Source of the DNA: a virus
Lineage: Duplodnaviria; Caudoviricetes
Reading direction: 5' to 3' (one strand)
DNA length: 64,000 bases
Virus record (IMG/VR): IMGVR_UViG_3300033067_002502
Coordinates: 1 to 64,000 of that record
The position numbers and the translations under genes were made by a program. Below are positions 1 through 64,000 of the stretch, in pieces. How positions within the stretch are numbered: the stretch's first letter is position 1; each line of letters begins with the position of its first letter. The notes under the pieces were generated by a model, which had not been told where the DNA came from, did not search any database, and saw nothing but the letters and a program-made list of their open reading frames with translations.

Positions 1-258
1 ATATAAAAACAATCTTTCAAAATGGTCTTAAGGATTTGAAATAAGACTAGTCGGAATCGGAACGATGACGACTTGCGAGCCGAAGGCTTTGCGAAGGCGA
101 GTGTCAGATACAGCAATGTTCTTAAAAGCAATGCACAATGGAAATCCACCTTATTGTCCAGATTCAATGGAAAGGTATGTAAAAATTTAATTCAAATATA
201 TTGAAAAAACATTAATTTCTCGATATAAATACATAGTGTATAACATATGGAGATAATT

Positions 259-459
259 ATGAGCGAAAAAAACAGTATTCCAACAGAGAATTTCAGGTTT
301 AACAATTCTAGAATAAACCAAACAAATAAAACAGTTCCATCTACAATTGATTGGAATTCTTTAAAAAATAACCTAAAAGCGGTTTCTGGAACAGAAAATA
401 GTCTTTGGGGAATAGTAAAAAATCAACAAAAGCAATCTAAAGAAGATAAAAATAAATGA
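259..459 (+). CDS. hypothetical protein
   Basis: ORF. GGAG RBS at ~250 favours the ATG at 259 (MSEK); TCGATA motif at 220. Confidence 0.6.
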   Translation: MSEKNSIPTENFRFNNSRINQTNKTVPSTIDWNSLKNNLKAVSGTENSLWGIVKNQQKQSKEDKNK

Positions 460-905
460 CAATTGATGCAAAATCTCTTGAAATAGTAAAAGCACCTGCT
501 GAAATACTCATTAAAAAATGTGAAGAAATCAAATTTTCTGAAAATATAAAAGAAGTATCTAATAGAATGTTAGAACTTATGAAAATTCACAAAGGAATAG
601 GTCTTGCCTCTAATCAGGTAGGACTTAATTGGAGGATGTTTGTTGTTTATATTCCAGAAACAATGAAACATCCAAAGGTTTGCATAAATCCTATTATTGA
701 ATCAGGATGTATTCCTGAATATTCAGAAGAAGCATGCTTATCAGAGCCTGGTATATTTAAAATAATAAAAAGAAATAAATATATTGTAATTAGATATACT
801 GATATTAATGGAAAACAAATAAAAGAGCCAATGAGAGGATTAGAGGCACGATGCGCTCAGCATGAAATTGATCATTTAGACGGAATTCTTATTTCATCTA
901 AGTAA
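456..905 (+). CDS. def: peptide deformylase (short phage type)
   Basis: All three PDF motifs: GIGLASNQVG, EACLS, QHEIDHLDG. Ends shortly after motif 3. Confidence 0.95.
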   Translation: MTIDAKSLEIVKAPAEILIKKCEEIKFSENIKEVSNRMLELMKIHKGIGLASNQVGLNWRMFVVYIPETMKHPKVCINPIIESGCIPEYSEEACLSEPGIFKIIKRNKYIVIRYTDINGKQIKEPMRGLEARCAQHEIDHLDGILISSK

Positions 906-1415
906 TTATACAATATTTATTGGAGTAATATTCGTTACAAGACCGTTTTCATCTGTTGTAATAATTCCAATTTTCTTTTCTCCTATTTCTATATCTCTAG
1001 CAATAGATAATAGCCAAATACCTCTAGCAATAGCTTCAAATTGGTTTATTTCAAAAAATCTACAAAGACTTTGTAGATGAAGAACTGCAGCTTCATTGCA
1101 TTCAAGGGTTAATTTATGAATATGTTCTTTTTCATTAATATTAATTGATTCGTTAGCTATAGATGGGTTTTTTGATGAAGGAGGCTCAATTGGGTTTTTT
1201 AAATGTAAAACATTTGGTTGAAACAAAATACTATCTTTAGGTATTTCTGTTAATTGACTTTCTTTATCTGAGGGAAGGACTTCAGGTTTTATTATTTCTG
1301 TTACTTTTTCTATAAAAGGAACCTCTTTTTTTACAGAAGATAAGTCTTCTGAAGGAAGAGGGTTAAATAAGATAGACATAGCTTTTAATATTTTTCTAAT
1401 AATAATATTTTTCAT
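906..1415 (-). CDS. hypothetical protein, possible C-terminal ribbon-helix-helix-like segment
   Basis: 169-aa ORF; GACGATA motif just upstream. The RHH resemblance (LQSLCRFFEINQFEAIARGIWLL) is weak. Confidence 0.55.
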   Translation of the reverse strand: MKNIIIRKILKAMSILFNPLPSEDLSSVKKEVPFIEKVTEIIKPEVLPSDKESQLTEIPKDSILFQPNVLHLKNPIEPPSSKNPSIANESININEKEHIHKLTLECNEAAVLHLQSLCRFFEINQFEAIARGIWLLSIARDIEIGEKKIGIITTDENGLVTNITPINIV

Positions 1416-1495
1416 TAGATTTTATATCGTCATTATGGTACAAAGTAAGGAATTAAAATTTTCTATTCGATACTAAGGATAGAAAAGGAGACTTT

Positions 1496-1819
1496 GTGAT
1501 AAAAAAGACCAAAGACGATTTTGAAAAACAGTTTATTGTTATGCTGATTAATTTTAGGGACTATTTTTTAGAAAAAGAACCTCTAGAGCAGGTTGATTTA
1601 ATTAGTTTAGATGCTGTAAATAATCTAATTATTGGATATTTTTGCGAAAGAAGAAGTAGAGTTCCTATTCCAAGTATTTCTATTTTTATGAATCATGAAG
1701 ATATAGCAAATTTCATAAATGACGAAGTTCTTGATTACATAAAAGATGAACATCCTGGATTTTTAGAAACTGACTGGATGCAAAGATATGTTGTTAAATC
1801 AGAAGATAATTGTGTTTAA
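1496..1819 (+). CDS. hypothetical protein
   Basis: GTG start with AAGGAG RBS and a promoter motif at 1447-1472. Confidence 0.65.
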   Translation: MIKKTKDDFEKQFIVMLINFRDYFLEKEPLEQVDLISLDAVNNLIIGYFCERRSRVPIPSISIFMNHEDIANFINDEVLDYIKDEHPGFLETDWMQRYVVKSEDNCV

Positions 1820-2226
1820 AATGATATGATATAAAAATCAGTTTCTTCTGTTATATTGTTTGGAATTACTATATTTTTAGAAAGAGATTCAACGCTTTCT
1901 CTTGAAAAAACATGAATGCTTTGAATGTTTTTATCTTTTTTTATTTTAATAGACTTAATTTTATGGATATATTTCATTATTGTCCAATATGGACAATAAG
2001 TATATTCTAAAACATTTTCCATATTTGGTTCAAAATTCTGTTTTATATTATTTTTTAGTATAATATTCTTAATAAGTTTATTGTATTGATCTTCTTTTAT
2101 TCTCATAAATTCATGATTACAAATTTTGCATTTTGAATAAGAAAAAAAGTGTTTGTTTTTTATAACTAACTGTTTTGAGCAGCATATTGCACAAACAGAT
2201 TCTATATTAGATTTGAATTTTATCAT
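1816..2226 (-). CDS. hypothetical protein with N-terminal Zn ribbon
   Basis: CAIC...CKIC; start overlaps the stop of the upstream minus-strand gene. Confidence 0.55.
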   Translation of the reverse strand: MIKFKSNIESVCAICCSKQLVIKNKHFFSYSKCKICNHEFMRIKEDQYNKLIKNIILKNNIKQNFEPNMENVLEYTYCPYWTIMKYIHKIKSIKIKKDKNIQSIHVFSRESVESLSKNIVIPNNITEETDFYIISF

Positions 2227-2834
2227 TATAGCTTAACGACTTTATCAAAAATTTTATCTATATTATTTTGAGAAGAATACCAGCCTTGAGGACATCCGTT
2301 AGAATAATCTTGTATATATTTTTCATATTCTTCATGCCATTTTTTACGAACGCAATCAGACGCTGATATTATTTCTTTTTTCTTAATACCAGTTATAATT
2401 TCTGCTTTTGTTTCGGCTTCTTTACGAACTTGTTTCCATTCTTCAATAGTATCTGTAATTGGACCCCAATGTAATACTTTTTTATCTTTTGTACTTGCCC
2501 AAAAGTCAATTGATGGAGCTTTTAAACTTAGTAAAGTTTTTGTAAAACTAACAGCTAGTGGGTTGAATCCAAAATCTTCAAGATCTACTTTTGCTATTTT
2601 TAAAGCTCCATTATAGCTATTGTCTATAGCAAGCAAATCTCCAGAATCAAATTTACAGTCTATAAGAATATCAATATCTTTTACTCTGAAATCTTTATTA
2701 GTAAAATTTTCAGAAACAACGCCCCAAGCAAAAACATTTTTTACTTGAGAATTTGTGGATATAGTATTAGCTGCCTCTTTTAGATAAGGAACTATGTCAT
2801 TTATTTTAGGAATTGCTCTGTCATACCATCTCAT
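2226..2834 (-). CDS. Pol-beta superfamily nucleotidyltransferase-like protein
   Basis: VFAWGVV...VKDIDILID resembles hG[GS]-x9-13-DhD. Start moved to MRWYDRA (2834) because a promoter motif occupies 2841-2870. Confidence 0.6.
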   Translation of the reverse strand: MRWYDRAIPKINDIVPYLKEAANTISTNSQVKNVFAWGVVSENFTNKDFRVKDIDILIDCKFDSGDLLAIDNSYNGALKIAKVDLEDFGFNPLAVSFTKTLLSLKAPSIDFWASTKDKKVLHWGPITDTIEEWKQVRKEAETKAEIITGIKKKEIISASDCVRKKWHEEYEKYIQDYSNGCPQGWYSSQNNIDKIFDKVVKL

Positions 2835-2840
2835 ATTATT

Positions 2841-2870
2841 ATCTTTCGGTTCTTGAGTAGTATTTCCTCT
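2841..2870 (-). promoter_or_regulatory. AGG-N18-GAA promoter of the nucleotidyltransferase gene
   Basis: AGAGG-N18-GAAAGAT on the minus strand. Confidence 0.55.
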
Positions 2871-2959
2871 ATATTTATAAAAAGATTTACACAACATAAG
2901 TGAAAGCAAAATGTTTTAAAGATTCTTTGTCGATTATCTTTGGTTACAAGAAAGTAAAA

Positions 2960-3880
2960 ATGCAAAATAATGAAATAACATACCCAGATCAAGAAAAATC
3001 ACATGAAGCATTTAAAGTACACAAAGTCCTAGATGCAGGCTTTGTAAGGCTTGTTGACTGCATGCCTAGTCCTACAGATCCAGAGTCTATAACTGCTGAT
3101 GCTGCTATGGTTCAAGCAGCAAGAGTAAGCTATGGTAAAGGGACAAAAACAATTAATGAAGATGCTGGCCTTATTAGTTATCTTATAAAGAATAGACATA
3201 CAACTCCATTAGAAATGGTTGAAATGAAATTCCACTGTAGAATGCCCATGTTTATTGCTCGTCAATGGATTCGTCATAGAACTGCAAGTGTAAATGAATA
3301 TTCGGCACGATACTCTCAAGTTCCAGACTTAGCATATATACCAGATTCTTCTAGAGTTCTAGGTCAAAGCAAAACAAATAAACAAAACTCTTCTGGAAGT
3401 CTTGACTCTCAGGTTGTTTCTGATTTTATAGGAAGACTAGAAACAGTTTCTTCTGAAGCTCATGGAGATTATGAAGAATTTCTTGAAAAAGGAGTTTCAA
3501 GAGAAACAGCAAGAATGTTCCTTCCTGTAAATTTTTATACAGAATGGTATTGGAAAATAGACATGCATAATTTATTTCATTTCTTATCTCTTAGAGCAGA
3601 TTCTCATGCTCAATATGAGATAAGAGTATATGCTGAAAAAATGCTTGATATTTGTAAACAAATAGCTCCAATAGCAACAGAAGCTTTTATTAATCATAGA
3701 ATGAATTCTGTAACATTTTCAGGAGATGAGCTTGATATTATAAGAAGTCTTATGATAAAAGATTCAAAAGAAGTTCAAACAAAGTTAGACGATATAATGA
3801 CTAGTAGAAACTGGAGTATTCGTCGTAAAAAAGAATTTACATCCAATCTATCAAAGATAGTTGTAGATTTACAGAAATAA
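2960..3880 (+). CDS. thyX: flavin-dependent thymidylate synthase
   Basis: RHRTASVNEYSARY signature, AARVSY, HAQYEIR. Start at MQNN downstream of GTCGATT. Confidence 0.97.
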   Translation: MQNNEITYPDQEKSHEAFKVHKVLDAGFVRLVDCMPSPTDPESITADAAMVQAARVSYGKGTKTINEDAGLISYLIKNRHTTPLEMVEMKFHCRMPMFIARQWIRHRTASVNEYSARYSQVPDLAYIPDSSRVLGQSKTNKQNSSGSLDSQVVSDFIGRLETVSSEAHGDYEEFLEKGVSRETARMFLPVNFYTEWYWKIDMHNLFHFLSLRADSHAQYEIRVYAEKMLDICKQIAPIATEAFINHRMNSVTFSGDELDIIRSLMIKDSKEVQTKLDDIMTSRNWSIRRKKEFTSNLSKIVVDLQK

Positions 3881-3885
3881 AAATT

Positions 3886-4455
3886 ATGCATCTTATTGTT
3901 GATTTAGAAGCAACTTGTTGCGAAATACCAAGAGTTCCTGATATAAATGAAATTATTGATATAGGAGTCGTCGTTTGCGATGATGAATTTAATATTCTTA
4001 AAACATGGACGAGTTTAGTAAAACCAAAAATAAATACTAAACTTTCTCCTTTTTGTAAGAGATTAACATCTATTAGACAACATGATGTTGATTCGGCTCC
4101 TTATCTTAGTGATGCTATAAATTCTTTTAATTTATGGTTTCAAGAGAATTTTAAAATTACCGCGGAAAAAACAAATTGGTTTACTTGGGGTAATTGGGAC
4201 TTAAAGTGTCTGATAACGGATTGTGAAAGAAATAAGATCTCTTTTCCTTTTTCGAGTCATAAAAATCTAAAAGATATTTATTTTGTAAAAAGACAATGTA
4301 TTGGAACAGATAAATTGGGAATAAAAGAGGTTATGATTAGAGAAGGAATATCTTTACCTCAAAAACTAAAACTTCATAGAGGTATTTCTGACGCAACAGC
4401 AGCAGCTTTGATAGCTAGGTTTACTTTTTTACTTCCTGAGATAAATGAGAAATAA
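3886..4455 (+). CDS. DEDDh 3'-5' exonuclease (ERI1/KapD-like)
   Basis: VDLEATC, EIIDIG, TWGNWD, HRGISDA. Confidence 0.9.
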   Translation: MHLIVDLEATCCEIPRVPDINEIIDIGVVVCDDEFNILKTWTSLVKPKINTKLSPFCKRLTSIRQHDVDSAPYLSDAINSFNLWFQENFKITAEKTNWFTWGNWDLKCLITDCERNKISFPFSSHKNLKDIYFVKRQCIGTDKLGIKEVMIREGISLPQKLKLHRGISDATAAALIARFTFLLPEINEK

Positions 4456-5179
4456 CATCTACGTGATGTTTAGATCTTTGTCCAACTTGTCCGTACCATT
4501 TAGATTTTTTCATCTCAGATGCAGCTTTTAAATAATCTTTATTTATAAGATATTTTGCTGTTTGTTTGAATTGAGAAAGAACTGGTCCTCCCATATTAAA
4601 AGCCATATCTATAGCAATTAATTGAACTTCTTTAGGTTGTTCATTTAGGTTTGGTATCCATTTTACAGCATCTTCTTTTGCTGTTTTTAGATTAGTTTGA
4701 AACAATTTAGACATCTGTTCTTGACTTAATTCTTCTTTTCCAGAAATAAGGCCTTGCTTTGTTGCTCCAATTTGGCTAAGTAGACTGTCTGCATCTTTTC
4801 TAGTTAGATTGAATCCGGCACCTATAGTCCATATTCTTTTTGAATCTTTATATGCCTTATTTTTATACCCGCCTTCAAAAGGAACTATAAATTTTTCAAG
4901 TTCACTATCTGATGCGATTGATGACTTTTGAGAAGGGATATTTATTGGAGGTTCAAGTTTTTGAAATTCCTGGTAAGGAGAAACTTCTTTTGTTTTTTGC
5001 GTTGGATATAGATCTCTTTGTGCTTGTTCTGGATTTCCCATAAGTCCAAAAGAGAGAGGAATAGCTCCTAAGCCAGATCCCCAACCAAGGCCTTTTTTTA
5101 CATCTTTCCAATTTACATCAGCCTCTTTTAATAAGAGGATGTCATTTTTTGCTGCTAAATAATACCATCCATTGTTCAT
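4421..5179 (-). CDS. GH24 (T4-type) lysozyme with N-terminal extension
   Basis: FEGG...YKDSKRIWTIGAGFNL (E-x8-D-x5-T), DMAFNMG, SKWYGQVGQRS. Confidence 0.9.
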   Translation of the reverse strand: MNNGWYYLAAKNDILLLKEADVNWKDVKKGLGWGSGLGAIPLSFGLMGNPEQAQRDLYPTQKTKEVSPYQEFQKLEPPINIPSQKSSIASDSELEKFIVPFEGGYKNKAYKDSKRIWTIGAGFNLTRKDADSLLSQIGATKQGLISGKEELSQEQMSKLFQTNLKTAKEDAVKWIPNLNEQPKEVQLIAIDMAFNMGGPVLSQFKQTAKYLINKDYLKAASEMKKSKWYGQVGQRSKHHVDVISHLSQEVKK

Positions 5180-5182
5180 TCT

Positions 5183-5214
5183 TATATATTCCCATATTCA
5201 CGAGATTTACCTTT
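5183..5214 (-). promoter_or_regulatory. AGG-N18-GAA promoter of the lysozyme gene
   Basis: AAAGG-N18-GAATATA on the minus strand. Confidence 0.6.
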
Positions 5215-5282
5215 CATAATAGGCTTGCTATTATTTTATTCGGCAAAATTGACGATACTTTATTATCGTTAGGAGAAACTGT

Positions 5283-5624
5283 ATGAAAAATCTTATGACA
5301 CCAAAAATGCAAGCAATTGAAAGAGCTGTTATTGCTTATGAAGCAATAAAAGAAGCGTCCTCCTCTCCTGAAAAGTCTATTTCTGGAGAAAATCTTGAAA
5401 TATATAAAGAACTTTTAGATTGGGATCTTATTGATGAGTATAGTATTTCTAATCTAGCTTATAGACGTTTATATATTGTTATTATAGCTATGCACTTGAG
5501 TAAAGATTATGCAGAATACTCTTCTTCTGACTCTTTTTCAAAAATAGAAGATAAAGGAAAGAAATGGCAAATGATACAAGATGCTTTATCTAAAACGGTT
5601 AAGATGCCTAAAAAGAAAAATTGA
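5283..5624 (+). CDS. hypothetical protein
   Basis: AGGAG RBS; GACGATA at 5251. Confidence 0.7.
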   Translation: MKNLMTPKMQAIERAVIAYEAIKEASSSPEKSISGENLEIYKELLDWDLIDEYSISNLAYRRLYIVIIAMHLSKDYAEYSSSDSFSKIEDKGKKWQMIQDALSKTVKMPKKKN

Positions 5625-5641
5625 TTAAATATAAGGATTAA

Positions 5642-5980
5642 TTGCTAATTTTTATTCACATAATATTGTCTGTTCTTTTTGGATGTTCTTTATCTATTCT
5701 TCTTGTTGAAAAAGGAGAAGAATGGCCGGTAACTCTTTTAACTAATCCTATAAAAGCCTTATTAGGCAAAATTAATAAAAAACTACCCAATATGCTAGAA
5801 TGCACTGTTTGTACTTCATTTTGGGCTACTTTAGTGGGGGAAATCGTATTAAAATTAGCAATTACAGGCTTCTTCTTATGGCCTTTTACTGGTGTTATTT
5901 CTTTGGGATTTACATGGTTTGTCATAGAATTTCTAAATTCTATAGATAATTCAAGAAATAAACCTTCATCTTCTTCCTAA
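5642..5980 (+). CDS. small membrane protein, DUF1360-like
   Basis: Three hydrophobic segments and an LECTVCTSFW (CxxC-x2-W) motif; TTG start with AAGGA RBS. Confidence 0.6.
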   Translation: MLIFIHIILSVLFGCSLSILLVEKGEEWPVTLLTNPIKALLGKINKKLPNMLECTVCTSFWATLVGEIVLKLAITGFFLWPFTGVISLGFTWFVIEFLNSIDNSRNKPSSSS

Positions 5981-5984
5981 ATAA

Positions 5985-6016
5985 AAGGTTTTTACTAGAA
6001 AATACAGAAGTATTAT
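5985..6016 (+). promoter_or_regulatory. AGG-N18-GAA promoter
   Basis: AAGG-N18-GAAGTA upstream of 6043. Confidence 0.6.
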
Positions 6017-6042
6017 CTTGTCATTATCATTAGGAGTAAAAG

Positions 6043-7140
6043 ATGAAAATAAGTCGCTTAATAACAGTATTAGCCTTTTCTATTGGAATATTTGGTTGGA
6101 GTTTCTTTGCGTTATCTTGTCAAGATAACGGTCCTAAACAAAGATCTAGTCCAGACGCTCCTCAGGTAGATACTGAAAAAAAGAACATAAAAGACTCAGC
6201 TGTTACTATTGGTGAAGTAGCAAAAAGTGTTGGAGAAAAAGCCGATAGTTTAGAAAACCATGCTAATTCGATAGAATTAAAATCTACACCAGAATCTCTT
6301 AAATTAGTACGTGGAGATGTTGATGGCATTAAAACAGATGCAGTAGGATTAAGAAAAGACAAATCAACATTAGATGCAACAGAGCAAAAACTAAAAGATA
6401 CAGAAGCTAGTCTTTCCGTTCAACAAGAAAGAATAAAAGACTTTACAAAATTTGCAGCTCAATCAGAATCTGATAGAACAAAATTGCAAGAAAAGATTAA
6501 AAATTTAGAAAGCTCAAATGGTAAATTAGTCAAAACAATGTTATCTTGGATTATTTCTGCGTGTGTTGTTGGAATTGGTATTTGTCTTGTAGTTGGTTTT
6601 GTGTTTAAAACTCCATCTGCTTTTATGATTGCAGCAGGATGTCTTGCTACTATGGGAGTCGCTATTGGAGTAACGTTTTATATGCAGCAAATAGCTTGGA
6701 TTGCTATTGCTGTTCTTGGTTTATGTTTTGTTATTGCTGTTATTTATGTTTTTATTCAAGTTAAAAATAAAGATAAAGCAGTTACAGAACTTTTTCACAC
6801 AGGAGAGGTTGTTAAGTCTTATCTTCCTACAAATGCTAAAGAAAAGATATTTGGTAGTGAAGTAGAGCCAGGTATTGCACATCAAATACAGTCTAAAACA
6901 ACAAAAGATCTTGTAAGTAAAATAAAAAGATTAACAAAAGAACGTAGAGGTTTTGGTCTTTTTTCTAGTCTTAAAAAAGAAAACAATAGCCTAACAATAC
7001 CTACTAATAAGACAGTAAATGAAAGTATTAGTATTTTACCAAAAAGTAATGAAGAATTAACTACAGAGATTCCTTCGGTAGATTTAATTACACCAGTATT
7101 TACCGAAGAAACTTCCACTCAGAAAACGATTTTAGGATAA
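6043..7140 (+). CDS. putative lipoprotein with coiled coil and three TM helices (lysis/spanin-like candidate)
   Basis: Signal peptide ending FFALSC, long heptad-rich region, three hydrophobic helices. Confidence 0.6.
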   Translation: MKISRLITVLAFSIGIFGWSFFALSCQDNGPKQRSSPDAPQVDTEKKNIKDSAVTIGEVAKSVGEKADSLENHANSIELKSTPESLKLVRGDVDGIKTDAVGLRKDKSTLDATEQKLKDTEASLSVQQERIKDFTKFAAQSESDRTKLQEKIKNLESSNGKLVKTMLSWIISACVVGIGICLVVGFVFKTPSAFMIAAGCLATMGVAIGVTFYMQQIAWIAIAVLGLCFVIAVIYVFIQVKNKDKAVTELFHTGEVVKSYLPTNAKEKIFGSEVEPGIAHQIQSKTTKDLVSKIKRLTKERRGFGLFSSLKKENNSLTIPTNKTVNESISILPKSNEELTTEIPSVDLITPVFTEETSTQKTILG

Positions 7141-7160
7141 GGTTATATAGTGTAGAAGTC
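7133..7160 (+). promoter_or_regulatory. AGG-N18-GAA promoter of the sigma operon
   Basis: TAGG-N18-GAAGTC. Confidence 0.55.
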
Positions 7161-7199
7161 TTGCCTATGATTGTTAGGCATAAAAAGAAAGAGGTTTTA

Positions 7200-8081
7200 A
7201 TGATGACTGCAGAAGAACTTAGAATAAAGTGGGAAAATTTCTCTTCCCCAAGAGATTGTTATTTGAAATTAAATAAAGAAGCTGAAAAAGAAGAAGCGTC
7301 TGGTATTAGTCAAATAAAAGAATCCCAAGAATATAAAGATTTAAAAGTAATTTACGACAAATTTCGCAATGAATTCCTTGTAATGTATTATCCTCTTGTT
7401 TTTAAAACTGCTGAAAGAATAAGTAAAAAAATAAAAGAAGTTGATATAGACGATCTGGTTTCGTGGGGAACAATAGGTCTTTATCATGCTATAGATAAAT
7501 TTATTCCTTTACTTGGAAATAAATTTGAAACATATAGTATACATAGAATAAAAGGTTCAATCTTAGACAATATCAGAGAAGTAGACTGGGTTCCTCGTCT
7601 TGTTAGACAAAGACATTCTAAAATACAAAAAGCAAAGCATTCTTTGGAATGCGATTTAGGAAGAAAGCCAAATGATCAAGAAATATCAGATTATTTGGGT
7701 ATGGATCTTGAAGATTATTTAGCTATTGAATCTAAAGCAAATCCTATTTCTTGCGTAAGTATTTACTCAGGTTCATCAAATGATGAAGGACAAGAGCTTC
7801 AATTAGAGAGTGTTGTTTCAGAAGATTCTCAACCTTTAGATCATATTTTGAGAGATGAAGTTTTTAAAAAGCTTATGGGTCGAAATTTTATACCTTTAGA
7901 GAGGCAAATTATTCACATGCATTATTACGAAAGCATGACCATGAAAGAAATTGCCGAAAAAATAGGGTATAGTGAGTCACGAATCAGTCAGATGCACTCA
8001 AAGATTCTTGAAAGGCTTCAAAAGAAAATAGCACTAAATCCTTCGTACATGAAAGACTTGGAAGCTATACTTCAGCCGTAA
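7200..8081 (+). CDS. RNA polymerase sigma factor, FliA/WhiG (sigma-28) family
   Basis: DDLVSWGTIGL, KFETYSIHRIKGSILD, DWVPRLVR, LGRKP, region 4 TMKEIAEKIGYSESRISQMH; GAGGT RBS before 7200. Confidence 0.93.
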   Translation: MMTAEELRIKWENFSSPRDCYLKLNKEAEKEEASGISQIKESQEYKDLKVIYDKFRNEFLVMYYPLVFKTAERISKKIKEVDIDDLVSWGTIGLYHAIDKFIPLLGNKFETYSIHRIKGSILDNIREVDWVPRLVRQRHSKIQKAKHSLECDLGRKPNDQEISDYLGMDLEDYLAIESKANPISCVSIYSGSSNDEGQELQLESVVSEDSQPLDHILRDEVFKKLMGRNFIPLERQIIHMHYYESMTMKEIAEKIGYSESRISQMHSKILERLQKKIALNPSYMKDLEAILQP

Positions 8082-8095
8082 GAAAAGGAATAAAA

Positions 8096-8665
8096 ATGAA
8101 GATTTTTGTTGGCGATATCACGAAAGTAAAGGGTGTTGAGGCTATAGTTAATGCAGCCAACGGTATTGGTGTTATGGGTTCTGGAGTTGCTGGTGCTATA
8201 GCTAGATCAGGTGGAAATCTTCTTAGAGAAGACAATAGTAGAATTGTTGAAAAAAGAGGACCATTTGATGAAGGTGATGTTTATGTATCAGATTCAGGTT
8301 TAATGAAGCGAATAGGTGATGTAAAATTCATTTATCATGCAGTAACTATGAAATTCCCTGGACAAAGATCAAATCTTGTCACGGTAAGTAGGCTTTTGTC
8401 AAAAGTTCTTGAGATGGCGATAGAGAATGAAGTAAAGTCAATTGCTTTTGGAGGATTTGGTTGTGGTATTGGAGGTTTGGATAAAGAAGAAACAGCAAAG
8501 ACTATGGCTCATATAGCACAGTCTTATAGTGATAGGATTGATATTACGGTTGTGGATACAAGTGAAGAATACATTAATGCTTTTATAAAGAACGTAAGTG
8601 TTTCTGTTGAGACGAAAAATGACGAAGAAATTAACAGTAGATCTACCAACTCTAGTCCTGAATAA
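8096..8665 (+). CDS. macrodomain protein (ADP-ribose binding/hydrolase)
   Basis: GDITK, AIVNAAN, MGSGVAGAI, GCGIGG. Confidence 0.92.
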   Translation: MKIFVGDITKVKGVEAIVNAANGIGVMGSGVAGAIARSGGNLLREDNSRIVEKRGPFDEGDVYVSDSGLMKRIGDVKFIYHAVTMKFPGQRSNLVTVSRLLSKVLEMAIENEVKSIAFGGFGCGIGGLDKEETAKTMAHIAQSYSDRIDITVVDTSEEYINAFIKNVSVSVETKNDEEINSRSTNSSPE

Positions 8666-9227
8666 GGGATGGGCTGCTTTTTCAATAATGCCAGTCAAAA
8701 AAGCTATTACTAAAGTCATGAGTGATATGGCTAAGATTCTCGATCCTGAAACAAATTCTCTTTATTCTTTTGAAGAGTGGATGGATTTTGATGTAAAAAT
8801 CGGAAACCCTTTTATTCAAACTTGCTCAAAGAGAGTTAGAGTTCCAGAAATTATAGTTTTAACAACTTACGATAAGATTCCTCAAAGAGAAGTAAAACTA
8901 ACTCGTCGCAATTTATTGATTAGGGATAATTACACCTGTCAGTATACCGGAGTTAAATTGAATATGAGTACAGCAACAATGGATCATATTGTTCCTCGTT
9001 CAAGAGGAGGAAAAACAAATTGGACCAATCTTGTTATGTGTTGTCTTGATATTAATGCAAAGAAAGCAGATAGAACTCCTAGCGAAGCTGGTTTGTCTTT
9101 ATTAAAGAAACCAATTAAGCCTAAGTGGAGTCCTATTTATGCAAGATTTGCAAGACTTACTGCATCTAATGTATATCCTTCTTGGTCTAATTATCTTAAT
9201 ATAGAAGGGCTTTCTTTTGGAGAATAG
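8619..9227 (+). CDS. HNH endonuclease (McrA-like)
   Basis: LVLN...RRNLLIRDNYTCQYTG...TMDHIVPRSRGGKTNWTNLVMCC...NAKKADRTP. Confidence 0.9.
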   Translation: MTKKLTVDLPTLVLNKGWAAFSIMPVKKAITKVMSDMAKILDPETNSLYSFEEWMDFDVKIGNPFIQTCSKRVRVPEIIVLTTYDKIPQREVKLTRRNLLIRDNYTCQYTGVKLNMSTATMDHIVPRSRGGKTNWTNLVMCCLDINAKKADRTPSEAGLSLLKKPIKPKWSPIYARFARLTASNVYPSWSNYLNIEGLSFGE

Positions 9228-9232
9228 GATGA

Positions 9233-9919
9233 ATGTCAGGATCTAAAATTAGATATTCCTCTGTAAAAAGAAGAGGAGATATTCGAAAGTGGAAAGATAG
9301 GCTTGTTGATGTTCCTGTATTTATACTAGGAAATGGCCCTTCTTTAAACGATGAGGATATCTCCTCTTTATCTAATTATTTTACAATAGGAATAAATAGA
9401 TCTTTTCTAAAATTAGATAGCACTATACTTTTATGGCAAGACGCAAGTTTATGGTTTACTGAAAGAAAGAATCTTCTTGAAACAAAATCTATCAAGTATT
9501 GCACTTCTTACGGAGATCCAGAAAATAGATTTTTACATTTTAAAATAAAATCAGGACAATTTTTATTACCAGAAGATCCAACAATATTATTTGGAAGCGG
9601 ATCTAGTACTCCTCTTGCTGTTCAGTTAGCATATCTTTTTGGATGCAATCCTATAATATTATTAGGATGTGATTGTAAAAAAAGAGGAAATGATACTGAT
9701 TTTTATGGTAAAAACAAATTTCATAATGAAAAAACAATGAATAATTGTTTGAGTGGTTTGTCTTGGATAAAAACAGAAATACACGATAAGAATGTTAGAA
9801 AAATTATAAGCTGTTCTGATAATGATATATTTCAGAGAGAAAATTTATCTTCGATTTTATCATCAATAGATACTGTTCATAAAAAAGAAAGAGAGTATTG
9901 GAATCAATATTTAGTATGA
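9233..9919 (+). CDS. Maf/DUF115 (MptE-like) family protein, paralogue 1
   Basis: FILGNGPSL, TIGINR, AVQLAYLFGCNPIILLGCD. Confidence 0.75.
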   Translation: MSGSKIRYSSVKRRGDIRKWKDRLVDVPVFILGNGPSLNDEDISSLSNYFTIGINRSFLKLDSTILLWQDASLWFTERKNLLETKSIKYCTSYGDPENRFLHFKIKSGQFLLPEDPTILFGSGSSTPLAVQLAYLFGCNPIILLGCDCKKRGNDTDFYGKNKFHNEKTMNNCLSGLSWIKTEIHDKNVRKIISCSDNDIFQRENLSSILSSIDTVHKKEREYWNQYLV

Positions 9920-10569
9920 TATTTAGATCAAAAACTAAATTTCCTATCTGTTCGTGGGCTGGCCGTTTTTCAGGAGAAACGGCCTTTATTATTGGCAACG
10001 GACCTTCTCTTCTTGAGAATAACCTGGATTTAATTAAAAATTATTTTACAATAGGAATTAATAGAGCTTTTAGAGTTCTACTTCCTAAAATACTTATTTG
10101 GCAAGACGAGTCATTATATGAGGACTGTTATGAAGACATTGTAAAATTGCCATGTTGTAAGGTTACTTTAGAGAAAATAGATCCAGAAGATATTTTCACT
10201 CATTTTGAATTAAGTGAAGGGTCTTATTCTTTTAATAAAAATCCATATTTATTAAAAGGAAAAGGATCTACTGCTGCTCTTGCCGTTCAATTGTCAGTTT
10301 CTCTTGGTTTTTCTTCTATTGTTTTACTTGGATGTGACTGTAATTATCAAGACGGTAAAACTGATTTTTATGGAGAAAACAAGAATCATACAGTTAATAC
10401 TCTTAGGAATTTTTCAAATGCAATGGAATGGGTAAAAAAAGAATGTACTGTTCCTGTTTATAATTGTGGCAATGCTCCTTTTTGGCCTAGAATTAGTTTA
10501 GAAGAGGCTATTGAAAAAACAAATCCAAAAGAAAAGTTCCATATTGAATGGATAAATTCTTTGTGTTGA
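9916..10569 (+). CDS. Maf/DUF115 (MptE-like) family protein, paralogue 2
   Basis: FIIGNGPSL, TIGINR, AVQLSVSLGFSSIVLLGCD; ATGA overlap with paralogue 1. Confidence 0.75.
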   Translation: MIFRSKTKFPICSWAGRFSGETAFIIGNGPSLLENNLDLIKNYFTIGINRAFRVLLPKILIWQDESLYEDCYEDIVKLPCCKVTLEKIDPEDIFTHFELSEGSYSFNKNPYLLKGKGSTAALAVQLSVSLGFSSIVLLGCDCNYQDGKTDFYGENKNHTVNTLRNFSNAMEWVKKECTVPVYNCGNAPFWPRISLEEAIEKTNPKEKFHIEWINSLC

Positions 10570-10622
10570 TTTGTTTGTGTTTTAGTCTTCTTTTTGCTGT
10601 CTTTTATGTCGATTTATAGTAA

Positions 10623-11990
10623 ATGATAAATGATTTAAAAAACATAAAACTAGTTGATGCCACTCTAAAAGACTACGCCCTAGCTCTTATGAGTGCAGAG
10701 TCAGATTCTCTAAAAGAAGTCTCATTAAATGTATTTTTTGGAAATCAAAAAAGAGAAACAAACGATACTGAACTTTTTGACACTTACGAACACAAAAAAA
10801 TACAATTTGTGTGGAAAGATTTCTTTGAAACAAACGAATGGACTCTTGTAAAAGAAGTCTGTTTTGGTTATTTAACAGAACTTCCTCCTACAATGATGGG
10901 AATTGAGATTTCTATTGACAAATTTATGAACATATACAAAGAAGCTGTCGTTTTCTTTGAATCAAGTAGCGGTAAAAAATTGTGTATTGAAATTTCTCAA
11001 GGACCACGAGGTGGTTTTTATTATACATTTCATACAACAGAAAAAAATGATAAAACTTTCCATGAATTAAGAAAATATGCTGATGAAAAAAATCTATATA
11101 AAGGTCAAAAGATTGATTGCGACTGTAGATTTTTAAGGCTAGACAATATTTCTTGGGACGATGTGATTTTGTCAGACGGAGTTGATCGTGTAATTAAGTC
11201 GAACGTTAATGATTTATTTGCATTAAGAGATAAACTTAAAAAGTTTGAATTATCTGTAAAAAGAGGGGTAATTCTTCACGGTCCTCCCGGAACCGGAAAG
11301 ACAAAAATTGTAAAATGCTTAGCAAAAGATGCAGATTATTCAGTTTTATATGCTCTTCCTTCTGATTTTAGTCCTAACTCAGGAGGAATTAAGAGGATTT
11401 GTTCTATGGCTAAAGACTTAGCCCCATGTCTTCTTATTATTGAAGATATTGATTGGATTGCTCAAAGTAGGAGTAAGGGCAACGGAGCTTTTGTTATAGA
11501 ATTAATGAATTATCTTGATGGAATTGAGAGTTTTGGAGATATTATTACTCTTGGAACAACGAATTGTCTTGAAGAACTTGAAGATGCTGTAAAGAACAGA
11601 CCTGGTAGGTTCGATAGAATTATTCATATTGGAAATCCTACAAAAGAATCACGCAAAAAAATGATTCAAAGATTTACAATGAAATTTACTATAGATAAAT
11701 TAGTTAATATAGATAAATTAGCTGATTCTTTAGAAGAACTTACTGGAGCTCATATTTTTGATTTATGTAATACTGCTGCAATGTACGCAGTAAGAGATGA
11801 TTCTATAAAAAAAGAAAAACTTTTTATACAGAAAAAGCATTTTAATGAAGCGATTAAAGAAGTAAAAGAAAAAGACTATTCTAATTATATAGAACAACAG
11901 AGTAAAAAGAAAATATTTGGATTTTCTCAATCTTCTCAAGCAGTAACATTAGGTGATTTTTTAGACGATGATGATGGAAGTAATTGGTAG
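10623..11990 (+). CDS. AAA+ ATPase (classic FtsH/Cdc48-like clade)
   Basis: GPPGTGKT, LLIIEDID, TTN, NRPGRFD. Confidence 0.92.
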   Translation: MINDLKNIKLVDATLKDYALALMSAESDSLKEVSLNVFFGNQKRETNDTELFDTYEHKKIQFVWKDFFETNEWTLVKEVCFGYLTELPPTMMGIEISIDKFMNIYKEAVVFFESSSGKKLCIEISQGPRGGFYYTFHTTEKNDKTFHELRKYADEKNLYKGQKIDCDCRFLRLDNISWDDVILSDGVDRVIKSNVNDLFALRDKLKKFELSVKRGVILHGPPGTGKTKIVKCLAKDADYSVLYALPSDFSPNSGGIKRICSMAKDLAPCLLIIEDIDWIAQSRSKGNGAFVIELMNYLDGIESFGDIITLGTTNCLEELEDAVKNRPGRFDRIIHIGNPTKESRKKMIQRFTMKFTIDKLVNIDKLADSLEELTGAHIFDLCNTAAMYAVRDDSIKKEKLFIQKKHFNEAIKEVKEKDYSNYIEQQSKKKIFGFSQSSQAVTLGDFLDDDDGSNW

Positions 11991-12072
11991 TAATTATTTT
12001 ATAATGATAGAAGGATAGATTTTACTCATCATTGAAATTGCCTATTGCAAAACTACTTAAAAAGGAAAGAGA

Positions 12073-14568
12073 ATGATTAAGGAAGAGAGAAAGAAAGAAA
12101 TATATACAAATGAAGAAGCTTTACTTCAGTCAATGAATTATTTCAACGGAGATGGACTAGCTGCAAGCGTTTTTATAGGCAAATATGCTTTAAGGGATGA
12201 AAAGGGGAATATTCTTGAGCCAAGTCCTCTTTATATGCACAAAAGACTTGCAAAAGAATTTGCAAGAATAGAAAATAAATACCCCAACCCAATTTCAGAA
12301 GAAGAAATTTTTGAATATTTTGATAAATTTGAATGGATAATTCCTCAAGGCTCTCCTATGAGTGCTATAGGCAATCCTTATCAAGTTCAGTCTTGTTCGA
12401 ATTGTTTCGTAGTTCCTTCACCAGAAGATTCATATGGTGGAATTATGAAAACAGATCAAGAACAAGCTCAAATTATGAAGAGACGAGGAGGAGTTGGTTT
12501 TGATATAAGTCACATTCGCCCTAAAGGTCTTGAAACAAAAAACGCAGCAAGAACAACTGATGGTATAAGTGTGTTCATGGATAGGTTTTCTAACACTTGT
12601 AGGGAAGTTGCTCAAAATGGAAGAAGAGGAGCTTTGATGCTCACTATTGCTTGTCATCATCCAGAAATATTAACGTTTGTAAATATAAAGAAAGATAGAA
12701 AAAGAGTAACAGGTGCGAATATCTCTATTCGTCTTTCTGATGAATTTATGGAAGCAGTTAAAGATGGAAGAGAAGTTGAGTTAAGGTGGCCTGTTGATTC
12801 TAAAACTCCAAAAGTAAGAAAAATGGTTGATGCTCGTTCTATTTGGAAAGAGATTATTGATGCAGCATGGGAAAGCGCAGAACCAGGTCTTCTTTTTTGG
12901 GATACTGCTCAAAAATATACCCCTTCTGATATTTATAAAGATTTCGGCTATGAGAGTATTTCAACAAACCCCTGTGGCGAAATTGTCTTGAGTGCTTACG
13001 ATTCTTGTCGTCTTCTTTGCATTAATTTATTTTCTTTTGTTTCTAATCCTTTTACCGATAAAGCAAAATTTGATTTTACTAAAATGGAAAAAATTTCAGT
13101 TATTTCTCAGCGTCTTATGGATGATATGATTGATATTGAAATTGAGCAAATTAATAAAATTTTAGCAAAAATAGAATCAGATCCTGAAAGCGATGACTCA
13201 AAATACGCAGAACGTAATTTGTGGGAAAATATAAAGAAAGCTTGCATTAATGGAAGAAGAACAGGCTTAGGTATAACTGCTTTAGGAGATACTTTAGCTG
13301 CTTTAGGTGTTCGTTACGGATCTAAAGAGTCTATTGCTATAACAGAAGAAATATACAAGACTCTTGCTATAGGATCTTATCGTTCTTCTTGTATAATGGC
13401 AAAAGAAAGAGGATCTTTTCCTGTATTTGATGCAAAACTTGAAAAAAACCATCCATTTCTTCAAAGAATTTGGGACGAGGCTCCTGATATTTATGAAATT
13501 TATAAAAAGCACGGTAGAAGAAATATTGCTAACACAACAACAGCTCCTGTTGGCTCTGGATCAACTCTAACTCAAACAACTTCAGGAATAGAATCTGCCT
13601 TTCTTATTTTTTATACAAGATGGAAGAAAATAAATCCAAATGATAAGAATTTTAGAGTTGACAGAATTGATGAAATGGGTGATAAGTGGCAGTCTTATCC
13701 GGTTTTTCACCATCATTTCAAAACTTGGATGGAAGTTAATGGTCACAAATTTGACGAAACTAAAAGTATTCAAAAAATAGAAGATTTAGAATTTTACAAA
13801 GAATCTCCTTATTATAAGGCAACATCAAATGACGTTGATTGGGTTTCTAGCGTAGATATTCAAGCATCTGCCCAAAAATGGATAGATCACGCAATTAGTA
13901 AAACTTGTAATGTTTCAAAAGATTGTCCAAAAGAGGTTATAGAACAAGTTTATATGAGAGCTTGGGAAAAGGGTTGTAAGGGATTTACTGTTTATAGAGA
14001 CGGATGTAGAGATGGAGTTCTTGTTGCTAATAACGCTGAAAAGAAAGAAGAATTACAAAAAACAAATGCAATAAAAAGACCAAAAACTCTTGAGTGCGAT
14101 ATACATCACACAAAATCAAAAGGAGATGATTTCTTTGTTATTGTTGGTCTTTTAAATGGTCATCCTTATGAAGTATTTGCTGGAAAAAACGGAAACGGAA
14201 ATATCACTCATGCTAAAAAAGGTAAAATAACTAAACATCAAAGAGGAAAGTATGTTCTTGATGCAGAGGATGGTACTAGCGTTAGCGATGTTTGTGATTT
14301 GTTAACAGACGAACAAGCTGTTATTACTAGAATGATTAGCTTATCTCTTAGACATGGTTCTGATATTACTTTTGTTGTAGATCAATTAGAAAAATCTCCA
14401 GGAGATATGACGAATTTTGGTAAAGCAATGGCTAGGGTTTTGAAAAAGTACATCAAGGACGGTTCTATTGTTTCTGGCTATACTTGTGAGAATTGCGGTA
14501 GCAATAGTGTTGTAAGACAAGAAGGTTGCGCAACTTGCAAGAGTTGCGGAAGTAGCAAGTGTTCATAA
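12073..14568 (+). CDS. nrdJ: class II adenosylcobalamin-dependent ribonucleotide reductase
   Basis: SNCF, RRGALM, TNPCGE, RRTGLG, TTAPVGS, C-terminal Cys cluster; no adjacent beta-subunit gene. Confidence 0.9.
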   Translation: MIKEERKKEIYTNEEALLQSMNYFNGDGLAASVFIGKYALRDEKGNILEPSPLYMHKRLAKEFARIENKYPNPISEEEIFEYFDKFEWIIPQGSPMSAIGNPYQVQSCSNCFVVPSPEDSYGGIMKTDQEQAQIMKRRGGVGFDISHIRPKGLETKNAARTTDGISVFMDRFSNTCREVAQNGRRGALMLTIACHHPEILTFVNIKKDRKRVTGANISIRLSDEFMEAVKDGREVELRWPVDSKTPKVRKMVDARSIWKEIIDAAWESAEPGLLFWDTAQKYTPSDIYKDFGYESISTNPCGEIVLSAYDSCRLLCINLFSFVSNPFTDKAKFDFTKMEKISVISQRLMDDMIDIEIEQINKILAKIESDPESDDSKYAERNLWENIKKACINGRRTGLGITALGDTLAALGVRYGSKESIAITEEIYKTLAIGSYRSSCIMAKERGSFPVFDAKLEKNHPFLQRIWDEAPDIYEIYKKHGRRNIANTTTAPVGSGSTLTQTTSGIESAFLIFYTRWKKINPNDKNFRVDRIDEMGDKWQSYPVFHHHFKTWMEVNGHKFDETKSIQKIEDLEFYKESPYYKATSNDVDWVSSVDIQASAQKWIDHAISKTCNVSKDCPKEVIEQVYMRAWEKGCKGFTVYRDGCRDGVLVANNAEKKEELQKTNAIKRPKTLECDIHHTKSKGDDFFVIVGLLNGHPYEVFAGKNGNGNITHAKKGKITKHQRGKYVLDAEDGTSVSDVCDLLTDEQAVITRMISLSLRHGSDITFVVDQLEKSPGDMTNFGKAMARVLKKYIKDGSIVSGYTCENCGSNSVVRQEGCATCKSCGSSKCS

Positions 14569-14581
14569 AAAGGATATTATA

Positions 14582-15070
14582 ATGAGAATTAATTTAGCAA
14601 AAGTTTTAGTAAAGAAGATTTCAGAAGAAGCAAGCCTTCCTATAAGAGCAAGAGATTCAGACGCAGGAGCAGATCTTGTTGCTATTGACGACGGGAATGT
14701 AGGAGAAGATGGATATATACAATATAGAACTGGAATCTCAATTGAACTTCCTTTGGGATATCATGCTGAGATTTGGCCTCGTTCAAGTATTAGTAAGTAC
14801 GATCTTGTTCTAGCAAATGGCATTGGACTTATTGATAATGGCTATAGAGGTGAAATATTTATAAGATTCAAACCAGTTGCTAGATATTCAGATACTGGTC
14901 ATAGGAAAGTTATTATTGGTTCATCTAATTTTGTTCCTAATATATATAAAAAAGGAGATAAGATTGCTCAGCTTGTAATTTCTGAAACAGTTCTTGCTTC
15001 TTTTTCTGAAGCATTTGAATTGAGTGAAACATCAAGAGGTAGCGGAGGTTTTGGTTCAACGGGATCTTAA
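14582..15070 (+). CDS. dut: trimeric dUTPase
   Basis: AGADL, PRSS, GLIDNGYRGE, KIAQL, RGSGGFGSTG. Confidence 0.97.
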   Translation: MRINLAKVLVKKISEEASLPIRARDSDAGADLVAIDDGNVGEDGYIQYRTGISIELPLGYHAEIWPRSSISKYDLVLANGIGLIDNGYRGEIFIRFKPVARYSDTGHRKVIIGSSNFVPNIYKKGDKIAQLVISETVLASFSEAFELSETSRGSGGFGSTGS

Positions 15071-15111
15071 TCTTAGAATTACTAAATAAAGGGAATTGAT
15101 ATATTTTAAAG

Positions 15112-15141
15112 TACCATAGATAGCCTCTATGGTATTTTTTA
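15112..15141 (+). terminator. intrinsic terminator after dut
   Basis: TACCATAGA-tagcc-TCTATGGTA stem followed by a T-run. Confidence 0.75.
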
Positions 15142-15162
15142 TTTGTTTAATTTGGAGAAAAG

Positions 15163-16950
15163 ATGTCCTTTGAAAATCCAACTGCAATACTTTCAAAAGA
15201 TAATATTATTTGCGTTTATAGAGAAAACGACGCGGATAGTTTGTCTTCTGCTTTAAGGTATCAAAAAATACACGAATTAGATGATAGCCAACTAGTTTCA
15301 ATTCCTTGTTCTAATATTGAAGTTCTTTCAGATTATTCTTCTTTTCAAAATGAAGTAGAAAACCCTTTGTTAGGTAAAATTCTAACAGATCCGGTTGTTA
15401 ATAGAAGTGTTTACGGTATTGTTCTTATGCCTTTTGTTCCTGGAGGCTTTAAAGACGGCACAGATGTTATATCTTCAACATCTCGCTTATCTCGTATATT
15501 TTTCCCTTTTGAGAAGAATATGAAAAATCCTCTTTATAACAGACAGGTTTTTAAGAGATTTGACGGGTATGATGCTTCTGTTTCTTTAATCTGCACAAGA
15601 ATAGATGGTCCAAACATTATTACAAGTGTTTGGTTTGATAACATAGAAGCAGCAAATAGTCGCTTGCAAGTTACTGGTTCTTTTTACTTAGATCCTTATT
15701 CTTCTTATACTTATTCAGGTTCGTCTTCTTATACTGAAGAACTTTCTGATTTTTATAACAATTATTTAAATAGATTAGGTTTATCTTCTTTTAAGACTCA
15801 AATACCTCCATCTGGTAAGGATTCATTTTTTTCTAAACTAGAAGACGATTCCTTTTTTTGGGGATGGGGAGCTGATAGAGGCTCTTTAACTTATTTCAAA
15901 ACAACATCTCATACTAGGTCTTTTTTCTATAATGCAGATTTTGATGGTGGTCTAACAATGAGGAATTTAGATTCACGAACATGGCCTATGCTTTCTATTC
16001 GCCAAGGCTATGTTTCTTCTGCAGGATCTATGTCTGGAAAAGACACAAGCTCTTTTTTGAATCCTGTCCCTTTTATGGATGCCTTATTTAGAGGTTCTTA
16101 TTTAGGAGAAGCTTTTTCTTATTCTCAACCTCTTTTGAATTCATCTATGGCTTGTTTTGGAGATATTTTATCTATTTTCTCTTTTCCAATTCCTTTTGAA
16201 GAAAATTCTTTATTAGAAATAAAAAAATCTTGGAAATTAATGGAAACATGTTTTGCTGAATCTGTTATATGTTTATATAGAAAAACAAAAGTATTAAAAG
16301 ATCTTAGAGAATATGTAGTAAGCGGAAATGACGAATTTGTTCAAGAAGAAATTGACTATTTTATTGATGATATGTATAAAGAATTTGATGAAACTTCTTG
16401 GAAAAACGATTATGTAAACCTTACAAACAAATTTTTCAATTTTGTTGTTGAAAAGAATGCTACAACTTTTGATTTTGCTTATCCTAATTTGAATCAATAT
16501 CTAACACATACTGAAACAAAAATTTCAAAAATAGTTTTAGATACTTTACAGAATCAAGAATTAGTTAACTCAATTGTTGAATCAAATTTAGAGACTGAGG
16601 GTTCTTGGATTTTTGAAGATATTATAGAACATTATTCCGGTGATTTTAGATTTTATCATATAGAATTAGAGATTGCCAAGAATCTAGAAGATTTTGATGT
16701 AATTCTTCCGATATTATCTAAGGATACTTTTGCTAGTACAGTTAACTGGACGTTTGAAGATTATAATGGAGATTTTAAGCAATTTAATTCAAATGGAATT
16801 ACTAGTAATTACGAAGGAAGAAAAATTAGATATGAAAATCAAAACGAAGAAATTCTAGAAAGAGGAGAATTTTATTGGTACAGAATTCGACAAAAAGATG
16901 ATCTTCAAGAATTTGAATGGAGATATTTTAGGAAAATAATTTTTCACTAA
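15163..16950 (+). CDS. TIGR03790-like protein
   Basis: VYRENDADS...Y, CTRIDGP, FFWGWG, LGEAFSYSQPLLN...FGD match my recollection of the family pattern. Confidence 0.6.
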   Translation: MSFENPTAILSKDNIICVYRENDADSLSSALRYQKIHELDDSQLVSIPCSNIEVLSDYSSFQNEVENPLLGKILTDPVVNRSVYGIVLMPFVPGGFKDGTDVISSTSRLSRIFFPFEKNMKNPLYNRQVFKRFDGYDASVSLICTRIDGPNIITSVWFDNIEAANSRLQVTGSFYLDPYSSYTYSGSSSYTEELSDFYNNYLNRLGLSSFKTQIPPSGKDSFFSKLEDDSFFWGWGADRGSLTYFKTTSHTRSFFYNADFDGGLTMRNLDSRTWPMLSIRQGYVSSAGSMSGKDTSSFLNPVPFMDALFRGSYLGEAFSYSQPLLNSSMACFGDILSIFSFPIPFEENSLLEIKKSWKLMETCFAESVICLYRKTKVLKDLREYVVSGNDEFVQEEIDYFIDDMYKEFDETSWKNDYVNLTNKFFNFVVEKNATTFDFAYPNLNQYLTHTETKISKIVLDTLQNQELVNSIVESNLETEGSWIFEDIIEHYSGDFRFYHIELEIAKNLEDFDVILPILSKDTFASTVNWTFEDYNGDFKQFNSNGITSNYEGRKIRYENQNEEILERGEFYWYRIRQKDDLQEFEWRYFRKIIFH

Positions 16951-16961
16951 AGAGAAATATA

Positions 16962-17447
16962 ATGAGCATACCAGATTACGGACGTATTGGGATATATGAT
17001 TATCGAATTGTAACAGAGAAAATCTCTGAAGCTTACGAACTTGGTAAAATATCTCTATCTCCTTTAATTTGTATGTATAATACATTACAAAATACAGATG
17101 TAAATGTAAGACAAAGAAATAAAACAGAACTAGAAAGTTTTTTAAGAAAAACGTATGCATATATAATTTTTAAACACCTAGATAATCAACAAACAACATA
17201 CAAAGCCGTAAGGAATTTAAACGATCATGTTTTAAGAGAATATGGGAACATTTACGGTTATGAAACTATTGACGAATTTCTTGTAGATCAATTTTTAGAA
17301 GTACCTTTGACTTATTCTATATTGTCTGCTCAAGTTGGATATACGATAACAGAGATAGGGGATTCTAGTGCAAGATTTAAAGATATTAATATTCCATTAA
17401 AAGATATTAATATTACATGGGAGTTTATCGGATGGCAAAATATATGA
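16962..17447 (+). CDS. hypothetical protein
   Basis: ORF within the operon. Confidence 0.7.
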   Translation: MSIPDYGRIGIYDYRIVTEKISEAYELGKISLSPLICMYNTLQNTDVNVRQRNKTELESFLRKTYAYIIFKHLDNQQTTYKAVRNLNDHVLREYGNIYGYETIDEFLVDQFLEVPLTYSILSAQVGYTITEIGDSSARFKDINIPLKDINITWEFIGWQNI

Positions 17448-17460
17448 AAAGGAATAAACA

Positions 17461-17997
17461 ATGAGTACTAAAATTGGAGACAAAACTCCAGCACAAGCGC
17501 ATAATGATTTATTATATATTCCTAATGAAAATAACGGATTAGATTCTACTGTTCGTTCTGTTTACAGTGGAAATGGAATTGAGTCTCCATTAAAAATAGG
17601 AACTGGAGGTATTGAGGCTAATTTCGGTAAAGGACTTTTAATTAAACCTCTTATTGATTCTTGTCATTATAAATGTACAGATCACGGAGAAATATCTGGT
17701 TCTTATCAGTTAAGTACAACTGGTGGTAATATTCAAAAAATAAAACTAGTAGGTAGTACAACTTTGTCTATATTAAGTAATTTAGAATCTTCTAGTGCTT
17801 TTGAATTAATTCTTATTATAGAGAAAGGATCTCTTAGTAGTACTCTTTCTTTTTTAGATAGCTCTTATAAATTAGATTCAGATTCAGGTTCTCTTGGGTT
17901 GTCGTCCGCTATTGGTGCTATAGATATTGTTCGCTTTTTTACTTATAATGGAGGTCAAACGTGGCTTGTCTACAAAGACGGTCCAAGTTTTGTATAA
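17461..17997 (+). CDS. putative virion/fibre-tip protein
   Basis: G/S/T-rich; C-terminal DIVRFFTYNGGQTW resembles phage fibre tips. Confidence 0.5.
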   Translation: MSTKIGDKTPAQAHNDLLYIPNENNGLDSTVRSVYSGNGIESPLKIGTGGIEANFGKGLLIKPLIDSCHYKCTDHGEISGSYQLSTTGGNIQKIKLVGSTTLSILSNLESSSAFELILIIEKGSLSSTLSFLDSSYKLDSDSGSLGLSSAIGAIDIVRFFTYNGGQTWLVYKDGPSFV

Positions 17998-17998
17998 T

Positions 17999-20900
17999 AT
18001 GGCAAAAGAAAAAAAACAGAAAATAGAAACAAAGATAGATCCTTTTAAGGAATTAAGATCTAAAATTAAAACAGAATCTCAAGTTTCTGTAAAAATGCCA
18101 AGCATTTTAGACTTTGTAGACAGTGATGATTTTTTAGGACTTACACACTCAAACCCTCCTATACATCTTTATGATTTACAAAAATTAGTATTAAAGTGTT
18201 TCTATAGAGGAAGTGATGGTAATGAAAACTTAACTCTATCTCCCGAAGATATAATTCTTATTGAAAAAAATAAACTTAATGAAGTTTCTAACGGATGCCT
18301 TTTAGATAAATGGAAATCAGGAAATCATTTTAGAGAGCTTGTTCTTGTTTGGGGAAGGCGTTGTTTATCTGAAAATTCAGAAATAGTTGATACAGAAACA
18401 GGAAAAGTTTGGCAATTGGGAGAATTGTGGAATTACGGTAAAAAAGATATATCTTCTTGGACTTATGATGAATCTTTGAAGAAGATGATTAATATTAGTG
18501 GATGCAATCTTGTTTATCAGGGTAAAAGAGAAGTTTTTAAAATTCAAACAGTTTCTGGACACGAAATAGAAGCAACAGATAATCACCCAATGATGACAGA
18601 CAAGGGATGGGTTGAAGTTAAAAATCTTAGACCAAAAGATAAAATTGCGATATCTTTATCTCAACCTTTTTTTGGAAGTAGTAACGAACTAAAAGAAGAC
18701 GAAGCTTCTATTCTTGGATACTTAAGTAGTAATTCTTTTGATTCAACAAGTTGTTATATATCAACTATATTGAATGATGGAGATGTTTTTGAAGATTTTA
18801 AGAAAAAAGCAGCAAGCATAAGTAGTGAAATTAAAATAGAATCAGCAGATAATTATAACATAAAATCTAATAATGAAAAAAAATACAATTATGTTATTGC
18901 TCAAAAAGCAACAGCAGAAAATTCAGAAGATTCTAACATTATAACTTTTATTAAGAATAATGGATTAAAAAACAAAACAGGAGATCAGAAATTTGTTCCA
19001 ACTAGAATATTTACTTCTCCTAAAAAGATTGTTGCTTCTTATCTAAGATCTCTTTTTAGTTGCGATAATTATGTATCTTTTTCTAATATATCAAGATTTA
19101 GTTCGAAAATTGAAATATTTTTTAGTAGTTTAGTTTTAGTTAAACAAGTTCAGCATCTCTTGTCAAGGTTTGGTATTTTTTCATCTTTTCAATCTAAATT
19201 AGTAAATAAAAAGACTGAGCATATATTATCTATTTCAAAAAATTCTTATGTTAAATTATTTGTAAATGAAATAGGGTTTATTGGTAAAAAAGAATTTGAA
19301 AAAGAGGTAAAAGAAAATGTAGAAATAGATAGCGATTTTAGTCCTATCGTTTTTTCTCCAATATTTTCAATAAAGAAAATAGGAATTAAAAAAACTTTTG
19401 ATTTGCAAGTTTCTGACAAAGATTATTTACAAAATTTTGTTTCTAATGGGTTTATTTGCCACAATTGTATATCTGAAGATGGAATTCTTACTGACGCAAG
19501 GACTGGAGAACGCTTTACATTTAAACAAGCCTGGGAACAAGAAAAGATAGTTTCTTCTTGGACTTACGATGAAAATAAAAATCAAATGGTGATTGTTGAT
19601 GATTGTAATATCATTAAACAAGAACGTAGGATGGTTTATAAAATAACAGATTCTTTTGGTAATCAAATTGAAGTTACTGACAATCATCCTTTTTTAACAC
19701 AAAGAGGGTGGGTTGAAACAAAAGATCTACAAACAGGAGATAGTTTTAGCATTTCAACAACACTTCCTTTATCTTTTGGAAATTCTGATGCTATATCTGA
19801 AAATGAAGCTGCTATTTTAGGATACATAACCGGAGATGGCTGTTGTTCTAAAGGTTCTGTGTTTTTTACAGCAAAAAATGAAGAGATTCGAAAAGATCTT
19901 GAAAGTAGGTTGAATTTATTAAGTGATAATTTAGAAATTGTTCAAGATATTTGGACTAAAGCTGATAGTAAAAAATATGCTTATAAAGTTCGTTCAAAAA
20001 ATATAGAATATGAGAATTTTAAAGAAGAATCAGTATTGCGGACAAAAACTCGTAGGAAGAAAAATGATTTAGTAAAACTTCTTGAAAAACATGATTTAAT
20101 GGGAAAAACTTGCCACGACAAGTGTGTTCCAAATTTGTTATGGAATTGTCCAAAGAACGTTATTGCTGCATATTTAAAACACTTATTTAGTTGTGACGGA
20201 TGGGTTATGCTTAAAAAGGTAAAAAACAAAGTCTTTCCTTGTATAGGCTTTGCAACATCAAATGGAAGACAAGCTATTGCAGTTGCTCAATTATTAAGTA
20301 AATTTGGTATTATTTGCAATATAAGGAAAAAGAAATGCAATACAAAAATATTTACTGAAGGGAAATTGTATGAATATAAAAATACATCAAGTTTTGAATT
20401 GTATTTTTTAAAAAGAGACTATATACTTTTATTTATTGATAAAATCGGATTTATTGGTAAAGACAAAAATACAATAAATCAAGTAAAAATGTTAGCAGAA
20501 AAAACAAAAGGAAATATAACTAAATGCAAAAATACAATATTTACTGATTTTGTTAGCAAGGAAAGCTTAGAAGAAAAACAAACTTTTGATTTACAAGTTA
20601 GTGATCAAAAGCATTTACAAAATTTTGTATGTAATAACTATATAGTTTCGAACTCGGGAAAAGACTTCCTAACATCTATTATAGCATTATATGAAGCAAT
20701 GAGGCTACTAGAAACTCCTGGAGGCAATCCTTATAAGACGTACAATCTTGCATCTGCAACTCCTTTTACAATTCTAACTATAGCAAATTCTTCAACTCAA
20801 GCTCAAGTCCTTTTTAGAGAAATTAAAGATAAAGTCTTAAGAAGTGATTATTTTAAAGATAAAATTATTCCAGAAGGTGTTACTTCTGACTCAATCCACT

Positions 20901-22201
20901 TTTTAACACCAGAAGATAAAAGAAGAAACGAAGAACTTGTTTCTCAAGGGCATTCTCCCGGCCTTGGTTCTATTGTTGTTAAATCAGGTCATAGTAATTC
21001 TGACTCTTTGGTAGGTATTTCTTGTTATGTTTTATTATTGGACGAAATAGGTTTGTATAAAAACACAGCAGGATCTTCTTCTGGAGATGCTATTTATAAC
21101 TCTCTTGGACCAGCTGTTAAAACATATGTTAGAGAAGTTCCTAAATTAGATTCTAATTGTAAGCCTATTATTGGAGATAATGGCGTTGCTGTTACGGAAA
21201 AAATTTATGATGGTAAAATAATTTGTCTTTCGACACCGAGAGGCAAGGGTGGCATCTTCTTTGAGCTTTATAACAATCATCAAGAAGTAAACCATAGATT
21301 AGTTTGTAGGGCTGCAACTTGGCAAGTTAACCCAATGCAAACAAAAGAAGGATTAATGGCTTCTTTTCCAGATATGCCAGAAGAAAAATTTAGTATGGAA
21401 TTTGGAGCAGAATTTTCTGGAACAGCAGGTGTTAACTTCTTTAATGAAACAGATGTTGATTATTGTTTTCAAGATAAGTCGTTGAAATTTAGAGATTTTG
21501 GAGTTCCTGGTATGTTTTATTTTGCTCATTTAGATCCAGCAACTTCTAGCCATAATTACGCATTGGTTCTTGCTCATAAAGAGGTTTATTTTGATTTTGA
21601 AGCTCATAAAAGAGAATGGAAGATTGTAGTAGATCATATAAAATATTGGAGTCCTTCTCCTAACAATCCAATATCTGTAGAAGAAGTAGATAATTATGTT
21701 GCCGATTTGAACTTTAAATTTTGTATAGGACTTGTTACTTATGATCATTTTAACAGTCAGACAAGTATTGTAAAATTAAGAAAAAAAGGAATACCAACAA
21801 AAATGACTGCTTATACAAAGCAGTATAAAAATATTATATATGATAATTTATATCAATTAGTAATTCAAAAAAGATTATGTATACCAAATCATCTTCTTTT
21901 AAAGAACGAAATGAAGAGTTTACAAAGAAAATATACAGATAATGGATATAAGGTTTATCCTAAAAAAGATGGAGATGTAACAACAGACGACATTACTGAC
22001 GCATTAGCTGGTGCTTGTTATAATTGTATAGAAAAAGAATTAAATAGACTTCCGCAAGGAAAATTGGTATCACTTCCAGTACAAGGTACTAGTGATATAG
22101 TCTGGAGGTCCATGTCTGGGCAACCATACGGAGTTGGTTCAGGTCAGCAGGTTGCTAAGAAAATGGAAGAAAGGTCTTCACTTTATAGAAGAGGAATGTA
22201 A
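17999..22201 (+). CDS. terL: terminase large subunit with two tandem inteins
   Basis: Spliced Walker A LVWGRR|SGKD, Walker B LLLDEIG, coupling motif LSTP, nuclease motifs HLDPA, TYD and DDITDALAG. Confidence 0.92.
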   Translation: MAKEKKQKIETKIDPFKELRSKIKTESQVSVKMPSILDFVDSDDFLGLTHSNPPIHLYDLQKLVLKCFYRGSDGNENLTLSPEDIILIEKNKLNEVSNGCLLDKWKSGNHFRELVLVWGRRCLSENSEIVDTETGKVWQLGELWNYGKKDISSWTYDESLKKMINISGCNLVYQGKREVFKIQTVSGHEIEATDNHPMMTDKGWVEVKNLRPKDKIAISLSQPFFGSSNELKEDEASILGYLSSNSFDSTSCYISTILNDGDVFEDFKKKAASISSEIKIESADNYNIKSNNEKKYNYVIAQKATAENSEDSNIITFIKNNGLKNKTGDQKFVPTRIFTSPKKIVASYLRSLFSCDNYVSFSNISRFSSKIEIFFSSLVLVKQVQHLLSRFGIFSSFQSKLVNKKTEHILSISKNSYVKLFVNEIGFIGKKEFEKEVKENVEIDSDFSPIVFSPIFSIKKIGIKKTFDLQVSDKDYLQNFVSNGFICHNCISEDGILTDARTGERFTFKQAWEQEKIVSSWTYDENKNQMVIVDDCNIIKQERRMVYKITDSFGNQIEVTDNHPFLTQRGWVETKDLQTGDSFSISTTLPLSFGNSDAISENEAAILGYITGDGCCSKGSVFFTAKNEEIRKDLESRLNLLSDNLEIVQDIWTKADSKKYAYKVRSKNIEYENFKEESVLRTKTRRKKNDLVKLLEKHDLMGKTCHDKCVPNLLWNCPKNVIAAYLKHLFSCDGWVMLKKVKNKVFPCIGFATSNGRQAIAVAQLLSKFGIICNIRKKKCNTKIFTEGKLYEYKNTSSFELYFLKRDYILLFIDKIGFIGKDKNTINQVKMLAEKTKGNITKCKNTIFTDFVSKESLEEKQTFDLQVSDQKHLQNFVCNNYIVSNSGKDFLTSIIALYEAMRLLETPGGNPYKTYNLASATPFTILTIANSSTQAQVLFREIKDKVLRSDYFKDKIIPEGVTSDSIHFLTPEDKRRNEELVSQGHSPGLGSIVVKSGHSNSDSLVGISCYVLLLDEIGLYKNTAGSSSGDAIYNSLGPAVKTYVREVPKLDSNCKPIIGDNGVAVTEKIYDGKIICLSTPRGKGGIFFELYNNHQEVNHRLVCRAATWQVNPMQTKEGLMASFPDMPEEKFSMEFGAEFSGTAGVNFFNETDVDYCFQDKSLKFRDFGVPGMFYFAHLDPATSSHNYALVLAHKEVYFDFEAHKREWKIVVDHIKYWSPSPNNPISVEEVDNYVADLNFKFCIGLVTYDHFNSQTSIVKLRKKGIPTKMTAYTKQYKNIIYDNLYQLVIQKRLCIPNHLLLKNEMKSLQRKYTDNGYKVYPKKDGDVTTDDITDALAGACYNCIEKELNRLPQGKLVSLPVQGTSDIVWRSMSGQPYGVGSGQQVAKKMEERSSLYRRGM
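18362..19465 (+). mobile_element. terminase intein 1 (368 aa, degenerate LAGLIDADG)
   Basis: Starts CLSENS, block B TDNHP, ends FICHN; LAGLIDADG-position motifs ILGYLSSNS and LFSCDN are eroded. Confidence 0.92.
19466..20653 (+). mobile_element. terminase intein 2 (396 aa, LAGLIDADG)
   Basis: Starts CISEDG, TDNHP, ILGYITGDG, LFSCDG, ends YIVSN followed by Ser. Confidence 0.92.
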
Positions 22202-22202
22202 A

Positions 22203-23573
22203 ATGGCTTTTAATTTAAAGAAAAACGCACAAAATAAGAATAAAATTATTCTTCCAACAGAGACAAAGTTGCAAAATAATAATGATAAACTCAATTTGTC
22301 TCTAAAGCAAGATAAAACGGTTTCGCATTATGATGCTTTGTTAGATAAAGATAGAAGGCCTTATAATGGAACTGTTGTTACTCACGAAGCGATGCTTGAT
22401 GAAGTAAGAAAGAAAGCAGATTCTCCAGAAAAAACAACAGAAGGAAGACTAGAAGACGTTGACTCTCCTTTGTTTCCTCATAGGCAATTTGCAAACGGAG
22501 AAGATAAGTATCAAGTAGCTCCTGTAAATGCAATGACTCATGCTTTTGATAGAAAGTATAGAGATGCTTTTTCTAAAGTAAATAAAGGAGCAGATACTGC
22601 TTTTTGGGATAAGTATGTAGGAGATCAACTTGATGGTAAAATGACGAAAGTTCCTTCGAATTTGCCTCAGTCAGGAAGTCAGCTTCATGATAATCCAGAA
22701 AGATTTGGAAAGCTTAAAAACATTCCTTTAGATCCAAGTGCTATTGTTAATAGAAAGAATTTTGATGTAGGTCTTGAAATTAGCCCTATGCACGGTTTTG
22801 CTAGTGGTGAAAAAGGAATAACTATTGCAGAAGACATAAGAGTTTCTTTGGCTTCTATAAAGAATGCAGATAGTTTACTTTTTGGTATATACTTAAAAGC
22901 TGCAAAAGAAAATAGAGAAATAACAGATATAGAGAAAGAAATTATTGATGGCATTAATAAAGACAAGTCTAGTCTTATGATTTCTTTAGCTCAAAATTCT
23001 CCATTAATTCCTCCTCCTAATCCAATTAATCAAAACCCAAGTGAATTTGATGAGACTGGTGCTGATTTTGAAGACAATAACCCTAATTCAGACATAAATG
23101 GGAATGAAGTAGAATGGGGATCTCAGTCTGGTTTTGATAGAGATTCTTATGAAAACGGATTGCCACCTGAAACTGAATTTCCGCAAAATTTAGAAAATAG
23201 TAATTCAATAGGCGATTCCTCTTTTGATCCTAATATGGGGATTGAGCCTGATGTTGCAGATGGTCATGGAAACGATCCAATAGATTCTCCTTTTGGATTA
23301 GATGACAGAATTCCAACTCCAGAAGATGCTGATAGAGATATGGGTATTGGAAAATATTCACAACCAGAGCCAGAGAATGTTGACCAATTTGGGGGATCTG
23401 ATTCTTCAGTAAATCCTACTGAAACAGTAAATCCTACTGAATCTAAACCGTCTTATTTTGATTTAGGAACAAGTCCTTCAGTAGATCAGCCTTTTCGCTC
23501 AAATTTAGAAAAGAAAAAATTGAATATTGATAAAACAATTCCACAAGAAGGAATAGATGAAACTCCCTTTTAA
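22203..23573 (+). CDS. putative head internal/core protein
   Basis: Starts MAFNLKKNAQ; T-x-E-x2-L repeats; acidic Pro-rich tail. Confidence 0.6.
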   Translation: MAFNLKKNAQNKNKIILPTETKLQNNNDKLNLSLKQDKTVSHYDALLDKDRRPYNGTVVTHEAMLDEVRKKADSPEKTTEGRLEDVDSPLFPHRQFANGEDKYQVAPVNAMTHAFDRKYRDAFSKVNKGADTAFWDKYVGDQLDGKMTKVPSNLPQSGSQLHDNPERFGKLKNIPLDPSAIVNRKNFDVGLEISPMHGFASGEKGITIAEDIRVSLASIKNADSLLFGIYLKAAKENREITDIEKEIIDGINKDKSSLMISLAQNSPLIPPPNPINQNPSEFDETGADFEDNNPNSDINGNEVEWGSQSGFDRDSYENGLPPETEFPQNLENSNSIGDSSFDPNMGIEPDVADGHGNDPIDSPFGLDDRIPTPEDADRDMGIGKYSQPEPENVDQFGGSDSSVNPTETVNPTESKPSYFDLGTSPSVDQPFRSNLEKKKLNIDKTIPQEGIDETPF

Positions 23574-24030
23574 TTTATCTAAACAAGCAAGAAGAGGATC
23601 TGATCCACCAGAAGCATTTAATCAAGGGATTAAAGATCCTTATGGACTTAAAAGAGGAAAACCAGGTAGCGGAGAAGGTTCTGATTTAACAAGACCAGGA
23701 AGCGTTGGTTTTTCAAATCAAGCACCTAGTTCTGGTGGAGGTATTTCCGATAATAAAGAATGGCCCTCTGATAGACCTTTTTTTGATGATGAAGATGGAT
23801 ATCCAAAAAGAGATAACGGTACTGGAATTGTAACAGATCATGGATTACTTTTGCATGATGATGCAGAAATTGGACAAGGATCTGGACAAGGTAGCGGAGA
23901 TGCGGTTCTTGGAGTTAATGAGACAGTAACAAGAGAAATGACGAATAATAGAGACAGGCCATTTAATCTAACAAATAATAACAACCCTTTGAAAGAAGTA
24001 AGGCCTAGGCTTAGAAGTTTAAATTTTTGA
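23557..24030 (+). CDS. hypothetical, putative head internal protein
   Basis: Starts MKLPFNLSKQAR; G/D-rich. Confidence 0.6.
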   Translation: MKLPFNLSKQARRGSDPPEAFNQGIKDPYGLKRGKPGSGEGSDLTRPGSVGFSNQAPSSGGGISDNKEWPSDRPFFDDEDGYPKRDNGTGIVTDHGLLLHDDAEIGQGSGQGSGDAVLGVNETVTREMTNNRDRPFNLTNNNNPLKEVRPRLRSLNF

Positions 24031-24042
24031 AAGGATTAGAAA

Positions 24043-24624
24043 ATGAAGATGAAAGTTGTTTCCACAATGAAGGGTAAATTAACAATACCTTATGTTTACG
24101 GTTCATATAAAGCAGGAGAAGAAGTATCTCTTACAAAAGATCAAGTAGAAAGTTCTGATATCCAAAATTTATTAAATATAGGTCTTATTGAATTTGTTGA
24201 TAAAAAAGACAAAAAGGCAGAAGAATCTCTTATTTCTTATAAAAATTTAACAAAAAGTATTTTGTCTTTTTCTTGGGGATCTACAATCCGTCCTTCTCAG
24301 ACGTTCTTTTTATCTAATAAAAATGCAGAATCCACAGAAGTTGAACAATTAGTTAAGGCTGGTAAGATGTGTAAGTCTTTGAAGTCAGATAAAGAGACGG
24401 ATAAAAAAATAAAGAAAGTTTCTGAAAAACAACCTTATATTGTTAATCCAAATAAAGAAAAAACAGAAAAGATTGTTTCAAAAGATGTTCACATTCATGT
24501 TCCTAAAAACATAAAAGAATCTTCTCTTTTTGAAGATTCTGAAGAATTAGAATTTGTAGATATAAAGCAAGCAAAAGAAAGGCTTGCCAAAACAAAAAAA
24601 TCTTTACAGGATAAGAACGGTTAA
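24043..24624 (+). CDS. hypothetical protein with two ~50-aa repeats
   Basis: AAAGGA RBS; two modules ending S-x2-[IV]-x2-L-x3-G. Confidence 0.65.
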   Translation: MKMKVVSTMKGKLTIPYVYGSYKAGEEVSLTKDQVESSDIQNLLNIGLIEFVDKKDKKAEESLISYKNLTKSILSFSWGSTIRPSQTFFLSNKNAESTEVEQLVKAGKMCKSLKSDKETDKKIKKVSEKQPYIVNPNKEKTEKIVSKDVHIHVPKNIKESSLFEDSEELEFVDIKQAKERLAKTKKSLQDKNG

Positions 24625-25229
24625 TGAAAGAGATTATTTCTAAAAACATATCTCCTAAGTGGTTAAAAAGGAGAAAAAAAGATGAAGCCAAGCTTACGCA
24701 GTATTGGTCTAACATGTATCCTACTGACTATGCAAAAGATATGACTAGAGATTATTTGGCATTTAGTAATGGATTGATAAAAATGGCGAACGATGCTGTT
24801 GATGTTGTTTTTAGCGGAGAATTAAGGCAAACCGAAGACGGTTTTGTTTTTGTTGACGTTCCTGATTCTGTATTTGAAGGTTTGTTGCCTTTGTTGGGAG
24901 AAAACGCAGAACGCCCTCCAAAAAATGAAAAACATTATAATGATATCGGAGCGCATATTACTGTAATGAAAAGAAGCGAAGTAGAAGATAATAATATTAA
25001 ATTCAAACATGTTGGTAAAAAAGTTTCTTATCAAATGAAAGGCGTTAAAAAGGTTGAAAATCCTGACGGATGGGATTCTATGGAATCTGTTTGGTTTATT
25101 TCTATTGAATCTCCAGATCTACAAAACATAAGAAGAATGTACGGTCTTTCTCCTACTATAAAAGATCATGATTTTCATATTACTCTTGGAGTTAAGAGAA
25201 GAATCTTGGAGGATTTAGATAATGCTTAA
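24624..25229 (+). CDS. 2H phosphoesterase with N-terminal extension
   Basis: Two HxT motifs: GAHITV and DFHITLG. Confidence 0.85.
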   Translation: MKEIISKNISPKWLKRRKKDEAKLTQYWSNMYPTDYAKDMTRDYLAFSNGLIKMANDAVDVVFSGELRQTEDGFVFVDVPDSVFEGLLPLLGENAERPPKNEKHYNDIGAHITVMKRSEVEDNNIKFKHVGKKVSYQMKGVKKVENPDGWDSMESVWFISIESPDLQNIRRMYGLSPTIKDHDFHITLGVKRRILEDLDNA

Positions 25230-25968
25230 TCTTTTGAAAAAAGAACTTACATTTCAAGGAATTTCTATTTCTCCTAAAGGTTTAATAAAAATGGAAAAAG
25301 GAGAAGTTCCTTTAAATCACGCTGCTGCCTCTTTTAAAAGTAAGGCAAAACTAGCATATAATATTGTTCAAGATTTGTGGAATGATTTAGGAAGATTACT
25401 GAAAAATAGCCAACCTCAAAGAAGCAAACCTCCAGAAGGGATAGAAAATATTTTTATTCATTCCTTACAAGGACTGAAGAGGATGATTCGTCTTTATCCC
25501 GGTCTTATTTATTTTGAAGAAATTGACAATGCAATATGTTCAGCTTTGTGTAGTGATGTAAATCATTTTTCTTATATAACAATGTCAAAAGTTATAGAAT
25601 TTAAAATGGCAATAGAGTGGGTTGGTCATATTATATCCAAGAATTTGTATATTAAGTCTCTTATTACTATATATGATTTAAAAAGAAAAAACAAAGATGT
25701 TATAATAGCAAAAGGAGTTCACGGTCCTTATGCTAATCTTGATATGCCTATTCAAGAAAGATGTTTTTCTTGGTCTGAGATAAGCGATGAAGTTGCAGGA
25801 AGAGAAAAAGACAAAGAAGGACAAAGTAGATATACTATGGGTCTTGAAGGTTATAATGATGGAAAATTGAATGAAGGATTTGTTTGGCGAGAAGTAAGAA
25901 ATGAACCATTTTTGTGGGGCAAGGAAGGGGAAAACCCTTATCCACATAGGAATAGTCTTTGGTCATGA
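25222..25968 (+). CDS. hypothetical protein
   Basis: GGAGG RBS; overlaps neighbours. Confidence 0.7.
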   Translation: MLNLLKKELTFQGISISPKGLIKMEKGEVPLNHAAASFKSKAKLAYNIVQDLWNDLGRLLKNSQPQRSKPPEGIENIFIHSLQGLKRMIRLYPGLIYFEEIDNAICSALCSDVNHFSYITMSKVIEFKMAIEWVGHIISKNLYIKSLITIYDLKRKNKDVIIAKGVHGPYANLDMPIQERCFSWSEISDEVAGREKDKEGQSRYTMGLEGYNDGKLNEGFVWREVRNEPFLWGKEGENPYPHRNSLWS

Positions 25969-26216
25969 AAAAAATATCTACTAAATCTTATATTGAATCT
26001 CAAATGCAAACTCTTCGTTTTAATCCAAATAGATTGAAGAATCCTCAGCAACAGCCACAGAACGATCCTCGAATTAAGACTTTTCAGCAAGCTTTTACAT
26101 CTCTTGGTTTGAATGGGATATCATCTATTTCTCAACCTGACACAATGGTTTTAGATAGTATACAAATGGAAATAAGAAAAAAACTTCGTTCATTCGGAGT
26201 TCAAGTAGGATTCTAA
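25965..26216 (+). CDS. hypothetical protein
   Basis: ATGA overlap; starts MKKISTKSYIESQ. Confidence 0.6.
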   Translation: MKKISTKSYIESQMQTLRFNPNRLKNPQQQPQNDPRIKTFQQAFTSLGLNGISSISQPDTMVLDSIQMEIRKKLRSFGVQVGF

Positions 26217-26218
26217 TA

Positions 26219-26596
26219 ATGGAAAAAACAGCTCAACAGTCTCTTCTTGATATTCTTTTACAAATCATGCCGGCTTTACAAGATGTAAAGTCTCGAATGA
26301 TAAATGGAAAAGATCCAGCTAATGAAACTCTTTATTCTGTGTGGGATAAATCAAATAAATCTGCTAGTAGAAAATTTATAAAACCAACAAACGTTGCATC
26401 AAAAGATATTAAAAAAATGGAGACAGCTGGATTAATTGAAGATCAAGGTAAGTATCTTAAAGTAACAGAAAAAGGGGCTCAAGCTATAAAAGTTATGATC
26501 TTAAATGACAATTCTTTTGCTCTTGGAAAAAAAGCACACAATGCAAAAGATTTAGGATGGTACGAAAGATTAAAAAATGAAAACTATTTATCTTGA
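26219..26596 (+). CDS. hypothetical protein with winged-helix-like segment
   Basis: Starts MEKTAQ; KKMETAGLIEDQGKYLKVTEKG resembles a wHTH wing. Confidence 0.6.
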   Translation: MEKTAQQSLLDILLQIMPALQDVKSRMINGKDPANETLYSVWDKSNKSASRKFIKPTNVASKDIKKMETAGLIEDQGKYLKVTEKGAQAIKVMILNDNSFALGKKAHNAKDLGWYERLKNENYLS

Positions 26597-26942
26597 AATT
26601 TTTTATAGTAAAGAAAAGAAGCACCAAAAAGTTATTAATAATCATTTTTGGTTTGATATTGATGAGAAAGAACTAAAAACATTTTCAGGGGGTTCTTTGA
26701 AGTTTAAGTATGATATAAACGATAATAAAATGAAACCTTATGTAGAAGATTTAGATATTCTAACATATGAAAACAAATCAAATAAAGAAAAAATACTATC
26801 ATGGATTTCTTCCAATAAAGATTTTGTTTCCATCAATGCAGAATATTCAAATTCTCAAAATATTGCTATAGACGTAGAAGACGAAAACGAATTAACTGTT
26901 ATTGATATGATTGAAAGAGTTGGGTTTAGATATGGAAATTAA
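26577..26942 (+). CDS. hypothetical protein
   Basis: ORF within the operon. Confidence 0.6.
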   Translation: MKTIYLEIFYSKEKKHQKVINNHFWFDIDEKELKTFSGGSLKFKYDINDNKMKPYVEDLDILTYENKSNKEKILSWISSNKDFVSINAEYSNSQNIAIDVEDENELTVIDMIERVGFRYGN

Positions 26943-27897
26943 TACAATACCAACATTGAGAGTTAAAATAGCAGACACTCCAGAAGAGCAAGCTAAAGGT
27001 CTTATGTTTATAAAGAATTTAGAAAAAGACTCTGGTATGCTTTTTATTTTTGGTTCAACTCAAAAGCTTAGTTTTTGGGGTGAAAATACATTTCTTCCTC
27101 TTGATATAGCTTTTGTTGATGAAAAAAATAGTATAGTAAAAATTGACAGAATATCTCCTTTATCAAGGAAATCAGTAAGTAGTGGTGTTCCGTGTAAATA
27201 TGCAATAGAAGCAAATACTGGATTTTTTGTATCTAACGGAATAAAGATTGGAGATAGGATAATTATTAATAAAAGAGATTCTTTTGTTCTTTTTGCCAAA
27301 AGAGATTCTAAAGAATCTCTAGGTTCTTTTAGATTTGCTCAAAATCTTCCAGATGAAATTCCTCAGCAATTCTCTACTTTATCAGACTATTTCGATAATT
27401 ACGATCAACAACAATTAGATAAAGACAATCAAGAAGAAAGAAATTTGCCTTCCTTAAGTCAAGACGAAATAGGTCAATACATGGAAGACTCTATTGAAGA
27501 ACAAAAAGACATGCAAGAACAAGAAGGCCTTCCTGTAGAAGAGCCTCCTTCTTTAGATCAATTAGAACCAAAAAGTCTTGAAGAATTGGAAAAGATGCCA
27601 AGATTTTCTAATATATCAGATGCATTTAATTGGGGTCAAGAAAATAAACAAGTTATCAAGATCTCTTATCAAACGTCTTCTAAAAAGAAGGGAACTAGGA
27701 TGTTTGGCAATAATATGATTACTAGATACATAGAACCTCATGGAAGATTTACCTCTCATCCAAAATCAGAGCCTTCTAAAGAAATTCTTGTAACGTTTGA
27801 TGAAACAGTTGGAGGGATACGAGCTTTTCGTATGCAAAATGTTAAAACTTTTTCTTTTGTTGGAAGAGAATTTAGGCCTAAGTTTACGGTAAGATAA
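26932..27897 (+). CDS. DUF192 domain fused to a C-terminal WYL-like domain
   Basis: IADTPEEQAKGLMF...GMLFIF...NTFLPLDIAF (DUF192); ISY...RYIEPH...FDETVGGIRAFRMQNV (WYL-like). Confidence 0.75.
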   Translation: MEINTIPTLRVKIADTPEEQAKGLMFIKNLEKDSGMLFIFGSTQKLSFWGENTFLPLDIAFVDEKNSIVKIDRISPLSRKSVSSGVPCKYAIEANTGFFVSNGIKIGDRIIINKRDSFVLFAKRDSKESLGSFRFAQNLPDEIPQQFSTLSDYFDNYDQQQLDKDNQEERNLPSLSQDEIGQYMEDSIEEQKDMQEQEGLPVEEPPSLDQLEPKSLEELEKMPRFSNISDAFNWGQENKQVIKISYQTSSKKKGTRMFGNNMITRYIEPHGRFTSHPKSEPSKEILVTFDETVGGIRAFRMQNVKTFSFVGREFRPKFTVR

Positions 27898-27911
27898 GGA
27901 GTTTGGATTAT

Positions 27912-29300
27912 ATGGAAAAAACAATTGAATTATTAGTATCCATTGCCGAACAGTTAGACAGTCAAGGTCTTACTGTTTTGGCTTCTAGAGTTGATTCTGT
28001 TGCTAATAATGCATTAAGCATCAAAACAGCTCAGTATGTAGGAATGCAGGGCTATGCAATTAGAAATTCGAGATGCTGGGGTAATTGTTATCGAAAGAAA
28101 AGATTAGATTCTCCAACAAAATCAGCTCAAATAGTTTGGACTGAATGCCATAAAGAATACGTTGAGTCTATCAATAATGACGGTTCTAAGTGGGATAAAT
28201 ATGCTGATTCTCAAGAATCTTTTGTTAAAGTAGCTTCTATTCCTCAAAGTAAATATCTAGAGATAGATAAGCAGATTTGCAAAGTTATTGATGAAAAGGT
28301 TGCTTCAGGTTTAGATTTAGGCAATGCTATTTTTGCTTCAATTGATGACATATCTAATGCTCCTCATGAACAAATTATTGCATCAAGTAACGAATTACTT
28401 GATATAGCTACAGATCTTGTTGCTAATCCAGTATTGGCAGAAAAGTTAGCTGAAGCAGCTAATGATTTTACAAAAGAAGCTGGATTCTTTGACGGTATTG
28501 GTAGAGCGGTTGGAAATAAATGGCAAGGATTTCAACTTGACAGAAATATAGGAAGCGGTATTGGAGATATGGATAAATCTATAGCTCTTGTTATGCAATC
28601 TCTTACTAATTTAGAATCATCAAAACAGAAATTACAAAAATATCTTACAAATTTCAAACCAAGAACTCCTCAACAAAAACAATCTATAGATAATTCTTTA
28701 CAAGGAATGTTCGATCTTAAGCTTGTCAGTCCTTTAGCAGTTAAGAGGAAATGGGAATCAGTAAAGCAAACTATTAATTTAGGAATGCAGTCTTCTCCTC
28801 AACAACAAGCCCCTCAACAACAACAGCAAGCCCATCAACAAACACCTCAGCAAATGCCTTCAAACGTTTCAGGCCCTATGGGAGGATGGTCAGCTCCTAC
28901 TTTTGCATCTAATAAAGTAGAAATAAAGTTAGCAGATGTTGAAGAATATTATAGTGGATTTAATCCAAAAACAAAATCTGTATTTGAAGAAAAGGGACCA
29001 GTTTCTCCTGTTTTTAATCCAAAAACAAAATCTGTATTTGAGGAAAAAGTAGAGCAGGAAATTAATTCAATTAAGAAAAAACAAACACCACTCCCTACAA
29101 GCGGAGTAGTTCAGAATGAAGTAAATTCAATAGATCCGGTAAATTTTGAAAAAGTATATAGAGCAATAAAATCTAATAAAAAAGTAAAAAATTTATCTGA
29201 CGAAACAATTGGTTATTTAGAAAGTTTAGATGATAATCAGTTTTTACAAATTAAAGAGTGGCAAAAAAGAAGATGGGATGCATCTAAAAGAACAAAGTAA
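27912..29300 (+). CDS. putative head internal polyprotein
   Basis: KTAQ, KVAS (x2), KEAG and KLAD motifs; Cys-containing segment; Q-rich linker. Confidence 0.6.
   Translation: MEKTIELLVSIAEQLDSQGLTVLASRVDSVANNALSIKTAQYVGMQGYAIRNSRCWGNCYRKKRLDSPTKSAQIVWTECHKEYVESINNDGSKWDKYADSQESFVKVASIPQSKYLEIDKQICKVIDEKVASGLDLGNAIFASIDDISNAPHEQIIASSNELLDIATDLVANPVLAEKLAEAANDFTKEAGFFDGIGRAVGNKWQGFQLDRNIGSGIGDMDKSIALVMQSLTNLESSKQKLQKYLTNFKPRTPQQKQSIDNSLQGMFDLKLVSPLAVKRKWESVKQTINLGMQSSPQQQAPQQQQQAHQQTPQQMPSNVSGPMGGWSAPTFASNKVEIKLADVEEYYSGFNPKTKSVFEEKGPVSPVFNPKTKSVFEEKVEQEINSIKKKQTPLPTSGVVQNEVNSIDPVNFEKVYRAIKSNKKVKNLSDETIGYLESLDDNQFLQIKEWQKRRWDASKRTK
28959..29047 (+). repeat. short intragenic direct repeat (FNPKTKSVFEEK x2)
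   Basis: tttaatccaaaaacaaaatctgtatttga at 28959 and 29013. Confidence 0.85.
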
Positions 29301-29394
29301 AGTATTTGTTTTTAGCGAAAAGAAGGAATTTGGGAATATAATAAGGAAAACAATCTAAAGCGAAAAGCTTTTAGATCTAAAGGAGAATATTGTT

Positions 29395-30057
29395 ATGAAG
29401 TTTATTACAAATAGGATTTCAACGGGTAAATCAACTGGTTTCAGTGATTTTGTTACAAAGCTTGCAGCAAGCAATGCTTCTTTAGCAAAAACAGCTCAAG
29501 TTTCTAATTTTGGAGACAAGCAAGCTAAGCCTTTTGGAGCAAAAGAAGAAGGTAAAGAAACAGAGCCAAAGAAAGATGCAAAGAAAGAAGGAGAAGAGAA
29601 AGAAGCTTGTGAAACCTCTTGTGCTTCTAACGAGTCTTCCGTAAAAACAGCTAAAGAAGATAAGAAAGAAACAGCAAAAGATGGTGTAATGAAAGTTAAA
29701 ATGCAGAAAATGGACCCAGTTGGCGGAACGAATACAGGAAAACCAGGCGGAGAGAAGAAGAAAGCTTCTAATTCTGATGTAGATCCAGCAAACAAGGGAG
29801 TAACTCATAAGGTTGACGAATGCTGCGGAGCTCCAACATCTAAAACGGATGACGGAAGCGAATCTCCTAAGAGTGAAAAGAAAACAGAAAAGAAAGAAGT
29901 TACTAAAGTTGAAGTTAAAGCAGAAGAGAAGAAAGCTTCTGTTCATAAGTGGGTAAAAATTTCTAATTTAGATTCTAAGACAAAGAATGCATGGAAGGCT
30001 TATTGGAAGAATCTTTATCCTACAGAATATGTCGATGCAATGTTTGCTGATAAGTAA
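29395..30057 (+). CDS. putative head core/scaffold-like protein
   Basis: AAGGAG RBS; K/E-rich; KTAQ and KKAS motifs; C-terminal YWKNLYPTEYVDAM. Confidence 0.6.
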   Translation: MKFITNRISTGKSTGFSDFVTKLAASNASLAKTAQVSNFGDKQAKPFGAKEEGKETEPKKDAKKEGEEKEACETSCASNESSVKTAKEDKKETAKDGVMKVKMQKMDPVGGTNTGKPGGEKKKASNSDVDPANKGVTHKVDECCGAPTSKTDDGSESPKSEKKTEKKEVTKVEVKAEEKKASVHKWVKISNLDSKTKNAWKAYWKNLYPTEYVDAMFADK

Positions 30058-30093
30058 TTATTGTTAAGCATGTTTTATTGTTAGGAGAATCTA

Positions 30094-30882
30094 ATGTATA
30101 TTGTTCCAAGCGGTACTCGCAGATTAATGAAATTCCAGCAAGCAGAAGTTTCGCCCAATTCAACCCCTAAGCCTAGAACAGGCATAGAGCAAGAAGAGGT
30201 CGGTGGTATGGGTTTAACTCCACCTCAACAACCTTCACAGTCTGGTGGGGGTTTTAATCCACTTGGTCAGCTTGGCAATACTTTAGATCAACAAGGACAA
30301 AATTCTCAACAAACCGCTACTCCAAACGCAGGCAATGCTGATAGCAATCCTTCTCAAGATGTTAATTTAGAGGGTAATCCTTCTGATGGAAAAGAGTCAG
30401 AAGGAATTGAAGATGGTTCTAAAATTGCAAACGACATAAGAACTGCTTGGTATAAAATAATGGAAGGTCTAGGTGTTCCTCCTAGACTTTTTAGAAATAG
30501 TCAGCATGCAGATAAGTTTTTTCATATTGATGAGGAAGTTATTGGAAAAGGAGAGGCTCACGGCTTTTTTGTTCTTCCTAGCAAAACTCAAAGTAAGCAA
30601 ATTCCAAAAGAAGAAGCAGTTGCTATTGCTAAGAAACTTGGTTCTCAATTTGGTATTACTAATATGAATTTTAGTTATGCTGTTGGAGATAATTATAAAT
30701 TTACATTTAAAGTTTTAGTTCAAGATAATAGCAATATGTCTGGAAGTTCTCTTGATTCAATGATTTCTGGAGGATCTTCAAGCAAGTCTGCTTCTTCTAA
30801 GAATTCTTTTATAAAACAAAGTCACAATAGTATTATAGATTCCCTTATTAAACAGGGTTTTGGAGTTAAAAATGCTTCGTAA
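30094..30882 (+). CDS. hypothetical protein
   Basis: AGGAG RBS. Confidence 0.7.
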   Translation: MYIVPSGTRRLMKFQQAEVSPNSTPKPRTGIEQEEVGGMGLTPPQQPSQSGGGFNPLGQLGNTLDQQGQNSQQTATPNAGNADSNPSQDVNLEGNPSDGKESEGIEDGSKIANDIRTAWYKIMEGLGVPPRLFRNSQHADKFFHIDEEVIGKGEAHGFFVLPSKTQSKQIPKEEAVAIAKKLGSQFGITNMNFSYAVGDNYKFTFKVLVQDNSNMSGSSLDSMISGGSSSKSASSKNSFIKQSHNSIIDSLIKQGFGVKNAS

Positions 30883-31654
30883 ACAATCAGAAAATTTAGA
30901 TCTTGTCAACTCTTTACTTAATCAAAATGGTAAAGTAAATTATCGCAAAGAAAGACTTGAGAGAGAGCCAGAAATGAAACAAGCTAAGAAGATTGAAAAA
31001 GATCGTTCTTGGGCTGTAGAAAAAGGAACAGAGCGTTCCGAATATAATAACCCAATTTCTCGTGGAGATTCTAGTATTCGTCCTGCTCGTTGTGCTTCTC
31101 AAGGAGGTATAACAGATATGGGCGGTCCATCAAAGCATGTTAATGTTTCTGGTAAAAACTCTATTTGGGATAGCGAAGTTCTTGCTAATCTTTCAAAAAC
31201 TTCTTCTTCTAAAGAAATGACTAAGCAAGAAAAAGATTCTACAGAAAAAATTCGTCAATCTAAGCAAAATGAATATAAGCAAAGTATGTCACCTAAGATG
31301 GGTGATGATTCTGAAAATCTTGTAAAAAAAGCATCTACAGTTTCTCCTGTTTCTGCTGTTTCTAGCGGTAAAGGATGGATTCCTGCAAATAAACTTAGCA
31401 TGTTTGACACTAATGATAATTTTGATAGATTAACATCTCTTAGAGAAAGAGTTAATCCAACTGTTGAAAAACAAGTAAAAATTGCTGAAACAAAAACAGT
31501 TTCAAAGTCTTTTTCTTCTAAAGATTCATCAAATAGATTTATTGATGGTATTATGAGTCAGAGTCAAGATTCTTCTTATAAAAGCGTTCACAATGACTCT
31601 GTTGAAAGACTTTATAAAGTTTTAGCTGAGAGAAATATAAATAAGGATAAGTAA
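30872..31654 (+). CDS. hypothetical protein
   Basis: GGAG RBS; VKKAS and VKIAE motifs. Confidence 0.7.
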   Translation: MLRKQSENLDLVNSLLNQNGKVNYRKERLEREPEMKQAKKIEKDRSWAVEKGTERSEYNNPISRGDSSIRPARCASQGGITDMGGPSKHVNVSGKNSIWDSEVLANLSKTSSSKEMTKQEKDSTEKIRQSKQNEYKQSMSPKMGDDSENLVKKASTVSPVSAVSSGKGWIPANKLSMFDTNDNFDRLTSLRERVNPTVEKQVKIAETKTVSKSFSSKDSSNRFIDGIMSQSQDSSYKSVHNDSVERLYKVLAERNINKDK

Positions 31655-33309
31655 TGGAAATGACTTCAGGACCATCTTCTGCTAATCTAACTCATCAAAT
31701 GGCTGAAATACCTAAACAGCAAGTTGATAAGGCAACAAATCTTATTTCTACATCTAATCCAATGATAGATCCAAATGCATCAAAAGGAACTAATGTTTCT
31801 TTTTTAAATAGTTTTATGGATTCTCTTAATAATTCAATAGATGCTGCTAATGGCAAAAACGATACAGCTATTGACATGAAAGAGGATTTAAGTATGAATC
31901 CTGAACCTTTATTAGCTTCTTCTTATTTTGATCTTTCTAAATTTTCTCAGATGAATCAACAAATGCAGACATCTCCAATGGAAAATCCTACAACACCAAT
32001 TGAAAATCCTTCATCTTCAATGGAAGATCCTATGGCAAATGAAATGGGTAACAATATTGGAACTAAATTCAGAAATCCTGAAGAACTTAAATCTCTTTTA
32101 GATCAAGGAATGGAAAACCATGATTTAAAAAACGAATTAATTAGATCTGCTCCAGAAGATCAACAGCAAACAATAAGCGATTCAATTAAAAAATATTATG
32201 ATCCACAAACTTCTGAAGGCGAAAGGTTTTCTATAGTTGGAACAATTTATGATATTATTAATGGAGAAGGAGATAACACAGTGCCAGCAGAATATATTCA
32301 AGCATCAGTAGATGCTCTTATAAAAGAATCTAATGAGAAAATTAAACAATTTGCAAAGAAAGCTGCTTCTGTTAAGTCTGTAAAGAAGGCAAAATCTTCT
32401 TATAATTTAAAGAAGCAAGCTCAGCAGTTTGCAGGAACAGGTCATACAGAATTTGTAAATTTCGGGCCAAATGAAAAAAGAATGCTTCCTTATAGCAATA
32501 CTGGTTTAGTTGGAAGCGATTGGCATGTTTGGCTTAGAGCAAGAGATCATAATTTTATATTTGACGACCATGCTGTAGATTTTGACACGTTTTGGCGTGG
32601 AAATATCATGGACAAGTACAGTCAACCCTATCGAAATAAAAAAGGAGAATGGGTTGGAGGTTATTTAAATAAGAGATTTGAAACAGATCATAACATTCCT
32701 GAGGGAAACAATCTTCAACTTCTTCCAGGACAACTTCGTCGTCCTTATCTTCCTCAGTTTGCAACTATGGAAGCTCGTATGGAAGATTCTAGAAGTAAGC
32801 TTGCAAAAGATAGAGGTTATAGTCCAACAGATACTGATGCCGAAGCTTATAATTGGCATACCGCTTCCTCTCAAAAAAAAAAAGTAATAGCATCTGATGA
32901 CTTGGGAATCGGATCTCTTCCTTCAATAGAGCAAACAAAGCCTCTTGGAGGGGTTAAGCAATGTCCATCTTGTGGCTCTGATAACAGTGCTACGGAAATT
33001 ATTTGCGTTAATTGTAAAGCTCCTATTCCAAAAGGAACTAGAACTTATAACCAGAAACAAAGAGACAAAAAAGGCAAACAAAAAGGAGCTAACCCCCATG
33101 AGGTAGTATTTATGGGAGCTCCTGTTAATAGGCAATTTGTTCCTGGGTTTGGAAGGCCAATAGAGGCTCAAATTATTCCTTCTAATAAAACAATACCATT
33201 AGTTAATCCGATAAAGAATAAGAAGCTTATTTCAGATGATGATGCTGAATTTGTTGACGATCATCATCTTTCTGATGTAGAGAATTCTGCTAATGAACTA
33301 GGCTTATAA
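31654..33309 (+). CDS. putative head protein with Zn ribbon
   Basis: YFDLSKFSQ, YNLKKQAQ, KKVIAS; CPSC...CVNC. Confidence 0.65.
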   Translation: MEMTSGPSSANLTHQMAEIPKQQVDKATNLISTSNPMIDPNASKGTNVSFLNSFMDSLNNSIDAANGKNDTAIDMKEDLSMNPEPLLASSYFDLSKFSQMNQQMQTSPMENPTTPIENPSSSMEDPMANEMGNNIGTKFRNPEELKSLLDQGMENHDLKNELIRSAPEDQQQTISDSIKKYYDPQTSEGERFSIVGTIYDIINGEGDNTVPAEYIQASVDALIKESNEKIKQFAKKAASVKSVKKAKSSYNLKKQAQQFAGTGHTEFVNFGPNEKRMLPYSNTGLVGSDWHVWLRARDHNFIFDDHAVDFDTFWRGNIMDKYSQPYRNKKGEWVGGYLNKRFETDHNIPEGNNLQLLPGQLRRPYLPQFATMEARMEDSRSKLAKDRGYSPTDTDAEAYNWHTASSQKKKVIASDDLGIGSLPSIEQTKPLGGVKQCPSCGSDNSATEIICVNCKAPIPKGTRTYNQKQRDKKGKQKGANPHEVVFMGAPVNRQFVPGFGRPIEAQIIPSNKTIPLVNPIKNKKLISDDDAEFVDDHHLSDVENSANELGL

Positions 33310-33327
33310 AAAAGGAAGATATACTAA

Positions 33328-36300
33328 ATGGCTGAAAATCAAGGAAAACCAATTAAAATGCAGTTACCTACTAAAAAAGTATCTGCTACTATTTTGGCCT
33401 CTAAAGGAAATGTTATAAAAGACGGCAATGCTGCTAATCTTAATAATTACGCAGGATCTACTGTTCTTACTTTTCCTATTACAAAAAATTCTCAGTTTGC
33501 AGGTTCTGGTGCTAATGTTACAATGACTCAGCCTATGTTCTTTTCTCCACTGCACACTCCTCAAAACTGGCAGATTGCAAGTAAAAGAAAAGAAGTTTAT
33601 CAATGGGCAAGACATTATTACGAAAATGAACCAAAAGTTGCTGCAGGTATAGATTTTTATTCCCAATTCCCAATTAACGGAATGAAATTAACTTGTAAGA
33701 AAAAAAGCGTTATGAGATTTTATGAAAGACTTGTAGAAAAAGTAGATCTCATGTATTGGCTTAGAATGATAAGTCACCAAAGATTTCTTCTTGGTGATGT
33801 TTATGTTATGACGGAAATAGAATGCCCTCATTGTAAAGGAAGCGGCATTGATAAAGAAAGCGGAGAAAATTGCAATCATCCAGATGGAACAATAGGAAGA
33901 GTTACAGTTCTTAATCCTGATTGGATTGAAGTTATGAAAACTCCTATTTCTCAAGAACCTCAAATTGTTCTTTTGCCAGATGAGGAAATTCAAAAGATTA
34001 TTCAAACGAAACAGCCAAAATTTTTATATGATCAGATTCCAGATAATATAAAGATGCAAATTATGGCTAAAAAACCAATTCTTTTATCAAATAGAGTTAC
34101 AAGTCATATAAAGCACGGAGGAGTTCCTTATGGAACATATGGAGAGTCTTTACTTCGTCGCTTGTTTACGAGTCTTGCATACAAAACAAAATTAATGACA
34201 GCAAACTGGATTGTTGCAGAAAGGCTAATCCTCCCTGTTCGTATTGTGAAGGTTGGTTCTGATGAACGTCCAGCAGATGATGAAGCAATTGCAGATATGT
34301 CTTCTCAATTATCTGCTGTTGCAAACGATCCAAATCTTACAATCGTAACTCATAATAATGTTGAATATGAATGGTACGGGGCCTGCCAGGATAATTTAAC
34401 AGAAATTCTAACTTACAATGGTTGGAAATTGTTTAAAGATATTAGTAAAGATGAGATAGTGTCTACTTATAATAAAGACTCTGGTTTTATGCAATGGCAG
34501 CAAATACAAAAGTATCATGAATATGATTTTAAGTCAACAGAAACTCTTAAAATGATTGATTTTAAATCGAGAGGAGTTGATATTAGAGTAACTCCTAATC
34601 ATAGAATGCTTGTTCAGAGAGATGACAAATGGATTGAGGTTTTGTCTCAAGAAGTTAAGCATGGCGATAAGTTTTTAAATAATATTAATTGGCAAGGATA
34701 TTTTCCAGAAGTATTACAGTACAAAGATAGTCCTTTATCTCATCTTGTTCTTGATGATTATTTAGAATTTGTTGGCTATTATTTAAGTGAAGGCGGAGTT
34801 AAGAGAGAAACAAAACGAAATCTTTCTGTAGATAAACAAATACAAGCATGTTCTGTTGGACAAAATAGAAATAGTCCAATTTATTCTTCTATGAAAGATG
34901 TTGTAGAATTGGTTTATCCTAATTTTTCTGAAACAAAAGATGATCGAGGAAATGACACTTTTTGCAATTTTACTATTAATAATGTAAAAATTGCAAGATA
35001 TATGGCTGAAGAATTTGGCTCTAAATCTTCTGAAAAGAAAATTCCTACTTGGGTTCTTAATCTTCCTAAAAATAAATTAAAAATAGTTTATGATGCAATG
35101 ATGGCTGGAGATGGAGATTTAAGAAATGATAATATTAAACCAAGATATAGGTATACAACTACATCTAAGAATCTTTCTAATGCTTTTTCTGAAATAGTAT
35201 TAAAACTCGGGTATTTTTCATCTACATGTTTAGAAAAAGCAAAAAACGAAAGATGCAATGATATTTATAGAATTTATTGGTCAGAAGATCGAGTTGAGAC
35301 TCCTTTTGAAATAAGAAATCAACATATTTCTAGAACTGATTATGACGGTAAAGTTTATTGCGTAACTGTTCCTAATGGTTTTATAATTACTCGTCGTAAC
35401 GGAAGAATTACAGTTCAGGGTAATAGTGGAAAGATTCATAACATTAATGCAGAATTAGAATTTGTTGGTAAAGAAATTCTTGATGGATTGATGTTAAATC
35501 AAACTCTTTTAAATGGAGAAATGGCTGGCTATAACTCTGCTCAAGTTGGAGTTGAAGTTATGATTCGTCGTCTTGAGTCTTGGAGAAATGAGCTTGCTCA
35601 GTGGATTGAGAAAAATATTTTCTTACCAGTTGCTAAGATGCAAGGATTTATTGATGAAGAAGAAACAAAAGAATTCAACGAGACAACTTATCTTTATCCA
35701 AGAATTAAGTGGAATGATTTACGTCTTAGAGACAATACAAACCAACTTCAGATGTATTTGCAAATGCAACAATCTGGGTTAATATCAGCCCAAACTCTTC
35801 TTGAAGAATTTGATCTTGATTATGATTTAGAAGTTGAAAGAATAAGAGAAGAACAAGTTCAAGCTATGCAAAACGGAATGTTAGCTGGAGGTCAAGGAGC
35901 TGGTGGCGGTGGAGGAGGAATGGGTGGCGGTGGTGGTGGAGGCGGATCTCCAGGTGGTGCAGCTGGTGGAATGGATATGGGCATGGGTGGAGGAGGAGCT
36001 CCAGGAATGGATGGAGGTATGGGCGGAGCTCCAGGAATGGATGGAGGTATGGGCGGAGCTCCAGGTGGGGCTCCAGGTGGAATGGGAGCAGCAGCCGGTG
36101 GATCTCCTCAGAAGATATACAGAAAAGGAAAAGGTCCAAAAGAGGAAGAGGTAGCTCCTGTAAGACAAACAACGCTTCAATTAACAAAACCAGAATCAAA
36201 AATGTATAGAACATTAAATGCAATGTCTTTGCCATTTAGATTATTTGCTCAATATAAGCAACCAGTTCCAAATGATTCTAATTTTTATTTAATGGATTTT

Positions 36301-36630
36301 GCTATACCAGAAATAGGTGTTGATATAGAAGTTGATGGAGAGAAGTGGCATTCATCTGTTGAAGATAAACAGAGTGATAAAGAAAGAGACGTTGTTCTTG
36401 CTAAGTTAGGTTGGAGGGTTCTTAGATTTACAGAGCAAGCAATTGGAGAGCAGCTAGGAAAAGTTCAAGAAGTTATAAAGAAAGAAGTATACGACGCTGC
36501 TAAAGAAAAAAAATCTCTTTCAAAGAAGGCACAAGTAAGTCAAGAAATGAAATATGAAATAGAAAACTGTTTTGATGGATGTGAAATTTCAAGATGTTTA
36601 CCATTAGATAATGAGGTTAAAGAAGGATGA
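33328..36630 (+). CDS. portal protein with intein and C-terminal DUF559-like nuclease domain
   Basis: Position between terminase and protease; ENEPKVAAGIDFY, LGDVY, VLNPDWIEV, YGESLLRR, IKWNDLRL, ISAQTLLE are portal-like. Confidence 0.8.
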   Translation: MAENQGKPIKMQLPTKKVSATILASKGNVIKDGNAANLNNYAGSTVLTFPITKNSQFAGSGANVTMTQPMFFSPLHTPQNWQIASKRKEVYQWARHYYENEPKVAAGIDFYSQFPINGMKLTCKKKSVMRFYERLVEKVDLMYWLRMISHQRFLLGDVYVMTEIECPHCKGSGIDKESGENCNHPDGTIGRVTVLNPDWIEVMKTPISQEPQIVLLPDEEIQKIIQTKQPKFLYDQIPDNIKMQIMAKKPILLSNRVTSHIKHGGVPYGTYGESLLRRLFTSLAYKTKLMTANWIVAERLILPVRIVKVGSDERPADDEAIADMSSQLSAVANDPNLTIVTHNNVEYEWYGACQDNLTEILTYNGWKLFKDISKDEIVSTYNKDSGFMQWQQIQKYHEYDFKSTETLKMIDFKSRGVDIRVTPNHRMLVQRDDKWIEVLSQEVKHGDKFLNNINWQGYFPEVLQYKDSPLSHLVLDDYLEFVGYYLSEGGVKRETKRNLSVDKQIQACSVGQNRNSPIYSSMKDVVELVYPNFSETKDDRGNDTFCNFTINNVKIARYMAEEFGSKSSEKKIPTWVLNLPKNKLKIVYDAMMAGDGDLRNDNIKPRYRYTTTSKNLSNAFSEIVLKLGYFSSTCLEKAKNERCNDIYRIYWSEDRVETPFEIRNQHISRTDYDGKVYCVTVPNGFIITRRNGRITVQGNSGKIHNINAELEFVGKEILDGLMLNQTLLNGEMAGYNSAQVGVEVMIRRLESWRNELAQWIEKNIFLPVAKMQGFIDEEETKEFNETTYLYPRIKWNDLRLRDNTNQLQMYLQMQQSGLISAQTLLEEFDLDYDLEVERIREEQVQAMQNGMLAGGQGAGGGGGGMGGGGGGGGSPGGAAGGMDMGMGGGGAPGMDGGMGGAPGMDGGMGGAPGGAPGGMGAAAGGSPQKIYRKGKGPKEEEVAPVRQTTLQLTKPESKMYRTLNAMSLPFRLFAQYKQPVPNDSNFYLMDFAIPEIGVDIEVDGEKWHSSVEDKQSDKERDVVLAKLGWRVLRFTEQAIGEQLGKVQEVIKKEVYDAAKEKKSLSKKAQVSQEMKYEIENCFDGCEISRCLPLDNEVKEG
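34384..35424 (+). mobile_element. portal intein (347 aa, LAGLIDADG)
   Basis: YGA|CQDNLTEILTYNGW, VTPNHRM, GYYLSEG, MAGDG, YDGKVYCVTVPNG...VQGN|S. Confidence 0.92.
35995..36065 (+). repeat. 30-bp tandem repeat in the Gly/Met-rich portal linker
   Basis: ggagctccaggaatggatggaggtatgggc x2 plus a partial copy. Confidence 0.9.
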
Positions 36631-37070
36631 GCAATCTAATTTATAATCTTAATAAGATAGCAGGTCGTAAGAGAATTAAAGATCGAGGTATTCGGTGGGA
36701 AGAGATGTATAGAGATAGATCTCGTCCTCAAAAAGAAAAGTTCGAAAAACTTTTAGGACCAGGATCTTATTATCGTTGGGAAGGTCATGATTATACAACC
36801 AATTCCATTTATTATGTTGTTGTGGGGCCTTCTGTACAAAGGCATGTTGGCAAGATGTTTTTTGCTGGAATAAAGAAAATTCCAATTGAAGAATTTACAA
36901 AAGATCCAGATACAAAAACATACAGTCCTTATGGAGAATATTTTCCTACAATAAAAGGTGCTTTAATCTACGCAAGTCAAAGATGGGGAACAAAAGTTCC
37001 TAAAAATCAAATTCCTTATACCAAAGATACTTTAGCAAATGTAGACATTCCAGAACACGTTAAGGCTTAA
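36627..37070 (+). CDS. hypothetical protein
   Basis: ATGA overlap; starts MSNLIYNLNKIAG. Confidence 0.7.
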   Translation: MSNLIYNLNKIAGRKRIKDRGIRWEEMYRDRSRPQKEKFEKLLGPGSYYRWEGHDYTTNSIYYVVVGPSVQRHVGKMFFAGIKKIPIEEFTKDPDTKTYSPYGEYFPTIKGALIYASQRWGTKVPKNQIPYTKDTLANVDIPEHVKA

Positions 37071-37085
37071 TAGAATTTATAATTG

Positions 37086-37117
37086 TAGGATTTGCTGTAA
37101 TATGTTTGAATATAAAT
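37086..37117 (+). promoter_or_regulatory. AGG-N18-GAA promoter of the protease/capsid operon
   Basis: TAGG-N18-GAATATA; identical spacing at several other intergenic sites. Confidence 0.65.
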
Positions 37118-37146
37118 GTTGATATAAATTAGGAGATTGAATTCGA

Positions 37147-40100
37147 ATGTTTGAAAAAAGCTCTAAAACTGAAACCAAAATGCATATAGAAGCCCTTTAT
37201 TTACCTTCAAGAGGAGCTTGGGGTCTTTATAACACTTCTCGCATAAAAGTAGCTTCTATTGATAAAACAAAGAAAACAGATCTTGGAGGATTTGATCTAA
37301 AAGCTGCTGTTGAAAAAAATCCAGACAATTTATTTGTAAAAGTTTTTGCTATAAAAGCAGATGAAGTTAATGACAATGGAGATTGTTTTAATGAGTCTGA
37401 ATTAAAAAAAGCAGCTCATACTTTTATTGGAGTTCCTGTTTTCGTAAATCATCAAAACGATAACGTAGAGAACGCAAGAGGCAAAGTTATTCATGCTTGG
37501 TATGATGATGATTCAAGAGGGATATATTGCATTAATATGGTTGATAGAGCTGCTTATCCTCGCCTTGCTAGAGGTATTGAGGAAAATTATATAAACGGAA
37601 CTTCGATGGGAGCCCAAGTCGGTTATTCTCTTTGTTCTATTTGTCATAATAAAGCTCATACGGCGGATGAATTTTGTTCGCACATAAAAAACGGTAAGAA
37701 TAGAAAAATTAGCGGAAGTTATGAATGCAAATATCACGAAAGTCCTTGTGGATGCGAAGATAAATGCCCATTAGATAGTAAGAAAAAATCAGAAACAAAA
37801 GAACACCTTCATAAAGATGCTAAAGTTTTTGAATGGAATTATGATATAAAATTTATAGAAGATAGTTTTGTTGTAAATCCAGCTTGTCACGACTGTTTAG
37901 TTTGTGATATTCTTAATGTAGAGGCAGTTAAGAGTGCTACATCAAACAGTATATATGAATTAAAGAAAGTTGCTTCTGCTTTAAGTGAGTCTGTTAGTAA
38001 AATGACAGATGGTTCTTTAGAAAAGACTGCTGGTAAAACAGAAGTTGAAGCTTTGACTCAAGCTATGAATCTTATGGAACACGTTGCTCGTTCTATGATG
38101 GCTCAAAAACAACAGATTCAACTTGATTATGTAAGCGATCTTGTAGAGCAACTTGCAAAGGTTCAATCTTTACAAGATGAACTTGTTGAAATGGGATACG
38201 CTCAATTGCCTTCTCCTCCAGAACAACAAATTGCTCTTGGGAATATAATGCAAAGCCCTGCAGGTCAATCTTCTCAGCAAGTTATGAATCCTTCTCAAGT
38301 TGGACAACAGCCTCAACAAGCAGCTCAAAGTTTAAGTCAACCGCCTTCCTCTGCAAGTCCTTCCTCCGCAAGCCTTGGAGATGTTGGAAGTGTTACTAGA
38401 CCAACATTTACTGGAGCTTCTTTGGAATTAAAGAAGGAATTTATTAAACAGTCATCGAATATGAGCGAGAAGCTGAATTTATTAAGTACAGCATTGCGTG
38501 GTTCTTTGGTCTTGTTAGCTCAAAGGAGAATGAAAGTGTCTAATTCTGAAAATATTGCTGAGTTTTCTAACGGCAATCTAAAAGTAACCGTTGCTAACGT
38601 TGAAGGCGACGGTTTAGTTGTAGGTAAATGGAAAGATAGTAAGCTTGTAAGCTGGGCTTCTCTTGATGAAATGGGCGATGAGATTAAAAGTCTTGCCGCT
38701 TCTAATTTACAAGAAGCTGCAAAAGTTATATTTAGTCAATATCAAAAAGAATCAGGAGTTAATATGTCTGCAAATAATAATACAAAAGTAGCATCTGGAA
38801 ATTCGTCTCAACAAGAAGTTACAACGCAAGCTCAACTTGATAAAGCTGGTCCTCTTCATCCAAGAGAAGAAAAATATCCAACAGTTACAACTCAAGCACA
38901 ACTTGAAGGCGGTGGAGAGATTAAACCAGTTAACAATACTACTTCTGACGACAATCAGCTTCGCAAAGATACTGCTCCTGAAGTTACTACGCAAGCTCAA
39001 CTTGAAGCATTAAGTGGAGATCTTGCTAGATGGAACGATTTCCCAGAAGTTATTACTCAAGGTCAATGGGACGAAATGAGTCGTAGAGTTTCTTCTTCTT
39101 TAGGAAGCGATTATACAGATCAAATTACTCAAGCTCAATTAGAAAGTTTGCAAAAGTCTCACAAATGGTCTCCTCCTGAAACAATAACTCAAGATCAACT
39201 TAATTCACAGAAGAAAGTTTCTCCAGAAGGAAAATCAGATTCTGAACGTTGGGCATCTTCTGCTAAGAATCTTATTAAAGCAGCAAGTTCTGCTGTTTCT
39301 GATGCAATCGCAGGATATGGTCTTTCTCCTTCTGATGTATCTAAAGCAGTAAATAAAATAAATGCATCCCCTTATGCTGTTATTAAGGCTTCGTATCTTT
39401 CTCTTATAAACGGATCTCCTGTAAAGATTCAAGCAAGGCTTGCAGAGCGTAATCGTAATAACTATTTTGCTAAGACAGCAAAAGTCTCTTCTGCAGTAGA
39501 TCCTGTAAATGGTCTTCTTGCCGCAATGGGAGACAATATTGGTTATTTGAAAGCAGAAGATTTTGTTGCTGCTGTCAAGTTTGTTGTTAATGATAAAAAA
39601 GCATTTGCATCTGCAGAGTCTTCTGCTCAAGTAAAAATTGCTTCAAATAATAATGATAGCGTAGAAGTTGTTGATACAGACAGTCTTTTCCGTCAAGCTT
39701 TTGCAGAAATGGATCGTCCTGAAGATGGTCTTTATAAGATATGCGGAACTCTTACAGAAGATGTAAAAACAAATCCTTCAGATAAGACTGCGTTTATGAA
39801 TTCTTTATTCTCTTTTGCAAAAACTCAAATTGACGTTCCTTTTGTTATTGCAAAAGTTGATTTAGATAAAGAAGCTGGCGTTTTTGAAATTGAATGTAAA
39901 GAAGAAAGATGCTGTTCTTCAGAAGAAAAAACAGCTTTCGCTTCTGTATTGAATTCTCAAGTTAAGACAGCAACACAAAAACCACAAGAAAAGAAAGAAG
40001 AAAAAGTTGCTCGCTCTTCTAATAGAGCAAATCTTGTTAAAGAAGCTCAGATGATGGGCGGTCAAATGGGAGGAGGAGCAGGTGGTGCTGGTCCTGCTGG

Positions 40101-43100
40101 TGGAATGGGAACAATGCCTGGAGCAGACGCTGGTGGAATGGGTCAGCCTCCTACAGAAAATCTTGGTGGTCAGCCTGGAGAACTTGGTGGAGAAGATGGT
40201 TTAGATGATATGGGTGGAGAAGATTCTGATATGCAACCAAAACCACCTGGTACAATTTGTCCAGTTTGCGGTTCTGGAGACGTTGATGTTCTTGATGGAA
40301 AAGGTAAATGCGGAAATTGTTCTGCAGAATTTTCTTATAAAGTTGATATTGAAATTACAAAATATCCTGGACTTCTTGATGATGGAAAAGAAGGCGGAGA
40401 AGAAGATGGTCTTGGTGGACCTGGCGAAGAAACAGAAGGTGCTGGAGAAGGGTTTGCTCTTCCTGAAGGCAACGAGCCTGCAAGTATGCCAGTTGCTGCT
40501 ATGACTCAAATTAAACCAGAAATGATTAAGAAAGCAAAAGCAGATGCTCTTGCTAATGGATCAACATGGTCATTGGGAAGTATTAGTCCTTATACTGGAT
40601 CTAATAGCGTTATGAAGATTAGTGATAATAAATTCCTTTGTCTTGATACAGGCGGAACTTACGAAGTTCACGCTGCTGGTGTTGATAACAAGGGCAGCAA
40701 AGCAGTATTTGCTGAATGGCGTTTTGAAGCTAAACCTCTAGTTGGAAATTGCGAAAGTTGCAGACGTAAGAAAAACGCATTTTCTTCAGCTCTTAAGTCT
40801 CACGGCATGAGCGATGAAGTTTTTGATTCAATGCTTCTTCTTGATAAAGGTAAAACAGTTCTTGCTATGAAAGAAAAAGGATTATTTAGCACTGTAAAAA
40901 CAGCTTCTAATAAATCTTCTATTCTTCAAGGACTTAAGAAGACATCTTCTTTCGGAAGCAAATTCCCAATTGAAACTTGTAGAGAAAAAATTGCTCGTAA
41001 ATTTGGACAGAATGCTCTTGCTTTGAGTGGTCCATGCGAAGGAGCAAATTTAGCTGATTGTGTTTGTAAGAAGCTTTCAACTGCTGGCGTTTACAGCAAC
41101 AACCTTGCTGTAAAAGTTGCAAGCGTTTGGGCTAACGAAGATCAAATGGTTCAATGTGTTGAAGATTTTGTTCGTAGTAAGAAATTCTCTATGAAACAAT
41201 CATGTTTCATATGCGATCAACTTAAGACAAAGTATGCACAATTTGATGATAGTGCTGCAGAAGAGATTGGTGGGGAGTCTTCAATGCCTATGAGCGGACA
41301 AGATAATTCTCAAGCTACAGAAGAACCTTCTAATGATGATGGTTTTGGAGATGTAGATCCATTTTCTTCTGAAGATAGTTCTAGCGAAGAAAGCAGTCAA
41401 GAGACAAGCGATCCTTCTATGAGCGGAGAGCCTGGAATTGAAGAAACTCCATCTATTGAAGGAGGAGAAGGAACTGATTCTCCTTTAGGATTAGGAGAAG
41501 AAACAGAAGTATCTAGTCCTATGACAACTCCTACAGCAATGCCTCCTATGGAAGGAAATAAGCCTGGAGTAGGAATGGTAACATTTGAAATACCTCTTGA
41601 TGCTCTTGAACAACTTGATAAAGCTATAGATATTGCTAAGGGAGAGAATCCAGCAGAAGAAGCACATCATCAAGAGCCATTAAGCGGAGCGGCTGTTATT
41701 GATATGCCTTTGGAATCTGTTGAAGGTCTTGATCAAGCAGCAGATCAAGTTCTTGATACGGCTGTTGATGCAACAAAAGAAGTAGGAGAATCTATTGGAG
41801 AAGCAATGAACTCTACCGAAACTCCTATGGAAGAAGAATCTGTTGGTGAAAAAGAAGTTGAACCTTCAAGTGAAGAATCTCATTCAGAAGGAGGAGAATC
41901 TTCTGAATCTCCAGAAGTAAAAGAAGAAAGCTTTGATAAAACAGGAGAAGAACCTTCTGAAGAAAGCAACAAGGATTCTTTTATGTCGCAAGCACAAGCA
42001 TCAGCTCAAGTATTCAAGAAAGGTAAGATTGGAGGAACTGGCGAAATCAATTTAGATTTAAGTCATGTTATGAAAGTTCTTGCAAGTCAAGGTAAAATTG
42101 CTAAAGAAGTATCTTTAGAAAATGTTCAAGACAATAAAGATATTGGAAAAGTTAGCGATGGAAAGACAATGGGTAATGAAGAAAAATTCGATGCTAAAAA
42201 ACCAGAAGTCTTTACTGGTGATGCAACGATGGGTGGAGAATCAGAAGCAGGATATAACAATGATAAACCAAAGGCTTCTTTTGAATCTGGCGGAGCAGAA
42301 ATGGGTGATGAAAAAGCACAAGGGTATACAGCTGAAAAACAAAATACAGCAACAGGCGGAGATAAGGGTCAAGGAAACCACACCTCGTCTAGCAAAGCAA
42401 GAATGTCTTCTTTAGCAGAAAGAATTGTTAATGCTTCTGTAAAGAAAACAGCAAATGATAAGAAATTAGAAAATGCAGCACCTATTTCTGAAGATGGAGA
42501 TGTAAAGCCATTTTCAGCAAATAAAGATAATCCAAAGAGCGGAAATCCTATTAAGCCTTTTGAAGAAGGACAAAAAGTAGGAAAAGTTGACGCTGGAGAT
42601 TCTAGTTTTATGGGTCATGAAAAAGAAACATTAACAAGCGTACCAAAGGAAGAAAATTCAGCCCCTAGCATTCCTGCTGGCGGAGGAAAGAATCCTAAGT
42701 ATGATAATAACGAAAAGAATACGCCGGAAAAACAAACGGCACATAAAGGAACAGTAATCTCTAGTGGAGATACAGAGTCCTTGGCGGTTAAAAAAGAGGC
42801 TGCAACAAGGGTCGCAGGTCGTAAGTTAAAAGCTGGCATGATATCAATAGATAAGCTAGCATCAGAAATCGAGAAACTTTCTCGTTATGATACTTCCGAT
42901 TTGAGAGACATTGAAACAGCTCTTTTCGGAGCTTCCAAGAAAGGACTTGACACTGTTGCAAAGGGTTCGGAAAAACCAATAGTTATTTCCGAAAAGAGCA
43001 ATCAAAGAAAAATTACATCGGAATTGAAGGATTCTTTACAGAGTTTGTTTACTCTAGATAAGAGAAACGTTCTTGCTCAGGACGATCCAACAGTCGAGAT

Positions 43101-43125
43101 CAAGAAAAGTAATTATAGATCGTAA
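37147..43125 (+). CDS. capsid maturation protease/scaffold polyprotein (1992 aa)
   Basis: N-terminal NDNGDCF, VFVNHQ, ARGKVI, TSMG, CSICHN, EDSFVVNPA resemble HK97/assemblin-type proteases with a Zn insert; long low-complexity remainder; lies upstream of the capsid genes. Confidence 0.8.
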   Translation: MFEKSSKTETKMHIEALYLPSRGAWGLYNTSRIKVASIDKTKKTDLGGFDLKAAVEKNPDNLFVKVFAIKADEVNDNGDCFNESELKKAAHTFIGVPVFVNHQNDNVENARGKVIHAWYDDDSRGIYCINMVDRAAYPRLARGIEENYINGTSMGAQVGYSLCSICHNKAHTADEFCSHIKNGKNRKISGSYECKYHESPCGCEDKCPLDSKKKSETKEHLHKDAKVFEWNYDIKFIEDSFVVNPACHDCLVCDILNVEAVKSATSNSIYELKKVASALSESVSKMTDGSLEKTAGKTEVEALTQAMNLMEHVARSMMAQKQQIQLDYVSDLVEQLAKVQSLQDELVEMGYAQLPSPPEQQIALGNIMQSPAGQSSQQVMNPSQVGQQPQQAAQSLSQPPSSASPSSASLGDVGSVTRPTFTGASLELKKEFIKQSSNMSEKLNLLSTALRGSLVLLAQRRMKVSNSENIAEFSNGNLKVTVANVEGDGLVVGKWKDSKLVSWASLDEMGDEIKSLAASNLQEAAKVIFSQYQKESGVNMSANNNTKVASGNSSQQEVTTQAQLDKAGPLHPREEKYPTVTTQAQLEGGGEIKPVNNTTSDDNQLRKDTAPEVTTQAQLEALSGDLARWNDFPEVITQGQWDEMSRRVSSSLGSDYTDQITQAQLESLQKSHKWSPPETITQDQLNSQKKVSPEGKSDSERWASSAKNLIKAASSAVSDAIAGYGLSPSDVSKAVNKINASPYAVIKASYLSLINGSPVKIQARLAERNRNNYFAKTAKVSSAVDPVNGLLAAMGDNIGYLKAEDFVAAVKFVVNDKKAFASAESSAQVKIASNNNDSVEVVDTDSLFRQAFAEMDRPEDGLYKICGTLTEDVKTNPSDKTAFMNSLFSFAKTQIDVPFVIAKVDLDKEAGVFEIECKEERCCSSEEKTAFASVLNSQVKTATQKPQEKKEEKVARSSNRANLVKEAQMMGGQMGGGAGGAGPAGGMGTMPGADAGGMGQPPTENLGGQPGELGGEDGLDDMGGEDSDMQPKPPGTICPVCGSGDVDVLDGKGKCGNCSAEFSYKVDIEITKYPGLLDDGKEGGEEDGLGGPGEETEGAGEGFALPEGNEPASMPVAAMTQIKPEMIKKAKADALANGSTWSLGSISPYTGSNSVMKISDNKFLCLDTGGTYEVHAAGVDNKGSKAVFAEWRFEAKPLVGNCESCRRKKNAFSSALKSHGMSDEVFDSMLLLDKGKTVLAMKEKGLFSTVKTASNKSSILQGLKKTSSFGSKFPIETCREKIARKFGQNALALSGPCEGANLADCVCKKLSTAGVYSNNLAVKVASVWANEDQMVQCVEDFVRSKKFSMKQSCFICDQLKTKYAQFDDSAAEEIGGESSMPMSGQDNSQATEEPSNDDGFGDVDPFSSEDSSSEESSQETSDPSMSGEPGIEETPSIEGGEGTDSPLGLGEETEVSSPMTTPTAMPPMEGNKPGVGMVTFEIPLDALEQLDKAIDIAKGENPAEEAHHQEPLSGAAVIDMPLESVEGLDQAADQVLDTAVDATKEVGESIGEAMNSTETPMEEESVGEKEVEPSSEESHSEGGESSESPEVKEESFDKTGEEPSEESNKDSFMSQAQASAQVFKKGKIGGTGEINLDLSHVMKVLASQGKIAKEVSLENVQDNKDIGKVSDGKTMGNEEKFDAKKPEVFTGDATMGGESEAGYNNDKPKASFESGGAEMGDEKAQGYTAEKQNTATGGDKGQGNHTSSSKARMSSLAERIVNASVKKTANDKKLENAAPISEDGDVKPFSANKDNPKSGNPIKPFEEGQKVGKVDAGDSSFMGHEKETLTSVPKEENSAPSIPAGGGKNPKYDNNEKNTPEKQTAHKGTVISSGDTESLAVKKEAATRVAGRKLKAGMISIDKLASEIEKLSRYDTSDLRDIETALFGASKKGLDTVAKGSEKPIVISEKSNQRKITSELKDSLQSLFTLDKRNVLAQDDPTVEIKKSNYRS

Positions 43126-43156
43126 ATTTAGAAAAATCACTTAAGGAGATTTTAGT

Positions 43157-43807
43157 ATGGCATGTATTCCAAAATATCACACAGCAGTAGCAATGTTCCC
43201 AGTTGATCCAGCAGACGTTGCTTTGATCAATACAGGTTCTTCAGATGCAACCTACGGCATTTATGCAGGACAAATTGTTGGTATCAATTCAGCCGGTTAT
43301 GTTAAGCACGCAACCAAAAGCGATTCAGCTGGTGCTGCAAAATTCGTTCCAGTTGGAATTGCAGCAGATTCAATGGCTGTATCTGCTGGTCACACAGCTT
43401 ACCAAGATAGTCTTGTTGTAAGCGCAACAGGTATTAGAAAGGGAACACAGAATAGAGTTTCTGACATGTTCAACGAAACTCTTGGCTCTGGTCTTTTGAG
43501 CGTTTATATCGTTGGTGGAGAATTTTACACAGACATGTATATGTCTTCTGAGTCTTCAAACTTTGTTCCAGGAGCTCTTGTTTATAATCAAGGTGCAGCA
43601 GCATATACAACTGCTAATGCAGGAATGCTTAGCACAACAAGTGCAACAAATTATGTAGTAGGAGTTTGCACTTCTATTGTTCAGGGTTACCCATCGGGTG
43701 TCCCAGGCGTAGGAGGAGCAGTTGCATCCGTAGATTATTCTATGCCTCTTTCAACATTTAATACAAACGGTGGATTTGTATCTTTCATATTAAACATTCA
43801 GATATAA
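43157..43807 (+). CDS. putative capsid decoration/cement protein
   Basis: Between scaffold and MCP; AAGGAG RBS; GGEFYTDMY, PGALVY, VVGVC. Confidence 0.65.
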   Translation: MACIPKYHTAVAMFPVDPADVALINTGSSDATYGIYAGQIVGINSAGYVKHATKSDSAGAAKFVPVGIAADSMAVSAGHTAYQDSLVVSATGIRKGTQNRVSDMFNETLGSGLLSVYIVGGEFYTDMYMSSESSNFVPGALVYNQGAAAYTTANAGMLSTTSATNYVVGVCTSIVQGYPSGVPGVGGAVASVDYSMPLSTFNTNGGFVSFILNIQI

Positions 43808-43936
43808 TATGAATAATATATCTACATAATATTAAGTGTAGATTGTCCTAGAGGATATTTCTTTTAGGAGAAAACAAATTTGTGATTTTGAGATCTATTA
43901 AAAAGGATATTCAAAAAACATATAAGGAGATCGAAA

Positions 43937-44827
43937 ATGAGTCTTGTAAAAACATATAATGATGAGCAAAAAGAAATGATTATTGCTCAAGCCTTGGAAA
44001 CAGACGAAGGACGTACAGCTCTTGCTCAAGCAATGGTTGAACCAATCCGTCGTTCGCTTGAATATCAAGCAGTTGGTCGTAAGCTTTTGATGGTAGACGA
44101 ACTTCCACAAGGAGCTCTTGCTCGTTACGAAAGAGACGTTGCTGCTATTGCTCACGTTGTATCTCGTAGAGGTGCAGTTCCTGATCAAATTCAGGAAGGT
44201 GAAGAAATTCTTGTTCCAACTTGGGAAATTGCAGCGAATCCAACGATTCGTCTTAGCGAAATCAAAGCTCGTAGATTCTACATTGTAGATAGAGCTCAGA
44301 TTAAGGCTAAAGAAGCAATTCAGAAAGAGGAAGATGAGCAAATCTTCAACGCATGCATCAACGCATGTCGTGCAGATCAGTCTATCGGAGGAGCTGCTCC
44401 TCTTACTCCTCAGATGCTTAATAATGCTTTCAAAGAAATTGAACAGCACGATTTAGTATGTACTAAGATTGTTATGCATGCTAACCGTTATGCAGAAGTT
44501 CGTTTCTTCAACGGTTCAGGCGGAACTCTTCCTTCTTATCGTTTCTACGACGAAGCAACCACAAGAGAAATCTTAACAACTGGTCTTTACGGCCACTTGT
44601 GGACAGCAGATCTTCATGTTTCATCTCGTATGAACATTCAGTACGTTCTTGCTGTTGCTTCTCCTGATACAGTTGGTGCTTTCCCAATTCGTCAAGATAT
44701 TACAGTTCTTCCAGCTGACGATCCTAAGAAACTTCGTCTTGGTTGGGTTATTTATGAAGAAGTTGGAGTCGCAATCATAAACGACTACGCAATTTCTCTT
44801 ATTACTCTTACCGGCGGTATAACCTAA
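43937..44827 (+). CDS. major capsid protein (HK97 fold, encapsulin-like size)
   Basis: GRTALAQAMVEPIRRSLEYQAVGRKLLMVDELPQGALARY and GWVIYEEVGVAIIN; strong RBS, biased codons, terminator downstream. Confidence 0.85.
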   Translation: MSLVKTYNDEQKEMIIAQALETDEGRTALAQAMVEPIRRSLEYQAVGRKLLMVDELPQGALARYERDVAAIAHVVSRRGAVPDQIQEGEEILVPTWEIAANPTIRLSEIKARRFYIVDRAQIKAKEAIQKEEDEQIFNACINACRADQSIGGAAPLTPQMLNNAFKEIEQHDLVCTKIVMHANRYAEVRFFNGSGGTLPSYRFYDEATTREILTTGLYGHLWTADLHVSSRMNIQYVLAVASPDTVGAFPIRQDITVLPADDPKKLRLGWVIYEEVGVAIINDYAISLITLTGGIT

Positions 44828-44872
44828 TATTGGGTTAGTATAATAAGTATTAATCAACTTGAATGATTAAAC

Positions 44873-44903
44873 AAGGGATATCCAAAGGGGTATCCCTTTT
44901 TTA
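44873..44903 (+). terminator. intrinsic terminator after the MCP gene
   Basis: GGGATATCC-aaag-GGGTATCCC followed by a T-run. Confidence 0.85.
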
Positions 44904-44922
44904 TTTAATATTGAAGATTTTT

Positions 44923-44930
44923 GTCGATAA
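44923..44930 (+). promoter_or_regulatory. sigma-28-like -10 element
   Basis: GTCGATAA directly after the capsid terminator; one mismatch to GCCGATAA. Confidence 0.6.
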
Positions 44931-44936
44931 AATAAT

Positions 44937-46358
44937 ATGAAGTTTATAAATACTACTAAAAATTCGGTTCATCTTGAGGATATAAAATTATCAATACCTT
45001 ATAACGACGAGATTCCTCAACACATTGATACAGAATTAGTAAAAAGAAGTTCTTCTTTTCAACAAATGGTTTCTTTTGGAGGATTTAAAGTAATCGAAGC
45101 AACAGTAGATCGCATTGAGCAAAATCTTTTAAAATTAAGTAATTTATATAATCCAATTATTGAAGAAGAAAAAACTAGACCTAAAAGTGGGAATAAAGTT
45201 GAGGTTATATTAAGGGGTCATTTTTACGAAACGACTGGTTATTCTAAAGTAAATAGGAATTTGGCAATAAACTTATATCGTAACGGTTTTTTTGTAGAAA
45301 TAGACCCAATTTCTACAAAAAATAACGATATGAATGAAATAGAGGCAAGGGTTTTTTCATCTTTTAGAAAAACAGCAGGAAAGGATGCAATACTTATTGA
45401 TAGTGTTATTCCTTCTCAAGGAAATCCCATTAAGGGTCATTATAATATATTATATACAACTTCTGAGTGTTGTTTTGTTCCAAAACAATTTATCGAAATA
45501 GCTTCCTCCTATGATGAAATTTGGGTAACAAGTAATTTTAGTAAATCATCTTTTAAGAATAGTGGCTGTAATTCTAAAATAACAGTTGTTCCTCCAATAA
45601 TAAATAAAAATTTATACAAAGAAAATGTTTCTCCTTATTTATTTAGACCTCAATTAAGAGAATTTTCTTTTTTAAGTGTGTTGACTTGGGATTACAGAAA
45701 AGGAAGCGATGCTCTTTTAAAATCTTATTGTAAAACTTTTACAAACAGAGATGAAGTATCTCTTGTTCTTCTTATTTCAGAAAAATCAAAATCTATTCAA
45801 AAAGAGATTAAAGAAGATATTAGAAAGCATATGTCTTTTCCAAACGCTCCACATGTTCTCGTGTGTACTAAGTCAATAGTAGAGCATCAGATGCCTTCTT
45901 TTTATAAGTCTTGTAATGCTTTTGTTTTACCATCTCGCGGAGAAGGTTTTGGTCTTCCGTTCTGTGAAGCTTCTTTATGTGGTCTTCCTATTATTTCAAC
46001 AAATTATGGAGGACAGCTTGATTTTTTGTCTGAAAATAATTCAACATTAATAGATGTTGATGAATTAGAAAAAGCAAGCAAAACTGGAATACATTATTGG
46101 GATGGACAATTGTTTCCTAGTTTGAAGTCTGAATCATTTATAAATTCTCTTGCTGATGGAATGAGAAGTGTTTACTTGAATTACGGTAAGTCTGTTGAAA
46201 AAAATAAAATTTTGCAAAATAAGATTATTGAATATTTTAGCGGAGAAAAAGTTAAACATCAGACGAAGATATTATTAGATTCTGTTTGGGACTCTTTGAA
46301 AAGGCGTAAAAATGATTGTTCTATTAAATACATCAAACAAAACTATTACAATATGTGA
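44937..46358 (+). CDS. GT-B (GT4-like) glycosyltransferase with extra N-terminal domain
   Basis: TGYSKVNR, DEIWVTSNF, RKGSDALL, FVLPSRGEGFGLPFCEA. Confidence 0.9.
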   Translation: MKFINTTKNSVHLEDIKLSIPYNDEIPQHIDTELVKRSSSFQQMVSFGGFKVIEATVDRIEQNLLKLSNLYNPIIEEEKTRPKSGNKVEVILRGHFYETTGYSKVNRNLAINLYRNGFFVEIDPISTKNNDMNEIEARVFSSFRKTAGKDAILIDSVIPSQGNPIKGHYNILYTTSECCFVPKQFIEIASSYDEIWVTSNFSKSSFKNSGCNSKITVVPPIINKNLYKENVSPYLFRPQLREFSFLSVLTWDYRKGSDALLKSYCKTFTNRDEVSLVLLISEKSKSIQKEIKEDIRKHMSFPNAPHVLVCTKSIVEHQMPSFYKSCNAFVLPSRGEGFGLPFCEASLCGLPIISTNYGGQLDFLSENNSTLIDVDELEKASKTGIHYWDGQLFPSLKSESFINSLADGMRSVYLNYGKSVEKNKILQNKIIEYFSGEKVKHQTKILLDSVWDSLKRRKNDCSIKYIKQNYYNM

Positions 46359-46872
46359 TAAAACTGTAAAAGTTTATCCTTGGTCAAAAATTAAAGAAAT
46401 ATCTGGAATCCTAGATGGGAAAGAGATTCTTTATGTTTCTGAAATTTTATCTGTAACTGGAGACGAAGTTATTGATTTAATTAATGAAAGTATTGGAGAA
46501 GAAAATATTGGAGATCAAACGAGTATTTTAGAAACAGAATTTTATATTCACACAAAGACAAAATCAAAAATAATGGCAACGTATAACGGAAAAGACTATC
46601 TATTTAAAGGATGTTACGATCTTAGGCCTATAAATTCTTTACCAGAAGGAATGCTAGAGAAATGTTATATTATCGTAGAGGGACTTAAGAATGGTTTACT
46701 TGAAATAGTTGGAGAATCTGAGAAAAATTTTCTTATGCAAAAATACGAAGAAGAAAGCATTGAAGCAAAAGATTCTTTAAATAGGTTAGAAGAGTCAATT
46801 AAAGGGTCTGTTGACGATCCAATTGAAATAAATTTATCACCTTCAGGTAATTTTAAGAAAGGAAAGAATTGA
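46312..46872 (+). CDS. hypothetical protein
   Basis: ORF within the operon. Confidence 0.65.
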   Translation: MIVLLNTSNKTITICDKTVKVYPWSKIKEISGILDGKEILYVSEILSVTGDEVIDLINESIGEENIGDQTSILETEFYIHTKTKSKIMATYNGKDYLFKGCYDLRPINSLPEGMLEKCYIIVEGLKNGLLEIVGESEKNFLMQKYEEESIEAKDSLNRLEESIKGSVDDPIEINLSPSGNFKKGKN

Positions 46873-47618
46873 ATATTGCAATTTTGAATTTTGAAGTTCC
46901 GTGGATTGTTCTAGCATCTACGAGTTTAATTCGAGGATTTCTTAATAAATTCCCCAATAGTAATATTTATTTTTTTGTTTCTCAAGAAAGCTTTCCTGTT
47001 CTTCAGCATAATCAAAAAATACAAGTAATTAGCGGCTATACAAGTAATTTGCCTTTTTCTTTTGATCTTGTTGTAAATCTTTCGCCAACAATAGAATCTT
47101 CAAATTTTATGGCAGAATTAGATTCAAAAATAAAATTAGGTTTTATTGAATCTAGTGGTAATATCTCTTATTTAAACAAGGATGCAGAAGAATATTATGC
47201 TATTATGTACAATAGACTTCCTACAGAAAAAAACATATTTCAAGTTATCTATAAAATAGCAGGATTAACATGGAGAGGTGAGGGTTATGATTTAACTTAT
47301 TATCCTAAAAATAGAACTAATAAAAGAAGAACAGGAATAGCTGTATCTCATGAGGATCTTAGGCATTTTATTAAAAAAAATCTTACTTTAAGTATGTCTG
47401 AAATATGTAGCGTTCCAATAAGAAAAAATATATTCAAAAAAATGGATGAAATTAATAGATGTATGAATATTATTACGGATGATTTATTTATATTACACGC
47501 ATCTATTGCTCTTAGAAAGAATGTGGAATTTTTAGACACTACAGGCCTCTCTACCAAAATAGAATTTTTTGGAAAAGGGAATTACTACAGGATAAAAGAT
47601 GGAAGCTGGAAACTTTAA
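46869..47618 (+). CDS. GT9 (heptosyltransferase)-like protein, divergent
   Basis: VLASTSLIRGFLNKFPNSNIYF, FDLVVNL, IITDDLFILHASIALRK. Confidence 0.6.
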   Translation: MNIAILNFEVPWIVLASTSLIRGFLNKFPNSNIYFFVSQESFPVLQHNQKIQVISGYTSNLPFSFDLVVNLSPTIESSNFMAELDSKIKLGFIESSGNISYLNKDAEEYYAIMYNRLPTEKNIFQVIYKIAGLTWRGEGYDLTYYPKNRTNKRRTGIAVSHEDLRHFIKKNLTLSMSEICSVPIRKNIFKKMDEINRCMNIITDDLFILHASIALRKNVEFLDTTGLSTKIEFFGKGNYYRIKDGSWKL

Positions 47619-48429
47619 AAGTAAAAAAATAGAAATTAAAAGAGTTCATAATAATCCAAAGAAAAGAGTTTCTTACAATCCTTCTCTTTTTGGTTTTAAG
47701 GATTTGTCTGGAAATGGTAAGTTTGTAAGGGTTTGTTTAATTGATAGCGGAGTTCCTATTCATAAAGACATTACTGTAGATGAATATAAGAGTTATAATT
47801 TTACACAAAGCGGTAGTGTTAGAGATGTTTTTGGTCACTCAACGGCACTTTCTGGAATAATCGCAGCAAATGGTAATGGAGGAATAAAGGGCTTTGCTCC
47901 AGAAACAGACTTGTATTTTGCTAAGTCTTTATTAGATAGTAATGGAGAGGGGGATTTTGATTCTGTTATAAAATCTTTACTTTGGGCTATTACTAGAGAT
48001 GTTGATATTATTCTTATGGCTTTTGGATCTTCTATTGAACACGAAGGAATTCATGATGCTATTAAAAAAGTTTATAAAAAAGGAATATCAATGTTTGCAG
48101 CTTGTGGAAATTGTACAGTTAGAACGAAAGATGCAGATTTTCCAGCAAGATATAGTGAAGTTTTTTCTGTTGGATATTCTAATAGTATAATTAATAATGA
48201 AGTAGTTAAAATTGATGGCAAATCAAAAGGAGTTATTCTTCCTTATCAGGATTTTGAAACAACTTTTACTAATTCAAAGTTTGCAACAATGGAAGGTAGT
48301 AGTTTATTTTCTGCTGCTATTTCTGGTATAGCTGTTCTTGTTTTTCAAAATATGAGACATAAAGGCTTAGATGTAAAAAATCCTCAGATTGTATACAATG
48401 AAATAGGAAGACTTGCTGTTAGTGAATAA
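47599..48429 (+). CDS. subtilisin-like S8 peptidase
   Basis: LIDSGV (Asp), GHSTALSGIIAA (His), ACGN, EGSSLFSAAISG (Ser). Confidence 0.85.
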   Translation: MEAGNFKSKKIEIKRVHNNPKKRVSYNPSLFGFKDLSGNGKFVRVCLIDSGVPIHKDITVDEYKSYNFTQSGSVRDVFGHSTALSGIIAANGNGGIKGFAPETDLYFAKSLLDSNGEGDFDSVIKSLLWAITRDVDIILMAFGSSIEHEGIHDAIKKVYKKGISMFAACGNCTVRTKDADFPARYSEVFSVGYSNSIINNEVVKIDGKSKGVILPYQDFETTFTNSKFATMEGSSLFSAAISGIAVLVFQNMRHKGLDVKNPQIVYNEIGRLAVSE

Positions 48430-48446
48430 TTGGAGACTTTTTATTA

Positions 48447-49082
48447 ATGCCACATGTACCTCGTAATAAATGTTTTTATCCTGATGCAAGTTTTGTATTC
48501 TTTACTCCATCTAATCCTTTAGATTGGACATCGAATCCAGGTACTGTTCAATTAGCTTTGGACGAATTAGGAGAAAGATCTGGAGTTGGATCAGGAAGTG
48601 GTGTTTCTGGTTTTAGTGGTTATAGTGGATATTCAGGAAGTGGCATTTCTGGATATTCAGGCTTTAGCGGTATATCTGGATATAGTGGTATTTCAGGATA
48701 TTCAGGATATTCAGGAAGCGGTATTTCAGGATATTCAGGATATTCAGGCTATAGTGGAGATAGAGGAGATGCAGGTGTTGGTCTTGATGGAGATTCTGGA
48801 TATTCAGGTATTTCTGGTTTTAGTGGTTATAGTGGCTATTCAGGATATAGTGGTATTTCCGGCTATTCAGGAAGCGGTATTTCTGGTTTTAGTGGTATTT
48901 CCGGCTATTCAGGTTTTAGTGGAATTTCTGGTTATTCTGGATTTAGCGGAATTTCAGGATATAGTGGATATTCAGGAAGTGGTATTTCAGGTTATTCAGG
49001 ATATAGCGGTATATCTGGATATTCTGGTTATAGTGGTTCACCTGGATCTTCTGCGATTTTTATGAATAGGAATTTTATTTAA
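48447..49082 (+). CDS. Ser-Gly-X collagen-like repeat virion protein
   Basis: (SGY/SGI/SGF)n; N-terminal TVQLALDEL fibre-type motif. Confidence 0.75.
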   Translation: MPHVPRNKCFYPDASFVFFTPSNPLDWTSNPGTVQLALDELGERSGVGSGSGVSGFSGYSGYSGSGISGYSGFSGISGYSGISGYSGYSGSGISGYSGYSGYSGDRGDAGVGLDGDSGYSGISGFSGYSGYSGYSGISGYSGSGISGFSGISGYSGFSGISGYSGFSGISGYSGYSGSGISGYSGYSGISGYSGYSGSPGSSAIFMNRNFI

Positions 49083-49108
49083 ATATTAGTAATAGGAGTT
49101 TTATATAA

Positions 49109-49504
49109 ATGGCAGCAAATACAAATCCAATTTTTACCCTTACGAGTGTTTCAAAACCTGTATCAATGACAGCAACAGCAAATACAAGTCGTACTGTTTT
49201 TGCAACAGGAACAGATCTTTATACTGCAGGAACTAATGGCTCATTAATAGAAAGAATTAAATTCGAAGCAACAGCAACAACTACAGCAGGTGTTTTGAGG
49301 GTTTGGATTTACGATAGTTCTTCGTATTTTATGATTGATGAGATTCTTGTAACAGCGATTGTTCCTTCCTCAACAGTTGCTTCTTTTACTTCGGTATGGA
49401 CTCCTCCAGGAGGGTATTTACTTCTTCCTAATACTTATAAAATATCAGCTACAACACACAATGCAGAAGCTTTTAATGCTCTTGTTATGGGTGGAGAATT
49501 CTAA
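49109..49504 (+). CDS. putative virion structural protein
   Basis: MAANTNPIF start, T-rich, AGGAG RBS. Confidence 0.6.
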   Translation: MAANTNPIFTLTSVSKPVSMTATANTSRTVFATGTDLYTAGTNGSLIERIKFEATATTTAGVLRVWIYDSSSYFMIDEILVTAIVPSSTVASFTSVWTPPGGYLLLPNTYKISATTHNAEAFNALVMGGEF

Positions 49505-49507
49505 AAT

Positions 49508-49915
49508 ATGCAAAAAGGAATGTTTCATCATGGAGAAGGAGGAGTAGTAGGTCATCATAGAACTATGACTATTTCTTTTGGTGATGGATTAAATGTTCCA
49601 TCAACAGGAACTAAATCATACTTGCCTAGATGCTGTATTCGAGGAACTCTTCTTAATTGGTCGATAGTTGCAGATGCAAGCGGTTCAGCAACAATAGATG
49701 TTCAAAAAGCAATAGGCAATTCTTCTCCAACTTTTGCTTCTATGGTTGGAAGCGGAACTCCTCCAACCCTTTCAAGCGTTCAAGCAAATATAAATAATGC
49801 ACTAATTGGATGGAAAGATTCTTCGTTTGTAGAAACAGATATGTTAATGTTTAATCTTCTTACAGTTACGACTTGTAAAAAAATTACATTAACTATAGAA
49901 TATAAGATAGATTAA
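49508..49915 (+). CDS. putative virion fibre-associated protein
   Basis: Beta-rich; WSIVADASGSATIDVQK. Confidence 0.55.
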   Translation: MQKGMFHHGEGGVVGHHRTMTISFGDGLNVPSTGTKSYLPRCCIRGTLLNWSIVADASGSATIDVQKAIGNSSPTFASMVGSGTPPTLSSVQANINNALIGWKDSSFVETDMLMFNLLTVTTCKKITLTIEYKID

Positions 49916-49917
49916 AT

Positions 49918-51273
49918 ATGGCATTAACCGTTTTCCCAACAGTTAGAATTAATTCATCATCAACAGATACTGACACAACAGCTTCTGGTGCTGGTCCTAC
50001 TACCGCTATATTAGGAACCTGCGCAACCGTTACAAATTCTACAACTATTACTTTAAACAACAGTGGGGCTGTAAATCTTTCAACAATAACAGCTCAAGAC
50101 GGTTCTAATTTATTATGGGTTAGCGGTCTTGGATATAATAGAATAAGTACGTTTGATGACGCAACAGATACTGTTGTTGTTGAAACAGCAATGACTATTA
50201 CTGTTGGTACTGCGTGGGCTATCGGAGGGACTCTACCTAGTCTTAATGGAACTGAAGCTCGCAGACTTTTTGCAGCAACATCTGGTCCTTCAACAAATTT
50301 TGGAGCAACAGGGCAGTGGACTATTTCTTTACAATCAAATGATACAATCAGCACAACAATTACTTCTGCATTTACAACAGGAAACGGTTGGCTTGATTTA
50401 AAATCCAGTACACCTGGAACATTAAGAACTCTAACTCAAAGCGCAAGTGCTACTCATTTTACTCAAAATACAGTAAATAAATTTAGGTGTACTGATATAA
50501 ATTTTTTAAATTCCAATGCAACTCCTTTAGAAGCATTTACTATTTCAGCTAGCAATAATTTAGCTCTTATTCACTGTTTAGTTGGGAATTCTGCAGGAAC
50601 TAATTGTCCTAAAAGTGCAGTAATTAGAACAAATGGAACTCCTACTGTTTATTTAATAGATACTTGTGTATTAAGAACAACAAGTCACGGTTATACTGCT
50701 TTTTCCGTTCTTTATGCAAGTGGATCTGAAATTAGTAGAAGCGGAGGTAGTGGTATTACTGGAGTTGTAAGTAGTTCTACTCTTGTAAATTGTATAGTTT
50801 CTCATAATAGCGGAGATGGTCTTAATACATCAGGTATTCCTATTTTAATAAATAATACAATACACGGAAATACAGGAGATGGTGTTGAATTAACAACAGC
50901 AAATCAATCAGCTGCTGTTGTTCTTAATAATCAAATAACAAAAAATGGCGGCTGGGGAATAAATATGAGTAGTACTGTTCCTCATCATGGAATGGTTGAG
51001 TATAACAATTTTGGGAACGCTAGTGATTCTACAAACAATACTTCTGGAACTGCTAATAATTTTACACTTTCATCAACTAACACAACCGTATCTCCTCAGT
51101 ATGTAGACGCATCTAATACTGTTAGAAATTTTACAGTTGGATTTAATTGTACAGCAACAGGATTCCCTCCTTCAACTGCAACTCTTGCTGCAAACCAATC
51201 AGGTTCTACGACTTATATGGATCAAGGAGCTGTGCAAGGGAAGCACGGTACTCCTTCTTTTGCGTCGATGTAA
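49918..51273 (+). CDS. virion fibre/spike protein with right-handed beta-helix
   Basis: NCIVSHNSGDG, NNTIHGNTGDG, NNQITKNGGWG repeats. Confidence 0.7.
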   Translation: MALTVFPTVRINSSSTDTDTTASGAGPTTAILGTCATVTNSTTITLNNSGAVNLSTITAQDGSNLLWVSGLGYNRISTFDDATDTVVVETAMTITVGTAWAIGGTLPSLNGTEARRLFAATSGPSTNFGATGQWTISLQSNDTISTTITSAFTTGNGWLDLKSSTPGTLRTLTQSASATHFTQNTVNKFRCTDINFLNSNATPLEAFTISASNNLALIHCLVGNSAGTNCPKSAVIRTNGTPTVYLIDTCVLRTTSHGYTAFSVLYASGSEISRSGGSGITGVVSSSTLVNCIVSHNSGDGLNTSGIPILINNTIHGNTGDGVELTTANQSAAVVLNNQITKNGGWGINMSSTVPHHGMVEYNNFGNASDSTNNTSGTANNFTLSSTNTTVSPQYVDASNTVRNFTVGFNCTATGFPPSTATLAANQSGSTTYMDQGAVQGKHGTPSFASM

Positions 51274-51289
51274 TATAAAAGGAAAACAA

Positions 51290-52282
51290 ATGCCTAAGTC
51301 TTTAGCGATATCAATAAATTTAGGAACAGGTTATAGTGGATTGAGTTTATATGCTCAATTAATAAGAACTAACGGAGAAAATATTACAGAATTTCTTTCT
51401 GATGGTTTTTATGAAGTAGGAAACGGTTTTTATATATGGGAATATGCTCTTTTTCCTGATAATTTTAGAGGCGGAGTAAAATTCTATAACCAGTCTGATA
51501 CTTCTAAAGTTCTTATTTTTAAAGATATAACAACAGAAGAATCTGTAGGTTGTTGTTCTAACGAAGAGTGTAATGGAGAAGTTGGTAGCACTTTTGATAT
51601 TACTTATAGCGATCAACCGAATCTTAATTTTTATGCTTTATTATTTTCTGCTGAAGATTCAACAAAAGCCTGGAATCCTTCTACAAATACTTTTGAAACA
51701 TACTCTTTATCAACTCATTCTTCTTTTTCAATGACATTAGTACAAGATTCAAATCGTTTAGGTTGGTATTCTTATTCAATAATAGATATTAAAAATATTC
51801 CTTTTGTTATTGGAAATCAATATTATTTTATAGAAGTTTGGAAGAAAATTAATTCAACTCCAGATAGAACAACAGATATCAATACAGGAACACTTAGAGT
51901 TTGTTGGGGAAAGGAAATTGGAGATTGGATGGAAATAGCAAAAAATGTTTGGGAATATGGAACAAGAACGTTAACTGATTTCCAAGGAATAACTCCTAAA
52001 CAAATTTGGGAATACTCTACAAGAACTCTTACAGAAGGAGGCAGTTGTGATTATGCAGAACTTGAAAAGAGTATTTTGTCTGCAATTAAAATCTCAACAG
52101 GACTAACTCTTGCTGAATTAGAAAAAGTAAATAAAGAACTTGGAGATAGTATCAGTAAAACATTTTCTCTTTTACAAACGTGTTGTAGTTCTAGGGTTTC
52201 AATTCCTCCAAAAGTTCAAAATCCAAGGATAGGACAAAAGGGATCATCAAGCAGCGGTTCTAATATTAAATTTGGTCAATAA
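51290..52282 (+). CDS. putative structural protein with Ig-like N-terminal domain
   Basis: AAAGGA RBS before MPKS; WEYxTRTLT x2; N-terminal domain similar to 61293..61700. Confidence 0.6.
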   Translation: MPKSLAISINLGTGYSGLSLYAQLIRTNGENITEFLSDGFYEVGNGFYIWEYALFPDNFRGGVKFYNQSDTSKVLIFKDITTEESVGCCSNEECNGEVGSTFDITYSDQPNLNFYALLFSAEDSTKAWNPSTNTFETYSLSTHSSFSMTLVQDSNRLGWYSYSIIDIKNIPFVIGNQYYFIEVWKKINSTPDRTTDINTGTLRVCWGKEIGDWMEIAKNVWEYGTRTLTDFQGITPKQIWEYSTRTLTEGGSCDYAELEKSILSAIKISTGLTLAELEKVNKELGDSISKTFSLLQTCCSSRVSIPPKVQNPRIGQKGSSSSGSNIKFGQ

Positions 52283-52298
52283 ATTTGGAAATGGAATA

Positions 52299-52940
52299 AT
52301 GGAAAAAGATAGTGTAAATTTTGTTTATAGAAATAAAAATATATCAATTAATATAATTGATAAAAAAGAATATATTGGTAATTATATCAATCATAATAAA
52401 AATTTTTATGAAATTGAGCTTTTAGAACAAATATATAGTTTAAACAAAAATCACAACACTATATTAGATATAGGATCTAATATAGGAAACCATGTTGTTT
52501 ATTTTGAAAATTTTATTTCATATAAAAAAATGTTTTGTTTTGAACCTCAAAAATTAAATTATGAAAAACTGTGTAGTAATATATACAGAAGCGATACTGT
52601 TGCTTTTAATGTAGCTTTGAGTGATAGCTTTGGAAAGGGAAGTCTTGTAAAAAAAGAAGAATTCAATAGTGGCACATATCAACTTGTTGGTGGAAAAGAA
52701 GTAGATGTTTTGCCTTTAGATTATTTTAATTTCAAAGATGTTACTTTGTTGAAAATTGACGTAGAAGGTCACGAGCTTAGAGTTCTAAATGGTGCTTTAA
52801 ATACAATAAAAACGTGTAAACCAATAATATACATGGAAGTTGCAGACGAAGAAGCTTCTGATTTATTAATAGAAATAGGATATAAAAAGGATTTTGTTTT
52901 TTGGTATGGTCCTTCCCCTACTTATCGTTTTGTTATTTAA
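52299..52940 (+). CDS. FkbM-family methyltransferase
   Basis: LDIGSNIGNH, FEPQ, LLKIDVEGHELRVLNGA. Confidence 0.92.
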   Translation: MEKDSVNFVYRNKNISINIIDKKEYIGNYINHNKNFYEIELLEQIYSLNKNHNTILDIGSNIGNHVVYFENFISYKKMFCFEPQKLNYEKLCSNIYRSDTVAFNVALSDSFGKGSLVKKEEFNSGTYQLVGGKEVDVLPLDYFNFKDVTLLKIDVEGHELRVLNGALNTIKTCKPIIYMEVADEEASDLLIEIGYKKDFVFWYGPSPTYRFVI

Positions 52941-52954
52941 GAAAGATTTATAAA

Positions 52955-55069
52955 ATGCAAGATATTGAAATAACAGTAGAGATAAGCACTAAAGACAGAT
53001 ATTTTACAACTCTCCCTATGTGCTTAGCAAGTATTGCTAATCAGACGTATAAGCCTAAAAAAATACTTATATTTGATGATGGAGAGCATAAAGACCTAAG
53101 ACAAGAGCCTATTTATATTAATTTATTTGCTTTGTATCAATCAAAAGGTATTGAATTTGAAGTTATTTTTGGTCAAAAAAAGGGGCAAGTTCATAATCAT
53201 CAAGCGGCTATTTATTTAGCAAAAACAGATTGGATTTGGAGGTGCTTTAGAGGTAATCAAAAAGTAGAAACGATTAATGGTTTAAAAAATATAAGAGATA
53301 TAGAAATTGGAGAGTTAGTAAAAACTCATAAAGGAAGATATAAAAAAGTTATAAGAACATATAAACAAGATTATGAGCCTAAAAAAGAATTGCTTTGGAT
53401 TTATACAAAAAATTCTGTTATAAAGTGTACCCCAGATCATCCTTTTTTAATCTTAAAAGATAATAAAAGAGTATGGACTAAAGCTTCTAATTTAAATGAA
53501 AGCTCTATTTTACTTTATCCTTGTTCTGATAAAAAAGATGAAATAAATTTTGACTGTTTTGGAAGAGGAGCAAAATACAATAAATTGCTACATTATTCTG
53601 GAAAAAACTTTAAAAATGAATATTTTGGCAAATTTAGTGTTGATGAAGATTTGGCTAGATTTTTTGGATTATATCTTGCCGAGGGCTGCGGAGGACATGA
53701 CTCTATTAGATTTACCTTTAATAATAAAGAAAAAGAATTTATTGATTTTATAATTAAAGTTTGTAAAGAAAAATTCAATAGAAATCCTACCGTTCATTCA
53801 AGATGGGCAACCTGTGTAAAATTAAATATACGAAGTTTTGCGAAAAAATTTACTGAATGGTTTGGAGATGATGCAACAAATAAAAAAGTACCTGATTTTG
53901 TTTTTGATTGGTCTTTAAAGAATAAATTGGCCTTTTTACAAGGATATCTTGATGGAGATGGATGGCAAAATCAAAAGATGTATCGCTTTGGAACTGCTAG
54001 TAAGGATTTATTTAATGGTATAAAAAAATTATGCATAGAAAGCGGATTAGACTGTACTGATGCTCACGAGACAGGTCCAAAAGAGACACAAAGTTTGGGT
54101 GTAAAAATAAAATCAAGCGGATGTCTTTCTGGAGCTATAAGTTCTATTGGTTATAGTAAAATGCAAGATATAATACAATCAAAGATTGTTGACAATTGTT
54201 GTATTATACCTATTAATAGGATTGAAAATAAAAAAATGCCAACAGTTAACTGGAAAGACGATCAGTATGTTTATAATCTTGAAGTTGAAGAGGATAATTC
54301 TTATATTGTAGGTCCGTGTATTTGTCATAATTGCGATGATGATGATTTTCCAGAACCTAATTGTCTTGAAGAAATGATTAAAAGCATAAATGAAGAAGTT
54401 GGGGCAATAGGGCCTCTTGTTTTAGATCCAAAAGAAAAAATAATGAATAGTGAAATATGTTCTAGTAAAATAGAGCATATTTATACTCATATGAACATTC
54501 AATGGTCTAATCTTAAAGAAATAAAAGAAGTAGATCATCTTAATAATACTTTTTTGTTTAGAAAAAAAGCAGCATTAGATGCCGGTGGGTATTGTTTAGA
54601 CTTAAGCCCTGTTGGTCACAGAGAAGAGACTTTATTTACATATCAAATTAAAAGAGATGGCTATAAAGTGCTAGTGAATCCAGGTGCTATTGTTTGGCAC
54701 TTAAGGAATCCAAGTGGAGGAATTAGATCTTATGAGCATTCTTTTTTTTGGGAACATGACGAAAAAGTATTTTTACAAAAATTAAGAGATTTTGGAGTAA
54801 AAATAGATAAATTAATTATCTTAAATTGCGGTCTTGGGGATCATTTTGCATTTAAAATGATATTACCTGAATTAAAAAATAGATACAATTTAACTTTATC
54901 TGTTTGCTATCCAGAAGTTTTTAAGAATGACGATGATTTAAATATTATTTCAATACAAGATGCTATGAAAATTGAAAAAAGCATAGACAACCATAGTGTT
55001 TATTTATTTATGATTAAAAATAATTGGAAAGGAACGATTGTTGACGCTTTTAGAAAGATGTTATTATGA
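52955..55069 (+). CDS. GT2 (GT-A) glycosyltransferase with intein; C-terminal GT9-like fragment
   Basis: STKDR, SIANQT, IFDDG, spliced WIWR|CDDDD, HREET, VWHL; C-terminal GLGDHF. Confidence 0.85.
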   Translation: MQDIEITVEISTKDRYFTTLPMCLASIANQTYKPKKILIFDDGEHKDLRQEPIYINLFALYQSKGIEFEVIFGQKKGQVHNHQAAIYLAKTDWIWRCFRGNQKVETINGLKNIRDIEIGELVKTHKGRYKKVIRTYKQDYEPKKELLWIYTKNSVIKCTPDHPFLILKDNKRVWTKASNLNESSILLYPCSDKKDEINFDCFGRGAKYNKLLHYSGKNFKNEYFGKFSVDEDLARFFGLYLAEGCGGHDSIRFTFNNKEKEFIDFIIKVCKEKFNRNPTVHSRWATCVKLNIRSFAKKFTEWFGDDATNKKVPDFVFDWSLKNKLAFLQGYLDGDGWQNQKMYRFGTASKDLFNGIKKLCIESGLDCTDAHETGPKETQSLGVKIKSSGCLSGAISSIGYSKMQDIIQSKIVDNCCIIPINRIENKKMPTVNWKDDQYVYNLEVEEDNSYIVGPCICHNCDDDDFPEPNCLEEMIKSINEEVGAIGPLVLDPKEKIMNSEICSSKIEHIYTHMNIQWSNLKEIKEVDHLNNTFLFRKKAALDAGGYCLDLSPVGHREETLFTYQIKRDGYKVLVNPGAIVWHLRNPSGGIRSYEHSFFWEHDEKVFLQKLRDFGVKIDKLIILNCGLGDHFAFKMILPELKNRYNLTLSVCYPEVFKNDDDLNIISIQDAMKIEKSIDNHSVYLFMIKNNWKGTIVDAFRKMLL
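53243..54331 (+). mobile_element. glycosyltransferase intein (363 aa, LAGLIDADG)
   Basis: CFRGNQKV, CTPDHPF, GLYLAEG, GYLDGDG, VYNLEVEEDNSY...CHN|C. Confidence 0.93.
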
Positions 55070-55524
55070 AAAAAATATTAATTAGTCCTTATTCTAGAAA
55101 ACTTCGCAAAGAAGGTAAAAATCCTAAAAATTTCCCTTATTGGACTGATGTTGTTGCAAAACTAAGAGAAAGAGGTTTTTATATAATACAGATTGGTATA
55201 AAAGGAGAAGATCTTATTGGAGCTGATGAGGTAAAATTTGATTTACAATTAGAAAGTTTAAAAGAAGAATTAAATGATTGTTTTACTTGGATTAGTGTTG
55301 ATAATTTTTTTAATCATTTTGCAAGTTTTTACAGAAAGAAAGGAATTGTTATTTTTGGAAAATCTGATCCAAATATCTTTGGGTATGAAGAAAATATCAA
55401 TTTACTAAAAGATAGAAAATATCTTCGTTCAAATCAGTTTGATATATGGGAAAATGAAACTTATTCTGAAGAAGTTTTTATAAATACAGATGTTGTTATT
55501 GTTTCTGTAGAGTCTATTGTTTGA
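55066..55524 (+). CDS. GT9 C-terminal-domain-like protein
   Basis: KNFPYW, IIQIG, ISVDNFFNHFA, GIVIFGKSDPNIFGY. Confidence 0.7.
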   Translation: MKKILISPYSRKLRKEGKNPKNFPYWTDVVAKLRERGFYIIQIGIKGEDLIGADEVKFDLQLESLKEELNDCFTWISVDNFFNHFASFYRKKGIVIFGKSDPNIFGYEENINLLKDRKYLRSNQFDIWENETYSEEVFINTDVVIVSVESIV

Positions 55525-55589
55525 AACAAGGACTTATATATTAATTATAGTAATAAATAACTAGGTTTATTAAAAAAGGGAGTTTTGCG

Positions 55590-57803
55590 ATGCCTGTTGG
55601 CATAAGAATTGTAGATCAGATTAGTCAGCTTTCTGACGTTTCTTTATCCAATTTGCAAAATAACAATATATTAGTATATAATTCTTCTTTAGGTAAATGG
55701 GTTAATTCTAATTTTGTTGGAGAATCTGGAATTTCAGGATATTCAGGAAGTGGTATTTCCGGATATTCTGGATTTAGCGGTATTTCTGGATATAGTGGAT
55801 ATTCAGGAATAAATATATCCATAAAAGGAACTGTTTTAAGTTACGAAGATCTTCCTACTATTTCTCAAAATGGAGATCTTTGGATTGTTCTTGATACTGG
55901 TGATGGGTTTGCTTCAGATGGTATTGGTGGATGGAATAGTGTTGGTCAAATGGGAGTAAGCGGCTATAGTGGATATTCAGGAAGCGGAATATCAGGTTAT
56001 TCTGGCTACTCAGGTTATAGTGGAGAAATTGGAACATCTGGATATTCTGGAATAAACGGAGATATTGGAATTTCTGGAATTTCAGGATATAGTGGATATT
56101 CAGGAAGTGGTATTTCAGGTTATTCTGGATTTAGCGGAATTTCAGGAAGTGGGATTTCTGGATATTCAGGTATTTCTGGTTTTAGTGGTATTTCCGGCTA
56201 TTCAGGTTTTAGTGGTATTTCTGGGTTTTCTGGATTTAGCGGTTATTCAGGAAGTGGTATTTCAGGATATTCAGGATATAGCGGTTATAGTGGAAGTGGT
56301 ATTTCTGGTTTTAGCGGATATTCAGGTATATCTGGTTATTCTGGAAGTAGTTTTTCTTTATTGGATTTAAATGCTTTAAATAACGTATTAAGTACAGGAT
56401 TGCTTGACGGAGGAGATATTAGTATAAATGGATCTGATAATACTAAGTTTGACGTAAGTTCTGGTTTTGGTATTATTGTTGACAATTACACAAACCCCTC
56501 TAGTCCAACAAGAATTTTAGTGCAATGGAATTCTTTTTCAGGTATAACAGATACATACATAGCAACAGCAGATACAACATATGTTGCTGTTGATTCTTCA
56601 GGTTCTGTTTTATTATTTAGTGAAACACTGACAGAATCTCAAAGAAGAGAATATGTTGCTATTGGGTGGCTAGATCATCCTGGTCATTCAATTATAGAAT
56701 ATTCTTATACAGAGCCATTTTATAATACAGACATACAAAGTCAATTAAATGACTTTTTAGAAGCTTTTGGTTCTTTTAATATAACAGGAAATGATTATAG
56801 CGCAAATTCGAATAATCTAACCGTATCAAGAAGCGCAGGAAGAACCTTTGATAATTCTGCGAATTATAAAAACGATAAAAGAAATCCAAATGTCGTAACT
56901 AATTCTATAGAATCTCCTATATCTTTTTCGTATTACTATCAAGACGGGAATGGATCTTGGATAACTGTTGGTTCTCAAACAAATATAGATCCAAATAATT
57001 ACGACGACGGAACTGGTATTTTAAATTCAGTTACTGCTGGAATGTTTACAATACAAACTCTTTTCTTTTATGCACCAACTGAATCTAACGATATTCAGTA
57101 TGGTCAGCAAGAATATGTTAGTTTATCTTCAGCTTTAAGTGCTTTAAAAGATCCTATAGCAATAGATCCATTTAATTCTTATGATACTTTTAGAGGGTGG
57201 CTTATTGTTAAGCAAGGGTGTTCGAATTTGTCAAATACTGCAGAGTCTCTTTTTGTTCCTGCTGGAAAACTTGGAATTGTTGATATTGCTTCTGGAGGAG
57301 GAATTGGAGGAGAAGTTAATACTTCGTCTAATGCAGGATTAACAGGAGTTGGGATATCTCTTCCTAAACAAGGTGTTGATCTTCCTTTTAAAAGTATTAC
57401 TGCTGGTAGTCCTAATATCACAGTAACTAATGATGCTATAAATAGCTCTATAATAATAGACGCATCTCCTGCTATTTCAGGTTATTCAGGTTTTAGTGGA
57501 ATTTCTGGTTTTAGCGGTATTTCAGGATATTCTGGATATAGTGGAGATAGAGGAGATGCAGGTGTTGGTCTTGATGGAGATTCTGGATATTCAGGTATTT
57601 CTGGTTTTAGCGGTATATCTGGGTTTTCAGGATATAGTGGTATTTCTGGATATTCTGGATATTCAGGAAGCGGTATTTCTGGATATAGTGGATATTCAGG
57701 AAGTGGTATTTCTGGTTATTCTGGATTTAGTGGTTATAGCGGGATTGCTGGAGGAGGAGGGGTCTCTTCTTCTTTTGTTATTGCTATGTCTATTGCTTTA
57801 TAG
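55590..57803 (+). CDS. Ser-Gly-X collagen-like fibre protein
   Basis: Three (SGY/SGI/SGF)n blocks around globular domains; LSDVSLSNLQNNNILVYNSSLGKWVN fibre motif. Confidence 0.8.
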   Translation: MPVGIRIVDQISQLSDVSLSNLQNNNILVYNSSLGKWVNSNFVGESGISGYSGSGISGYSGFSGISGYSGYSGINISIKGTVLSYEDLPTISQNGDLWIVLDTGDGFASDGIGGWNSVGQMGVSGYSGYSGSGISGYSGYSGYSGEIGTSGYSGINGDIGISGISGYSGYSGSGISGYSGFSGISGSGISGYSGISGFSGISGYSGFSGISGFSGFSGYSGSGISGYSGYSGYSGSGISGFSGYSGISGYSGSSFSLLDLNALNNVLSTGLLDGGDISINGSDNTKFDVSSGFGIIVDNYTNPSSPTRILVQWNSFSGITDTYIATADTTYVAVDSSGSVLLFSETLTESQRREYVAIGWLDHPGHSIIEYSYTEPFYNTDIQSQLNDFLEAFGSFNITGNDYSANSNNLTVSRSAGRTFDNSANYKNDKRNPNVVTNSIESPISFSYYYQDGNGSWITVGSQTNIDPNNYDDGTGILNSVTAGMFTIQTLFFYAPTESNDIQYGQQEYVSLSSALSALKDPIAIDPFNSYDTFRGWLIVKQGCSNLSNTAESLFVPAGKLGIVDIASGGGIGGEVNTSSNAGLTGVGISLPKQGVDLPFKSITAGSPNITVTNDAINSSIIIDASPAISGYSGFSGISGFSGISGYSGYSGDRGDAGVGLDGDSGYSGISGFSGISGFSGYSGISGYSGYSGSGISGYSGYSGSGISGYSGFSGYSGIAGGGGVSSSFVIAMSIAL

Positions 57804-57813
57804 TGGAGTTTTT

Positions 57814-58413
57814 ATGAAAAGGTTATTAGGAACAGATATTGTTGGTAATTATTCTTTTAGTGCTTCTTCTAAGTCTATAACTCTTAGTGGAATTTCTTAT
57901 ACTATTTCTTTGTCAAATATTTTATTAATTACGAATGTTACTAAAAATACTATTATTTATAATTTTGCAGATTCAAGCAATGGAGCTGTTAGTTTTTCTA
58001 ATAATGTTTTAACTCTTGATTACGATACTACTGCTGCAATGAGCGATAGTGATATTCTTCAAATATATTTAGATCTTGAAAGTTATGAAGAAAGCCTTCA
58101 TGCTTTGTTGAGAAGAATGAATAAATTACTTGAAAGTAATGCAGTTGTCGATTCTTCTCTTAGGCAAAGAATTGCTGTAGAAGTGATGCCAACAACAGCT
58201 GTTACTCTTGCAGCAGCTCCAACAACAGCTGTTACAAATACTACAGGTTTTGGCACAACGTTTATTTCACAGACTCCAGCCCAAGGTATGTATTCTTTAT
58301 CTGTTCCAAACTTGTTAGGAATTTATGAAGGCCCTGTTGATCAAAGATGGAGAATAGTTGACTCAGCTAGAGCTTCTTATGGAACTATTAGATCGAATCT
58401 TATATTTAGTTAA
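57814..58413 (+). CDS. putative virion protein
   Basis: GGAG RBS before MKRLLG; ILLITNVTKNTIIYNFAD. Confidence 0.65.
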   Translation: MKRLLGTDIVGNYSFSASSKSITLSGISYTISLSNILLITNVTKNTIIYNFADSSNGAVSFSNNVLTLDYDTTAAMSDSDILQIYLDLESYEESLHALLRRMNKLLESNAVVDSSLRQRIAVEVMPTTAVTLAAAPTTAVTNTTGFGTTFISQTPAQGMYSLSVPNLLGIYEGPVDQRWRIVDSARASYGTIRSNLIFS

Positions 58414-58431
58414 ATTTTTGGAGAATTATAA

Positions 58432-61275
58432 ATGGCTCTTACGAATAGATTACAACCAATTGTTGATACACCAGTTTTTGAATGGATGAGGTTTGCTCCT
58501 GTTGCAACAATAGCAACGTCTGCTTTATGTGCATCTGATGATACATCTTCTAGATATATGTATTATTTAGTAGGTTCTGCTTTTTATAGATATGACGCTT
58601 ATTCAGATTCTTGGCAATTGTTAGCTTCTCCTAATACAGCTCCAGTAACTACTGTTTCTCTTAAATATAGTAAATACTCAGGATATAGAGGACAAGTTAT
58701 ATCCGCAACAGGAACTACTGTAACTTTAGCGGGGCTTAGAAATGGAATTTTAAAAGATCAAATAATAAGAATTGTTGGAGGAACCGGAGCTGGTCAAGAA
58801 AGAACAATAAGCTCCATAGCAGATGCTGTTATCTCTGATTTTGGAGTTGTTACTTCTGCTGCTGCTGCTTCTATTGGTGATTCAACTAAAAAATGGAGAT
58901 TTAATCAATGGGAAGGCTATCAAGTAAGACTAACTTACAGTACAGGGCAATCTCAAGTTAGAAAAGTTTTATACAACGATACGACAACCTTATATTTTAG
59001 TGATACGAATTATCAACCAATTGATTCTTTTAGCAATACTGGTTTTTCTGCTGTTGCTCCATATGCAGTGCCTATAACAACAGCCGGCTCTCAGACTCAT
59101 TATGTAATTGAATCTTCCGTTGCAACTGTTTCTACGTGGGATACAACACCTGATAATACGTCAAGATTTGTTATTTTGGGAGGAGGTATTTTTCTTTTAT
59201 CATCTGCTGCTGCAACTCCTTTTATTTCTTTCCAATGGTATGATATTTTAGCTGATACGTGGTATACAAAAACAGCAATAGGAGGTCATCTTCTTGCTGC
59301 TTTTGGTACAGACTTTTCAATGGATAGAACTGGAGAGGTTGGTGGATCTTTTGACTCAGGAACATCGTCAGGAGCTGGAACTGCAAGGACTTTAGTTAAT
59401 TCCTCTGCAACAATGACTGTGGATAGGTGGGCTAATTATCAAATAAGAATAACAGGTGGAACAGGAATTGGACAAAGAAGAAGAATAGTCGCCAACAATT
59501 CTACTACTTTTTGGATTGATAGGAATTGGGATACAAACCCAGACATAACTTCTACTTATTCAGTATATGGGGATACTGACAAGATTTGGATGGTTGGAGG
59601 AGGTTTGTCTGTTATGTTTCAATATTCTATTGAAGCAGATCAATGGGTTACAGGGCCTATTTCTGATTCAGGTATTTGTAGAAACGGATCTGCTCAATTA
59701 TACGGAACAACACCAGTTATTCCAGAAGAGGCTTTTCCTATAACATCTATTGTTGGAACAACTACAGGAATATTATCTGTAGCAGTTAATGCTGCTGGTA
59801 CTAACTATGTTGTTGGAGATTTGGTTACATGCTCAACAACAGGAACTTTAGGTACAGCTTTTGTTACTTCTGTTGGAGCCTCAGGAGCTGTTACAGGTTT
59901 GCAATTAGCTGCATCAGGATCTGGTTATTCTGCAGGGTCTTCTGCCACAACCGGTGGCGCAGGATCTGGTCTTACTATAACCATAACAGTAGGAGGAACT
60001 GGTCTTGTTACAACGTCCATAAATCACAGTTTTGTAGCTTTGCAAAACGTAACACTATCTGGAGCTATTACTCAAACTCAATGGAACGGGAATTTTCAAA
60101 TTATAGGAGTTGGTTCTTTAACAACTTTCTCTGTTGCTCAAGGAGGAACAACAACTTCTCCAACATATAATGCTCAATCAACTACTGTTGTTTACGATGC
60201 GTCTTGCAACTGGATAACAAACGAGCATGTAGGAAAAGTCTTATCATTAAATGTTGTTGGAGTTTCTCCAACAACTCAATTAAGAAGAATAACTTCTAAT
60301 ACTTCAAACTCATTAACTGTTGCAACCATTGTAGCAGGAGTTAATGGAACGTCAAGGTATTCTATACAAGGTGTTCAGTGTTTTGGATCAATGCAAACAA
60401 ATAGAATACCTTCAAAATCAAATAGCGGATGGGCTACATCGGGAACTGGAACTACATTAGTTGATTCAACAAAAGCATGGAACAATAATCAGTGGATTAA
60501 CTGTAAAGTTCGAGTTATGTCTGGAACTGGAGTTGGAAACGAATCGGCAATAACATCAAATACAGCAACAACTCTAACTGTTGCTTCTTGGCCTAACGCA
60601 ACTCCTGACACTACCTCTAAATATTTAATACTAGATTCTTTTGGAATAGCTACATCTGGTGCTTTAAATACAATAAACGATACGGCAAAAAATTGGACTA
60701 CAAATATTCTTGCTGGAAAGAGAGTTAGAATTGTTGCAGGTACTCTTACTGGAACAGAGGCTGCAATTACGTCAAATACGGCAACTGCTATTACATCTAC
60801 AGTAGGAACTCCAGATGCAACGAGTGTTTATGTTATTTATGAAAACGCAGTAAGATCTACCGGCATCTCTTTAAATTGGTTGTTTGGATTAAGTGACACT
60901 TCTTTGAAAGGAAAGTGGTTGATATCTTCTAGAGGAGGAGCTTCTAATTGTTTTGATATTTATGATATAACAACAAATAGGTGGGATATTTCTCCAACAA
61001 TTAGTCCTCAGACAGAAACATTAACAACTGGATCTATGTATACATATGACGGAGTTGATACTATTTATTTTACAAGAGATGCAACAGGTAGAGTTTTTGC
61101 ATTGAATTTAGCAACACTTAAAATTGACGCATGTACAACAACTCCTTATGCTCATTCAACAGCAGTTTTGGGCAATAGAATGGAAATTGTTTCAACAGTA
61201 GATAATCTTGAGTATATATACATAATGAGACACGGTGGTCAAGAAATGTGGAGATCTTTAATATTTTGGAATTAA
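58432..61275 (+). CDS. large T/G/S-rich virion protein (beta-propeller-like with repeated modules)
   Basis: Kelch-like YRYDAYSDSW and YDITTNRW; several DSTKxW-x2-NQW...RI-x2-GTG-x-GQ modules. Confidence 0.7.
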   Translation: MALTNRLQPIVDTPVFEWMRFAPVATIATSALCASDDTSSRYMYYLVGSAFYRYDAYSDSWQLLASPNTAPVTTVSLKYSKYSGYRGQVISATGTTVTLAGLRNGILKDQIIRIVGGTGAGQERTISSIADAVISDFGVVTSAAAASIGDSTKKWRFNQWEGYQVRLTYSTGQSQVRKVLYNDTTTLYFSDTNYQPIDSFSNTGFSAVAPYAVPITTAGSQTHYVIESSVATVSTWDTTPDNTSRFVILGGGIFLLSSAAATPFISFQWYDILADTWYTKTAIGGHLLAAFGTDFSMDRTGEVGGSFDSGTSSGAGTARTLVNSSATMTVDRWANYQIRITGGTGIGQRRRIVANNSTTFWIDRNWDTNPDITSTYSVYGDTDKIWMVGGGLSVMFQYSIEADQWVTGPISDSGICRNGSAQLYGTTPVIPEEAFPITSIVGTTTGILSVAVNAAGTNYVVGDLVTCSTTGTLGTAFVTSVGASGAVTGLQLAASGSGYSAGSSATTGGAGSGLTITITVGGTGLVTTSINHSFVALQNVTLSGAITQTQWNGNFQIIGVGSLTTFSVAQGGTTTSPTYNAQSTTVVYDASCNWITNEHVGKVLSLNVVGVSPTTQLRRITSNTSNSLTVATIVAGVNGTSRYSIQGVQCFGSMQTNRIPSKSNSGWATSGTGTTLVDSTKAWNNNQWINCKVRVMSGTGVGNESAITSNTATTLTVASWPNATPDTTSKYLILDSFGIATSGALNTINDTAKNWTTNILAGKRVRIVAGTLTGTEAAITSNTATAITSTVGTPDATSVYVIYENAVRSTGISLNWLFGLSDTSLKGKWLISSRGGASNCFDIYDITTNRWDISPTISPQTETLTTGSMYTYDGVDTIYFTRDATGRVFALNLATLKIDACTTTPYAHSTAVLGNRMEIVSTVDNLEYIYIMRHGGQEMWRSLIFWN

Positions 61276-61292
61276 TTGTTTAGGAAATTATT

Positions 61293-61700
61293 ATGTCATA
61301 TACAGTATCAATATCTTTAATTTTAGGAAGTAGTCAGATTGGATTAGATCTAGTGTGTCAATTATTTGATACATCAGGAACCGATTATGGATCTCCAATT
61401 TCTTCAGGTTTTGCAGAGATTGGTTTGGGTTATTATTTGTGGACCGGAGATGTTCCTTCTGGATTTAGAGGTGGTTTGAAAGTTTATCCAAATGGGTCTA
61501 TTTCAAACATTCTTACTATAGTTGCTATAAATCCAGAAGAAATTGAAAATGTATATCAATTAACTGAAATAGTTACAACATCTCCTAAAGAAATATCAAT
61601 AGAAGTCCCTCATGTTGCAGCAACAGGAACAACAATTGATGTTGTTTCTGGTTCTTCAGAAACTTCTAGGTCTATAGAAATTAAAACAGGAATAAGATAA
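61293..61700 (+). CDS. putative structural protein, Ig-like
   Basis: Similar to the N-terminus of 51290 (GF-x-E-[IV]-G-x-G-[FY]-Y-x-W...FRGG-x-K-x-Y). Confidence 0.6.
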   Translation: MSYTVSISLILGSSQIGLDLVCQLFDTSGTDYGSPISSGFAEIGLGYYLWTGDVPSGFRGGLKVYPNGSISNILTIVAINPEEIENVYQLTEIVTTSPKEISIEVPHVAATGTTIDVVSGSSETSRSIEIKTGIR

Positions 61701-62989
61701 TGAATCAAAGAATATATATAGAGTATAGAGTATCTGGTGTTTTAACTGAAGCATATTCTGTTAGGCTTGCGTCTCAAGATGGTTCATATGGAGTAAAAAC
61801 TAGTTCAGGTTCTGTTGTTGTAAGTAACGGAACTTCTGTTACATCTTCTTCTACTGGAATTTACGAATATAGTCTTTCTGCTACAGATGGAATAGAATAT
61901 ATTGCTTCTTGGGAAATTGTTCCAGAAAACGGAGATCAAGCAGTATTTGCAACACAAACAGCTGGTCCTTTTTCTTCAGTTGCTGTTACTCCAATTCGTT
62001 CAGTGCCAGATGTTAGAGGTAATTTTGTTCAAGGAACTGTTGGTACTCTTTTCTTAAGTTTAACAGACGTTCACGGTAATCCAATTACTGCTGAGTCAAC
62101 TTCTTTAACAATAAGCAAAGATGGAACTGAAATTATATCAGATGTAAGTCCTGATTTTATTAAGGCAGGATTTTACGCTTTTGATTGGAGTATTTCTTCT
62201 GATCTTGAAGTTGGAAATTATTTAGCAACTTGGACTTATACAGCTGATGGTTATACTGGAGCTGAACTTCAAGAAGTTGTTATATCTGAAAGCGGAGATA
62301 CAATTAATTCTGATTTGAATCTTTATGGAGGTAAAATAAGTGCATTAAGGACAGCGTTAAATGAAATGATTTGTTGCGCTCAAAAGATTCCTGTATATCA
62401 CGAACAAGCGTTGCCAGATATTTATAATAAAAAATTTAAATTAACGTTTCCAAGATGGAATCAAGCATACGGAACAAGAGTTTATCGTAACAATAAATTA
62501 GTAGAAGGTTCTTATGAAATTAATTATTTCAAAGGAACAGTTATTTTTGATAACTCTCTTTCTGAATATGATATGGTTCATACTGATTATAATTTTAGAT
62601 GGTTTGATGATCAACAATTAGATAGATTTATGTTCAATGCCTTAGCTATATCTAATTTTTATCCACCTCATACTGGATATAATATAATGAATGTTCCTGA
62701 TACTTACATACCTCTTATTCTTTATGGAGCAGCAAAGGATGCAATAAGAGAATTACTTATGTGTCTTAATTTTCAACAACCTCAACAGGTTTTTGGAGGA
62801 GCTGATGCTGCTCAAAAGGCTTTTTCTAATATGGAAACATTAAAAAAGAATTATGAAGAAGAATTTACAAGGCTTTTAGAACAGAAAAAATTTGGTCCTT
62901 ATCCAAAGACGAGATCTATTGTTACTCCTGAATTTACTCTTCCAGGAGGAAGATCTAGGTGGTTTAACTATATGTTTAAAGGCAGTTAA
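61700..62989 (+). CDS. putative neck/head-tail adaptor with N-terminal Ig-like domains
   Basis: Two beta domains followed by helical RWFDDQQLDRFM...SNFYPPHT...KKF. Confidence 0.55.
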   Translation: MNQRIYIEYRVSGVLTEAYSVRLASQDGSYGVKTSSGSVVVSNGTSVTSSSTGIYEYSLSATDGIEYIASWEIVPENGDQAVFATQTAGPFSSVAVTPIRSVPDVRGNFVQGTVGTLFLSLTDVHGNPITAESTSLTISKDGTEIISDVSPDFIKAGFYAFDWSISSDLEVGNYLATWTYTADGYTGAELQEVVISESGDTINSDLNLYGGKISALRTALNEMICCAQKIPVYHEQALPDIYNKKFKLTFPRWNQAYGTRVYRNNKLVEGSYEINYFKGTVIFDNSLSEYDMVHTDYNFRWFDDQQLDRFMFNALAISNFYPPHTGYNIMNVPDTYIPLILYGAAKDAIRELLMCLNFQQPQQVFGGADAAQKAFSNMETLKKNYEEEFTRLLEQKKFGPYPKTRSIVTPEFTLPGGRSRWFNYMFKGS

Positions 62990-63006
62990 TATAAAAGGAG
63001 TTCTAG

Positions 63007-63309
63007 ATGTCAATTACAGATCCAGAAGTTATAAAGTTTTCTAATGAAAGTGTTCGTCCGTTATGTGAAAAAATAAGAGCGTTAAAGGCAGAAATTCTAT
63101 CTCTTCAAACGCAATGGTATTCTGGAGTAAATCTTAAAGTTCCAAATACCAGTGAAATTCTAGATGATGGACGTAACGCAAGAGAAGGAGTTTCTATTAT
63201 TACTGGAGCTAATATAAACAGTGCTTTATCTGTTTTTATTACAATAGCTTCTTCTATTAATGATGAAATAATATCAATACCTTGTTCAAATCCATTAAGG
63301 ACTCAATAA
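63007..63309 (+). CDS. hypothetical protein
   Basis: AAGGAG RBS. Confidence 0.65.
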   Translation: MSITDPEVIKFSNESVRPLCEKIRALKAEILSLQTQWYSGVNLKVPNTSEILDDGRNAREGVSIITGANINSALSVFITIASSINDEIISIPCSNPLRTQ

Positions 63310-63683
63310 TGAAAATAATAAAATCAAGTTCATTTTTTAAATTTGCAGAAAATAGATTAGATCCTAAAATTAAACAAAAAATTAATCAAGAATTTATTCG
63401 TGCAGGATTAGACGGTAATGGAAGATTTGAAAAGCCAGGTAAAATATTAAATACCATAGCTGGTGTTTTGGGTCGTTTTGGTTTTGAAATTACAGATACT
63501 CAAGATCTTTATTCTTTTCCAGAAAATAGAAAAGAAAATATTAATAAATCATTAAGAATAAACCTTTCAGCCCCTCAAGAAAGTCCAATGTCTCCAGGAC
63601 CAGAGGTTTCAGATAGTCAAGTTTATGTGAGTTATCAAATGCTAGAACCATATAAGTATGAGGCTGTTGTGTATATGACTTAA
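63309..63683 (+). CDS. hypothetical, putative head-targeted protein
   Basis: TAATG overlap; starts MKIIKSSSFFKFAE. Confidence 0.6.
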   Translation: MKIIKSSSFFKFAENRLDPKIKQKINQEFIRAGLDGNGRFEKPGKILNTIAGVLGRFGFEITDTQDLYSFPENRKENINKSLRINLSAPQESPMSPGPEVSDSQVYVSYQMLEPYKYEAVVYMT

Positions 63684-63702
63684 AATTGCCGACAATATAC
63701 AT

Positions 63703-64000
63703 ATGGAAAAAAATCAACCAACATCTAATGAAATGCTCGCAAAGCTTAAAAAGCTAGGATTAGAAAATGAAGTAGAATTTATTTTTATACCTTCTGTTGA
63801 GCTAAAAAATAGAATTATTAGAGGAGGAGATTCTATTATTGACAAACTCCCTCCTTTGGCAAGAAAAGTTTTTTTAGAATTACCAGAAGGTAAAGGTATT
63901 GCGTTATACTTTCCTACAGTTTTAAAATATATAGACAAAACCTTAGATAGAAATAATTCTTATATATTTGATCTTGGAGAGATAAGAGTTCGCAATGAAA
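63703..64000 (+). CDS. hypothetical protein, truncated by the window end
   Basis: MEKNQPTSNEMLAKLKKLGLE... is open to the window end; GCCGACAA at 63688. Absent from the ORF track. Confidence 0.6.
   Translation, partial: MEKNQPTSNEMLAKLKKLGLENEVEFIFIPSVELKNRIIRGGDSIIDKLPPLARKVFLELPEGKGIALYFPTVLKYIDKTLDRNNSYIFDLGEIRVRNE

What the first reader, a model, noticed from the sequence alone, without database searches (positions are those of the whole stretch)
18362..20653. Two paralogous inteins back-to-back with zero extein residues inside the terminase Walker A
Seen: GRR|CLSEN...FICHN|CISED...YIVSN|SGKD. The +1 nucleophile of intein 1 is Cys1 of intein 2, and removing both (368+396 aa) restores GRRSGK. 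The two are clear paralogues (SSWTYDE, TDNHP-x2-T-x2-GWVE-x-K-x-L, EA-x-ILGY, LFSCD, TFDLQVSD-x3-LQNFV). Intein 1 has eroded LAGLIDADG motifs but a canonical HN end; intein 2 has intact motifs but an SN end. Known: an intein normally destroys its own homing site, so double occupancy of one site is unexpected. Inference: tandem duplication or re-invasion. Splicing could be ordered, competitive for the shared Cys, or a single excision using the N-half of intein 1 and the C-half of intein 2, and any of these would gate DNA packaging.
Basis: partly seen in the sequence, partly recalled or inferred. Interest (0 to 1): 0.8.

Follow-up and report, generated by a model that had tools for sequence, protein, structure and literature searches.

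The report
Two inteins end-to-end in terminase
The DNA-packaging enzyme gene of this very large uncultivated phage is interrupted, at one codon boundary inside its ATP-binding loop, by two different self-splicing inteins joined directly end to end; related phages share the layout, which I found described in no paper and which shows that a second intein can settle in a site that is already occupied.

Summary
One open frame (17999-22201) reads N-extein ...WGRR, intein 1 (18362-19465, 368 aa), intein 2 (19466-20653, 396 aa), then SGKD... Intein-free homologues read WGRRSGKD at this point.

It is not an assembly chimera. Five further intact tandem alleles, plus one frameshifted contig, come from independent datasets. 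All have the same order and the same HN|C junction.

It is not an in-situ duplication. Intein 1 belongs to the resident intein clade, which all 21 single-intein close relatives also carry. That clade has mostly lost the first LAGLIDADG catalytic Asp. Intein 2 belongs to a different deep clade, which sits alone at the same site in distant terminases. Its endonuclease motifs are intact. An AU test rejects the duplication topology (p=0.0004).

The six second inteins form one clade. One of them conflicts with its extein tree, which points to lateral movement.

All splicing residues at all three junctions are invariant, so I infer stepwise splicing of both inteins. This is not shown. The idea that intein 2 homes into occupied alleles is a hypothesis.

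I found no published precedent. This scan noted the same layout earlier in a related genome (e1-5361047). It is a new variant of a known kind.

The parts
17999..18361 (+). TerL N-extein (121 aa), ending in the first half of the Walker A, ...VLVWGRR
   Evidence: ORF. The ATG at 17999 lies one base after the upstream stop and matches the MAxxxK start of homologues. It aligns with the N-termini of homologous TerLs.
18362..19465 (+). Intein 1 (368 aa): the resident, clade-A, class-1 intein. It has Cys1, block B TDNHP (18575-18589), block F TFDLQVSD (19394-19417) and a terminal HN. LAGLIDADG motif 1 is degenerate (GYLSSNSF, 18710-18739) and motif 2 reads LFSCDNY (19040-19075).
   Evidence: It is orthologous (61-66% identity) to the sole intein of 11 related viral contigs and 21 close homologues.
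19463..19468 (+). Intein-intein junction AAT|TGT: the terminal Asn368 of intein 1 is followed directly by Cys1 of intein 2, which is also the +1 nucleophile of intein 1.
   Evidence: H-N-C is invariant in all six tandem alleles (H377, N378, C379).
19466..20653 (+). Intein 2 (396 aa): the later arrival, clade-B, class-1 intein. It has Cys1, block B TDNHP (19676-19690), an intact LAGLIDADG motif 1 GYITGDG (19814-19843) and motif 2 LFSCDGW (20171-20206), block F TFDLQVSD (20582-20605) and a terminal SN.
   Evidence: Its closest relatives are the second inteins of the five other tandem alleles (50-70% identity), then single inteins at the same site of distant TerLs.
20654..22201 (+). TerL C-extein (515 aa plus stop). 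It starts with Ser+1 (TCG) and the rest of the Walker A (SGKD), followed by the remainder of the ATPase domain and the nuclease domain.
   Evidence: PHROG phrog_9 and phrog_2699, large terminase. tblastn to actinophage terminases, E about 1e-23. An intein-free homologue folds as HK97, T4 and Sf6 TerL.

Best explanation
This is a real, heritable pair of class-1 LAGLIDADG inteins joined head to tail at one codon boundary (GRR|SGKD) in the Walker A of the large terminase of a jumbo phage.

Intein 1 is the long-resident occupant of the site in this phage clade, and its homing endonuclease has decayed. Intein 2 comes from a different, deeply diverged branch of the same family of terminase P-loop inteins. 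It entered an allele that already held intein 1, landing exactly between intein 1's terminal Asn and Ser+1. It therefore kept its native C-extein junction and exchanged its N-extein for intein 1.

The pair has since been inherited for a long time. Intein 2 has been lost from some lineages and has been laterally exchanged at least once.

To make an active ATPase, both inteins must splice. I infer that each does its own chemistry, in two successive splicing reactions.

If intein 1 goes first, its trans-thioesterification moves the N-extein onto Cys1 of intein 2. After Asn368 cyclises, the product is chemically the same linear thioester that intein 2 forms in its own first step, so the acyl group could be relayed on to Ser+1. 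If intein 2 goes first, the product is the ordinary single-intein precursor seen in the relatives.

Shown here: the architecture, its recurrence, the separate ancestry of the two inteins, the state of the motifs, and the conflict between the intein and extein trees. Inferred: splicing competence, the order of splicing, and the relay.
For: - Architecture: one ORF with exact boundaries.
- Both inserts pass Pfam Intein_splicing and LAGLIDADG_3.
- The AF2 model of the cassette has pLDDT 82.8 and matches TliVMA, PI-PfuI and PI-SceI. Mini-inteins align over about 373-380 columns, which is within one intein.
- Recurrence: P0004-P0008 come from ENA, Logan and JGI samples and have the same order and junctions. 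L022 is a seventh, frameshifted copy.
- All 11 related viral contigs and all 21 close single-intein alleles carry only the intein-1 type.
- Ancestry: the intein tree has two deep clades (support 100). The first inteins fall in clade A among the singles. The second inteins form one clade (100/100) inside clade B. An AU test rejects the in-situ duplication topology, p=0.00044.
- Tree conflict: the intein-2 data reject {P0004,P0006,P0007} (p=2e-8). The extein data support that group at 100/100 and reject {win,P0004,P0005} (p=0.0016).
- Endonuclease state: GDG in 6/6 and CDG in 5/6 second inteins. The motif-1 Asp is lost in 11/13 clade-A inteins. Identity in the HEN region is 59% for intein 2 against 44-46% for intein 1.
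- Splicing residues C1, T..H, block-F Asp, the terminal Asn, the HN|C junction and Ser+1 are invariant across the six alleles.
- Extein: terminase fold, and WGRRSGKD uninterrupted in 131 intein-free alleles.
Against: - There are no protein data. Splicing, its order and the relay are inferred from conserved residues only.
- Intein 2 has a non-canonical penultimate residue (Ser here; Lys or His in relatives). Its C-terminal splicing region is its least conserved part (55%), so its Asn cyclisation could be slow.
- The AF2 model has low confidence at the junction (residues 379-383, pLDDT below 50). I had no coordinates or PAE to inspect.
- The backbone of the extein tree is weakly resolved. One gain with several losses cannot be told apart from several gains.
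- The AU groups were named after the trees had been seen.
- The Ser+1 codon pattern (TCN against AGY) gave no clean co-conversion signal.
Confidence: 0.8

Rival explanations
1. Assembly chimera: two single-intein alleles (one with intein 1, one with intein 2) from a mixed population were joined wrongly by the assembler.
For: The window comes from a metagenome-derived viral contig. I could not inspect reads.
Against: The same junction occurs in five other intact genes from independent assemblies and samples. These are only 50-70% identical in intein 2, so they are not copies of one error. A seventh contig also carries it. No intein-2-only allele exists among the close relatives to act as a parent. 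The junction is in frame with no duplicated or missing extein codon.
Confidence: 0.01
2. In-situ tandem duplication of the resident intein, after which the two copies diverged to 33% identity.
For: The two inteins are homologous along their whole length and share the same site.
Against: Intein 2 groups with single inteins of distant terminases (clade B), not with intein 1 of the same or related phages. Forcing the first inteins, second inteins and close singles into one clade costs 93.6 log-likelihood units, p-AU 0.00044. All 21 close single alleles would each need to have lost the same copy precisely.
Confidence: 0.04
3. Composite excision: the pair acts as one 764-aa intein. Only intein 1's N-terminal Cys and intein 2's C-terminal Asn are used, and the internal junction is chemically idle.
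For: The two inteins are paralogues, so the N-lobe of one and the C-lobe of the other might complement each other. The outer junctions alone would suffice to ligate GRR to SGKD.
Against: The internal HN|C, intein 1's blocks F/G (72% identity) and intein 2's blocks A/B (70%) are the best conserved parts. The catalytic residues there are invariant in six alleles whose HEN regions have diverged to about 37-70% identity. In the AF2 model, Foldseek aligns mini-inteins within single inteins and not across the pair.

Caveat: intein 1 may also be kept functional by time spent in single-intein alleles.
Confidence: 0.1
4. Dead end: the doubly interrupted terminase does not mature, and the contig represents a defective phage.
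For: Double occupancy might be expected to impair splicing. One related contig (L022) is frameshifted.
Against: Six intact ORFs with all catalytic residues have been kept through deep divergence (extein 65-83% identity, intein 2 52-74%). A dead essential gene would not persist in this way. In L022 the neighbouring genes are also fragmented, which points to sequencing errors.
Confidence: 0.03

Closest known systems
Canonical class-1 inteins with a LAGLIDADG homing endonuclease (PI-SceI/Sce VMA1, PI-PfuI, TliVMA and PhoVMA; PDB 1vde, 1dq3, 7qsu, 7qst)
   Same: Each of the two elements has Cys1, block B T-x-x-H, the block F Asp, a terminal Asn, a Cys or Ser at +1, and a HINT fold with an inserted LAGLIDADG domain. 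Both pass the Pfam models, and the AF2 model matches these structures.
   Different: Here the C-extein of one intein is another intein, and the N-extein of the second is the first. One Cys serves both as +1 nucleophile and as Cys1. Intein 2 has Ser rather than His before the terminal Asn. Both inteins have Gln where block F usually has His (LQNF).
Terminase P-loop inteins of actinobacteriophages (TerL1-a and TerL1-b sites, Kelley et al. 2016, PMC5050341; survey by Gosselin et al., bioRxiv 10.1101/2025.01.02.630785)
   Same: Inteins sit in the Walker A of the large terminase. Several intein lineages compete for nearly the same position: sites a and b are 1 residue apart. Intein and extein trees conflict there too.
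   Different: Those are single occupants of distinct sites in different phages. Neither paper, as far as I searched it, describes two inteins with no extein residue between them. The site here is GRR|SGK, upstream of the classic GK|T insertion.
'Double inteins' at the neighbouring MCM-a and MCM-d sites of Haloferacales (Turgeman-Grott et al. 2023, PMC10643990)
   Same: Two HEN-bearing inteins lie close together in one essential P-loop ATPase gene. The double state arises mainly by invasion of singly occupied alleles. Single alleles are common alongside doubles.
   Different: The MCM inteins occupy distinct sites separated by extein sequence, and each recognises its own part of the gene. Here the two share one codon boundary, so the newcomer's left flank is the resident intein itself.
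Engineered tandem or multi-intein constructs and split-intein relays
   Same: Successive splicing reactions pass one polypeptide through two inteins.
   Different: Those are artificial or split (trans) systems. This is a natural, contiguous, cis arrangement.

Membership tests
Class-1 intein (both elements) | N-terminal Cys/Ser nucleophile (block A) | tested here: met
   Cys1 is present in both inteins and invariant in six tandem alleles (C11, C379).
Class-1 intein (both elements) | Block B T-x-x-H | tested here: met
   TDNHP in both. The Thr and His are invariant (T82/H85, T449/H452).
Class-1 intein (both elements) | C-terminal Asn followed by Cys/Ser/Thr at +1; penultimate His is usual | tested here: met
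   Intein 1 ends HN|C. Intein 2 ends SN|S. The penultimate His is absent from intein 2 here (Ser) and is Lys in three relatives. This is an accessory residue, not a defining one.
Class-1 intein (both elements) | HINT fold / Pfam Intein_splicing | tested here: met
   PF14890 at 58.1 and 47.6 bits against a cut-off of 35.8. The AF2 model matches solved inteins, TM 0.69-0.90 normalised to the target.
Class-1 intein (both elements) | Actual protein splicing | not testable with these tools
   Inferred only, from conserved catalytic residues and the persistence of an essential gene.
LAGLIDADG homing endonuclease (active) | Two LAGLIDADG motifs, each ending in a catalytic acidic residue | tested here: met
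   Intein 2 has GYITGDG and LFSCDGW. These are conserved in 6/6 and 5/6 second inteins. Cleavage activity and the target site were not tested.
LAGLIDADG homing endonuclease (active) | The same feature, for intein 1 | tested here: not met
   Motif 1 reads GYLSSNSF, with Asn in place of Asp. The acidic residue is lost in 11 of 13 close clade-A inteins. The domain fold is retained (PF14528).
Phage large terminase (TerL) | ATPase plus RNase-H-like nuclease two-domain fold, and a Walker A | tested here: met
   PHROG 9 and 2699. The intein-free homologue P0256 was modelled at pLDDT 82; Foldseek gives HK97 TerL at 3e-17, plus T4 gp17, Sf6 gp2 and the G20c nuclease. WGRRSGKD aligns with LGRQSGKS of P74-26 (weak). 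The residue after GK is Asp, not Ser/Thr.

The most novel reading that the evidence does not exclude
The second-intein lineage may be a 'second-order' homing element. Its still-intact LAGLIDADG endonuclease would no longer target the empty GRR|SGK site. It would target the occupied allele instead, that is, the junction between the highly conserved last codons of the resident intein (…NGFICHN) and the C-extein. This would let it spread in a phage population where the site is already fixed for a dead intein.

At the protein level the pair may splice as an acyl relay: intein 1's branch resolution delivers the N-extein as the thioester that intein 2 needs for its own second step.

Consistent with this:
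- the single origin and long stem branch of the second-intein clade;
- its intact HEN motifs after deep divergence;
- the absence of intein-2-only and empty alleles among close relatives;
- the intein/extein tree conflict for P0004.

Not excluded: vertical inheritance with losses, with the HEN retained for other reasons.
Probability: 0.35. Interest if true: 0.85.

Novelty: new variant of a known kind. Interest (0 to 1): 0.7.

Why it matters
Homing theory assumes that an occupied site is immune to further invasion, because insertion destroys the endonuclease target. A conserved natural pair of inteins at one codon boundary shows that an occupied site can be taken a second time.

It also gives a concrete system in which to ask three questions. 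How do rival inteins compete or cooperate? Can a homing endonuclease be retargeted to an intein-extein junction? How do two splicing active sites that share one cysteine avoid dead-end cleavage?

For phage biology, the packaging ATPase cannot form its P-loop until two separate autocatalytic reactions are complete.

For protein engineering, a natural zero-linker tandem could inspire sequential or relay splicing designs.

Tried and rejected
- Megablast of the gene against GenBank phages found no match.
- A peptide-pattern scan of viral contigs with intein 2 alone found only a distant 25% hit. A metagenome-contig scan with the intein-2 alignment found nothing that tblastn confirmed. The homologues came instead from the protein searches.
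- Pfam-A had no significant hit for the exteins in my copy. Sequence searches of the PDB with a single sequence or a profile gave only sub-threshold terminase hits. The terminase assignment therefore rests on PHROGs, tblastn and the fold search.
- I tested the Ser+1 codon as a co-conversion marker. TCN occurs in 3 of 4 tandem loci and in the single allele P0020. AGY occurs in all 11 single viral loci, in P0021 and in P0046. This is suggestive of shared history within the subclade but inconclusive, so I did not use it as evidence.
- I could not get DNA for P0004 and P0007 because the sample files are too large.
- AF2 coordinates and PAE were not available to me, so I could not measure inter-lobe contacts or junction geometry.
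- Four full-text literature searches and targeted reading of four intein papers turned up no natural zero-extein tandem. The library lacks most subscription journals, so absence there is not proof.
- I considered and rejected the assembly chimera, in-situ duplication and pseudogene readings (see the rival explanations).

Full report
**Observation.** A single open frame runs from 17927 to 22201 on the + strand. The likely start is the ATG at 17999. It lies one base after the upstream stop and gives the MAKEKK N-terminus that matches homologues.

The frame reads ...VLVWGRR, then a 368-aa CLSEN...FICHN (18362-19465), then a 396-aa CISED...YIVSN (19466-20653), then SGKDF.... The two inserts are 33% identical over their full length, BLASTP E 3e-62. 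Each passes Pfam Intein_splicing and LAGLIDADG_3.

**The host protein.** The C-extein matches PHROG large-terminase families and actinophage terminases at about 24% identity, E about 1e-23. I parsed 231 homologues. Of these, 131 have no insert and read VLVWGRRSGKDF without interruption, 84 have one full-size intein at that boundary, 10 have a mini-intein, and 6 have two.

An intein-free homologue (P0256, 60% identical in the C-extein) was modelled at pLDDT 82. Its fold matches HK97, T4 and Sf6 large terminases and the G20c nuclease domain, Foldseek E down to 3e-17. A profile search aligns vLvwGRRsgkdf with the LGRQSGKS stretch of P74-26 TerL (by my own knowledge its Walker A); this is weak on its own. 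The site is therefore the Walker A, upstream of the GK.

The record is a 170-kb IMG/VR contig that CheckV rates 34% complete. Relatives lie on contigs of up to about 500 kb. This is a jumbo phage.

**Not an artefact.** A search with the whole protein found five more proteins of 1384-1406 aa (P0004-P0008). They come from ENA, Logan and JGI assemblies of different samples. Each has the same plan: GRR | intein-1 type ending HN | intein-2 type starting C[IV]S | SGKD, with no residue in between. Their second inteins are only 50-70% identical to the window's, so these are diverged relatives and not copies of one error. Gene order around TerL is also the same.

A seventh contig (L022) carries the ...FICHN|CISEDG... 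junction. It is riddled with frameshifts, in neighbouring genes as well.

Among the close relatives there is no intein-2-only allele that could have been one parent of a chimera.

**Where the two inteins come from.** All 11 related viral contigs (C-extein 72-84% identical) carry a single intein, CLSE...ICHN|SGKD. It is 61-65% identical to intein 1 and 36-40% identical to intein 2.

A tree of 91 P-loop inteins from this TerL family splits into two deep clades (support 100):
- Clade A holds all six first inteins, scattered among the single inteins of the 21 close relatives.
- Clade B holds single inteins of distant terminases, plus all six second inteins as one clade (100/100) on a long stem.

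Forcing the first inteins, second inteins and close singles together, which is the in-situ duplication topology, is rejected: delta lnL 93.6, p-AU 0.00044. Intein 1 is therefore the resident. Intein 2 arrived from another branch of the same family of site-specific inteins. This is re-invasion of an occupied site, not duplication.

**History after arrival.** In the extein tree all six tandem alleles fall in one 13-member subclade (SH-aLRT 91), mixed with seven intein-1-only alleles. This fits one gain followed by several losses of intein 2, or several gains. The backbone is too weak to decide.

Divergence among tandem alleles is deep:
- exteins 65-83% identity;
- second inteins 52-74%;
- first inteins 45-59%.

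The arrangement is therefore old and mostly inherited vertically. There is one clear conflict. The exteins group P0004 with P0006 and P0007 (100/100) and reject grouping it with the window and P0005 (p-AU 0.0016). The second inteins do the opposite: {window, P0004, P0005} at 100/99, and the extein grouping is rejected at p=2e-8. So intein 2 has moved or recombined between lineages at least once. These groups were named after the trees had been seen.

**State of the endonucleases.** All six second inteins keep GYITGDG. Five of the six keep CDG in the second motif; P0008 has CNG. Eleven of 13 close clade-A inteins have lost the acidic residue of motif 1; the window's intein 1 has GYLSSNSF. Mean pairwise identity in the endonuclease region is 59% for second inteins against 44-46% for first inteins.

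A nuclease preserved through this much divergence suggests it still has a job. In this clade the only alleles available to cut are intein-1-occupied ones. That is the basis for the hypothesis that intein 2 homes to the junction between intein 1 and the C-extein. I rate it at about 0.35. It is untested.

**How it probably works.** The following are invariant across the six tandem alleles:
- Cys1, block B Thr and His, the block F Asp and the terminal His-Asn of intein 1;
- Cys1, block B Thr and His, the block F Asp and the terminal Asn of intein 2;
- Ser+1.

The splicing lobes that flank the internal junction are among the best conserved segments. The AF2 model of the cassette (pLDDT 82.8) matches full-length HEN inteins. 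Mini-inteins align over about 375 columns, which is within one intein and not across the pair.

I therefore infer two successive class-1 splicing reactions rather than one composite excision.

If intein 1 acts first, the N-extein is passed to the thiol of intein 2's Cys1. After Asn368 cyclises, this species is chemically the same as intein 2's own step-1 thioester, so a relay to Ser+1 is possible.

If intein 2 acts first, the product is the single-intein precursor that the relatives use, with Ser at +1.

One possible conflict needs kinetic control. Intein 2's N-S shift would activate the very bond that intein 1's Asn attacks, which would cause uncoupled cleavage. None of this is shown.

**Comparison with what is known.**
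- Terminase P-loop inteins are well known. In mycobacteriophages two TerL sites lie one residue apart, but in different phages (PMC5050341).
- Double inteins at nearby but separate MCM sites mostly arise by invasion of singly occupied alleles (PMC10643990).
- A recent survey of actinophage inteins that highlights unusual architectures does not mention tandem inteins.
- Four full-text searches found no natural pair with zero intervening extein residues. The library is incomplete.
- This scan noted the same layout earlier in a related genome (e1-5361047). My independent search agrees with that note.

**Verdict.** The feature is real and conserved. It is best described as a new variant of a known kind: canonical inteins in an arrangement not described before. 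New in this analysis are the separate ancestry of the two inteins, the dead and live state of their endonucleases, and the signal of lateral exchange.

Noticed in passing
G000:C1:149343-152912 (same genome, outside the window; L021 343-3912): An AAA+ ATPase is encoded in two ORFs. ORF1 ends ...GLPG|CVLGNTK... (about 23 aa of intein N-piece, then a stop). About 140 nt later, ORF2 starts with an intein C-piece ending ...IISHN|CGKSLT, which completes the P-loop. This looks like an atypically split intein with a short IntN. ORF2 also holds a full LAGLIDADG intein (...VAP|CVSGES...FLCHN|CILWADEIE) just before Walker B.
   Followed up: partly
window 34450-35376 and 53321-54331; also G000:C1 near 161.6, 164.7 and 165.7 kb: Further Pfam Intein_splicing hits in the portal ORF and in a 727-aa ORF, plus weaker hits elsewhere in the genome. 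This is an unusually intein-rich phage genome.
   Followed up: no
L022 (IMGVR_UViG_3300045125_000158), 2852-3424 and onward: A seventh tandem allele with the junction ...NGFICHN|CISEDGVL..., but TerL and the neighbouring genes are broken across frames. This is probably an error-prone assembly rather than a pseudogene.
   Followed up: partly
homologues P0027, P0073 (C-extein about residue 367-380) and P0041, P0053, P0058, P0060, P0072 (C-extein about residue 447): The same TerL family has at least two more intein insertion sites in the C-extein, so some alleles carry two inteins at separate sites. Mini-intein alleles of about 150 aa (P0069, P0071) also occupy the Walker A site.
   Followed up: partly
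window 20654-20665 and alignment A1: The Walker A of this TerL family reads GRRSGKD. Asp, not Ser or Thr, follows the invariant Lys and is nearly invariant across 43 intein-free homologues. This is unusual for a P-loop.
   Followed up: no
window 20654-20656; L003-L020 junctions: The Ser+1 codon is TCN in the window, L016, L017 and the single allele L018. It is AGY in all 11 single-intein viral loci and in L015, L019 and L020. The two codon classes are two mutations apart, so this may mark shared history or co-conversion, but the pattern is not clean.
   Followed up: yes
window 17948-17998: The public gene call for this protein (P0003, 1417 aa) starts 17 codons upstream of the ATG at 17999 and overlaps the preceding gene. 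Homologue N-termini support 17999.
   Followed up: partly
samples ERR9973194 and ERR9973195: A tandem allele (P0005) and a single-intein allele from the tandem subclade (P0020) come from runs with adjacent accession numbers. The two states may therefore co-occur in one study site.
   Followed up: no

What the first reader, a model, noticed from the sequence alone, without database searches (positions are those of the whole stretch)
22203..43125. Candidate protease-tagged head-cargo system: recurring K-x-A-[QS] and [FY]NL-x-K-x-A motifs
Seen: almost every protein between terminase and capsid carries a short motif near its N-terminus or at a domain boundary. Examples: MAFNLKKNAQ (22203), PFNLSKQAR (23557), LIKMAN (24624), MEKTAQ (26219), FRFAQ (26932), IKTAQ/VKVAS/TKEAG/IKLAD (27912), LAKTAQ/KKKAS (29395), VKKAS/VKIAE (30872), YFDLSKFSQ/YNLKKQAQ (31654), ITKNSQ/SKKAQ (portal), YNLNKIAG (36627), and more than 10 copies in the protease polyprotein (IKVAS, KKVAS, EKTAG, TKVAS, AKTAK, VKIAS, VKTAT, VKEAQ, VKTAS, VKVAS, TKYAQ, KKTAN). 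Sequence composition often switches right after the Ala (VKEA|QMMGGQMGG, TKYA|QFDDS). Distant genes also carry it (lysozyme LLKEAD, 63309 FFKFAE). Known: T4 internal proteins have a ~10-aa capsid-targeting leader cut after Glu by gp21, and phiKZ gp175 cuts many head proteins at a short motif. Inference: this phage uses an analogous Lys-x-Ala code to load and release a library of enzymes and polyprotein fragments in the head for injection.
Basis: partly seen in the sequence, partly recalled or inferred. Interest (0 to 1): 0.85.

Follow-up and report, generated by a model that had tools for sequence, protein, structure and literature searches.

The report
Lys-x-Ala head-protease cutting code
In this giant phage, a relative of Bacillus phage G, the head proteins carry a short Lys-x-Ala signal that most likely marks where the phage's own head-maturation protease cuts them; this is a new specificity for a known phage mechanism, and no cut has been measured.

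Summary
K-x-A-[Q/S/G] occurs 31 times in the 17 proteins from 22.2 to 43.1 kb, against 8.7 expected (z 7.5). It sits at background level in the rest of the 170-kb contig. Reversed and near-miss motifs are flat, and local-composition shuffles change nothing. Without the 1992-aa protein the count is still 19 against 4.9.

Motif Lys and Ala are better conserved in orthologues than other Lys and Ala. Seven of the 17 proteins have a site in their first 60 residues (1.3 expected).

The enrichment recurs in the head genes gp4-gp21 of cultured Bacillus phage G. Of these, only portal and protease resemble window proteins. It also recurs in 89 diverse homologues of the 1992-aa protein (4.4-fold).

That protein starts with a protease domain of the T4 gp21 / herpesvirus assemblin fold, with invariant His102 and Ser153. 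Conserved sites bracket the fold.

Best reading (about 0.75): this is the protease's cutting code. It frees the protease, dices the polyprotein and trims leaders.

Loading and injection of an "enzyme library" remain untested, and only one tagged protein has a recognised enzyme domain. The capsid protein lacks the motif.

The scan has already noted the same code in other phage-G-like genomes. It is a new variant of a known kind.

The parts
37147..43125 (+). 1992-aa polyprotein with an N-terminal prohead protease followed by about 1700 residues of scaffold or core-like segments. It has 15 sites of the type K-x-A-[QSGNR]. About 10 of its K-x-A positions are conserved across the family.
   Evidence: PHROG matches: phrog_18299 (head maturation protease, 6e-11) and phrog_2774. 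There are 2442 homologues, most of the best ones 1500-2700 aa long. Family conservation of the sites against a 0.15 background is.
37279..37932 (+). Folded protease domain, about residues 45-262. His102, Ser153 (in G-T-S-M-G), Glu229 and Glu238 are invariant. It carries an inserted Cys163/Cys166/Cys177/His179 cluster.
   Evidence: AlphaFold2 model: pLDDT is high over 45-262 and below 50 at 1-42 and 264-300. VIA-align gives Z 10.0 to T4 gp21 (5jbl) and Z 7-8.9 to herpesvirus proteases. All top Foldseek rows belong to the same two families. Invariant columns come from 46 sequences.
37240..37257 (+). Predicted N-terminal self-processing site R-I-K-V-A36|S, in the disordered leader ahead of the protease fold.
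   Evidence: Ala36 is at least 90% conserved in alignment A1. 93% of 45 homologues have [KR].A within 3 residues. In about 50 of 90 homologues the site lies 63-70 residues before the catalytic His.
37927..38034 (+). Predicted release sites just after the protease fold: V-K-S-A264|T, K-K-V-A276|S and E-K-T-A295|G.
   Evidence: Conserved in relatives that share 45-48% identity. Family fractions are 0.93, 0.64 and 0.91. The segment has low model confidence.
38782..41241 (+). Conserved internal sites of the polyprotein: TKVA549|S, AKTA778|K, VKEA967|Q (followed by a Gly/Met-rich linker), IKKA1130|K, VKTA1253|S, VKVA1325|S and TKYA1364|Q (followed by an acidic Ser-rich tract).
   Evidence: Family fractions are 0.76-0.96. 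In the AlphaFold2 model of residues 690-1000, A778 lies at a helix end next to a loop, A832 lies inside a helix three residues from its end, A942 is in a disordered stretch, A955 and A967 are in a low-confidence helix, and A713 sits inside a confident helix.
22203..22232 (+). N-terminal tag M-A-F-N-L-K-K-N-A9|Q of the 456-aa protein encoded at 22203-23573.
   Evidence: GAGGA lies upstream of the ATG at 22203. The tag is conserved as FN[LF]KK(N)AQ in 5 orthologues.
23557..23592 (+). N-terminal tag M-K-L-P-F-N-L-S-K-Q-A11|R of the 157-aa protein.
   Evidence: PFNL[SL]K[QTI]AR is present in all 5 orthologues.
24624..24788 (+). 55-residue leader of the 2H phosphoesterase, ending L-I-K-M-A55|N. It contains a peptide of about 35 aa that is shared with the C-terminus of the 29395-30057 protein.
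   Evidence: Pfam 2H-SAK matches residues 93-193 (9e-15). Orthologues have K[LFI]A[SN] at the site. The shared peptide gives E 0.001 in a database of the head-module proteins only.
26219..26236 (+). N-terminal M-E-K-T-A5|Q of the 125-aa protein.
   Evidence: M.KTAQQS is present in 5 of 6 orthologues.
27903..28481 (+). Multi-site N-terminal region of the 465-aa protein, with sites at A43, A75, A111, A134 and A193.
   Evidence: IKTAQY, KSAQ and KEAG are conserved in 7-8 of 8 orthologues. The protein has 5 sites against 0.70 expected.
29395..30057 (+). Lys/Glu-rich 220-aa protein with sites at A34, A124 and A181. Its last 35 or so residues are the shared peptide.
   Evidence: Orthologues gain or lose extra K-x-A sites inside insertions.
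32401..32424 (+). Internal tag S-S-Y-N-L-K-K-Q-A256|Q in the 551-aa protein encoded at 31654-33309.
   Evidence: [FY]NL[KN]K[QE]A is present in all 12 orthologues, including those that share only 34-36% identity.
36520..36534 (+). Site S-K-K-A1068|Q near the portal C-terminus, 32 residues from the end.
   Evidence: The portal is identified by phrog_16240 (2e-36). SKKA[QN] is present in 10 of 14 orthologues.
36627..36665 (+). N-terminal tag M-S-N-L-I-Y-N-L-N-K-I-A12|G of the conserved 147-aa protein between portal and protease.
   Evidence: [FY][ND]L.K.[AS] is present in all 14 orthologues, while the residue between Lys and Ala varies.
43937..44827 (+). Major capsid protein. It has no K-x-A-[QSGN] site and no N-terminal extension.
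   Evidence: phrog_2522 at 5.5e-58. It is 48.6% identical to phage G gp27. Its only K.A is KEA|I at residue 125.

Best explanation
The K-x-A motif is the recognition and cutting signal of the phage's own prohead serine protease. The fuller form is Leu/Met at P5, Ile/Leu/Val at P4, Lys at P3, Val/Thr/Leu/Ile at P2 and Ala at P1, followed by Ser, Gln, Gly or Asn. The protease has the gp21/assemblin fold and forms the N-terminal domain of the 1992-aa protein.

Inferred sequence of events. The polyprotein and the tagged proteins co-assemble inside the procapsid. The protease frees itself at Ala36 and at Ala264, Ala276 or Ala295. It cuts the remaining 1700 or so residues at about ten conserved sites into fragments of roughly 40-250 residues plus a long acidic C-terminal part. 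It removes short [F/Y]-N-L-x-K-x-A leaders from the proteins starting at 22203, 23557 and 36627, and longer multi-site N-terminal regions from those starting at 24624, 27903 and 29395. It also trims the portal C-terminus.

What is shown: the motif statistics, its conservation, the protease fold and the position of the sites. What is inferred: that cutting happens, which bond is cut (after Ala as in herpesviruses, which I favour about 60:40, or after Lys as in HK97), and that the leaders serve as head-targeting signals.
For: - Enrichment is confined to the head module and survives composition controls.
- Motif Lys is conserved at 0.80 in orthologues against 0.46 for other Lys (p 7e-5). Motif Ala is conserved at 0.71 against 0.50 (p 0.006). 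The residue between them varies, and sites turn over inside insertion-rich linkers.
- Seven of 17 head proteins have a site in their first 60 residues, against 1.3 expected. Other genes show 5 against 4.9.
- Independent replication in phage G. Among gp4-21, K.A[QSGNA] occurs 30 times against 7.5 expected (z 8.8), and K.AS and KTA are the top unbiased patterns. gp24-64 are flat. Only portal, protease and capsid protein resemble window proteins.
- In 89 polyprotein representatives, K.A[QSG] occurs 1119 times against 255 expected, and every single protein exceeds expectation.
- The protease fold matches T4 gp21 (Z 10.0) and the assemblins (Z 7-8.9). His102 and Ser153 are invariant.
- Sites bracket the folded domain within disordered segments. 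The stand-alone phage G protease gp19 has the same layout: KIA|G at its start, and KVA|S and KIA|S after the fold.
- Precedent: T4 and phiKZ/SPN3US proteases cut at P3-x-P1 motifs, trim leaders and have redundant sites in propeptides (PMC9026906, PMC10052503). Herpesvirus pUL26 releases itself and the scaffold by cutting after Ala (PMC4498786).
Against: - There are no protein-level data for this phage or for phage G in what I could read. The 2020 phage G structure paper is not held.
- The major capsid protein and the 216-aa protein encoded just upstream of it (43157-43807, the position the decoration protein holds in phage G) lack the motif, whereas the capsid protein is a main substrate in T4, phiKZ and HK97.
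- One window site (A713) lies inside a confidently predicted helix.
- A910, A942 and A1905 are not conserved across the family.
- The homologous polyprotein of mycobacteriophage Cali shows no K/R-x-A enrichment, so the code does not apply to the whole protease family.
- Pfam gives no protease hit, and Foldseek E-values are weak (2e-3).
Confidence: 0.75

Rival explanations
1. The motif is an uncut docking signal. It would bind the scaffold core, the portal or the capsid interior and recruit proteins into the procapsid without any proteolysis.
For: The N-terminal bias and the conservation fit a targeting peptide equally well. In T4 the targeting and processing functions of the leader are separable (PMC9026906). 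A shared 35-aa peptide next to sites in two unrelated proteins suggests that docking modules exist.
Against: Docking does not explain 12 or more sites per polyprotein across 89 homologues. It does not explain why sites bracket the protease fold. It does not explain the Ser/Gln preference right after the Ala or the beta-strand-type residues between Lys and Ala, which are typical of protease subsites.
Confidence: 0.1
2. A host protease cuts the tags, as with host Prp, which trims ribosomal protein L27 and the capsid and scaffold proteins of phage 80alpha.
For: The long tag [FY]-N-L-x-K-x-A has the same N-L-x-x-x-A spacing as the Prp site N-L-Q-F-F|A (PMC5744158). Phage G infects a Firmicute.
Against: Prp needs Phe-Phe before the cut, and changing FF|A to AA|A blocks cleavage (PMC5744158). 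Here those positions are Lys and a variable residue. Most sites lack the Asn-Leu. The motif tracks a phage-encoded protease and brackets its fold. No Prp gene is found in the 170-kb contig, although the host is unknown.
Confidence: 0.05
3. The motif is a structural or compositional by-product, for example of Lys/Ala-rich helices, with no signalling role.
For: The head-module proteins are Lys-rich (9.5%) and many are poorly structured. One site sits in a helix.
Against: Local shuffles that keep composition in 10- to 40-residue blocks still give z about 8. The reversed motif and K..A, KA and K.G variants are not enriched, or only weakly (K..A z 2.0). Equally Lys-rich genes elsewhere are at expectation. 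Positional conservation exceeds that of other Lys and Ala residues.
Confidence: 0.05

Closest known systems
T4 prohead protease gp21 with its L/I-x-E| sites and the 10-residue capsid-targeting leaders of the internal proteins IPI-III and Alt (PMC9026906)
   Same: The protease fold is the same (Z 10.0 to 5jbl). The motif has the same P3-x-P1 form. Short N-terminal leaders end at the motif on otherwise unrelated proteins. The protease has sites at both of its own ends.
   Different: P1 is Ala and P3 is Lys here, not Glu and Leu/Ile; E.A is not enriched. The protease is fused to about 1700 further residues. The capsid protein carries no site. Targeting and injection are untested here.
phiKZ gp175 and SPN3US gp245, which cut at (S/A/G)-x-E| in many head and ejection proteins (PMC10052503, PMC9026906)
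   Same: All are giant phages in which many head proteins carry the motif. Propeptides contain several redundant sites. The portal is also processed.
   Different: The specificity differs, the lineage is unrelated (phage-G-like), and the capsid protein is not tagged.
Herpesvirus pUL26, a protease-scaffold fusion that cuts itself at the release site (YLQA|T or S) and the maturation site (VQA|S) (PMC4498786)
   Same: The protease fold is shared (Z 7-8.9). The protease sits at the N-terminus of a long assembly protein. Ala-Ser pairs occur right after the protease fold and further along the protein.
   Different: P3 is Lys rather than Val/Leu/Ile. There are ten or more sites rather than two. The third catalytic residue is probably an acidic one rather than His; this is inferred from the invariant Glu229 and Glu238. 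No nested scaffold gene was examined.
Bacillus phage G gp19 (300-aa protease) and its head genes gp4-gp21
   Same: The protease is 45% identical and the capsid protein 48.6%. The same K-x-A enrichment and N-terminal leaders are present.
   Different: In phage G the protease is a separate gene, not fused to a 1700-residue tail. The leaders read R-L-x-K-x-A rather than [FY]-N-L-x-K-x-A.

Membership tests
gp21/assemblin-fold prohead serine proteases | Protease fold shared by T4 gp21 and the herpesvirus assemblins | tested here: met
   VIA-align gives Z 10.0, rmsd 2.8 and 128 aligned residues to 5jbl. It gives Z 7-8.9 to seven herpesvirus proteases. The top 50 Foldseek rows are all from these two families, but with weak E-values of 2e-3 or worse.
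gp21/assemblin-fold prohead serine proteases | Conserved catalytic His and Ser | tested here: met
   His102 and Ser153 (in G-T-S-M-G) are invariant in 46 sequences. Their position in the active site was not checked by superposition.
gp21/assemblin-fold prohead serine proteases | Sequence-profile match to a curated protease family | tested here: inconclusive
   PHROG phrog_18299 (head maturation protease) matches at 6.4e-11. There is no Pfam hit at E 0.01 or better, and a profile search of PDB sequences gave only chance hits.
gp21/assemblin-fold prohead serine proteases | Gene lies between the portal and major capsid genes | tested here: met
   The portal is at 33328-36630, the protease polyprotein at 37147-43125 and the capsid protein at 43937-44827.
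T4-type capsid-targeting leader plus protease processing | Short N-terminal leader ending at the protease motif on unrelated head proteins | tested here: met
   Leaders of 5-12 residues are present on the proteins starting at 22203, 23557, 26219 and 36627 and are conserved in orthologues. The N-terminal bias is 7 against 1.3 expected.
T4-type capsid-targeting leader plus protease processing | Cut after Glu in L/I-x-E | tested here: not met
   E.A[QSG] is not enriched (7 against 7.1). The enriched motif has Lys and Ala instead.
T4-type capsid-targeting leader plus protease processing | Leader is needed for packaging, and the cargo is delivered to the host | not testable with these tools
   This needs reporter fusions and virion proteomics.
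Herpesvirus pUL26-type protease-scaffold fusion | Protease fused N-terminally to the assembly protein, with an Ala|Ser release site after the fold | tested here: inconclusive
   The fusion and the K-K-V-A276|S pair after the fold are present and conserved. The cut bond and a scaffold role for the tail are not shown.
Herpesvirus pUL26-type protease-scaffold fusion | Hydrophobic P3 (V/L/I-x-A|S) | tested here: not met
   P3 is Lys, or Arg in some relatives. The hydrophobic preference sits at P4 and P5.
Prp/L27-type host processing | Phe-Phe before the cut in N-L-Q-F-F|A | tested here: not met
   The corresponding positions are Lys and a variable residue. The requirement for Phe-Phe is described in PMC5744158.
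Prp/L27-type host processing | Prp protease available | tested here: inconclusive
   No PF04327 match in the 170-kb contig, which is estimated to be 34% complete. The host is unknown.

The most novel reading that the evidence does not exclude
The roughly 2000-aa protein would be a phage counterpart of herpesvirus pUL26. That is, a protease-scaffold polyprotein that cuts after Ala, frees itself, and dismantles a very long scaffold that helps build a giant capsid. The 7-residue [F/Y]-N-L-x-K-x-A leader would be a portable address label, sufficient to load any protein into megaphage heads and then be removed.
Probability: 0.3. Interest if true: 0.75.

Novelty: new variant of a known kind. Interest (0 to 1): 0.6.

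Why it matters
- Cutting motifs have so far been measured for only a few phage head proteases, and those of the gp21 type cut after Glu.
- A Lys-x-Ala code shared by phage G and a family of more than 2000 representative proteins (homologues of the protease domain, from giant and other large phages) would allow head-internal proteins to be predicted from sequence alone.
- It would tie a phage protease-scaffold fusion more closely to the herpesvirus Ala|Ser system.
- It would offer a short tag for loading proteins into very large capsids.
- It is testable now, because phage G can be grown.

Tried and rejected
- Pfam on all 17 head proteins gave no protease family. It matched only 2H-SAK, DUF192, and the portal, intein and DUF559 domains.
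- A profile search of PDB sequences with the protease alignment gave only chance hits to KRas and cadherin.
- A Foldseek search of the model of polyprotein residues 690-1000 against viral structures found nothing at E 0.001 or better.
- Atlas look-ups of the 456-aa and 551-aa tagged proteins returned poorly folded models and no usable relatives.
- The 2020 phage G structure and mass-spectrometry paper is not held. The 2025 phage G paper gives no cleavage data and none of its supplements is held.
- Literature searches found no K-x-A protease motif.
- No Prp family match was found in the contig.
- I tested whether mycobacteriophage Cali gp92 and gp93 share the code. They do not.
- I looked for a maturation-like site at a fixed distance from the polyprotein C-terminus. 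The median distance is about 37 residues, which is not clearly different from what the site density alone would give, so I dropped the point.
- The two 'distant gene' examples in the finding are at background level.
Full report
**What the region is.**
- The window is the first 64 kb of a 170-kb AT-rich contig from an uncultured giant phage, estimated at about one third of the genome.
- The large terminase is at 17927-22201 and the portal, which carries an intein and a DUF559 domain, at 33328-36630.
- A 1992-aa protein whose first 260 or so residues match head-maturation protease families lies at 37147-43125. The major capsid protein is at 43937-44827.
- The capsid protein is 48.6% identical to gp27 of Bacillus phage G. 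The protease domain is 45% identical to phage G gp19.
- The fourteen genes between terminase and portal have no PHROG function. Their only Pfam matches above the curated cut-off are a 2H phosphoesterase (24624-25229) and a DUF192 domain (26911-27897).

**Is the motif real?** Yes.
- In the 17 proteins from 22203 to 43125, K.A[QSG] occurs 31 times against 8.7 expected from within-protein shuffles (z 7.5). In the other window proteins it is 6 against 8.0.
- The reversed motif and the R.A, K.G, E.A and KA variants are not enriched; K..A is only weakly so (14 against 8.4, z 2.0).
- Across the whole contig only the 20-40 kb bins stand out.
- Shuffling inside 10-, 20- or 40-residue blocks, which keeps local composition, gives the same z of about 8. 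Without the polyprotein the count is 19 against 4.9.
- An unbiased scan of all three-residue gapped patterns puts L.K.A (16 against 2.5), VK.A (14 against 2.4), K.AS (17 against 3.8), NL.K and K.AQ directly behind the Gly/Gln low-complexity patterns.
- Codon use at the sites equals the background, so the signal is at protein level.
- The longer form [FY][ND]L.K occurs five times against 0.3 expected. A broader search for [FYLIVM][ND][LIFM].K.[AS] found the [FY]-type tag with Ala or Ser in place only in this module.

**Conservation.**
- The module is syntenic in IMG/VR relatives.
- In orthologue alignments, motif Lys residues are kept in 80% of sequences against 46% for other Lys (p 7e-5). Motif Ala residues are kept in 71% against 50% (p 0.006).
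- The residue between Lys and Ala varies freely. Examples are KVAS, KAAS, KFAS and KTAG at polyprotein site 34, and KIAS, KLAS and KMAS at site 830.
- Insertions in linkers bring extra K-x-A sites with them, as in the 29395 protein.
- The leaders FNLKKNAQ, PFNLSKQAR, MEKTAQ and YNLNKIAG, and the internal YNLKKQAQ, are conserved even in orthologues of 34-54% identity.
- Seven of the 17 proteins have a site in the first 60 residues (1.3 expected). Other genes show 5 against 4.9.

**Independent replication.**
- In phage G, gp4-gp21 carry K.A[QSGNA] 30 times against 7.5 expected (z 8.8). The best unbiased patterns are K.AS and KTA. gp24-gp64 are flat.
- Apart from portal, protease and capsid protein, these phage G proteins show no similarity to those of the window.
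- Several phage G proteins start with leaders such as MKRLISKTA|A and MSKKISRLKKTA|L.
- A search of 1.8 billion representatives found 2442 homologues of the protease domain. Most of the best are 1500-2700 aa polyproteins.
- In the 89 homologues of at least 1400 aa, K.A[QSG] occurs 1119 times against 255 expected, and every one exceeds expectation.
- The logo is Leu/Met at P5, Ile/Leu/Val at P4, Lys at P3, Val/Thr/Leu/Ile at P2, Ala at P1 and Ser (3.1-fold) or Gln at P1'.

**The protease.**
- An AlphaFold2 model of residues 1-300 is confident over 45-262 and disordered at 1-42 and 264-300.
- Its best structural match is T4 gp21 (Z 10.0, rmsd 2.8, 128 residues), followed by herpesvirus assemblins at Z 7-8.9. 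Foldseek lists only these two families, with weak E-values.
- His102, Ser153 (in G-T-S-M-G), Glu229 and Glu238 are invariant in 46 sequences. So is an inserted cluster of Cys163, Cys166 and Cys177, with His179 nearly invariant.
- The conserved sites Ala36, Ala264, Ala276 and Ala295 bracket the fold within the disordered segments.
- Phage G gp19 has the same layout as a separate gene.

**The rest of the polyprotein.**
- Against 45 homologues, ten K-x-A positions are shared by 76-96% of sequences, compared with a background of 15%. These are A36, A264, A295, A549, A778, A967, A1130, A1253, A1325 and A1364.
- VKEA967 is followed by a Gly/Met-rich linker and TKYA1364 by an acidic Ser-rich tract. 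Both switches are conserved.
- In a model of residues 690-1000, A778 lies at a helix end next to a loop, A832 lies inside a helix three residues from its end, A942 is in a disordered stretch, and A955 and A967 are in a low-confidence helix. A910 lies in a hairpin loop and A713 inside a confident helix.
- No separate scaffold gene is recognisable between portal and capsid protein. A scaffold or core role for this tail is therefore plausible but remains an inference.

**Mechanism.**
- The pattern matches what is known for T4 and for phiKZ/SPN3US: a P3-x-P1 motif, short leaders on unrelated internal proteins, redundant sites in propeptides, and self-processing of the protease (PMC9026906, PMC10052503).
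- The specificity differs, because those enzymes cut after Glu.
- The Ala-Ser pair and the protease-assembly protein fusion recall herpesvirus pUL26, which cuts at YLQA|T and VQA|S (PMC4498786). There, however, P3 is hydrophobic.
- I cannot assign the cut bond. After Ala fits the assemblin precedent and the strong Ser/Gln preference at the next position. After Lys would fit an HK97-like cut, with Leu/Met two residues before it.
- Two unrelated proteins share a peptide of about 35 residues (KW.K...YW.N.YPT.Y). It lies before the LIKMA|N site of the 2H phosphoesterase and after the EEKKA|S site of the 29395 protein. This would suit a docking module that is released by cutting, but that is speculation.

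**Limits.**
- No cut has been measured.
- The capsid protein and the 216-aa protein encoded just upstream of it lack the motif.
- The Bxz1-type mycobacteriophage Cali has the same gene layout. Its gp93 is 1286 aa, is annotated as a tape measure, and starts with this protease, but it shows no K/R-x-A enrichment.
- The claim of an injected enzyme library rests on one tagged enzyme. The DUF192 protein has no motif-type site outside its fold. The two tagged proteins looked up in the Atlas have low-confidence models there.
- Host Prp cuts N-L-Q-F-F|A, which has the same N-L-x-x-x-A spacing as the long tag. It needs Phe-Phe, which is absent here (PMC5744158), and no Prp gene is in the contig.

**Earlier notes of this scan** describe the same K-x-A code in other phage-G-like genomes. 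My tests on this window, on phage G and on the wider family agree with them.

**Verdict.** This is a new specificity variant of the known prohead-protease and targeting-leader system. It is widespread in phage-G-like giant phages and can be tested in phage G.

Noticed in passing
window 48447-63000: Tail and fibre proteins are very poor in Lys (2.2-2.6%, against about 9% elsewhere) and rich in Ser, Thr and Gly. The reason is unknown.
   Followed up: partly
L002:8152-10008 and the same position in L003-L014: Relatives carry an extra gene of about 580-635 aa between the 147-aa gene and the polyprotein. It has no counterpart anywhere in the window's 170-kb contig.
   Followed up: partly
window 24657-24752 and 29947-30051: A peptide of about 35 residues (KW.K...YW.N.YPT.Y..M..D) is shared by the N-terminal leader of the 2H phosphoesterase and the C-terminus of the Lys/Glu-rich 220-aa protein. 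In each it is separated from the rest of the protein by a K-x-A site (E 0.001 in a small database). It is conserved in 10 orthologues.
   Followed up: partly
window 37633-37683 (polyprotein residues 163-179): An invariant Cys163/Cys166/Cys177 cluster, with nearly invariant His179, is inserted in the protease domain. It looks like a zinc site that is absent from T4 gp21.
   Followed up: no
homologues P0003, P0022, P0023, P0028 and others: Some polyprotein homologues match the protease domain in two stretches that break near residues 152-161, close to the catalytic Ser. This suggests inteins inside the protease.
   Followed up: partly
L022:8905-12765 (Mycobacterium phage Cali gp93): The gene annotated 'tape measure' sits just upstream of gp94 and the capsid gene and begins with this protease domain. 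It is more likely a protease-scaffold polyprotein.
   Followed up: partly
window 38800-39220 (polyprotein residues about 555-690): There are six copies of a short (V/I)-T-(T/E)-x-Q-L repeat. It is conserved as VITEKQL in the family consensus.
   Followed up: no
window 33328-36630: The portal gene carries an intein with LAGLIDADG traces (about residues 375-683) and a C-terminal DUF559/Vsr-like nuclease domain (residues 951-1053). The nuclease lies behind a Gly/Met-rich linker and just before the SKKA|Q site.
   Followed up: no
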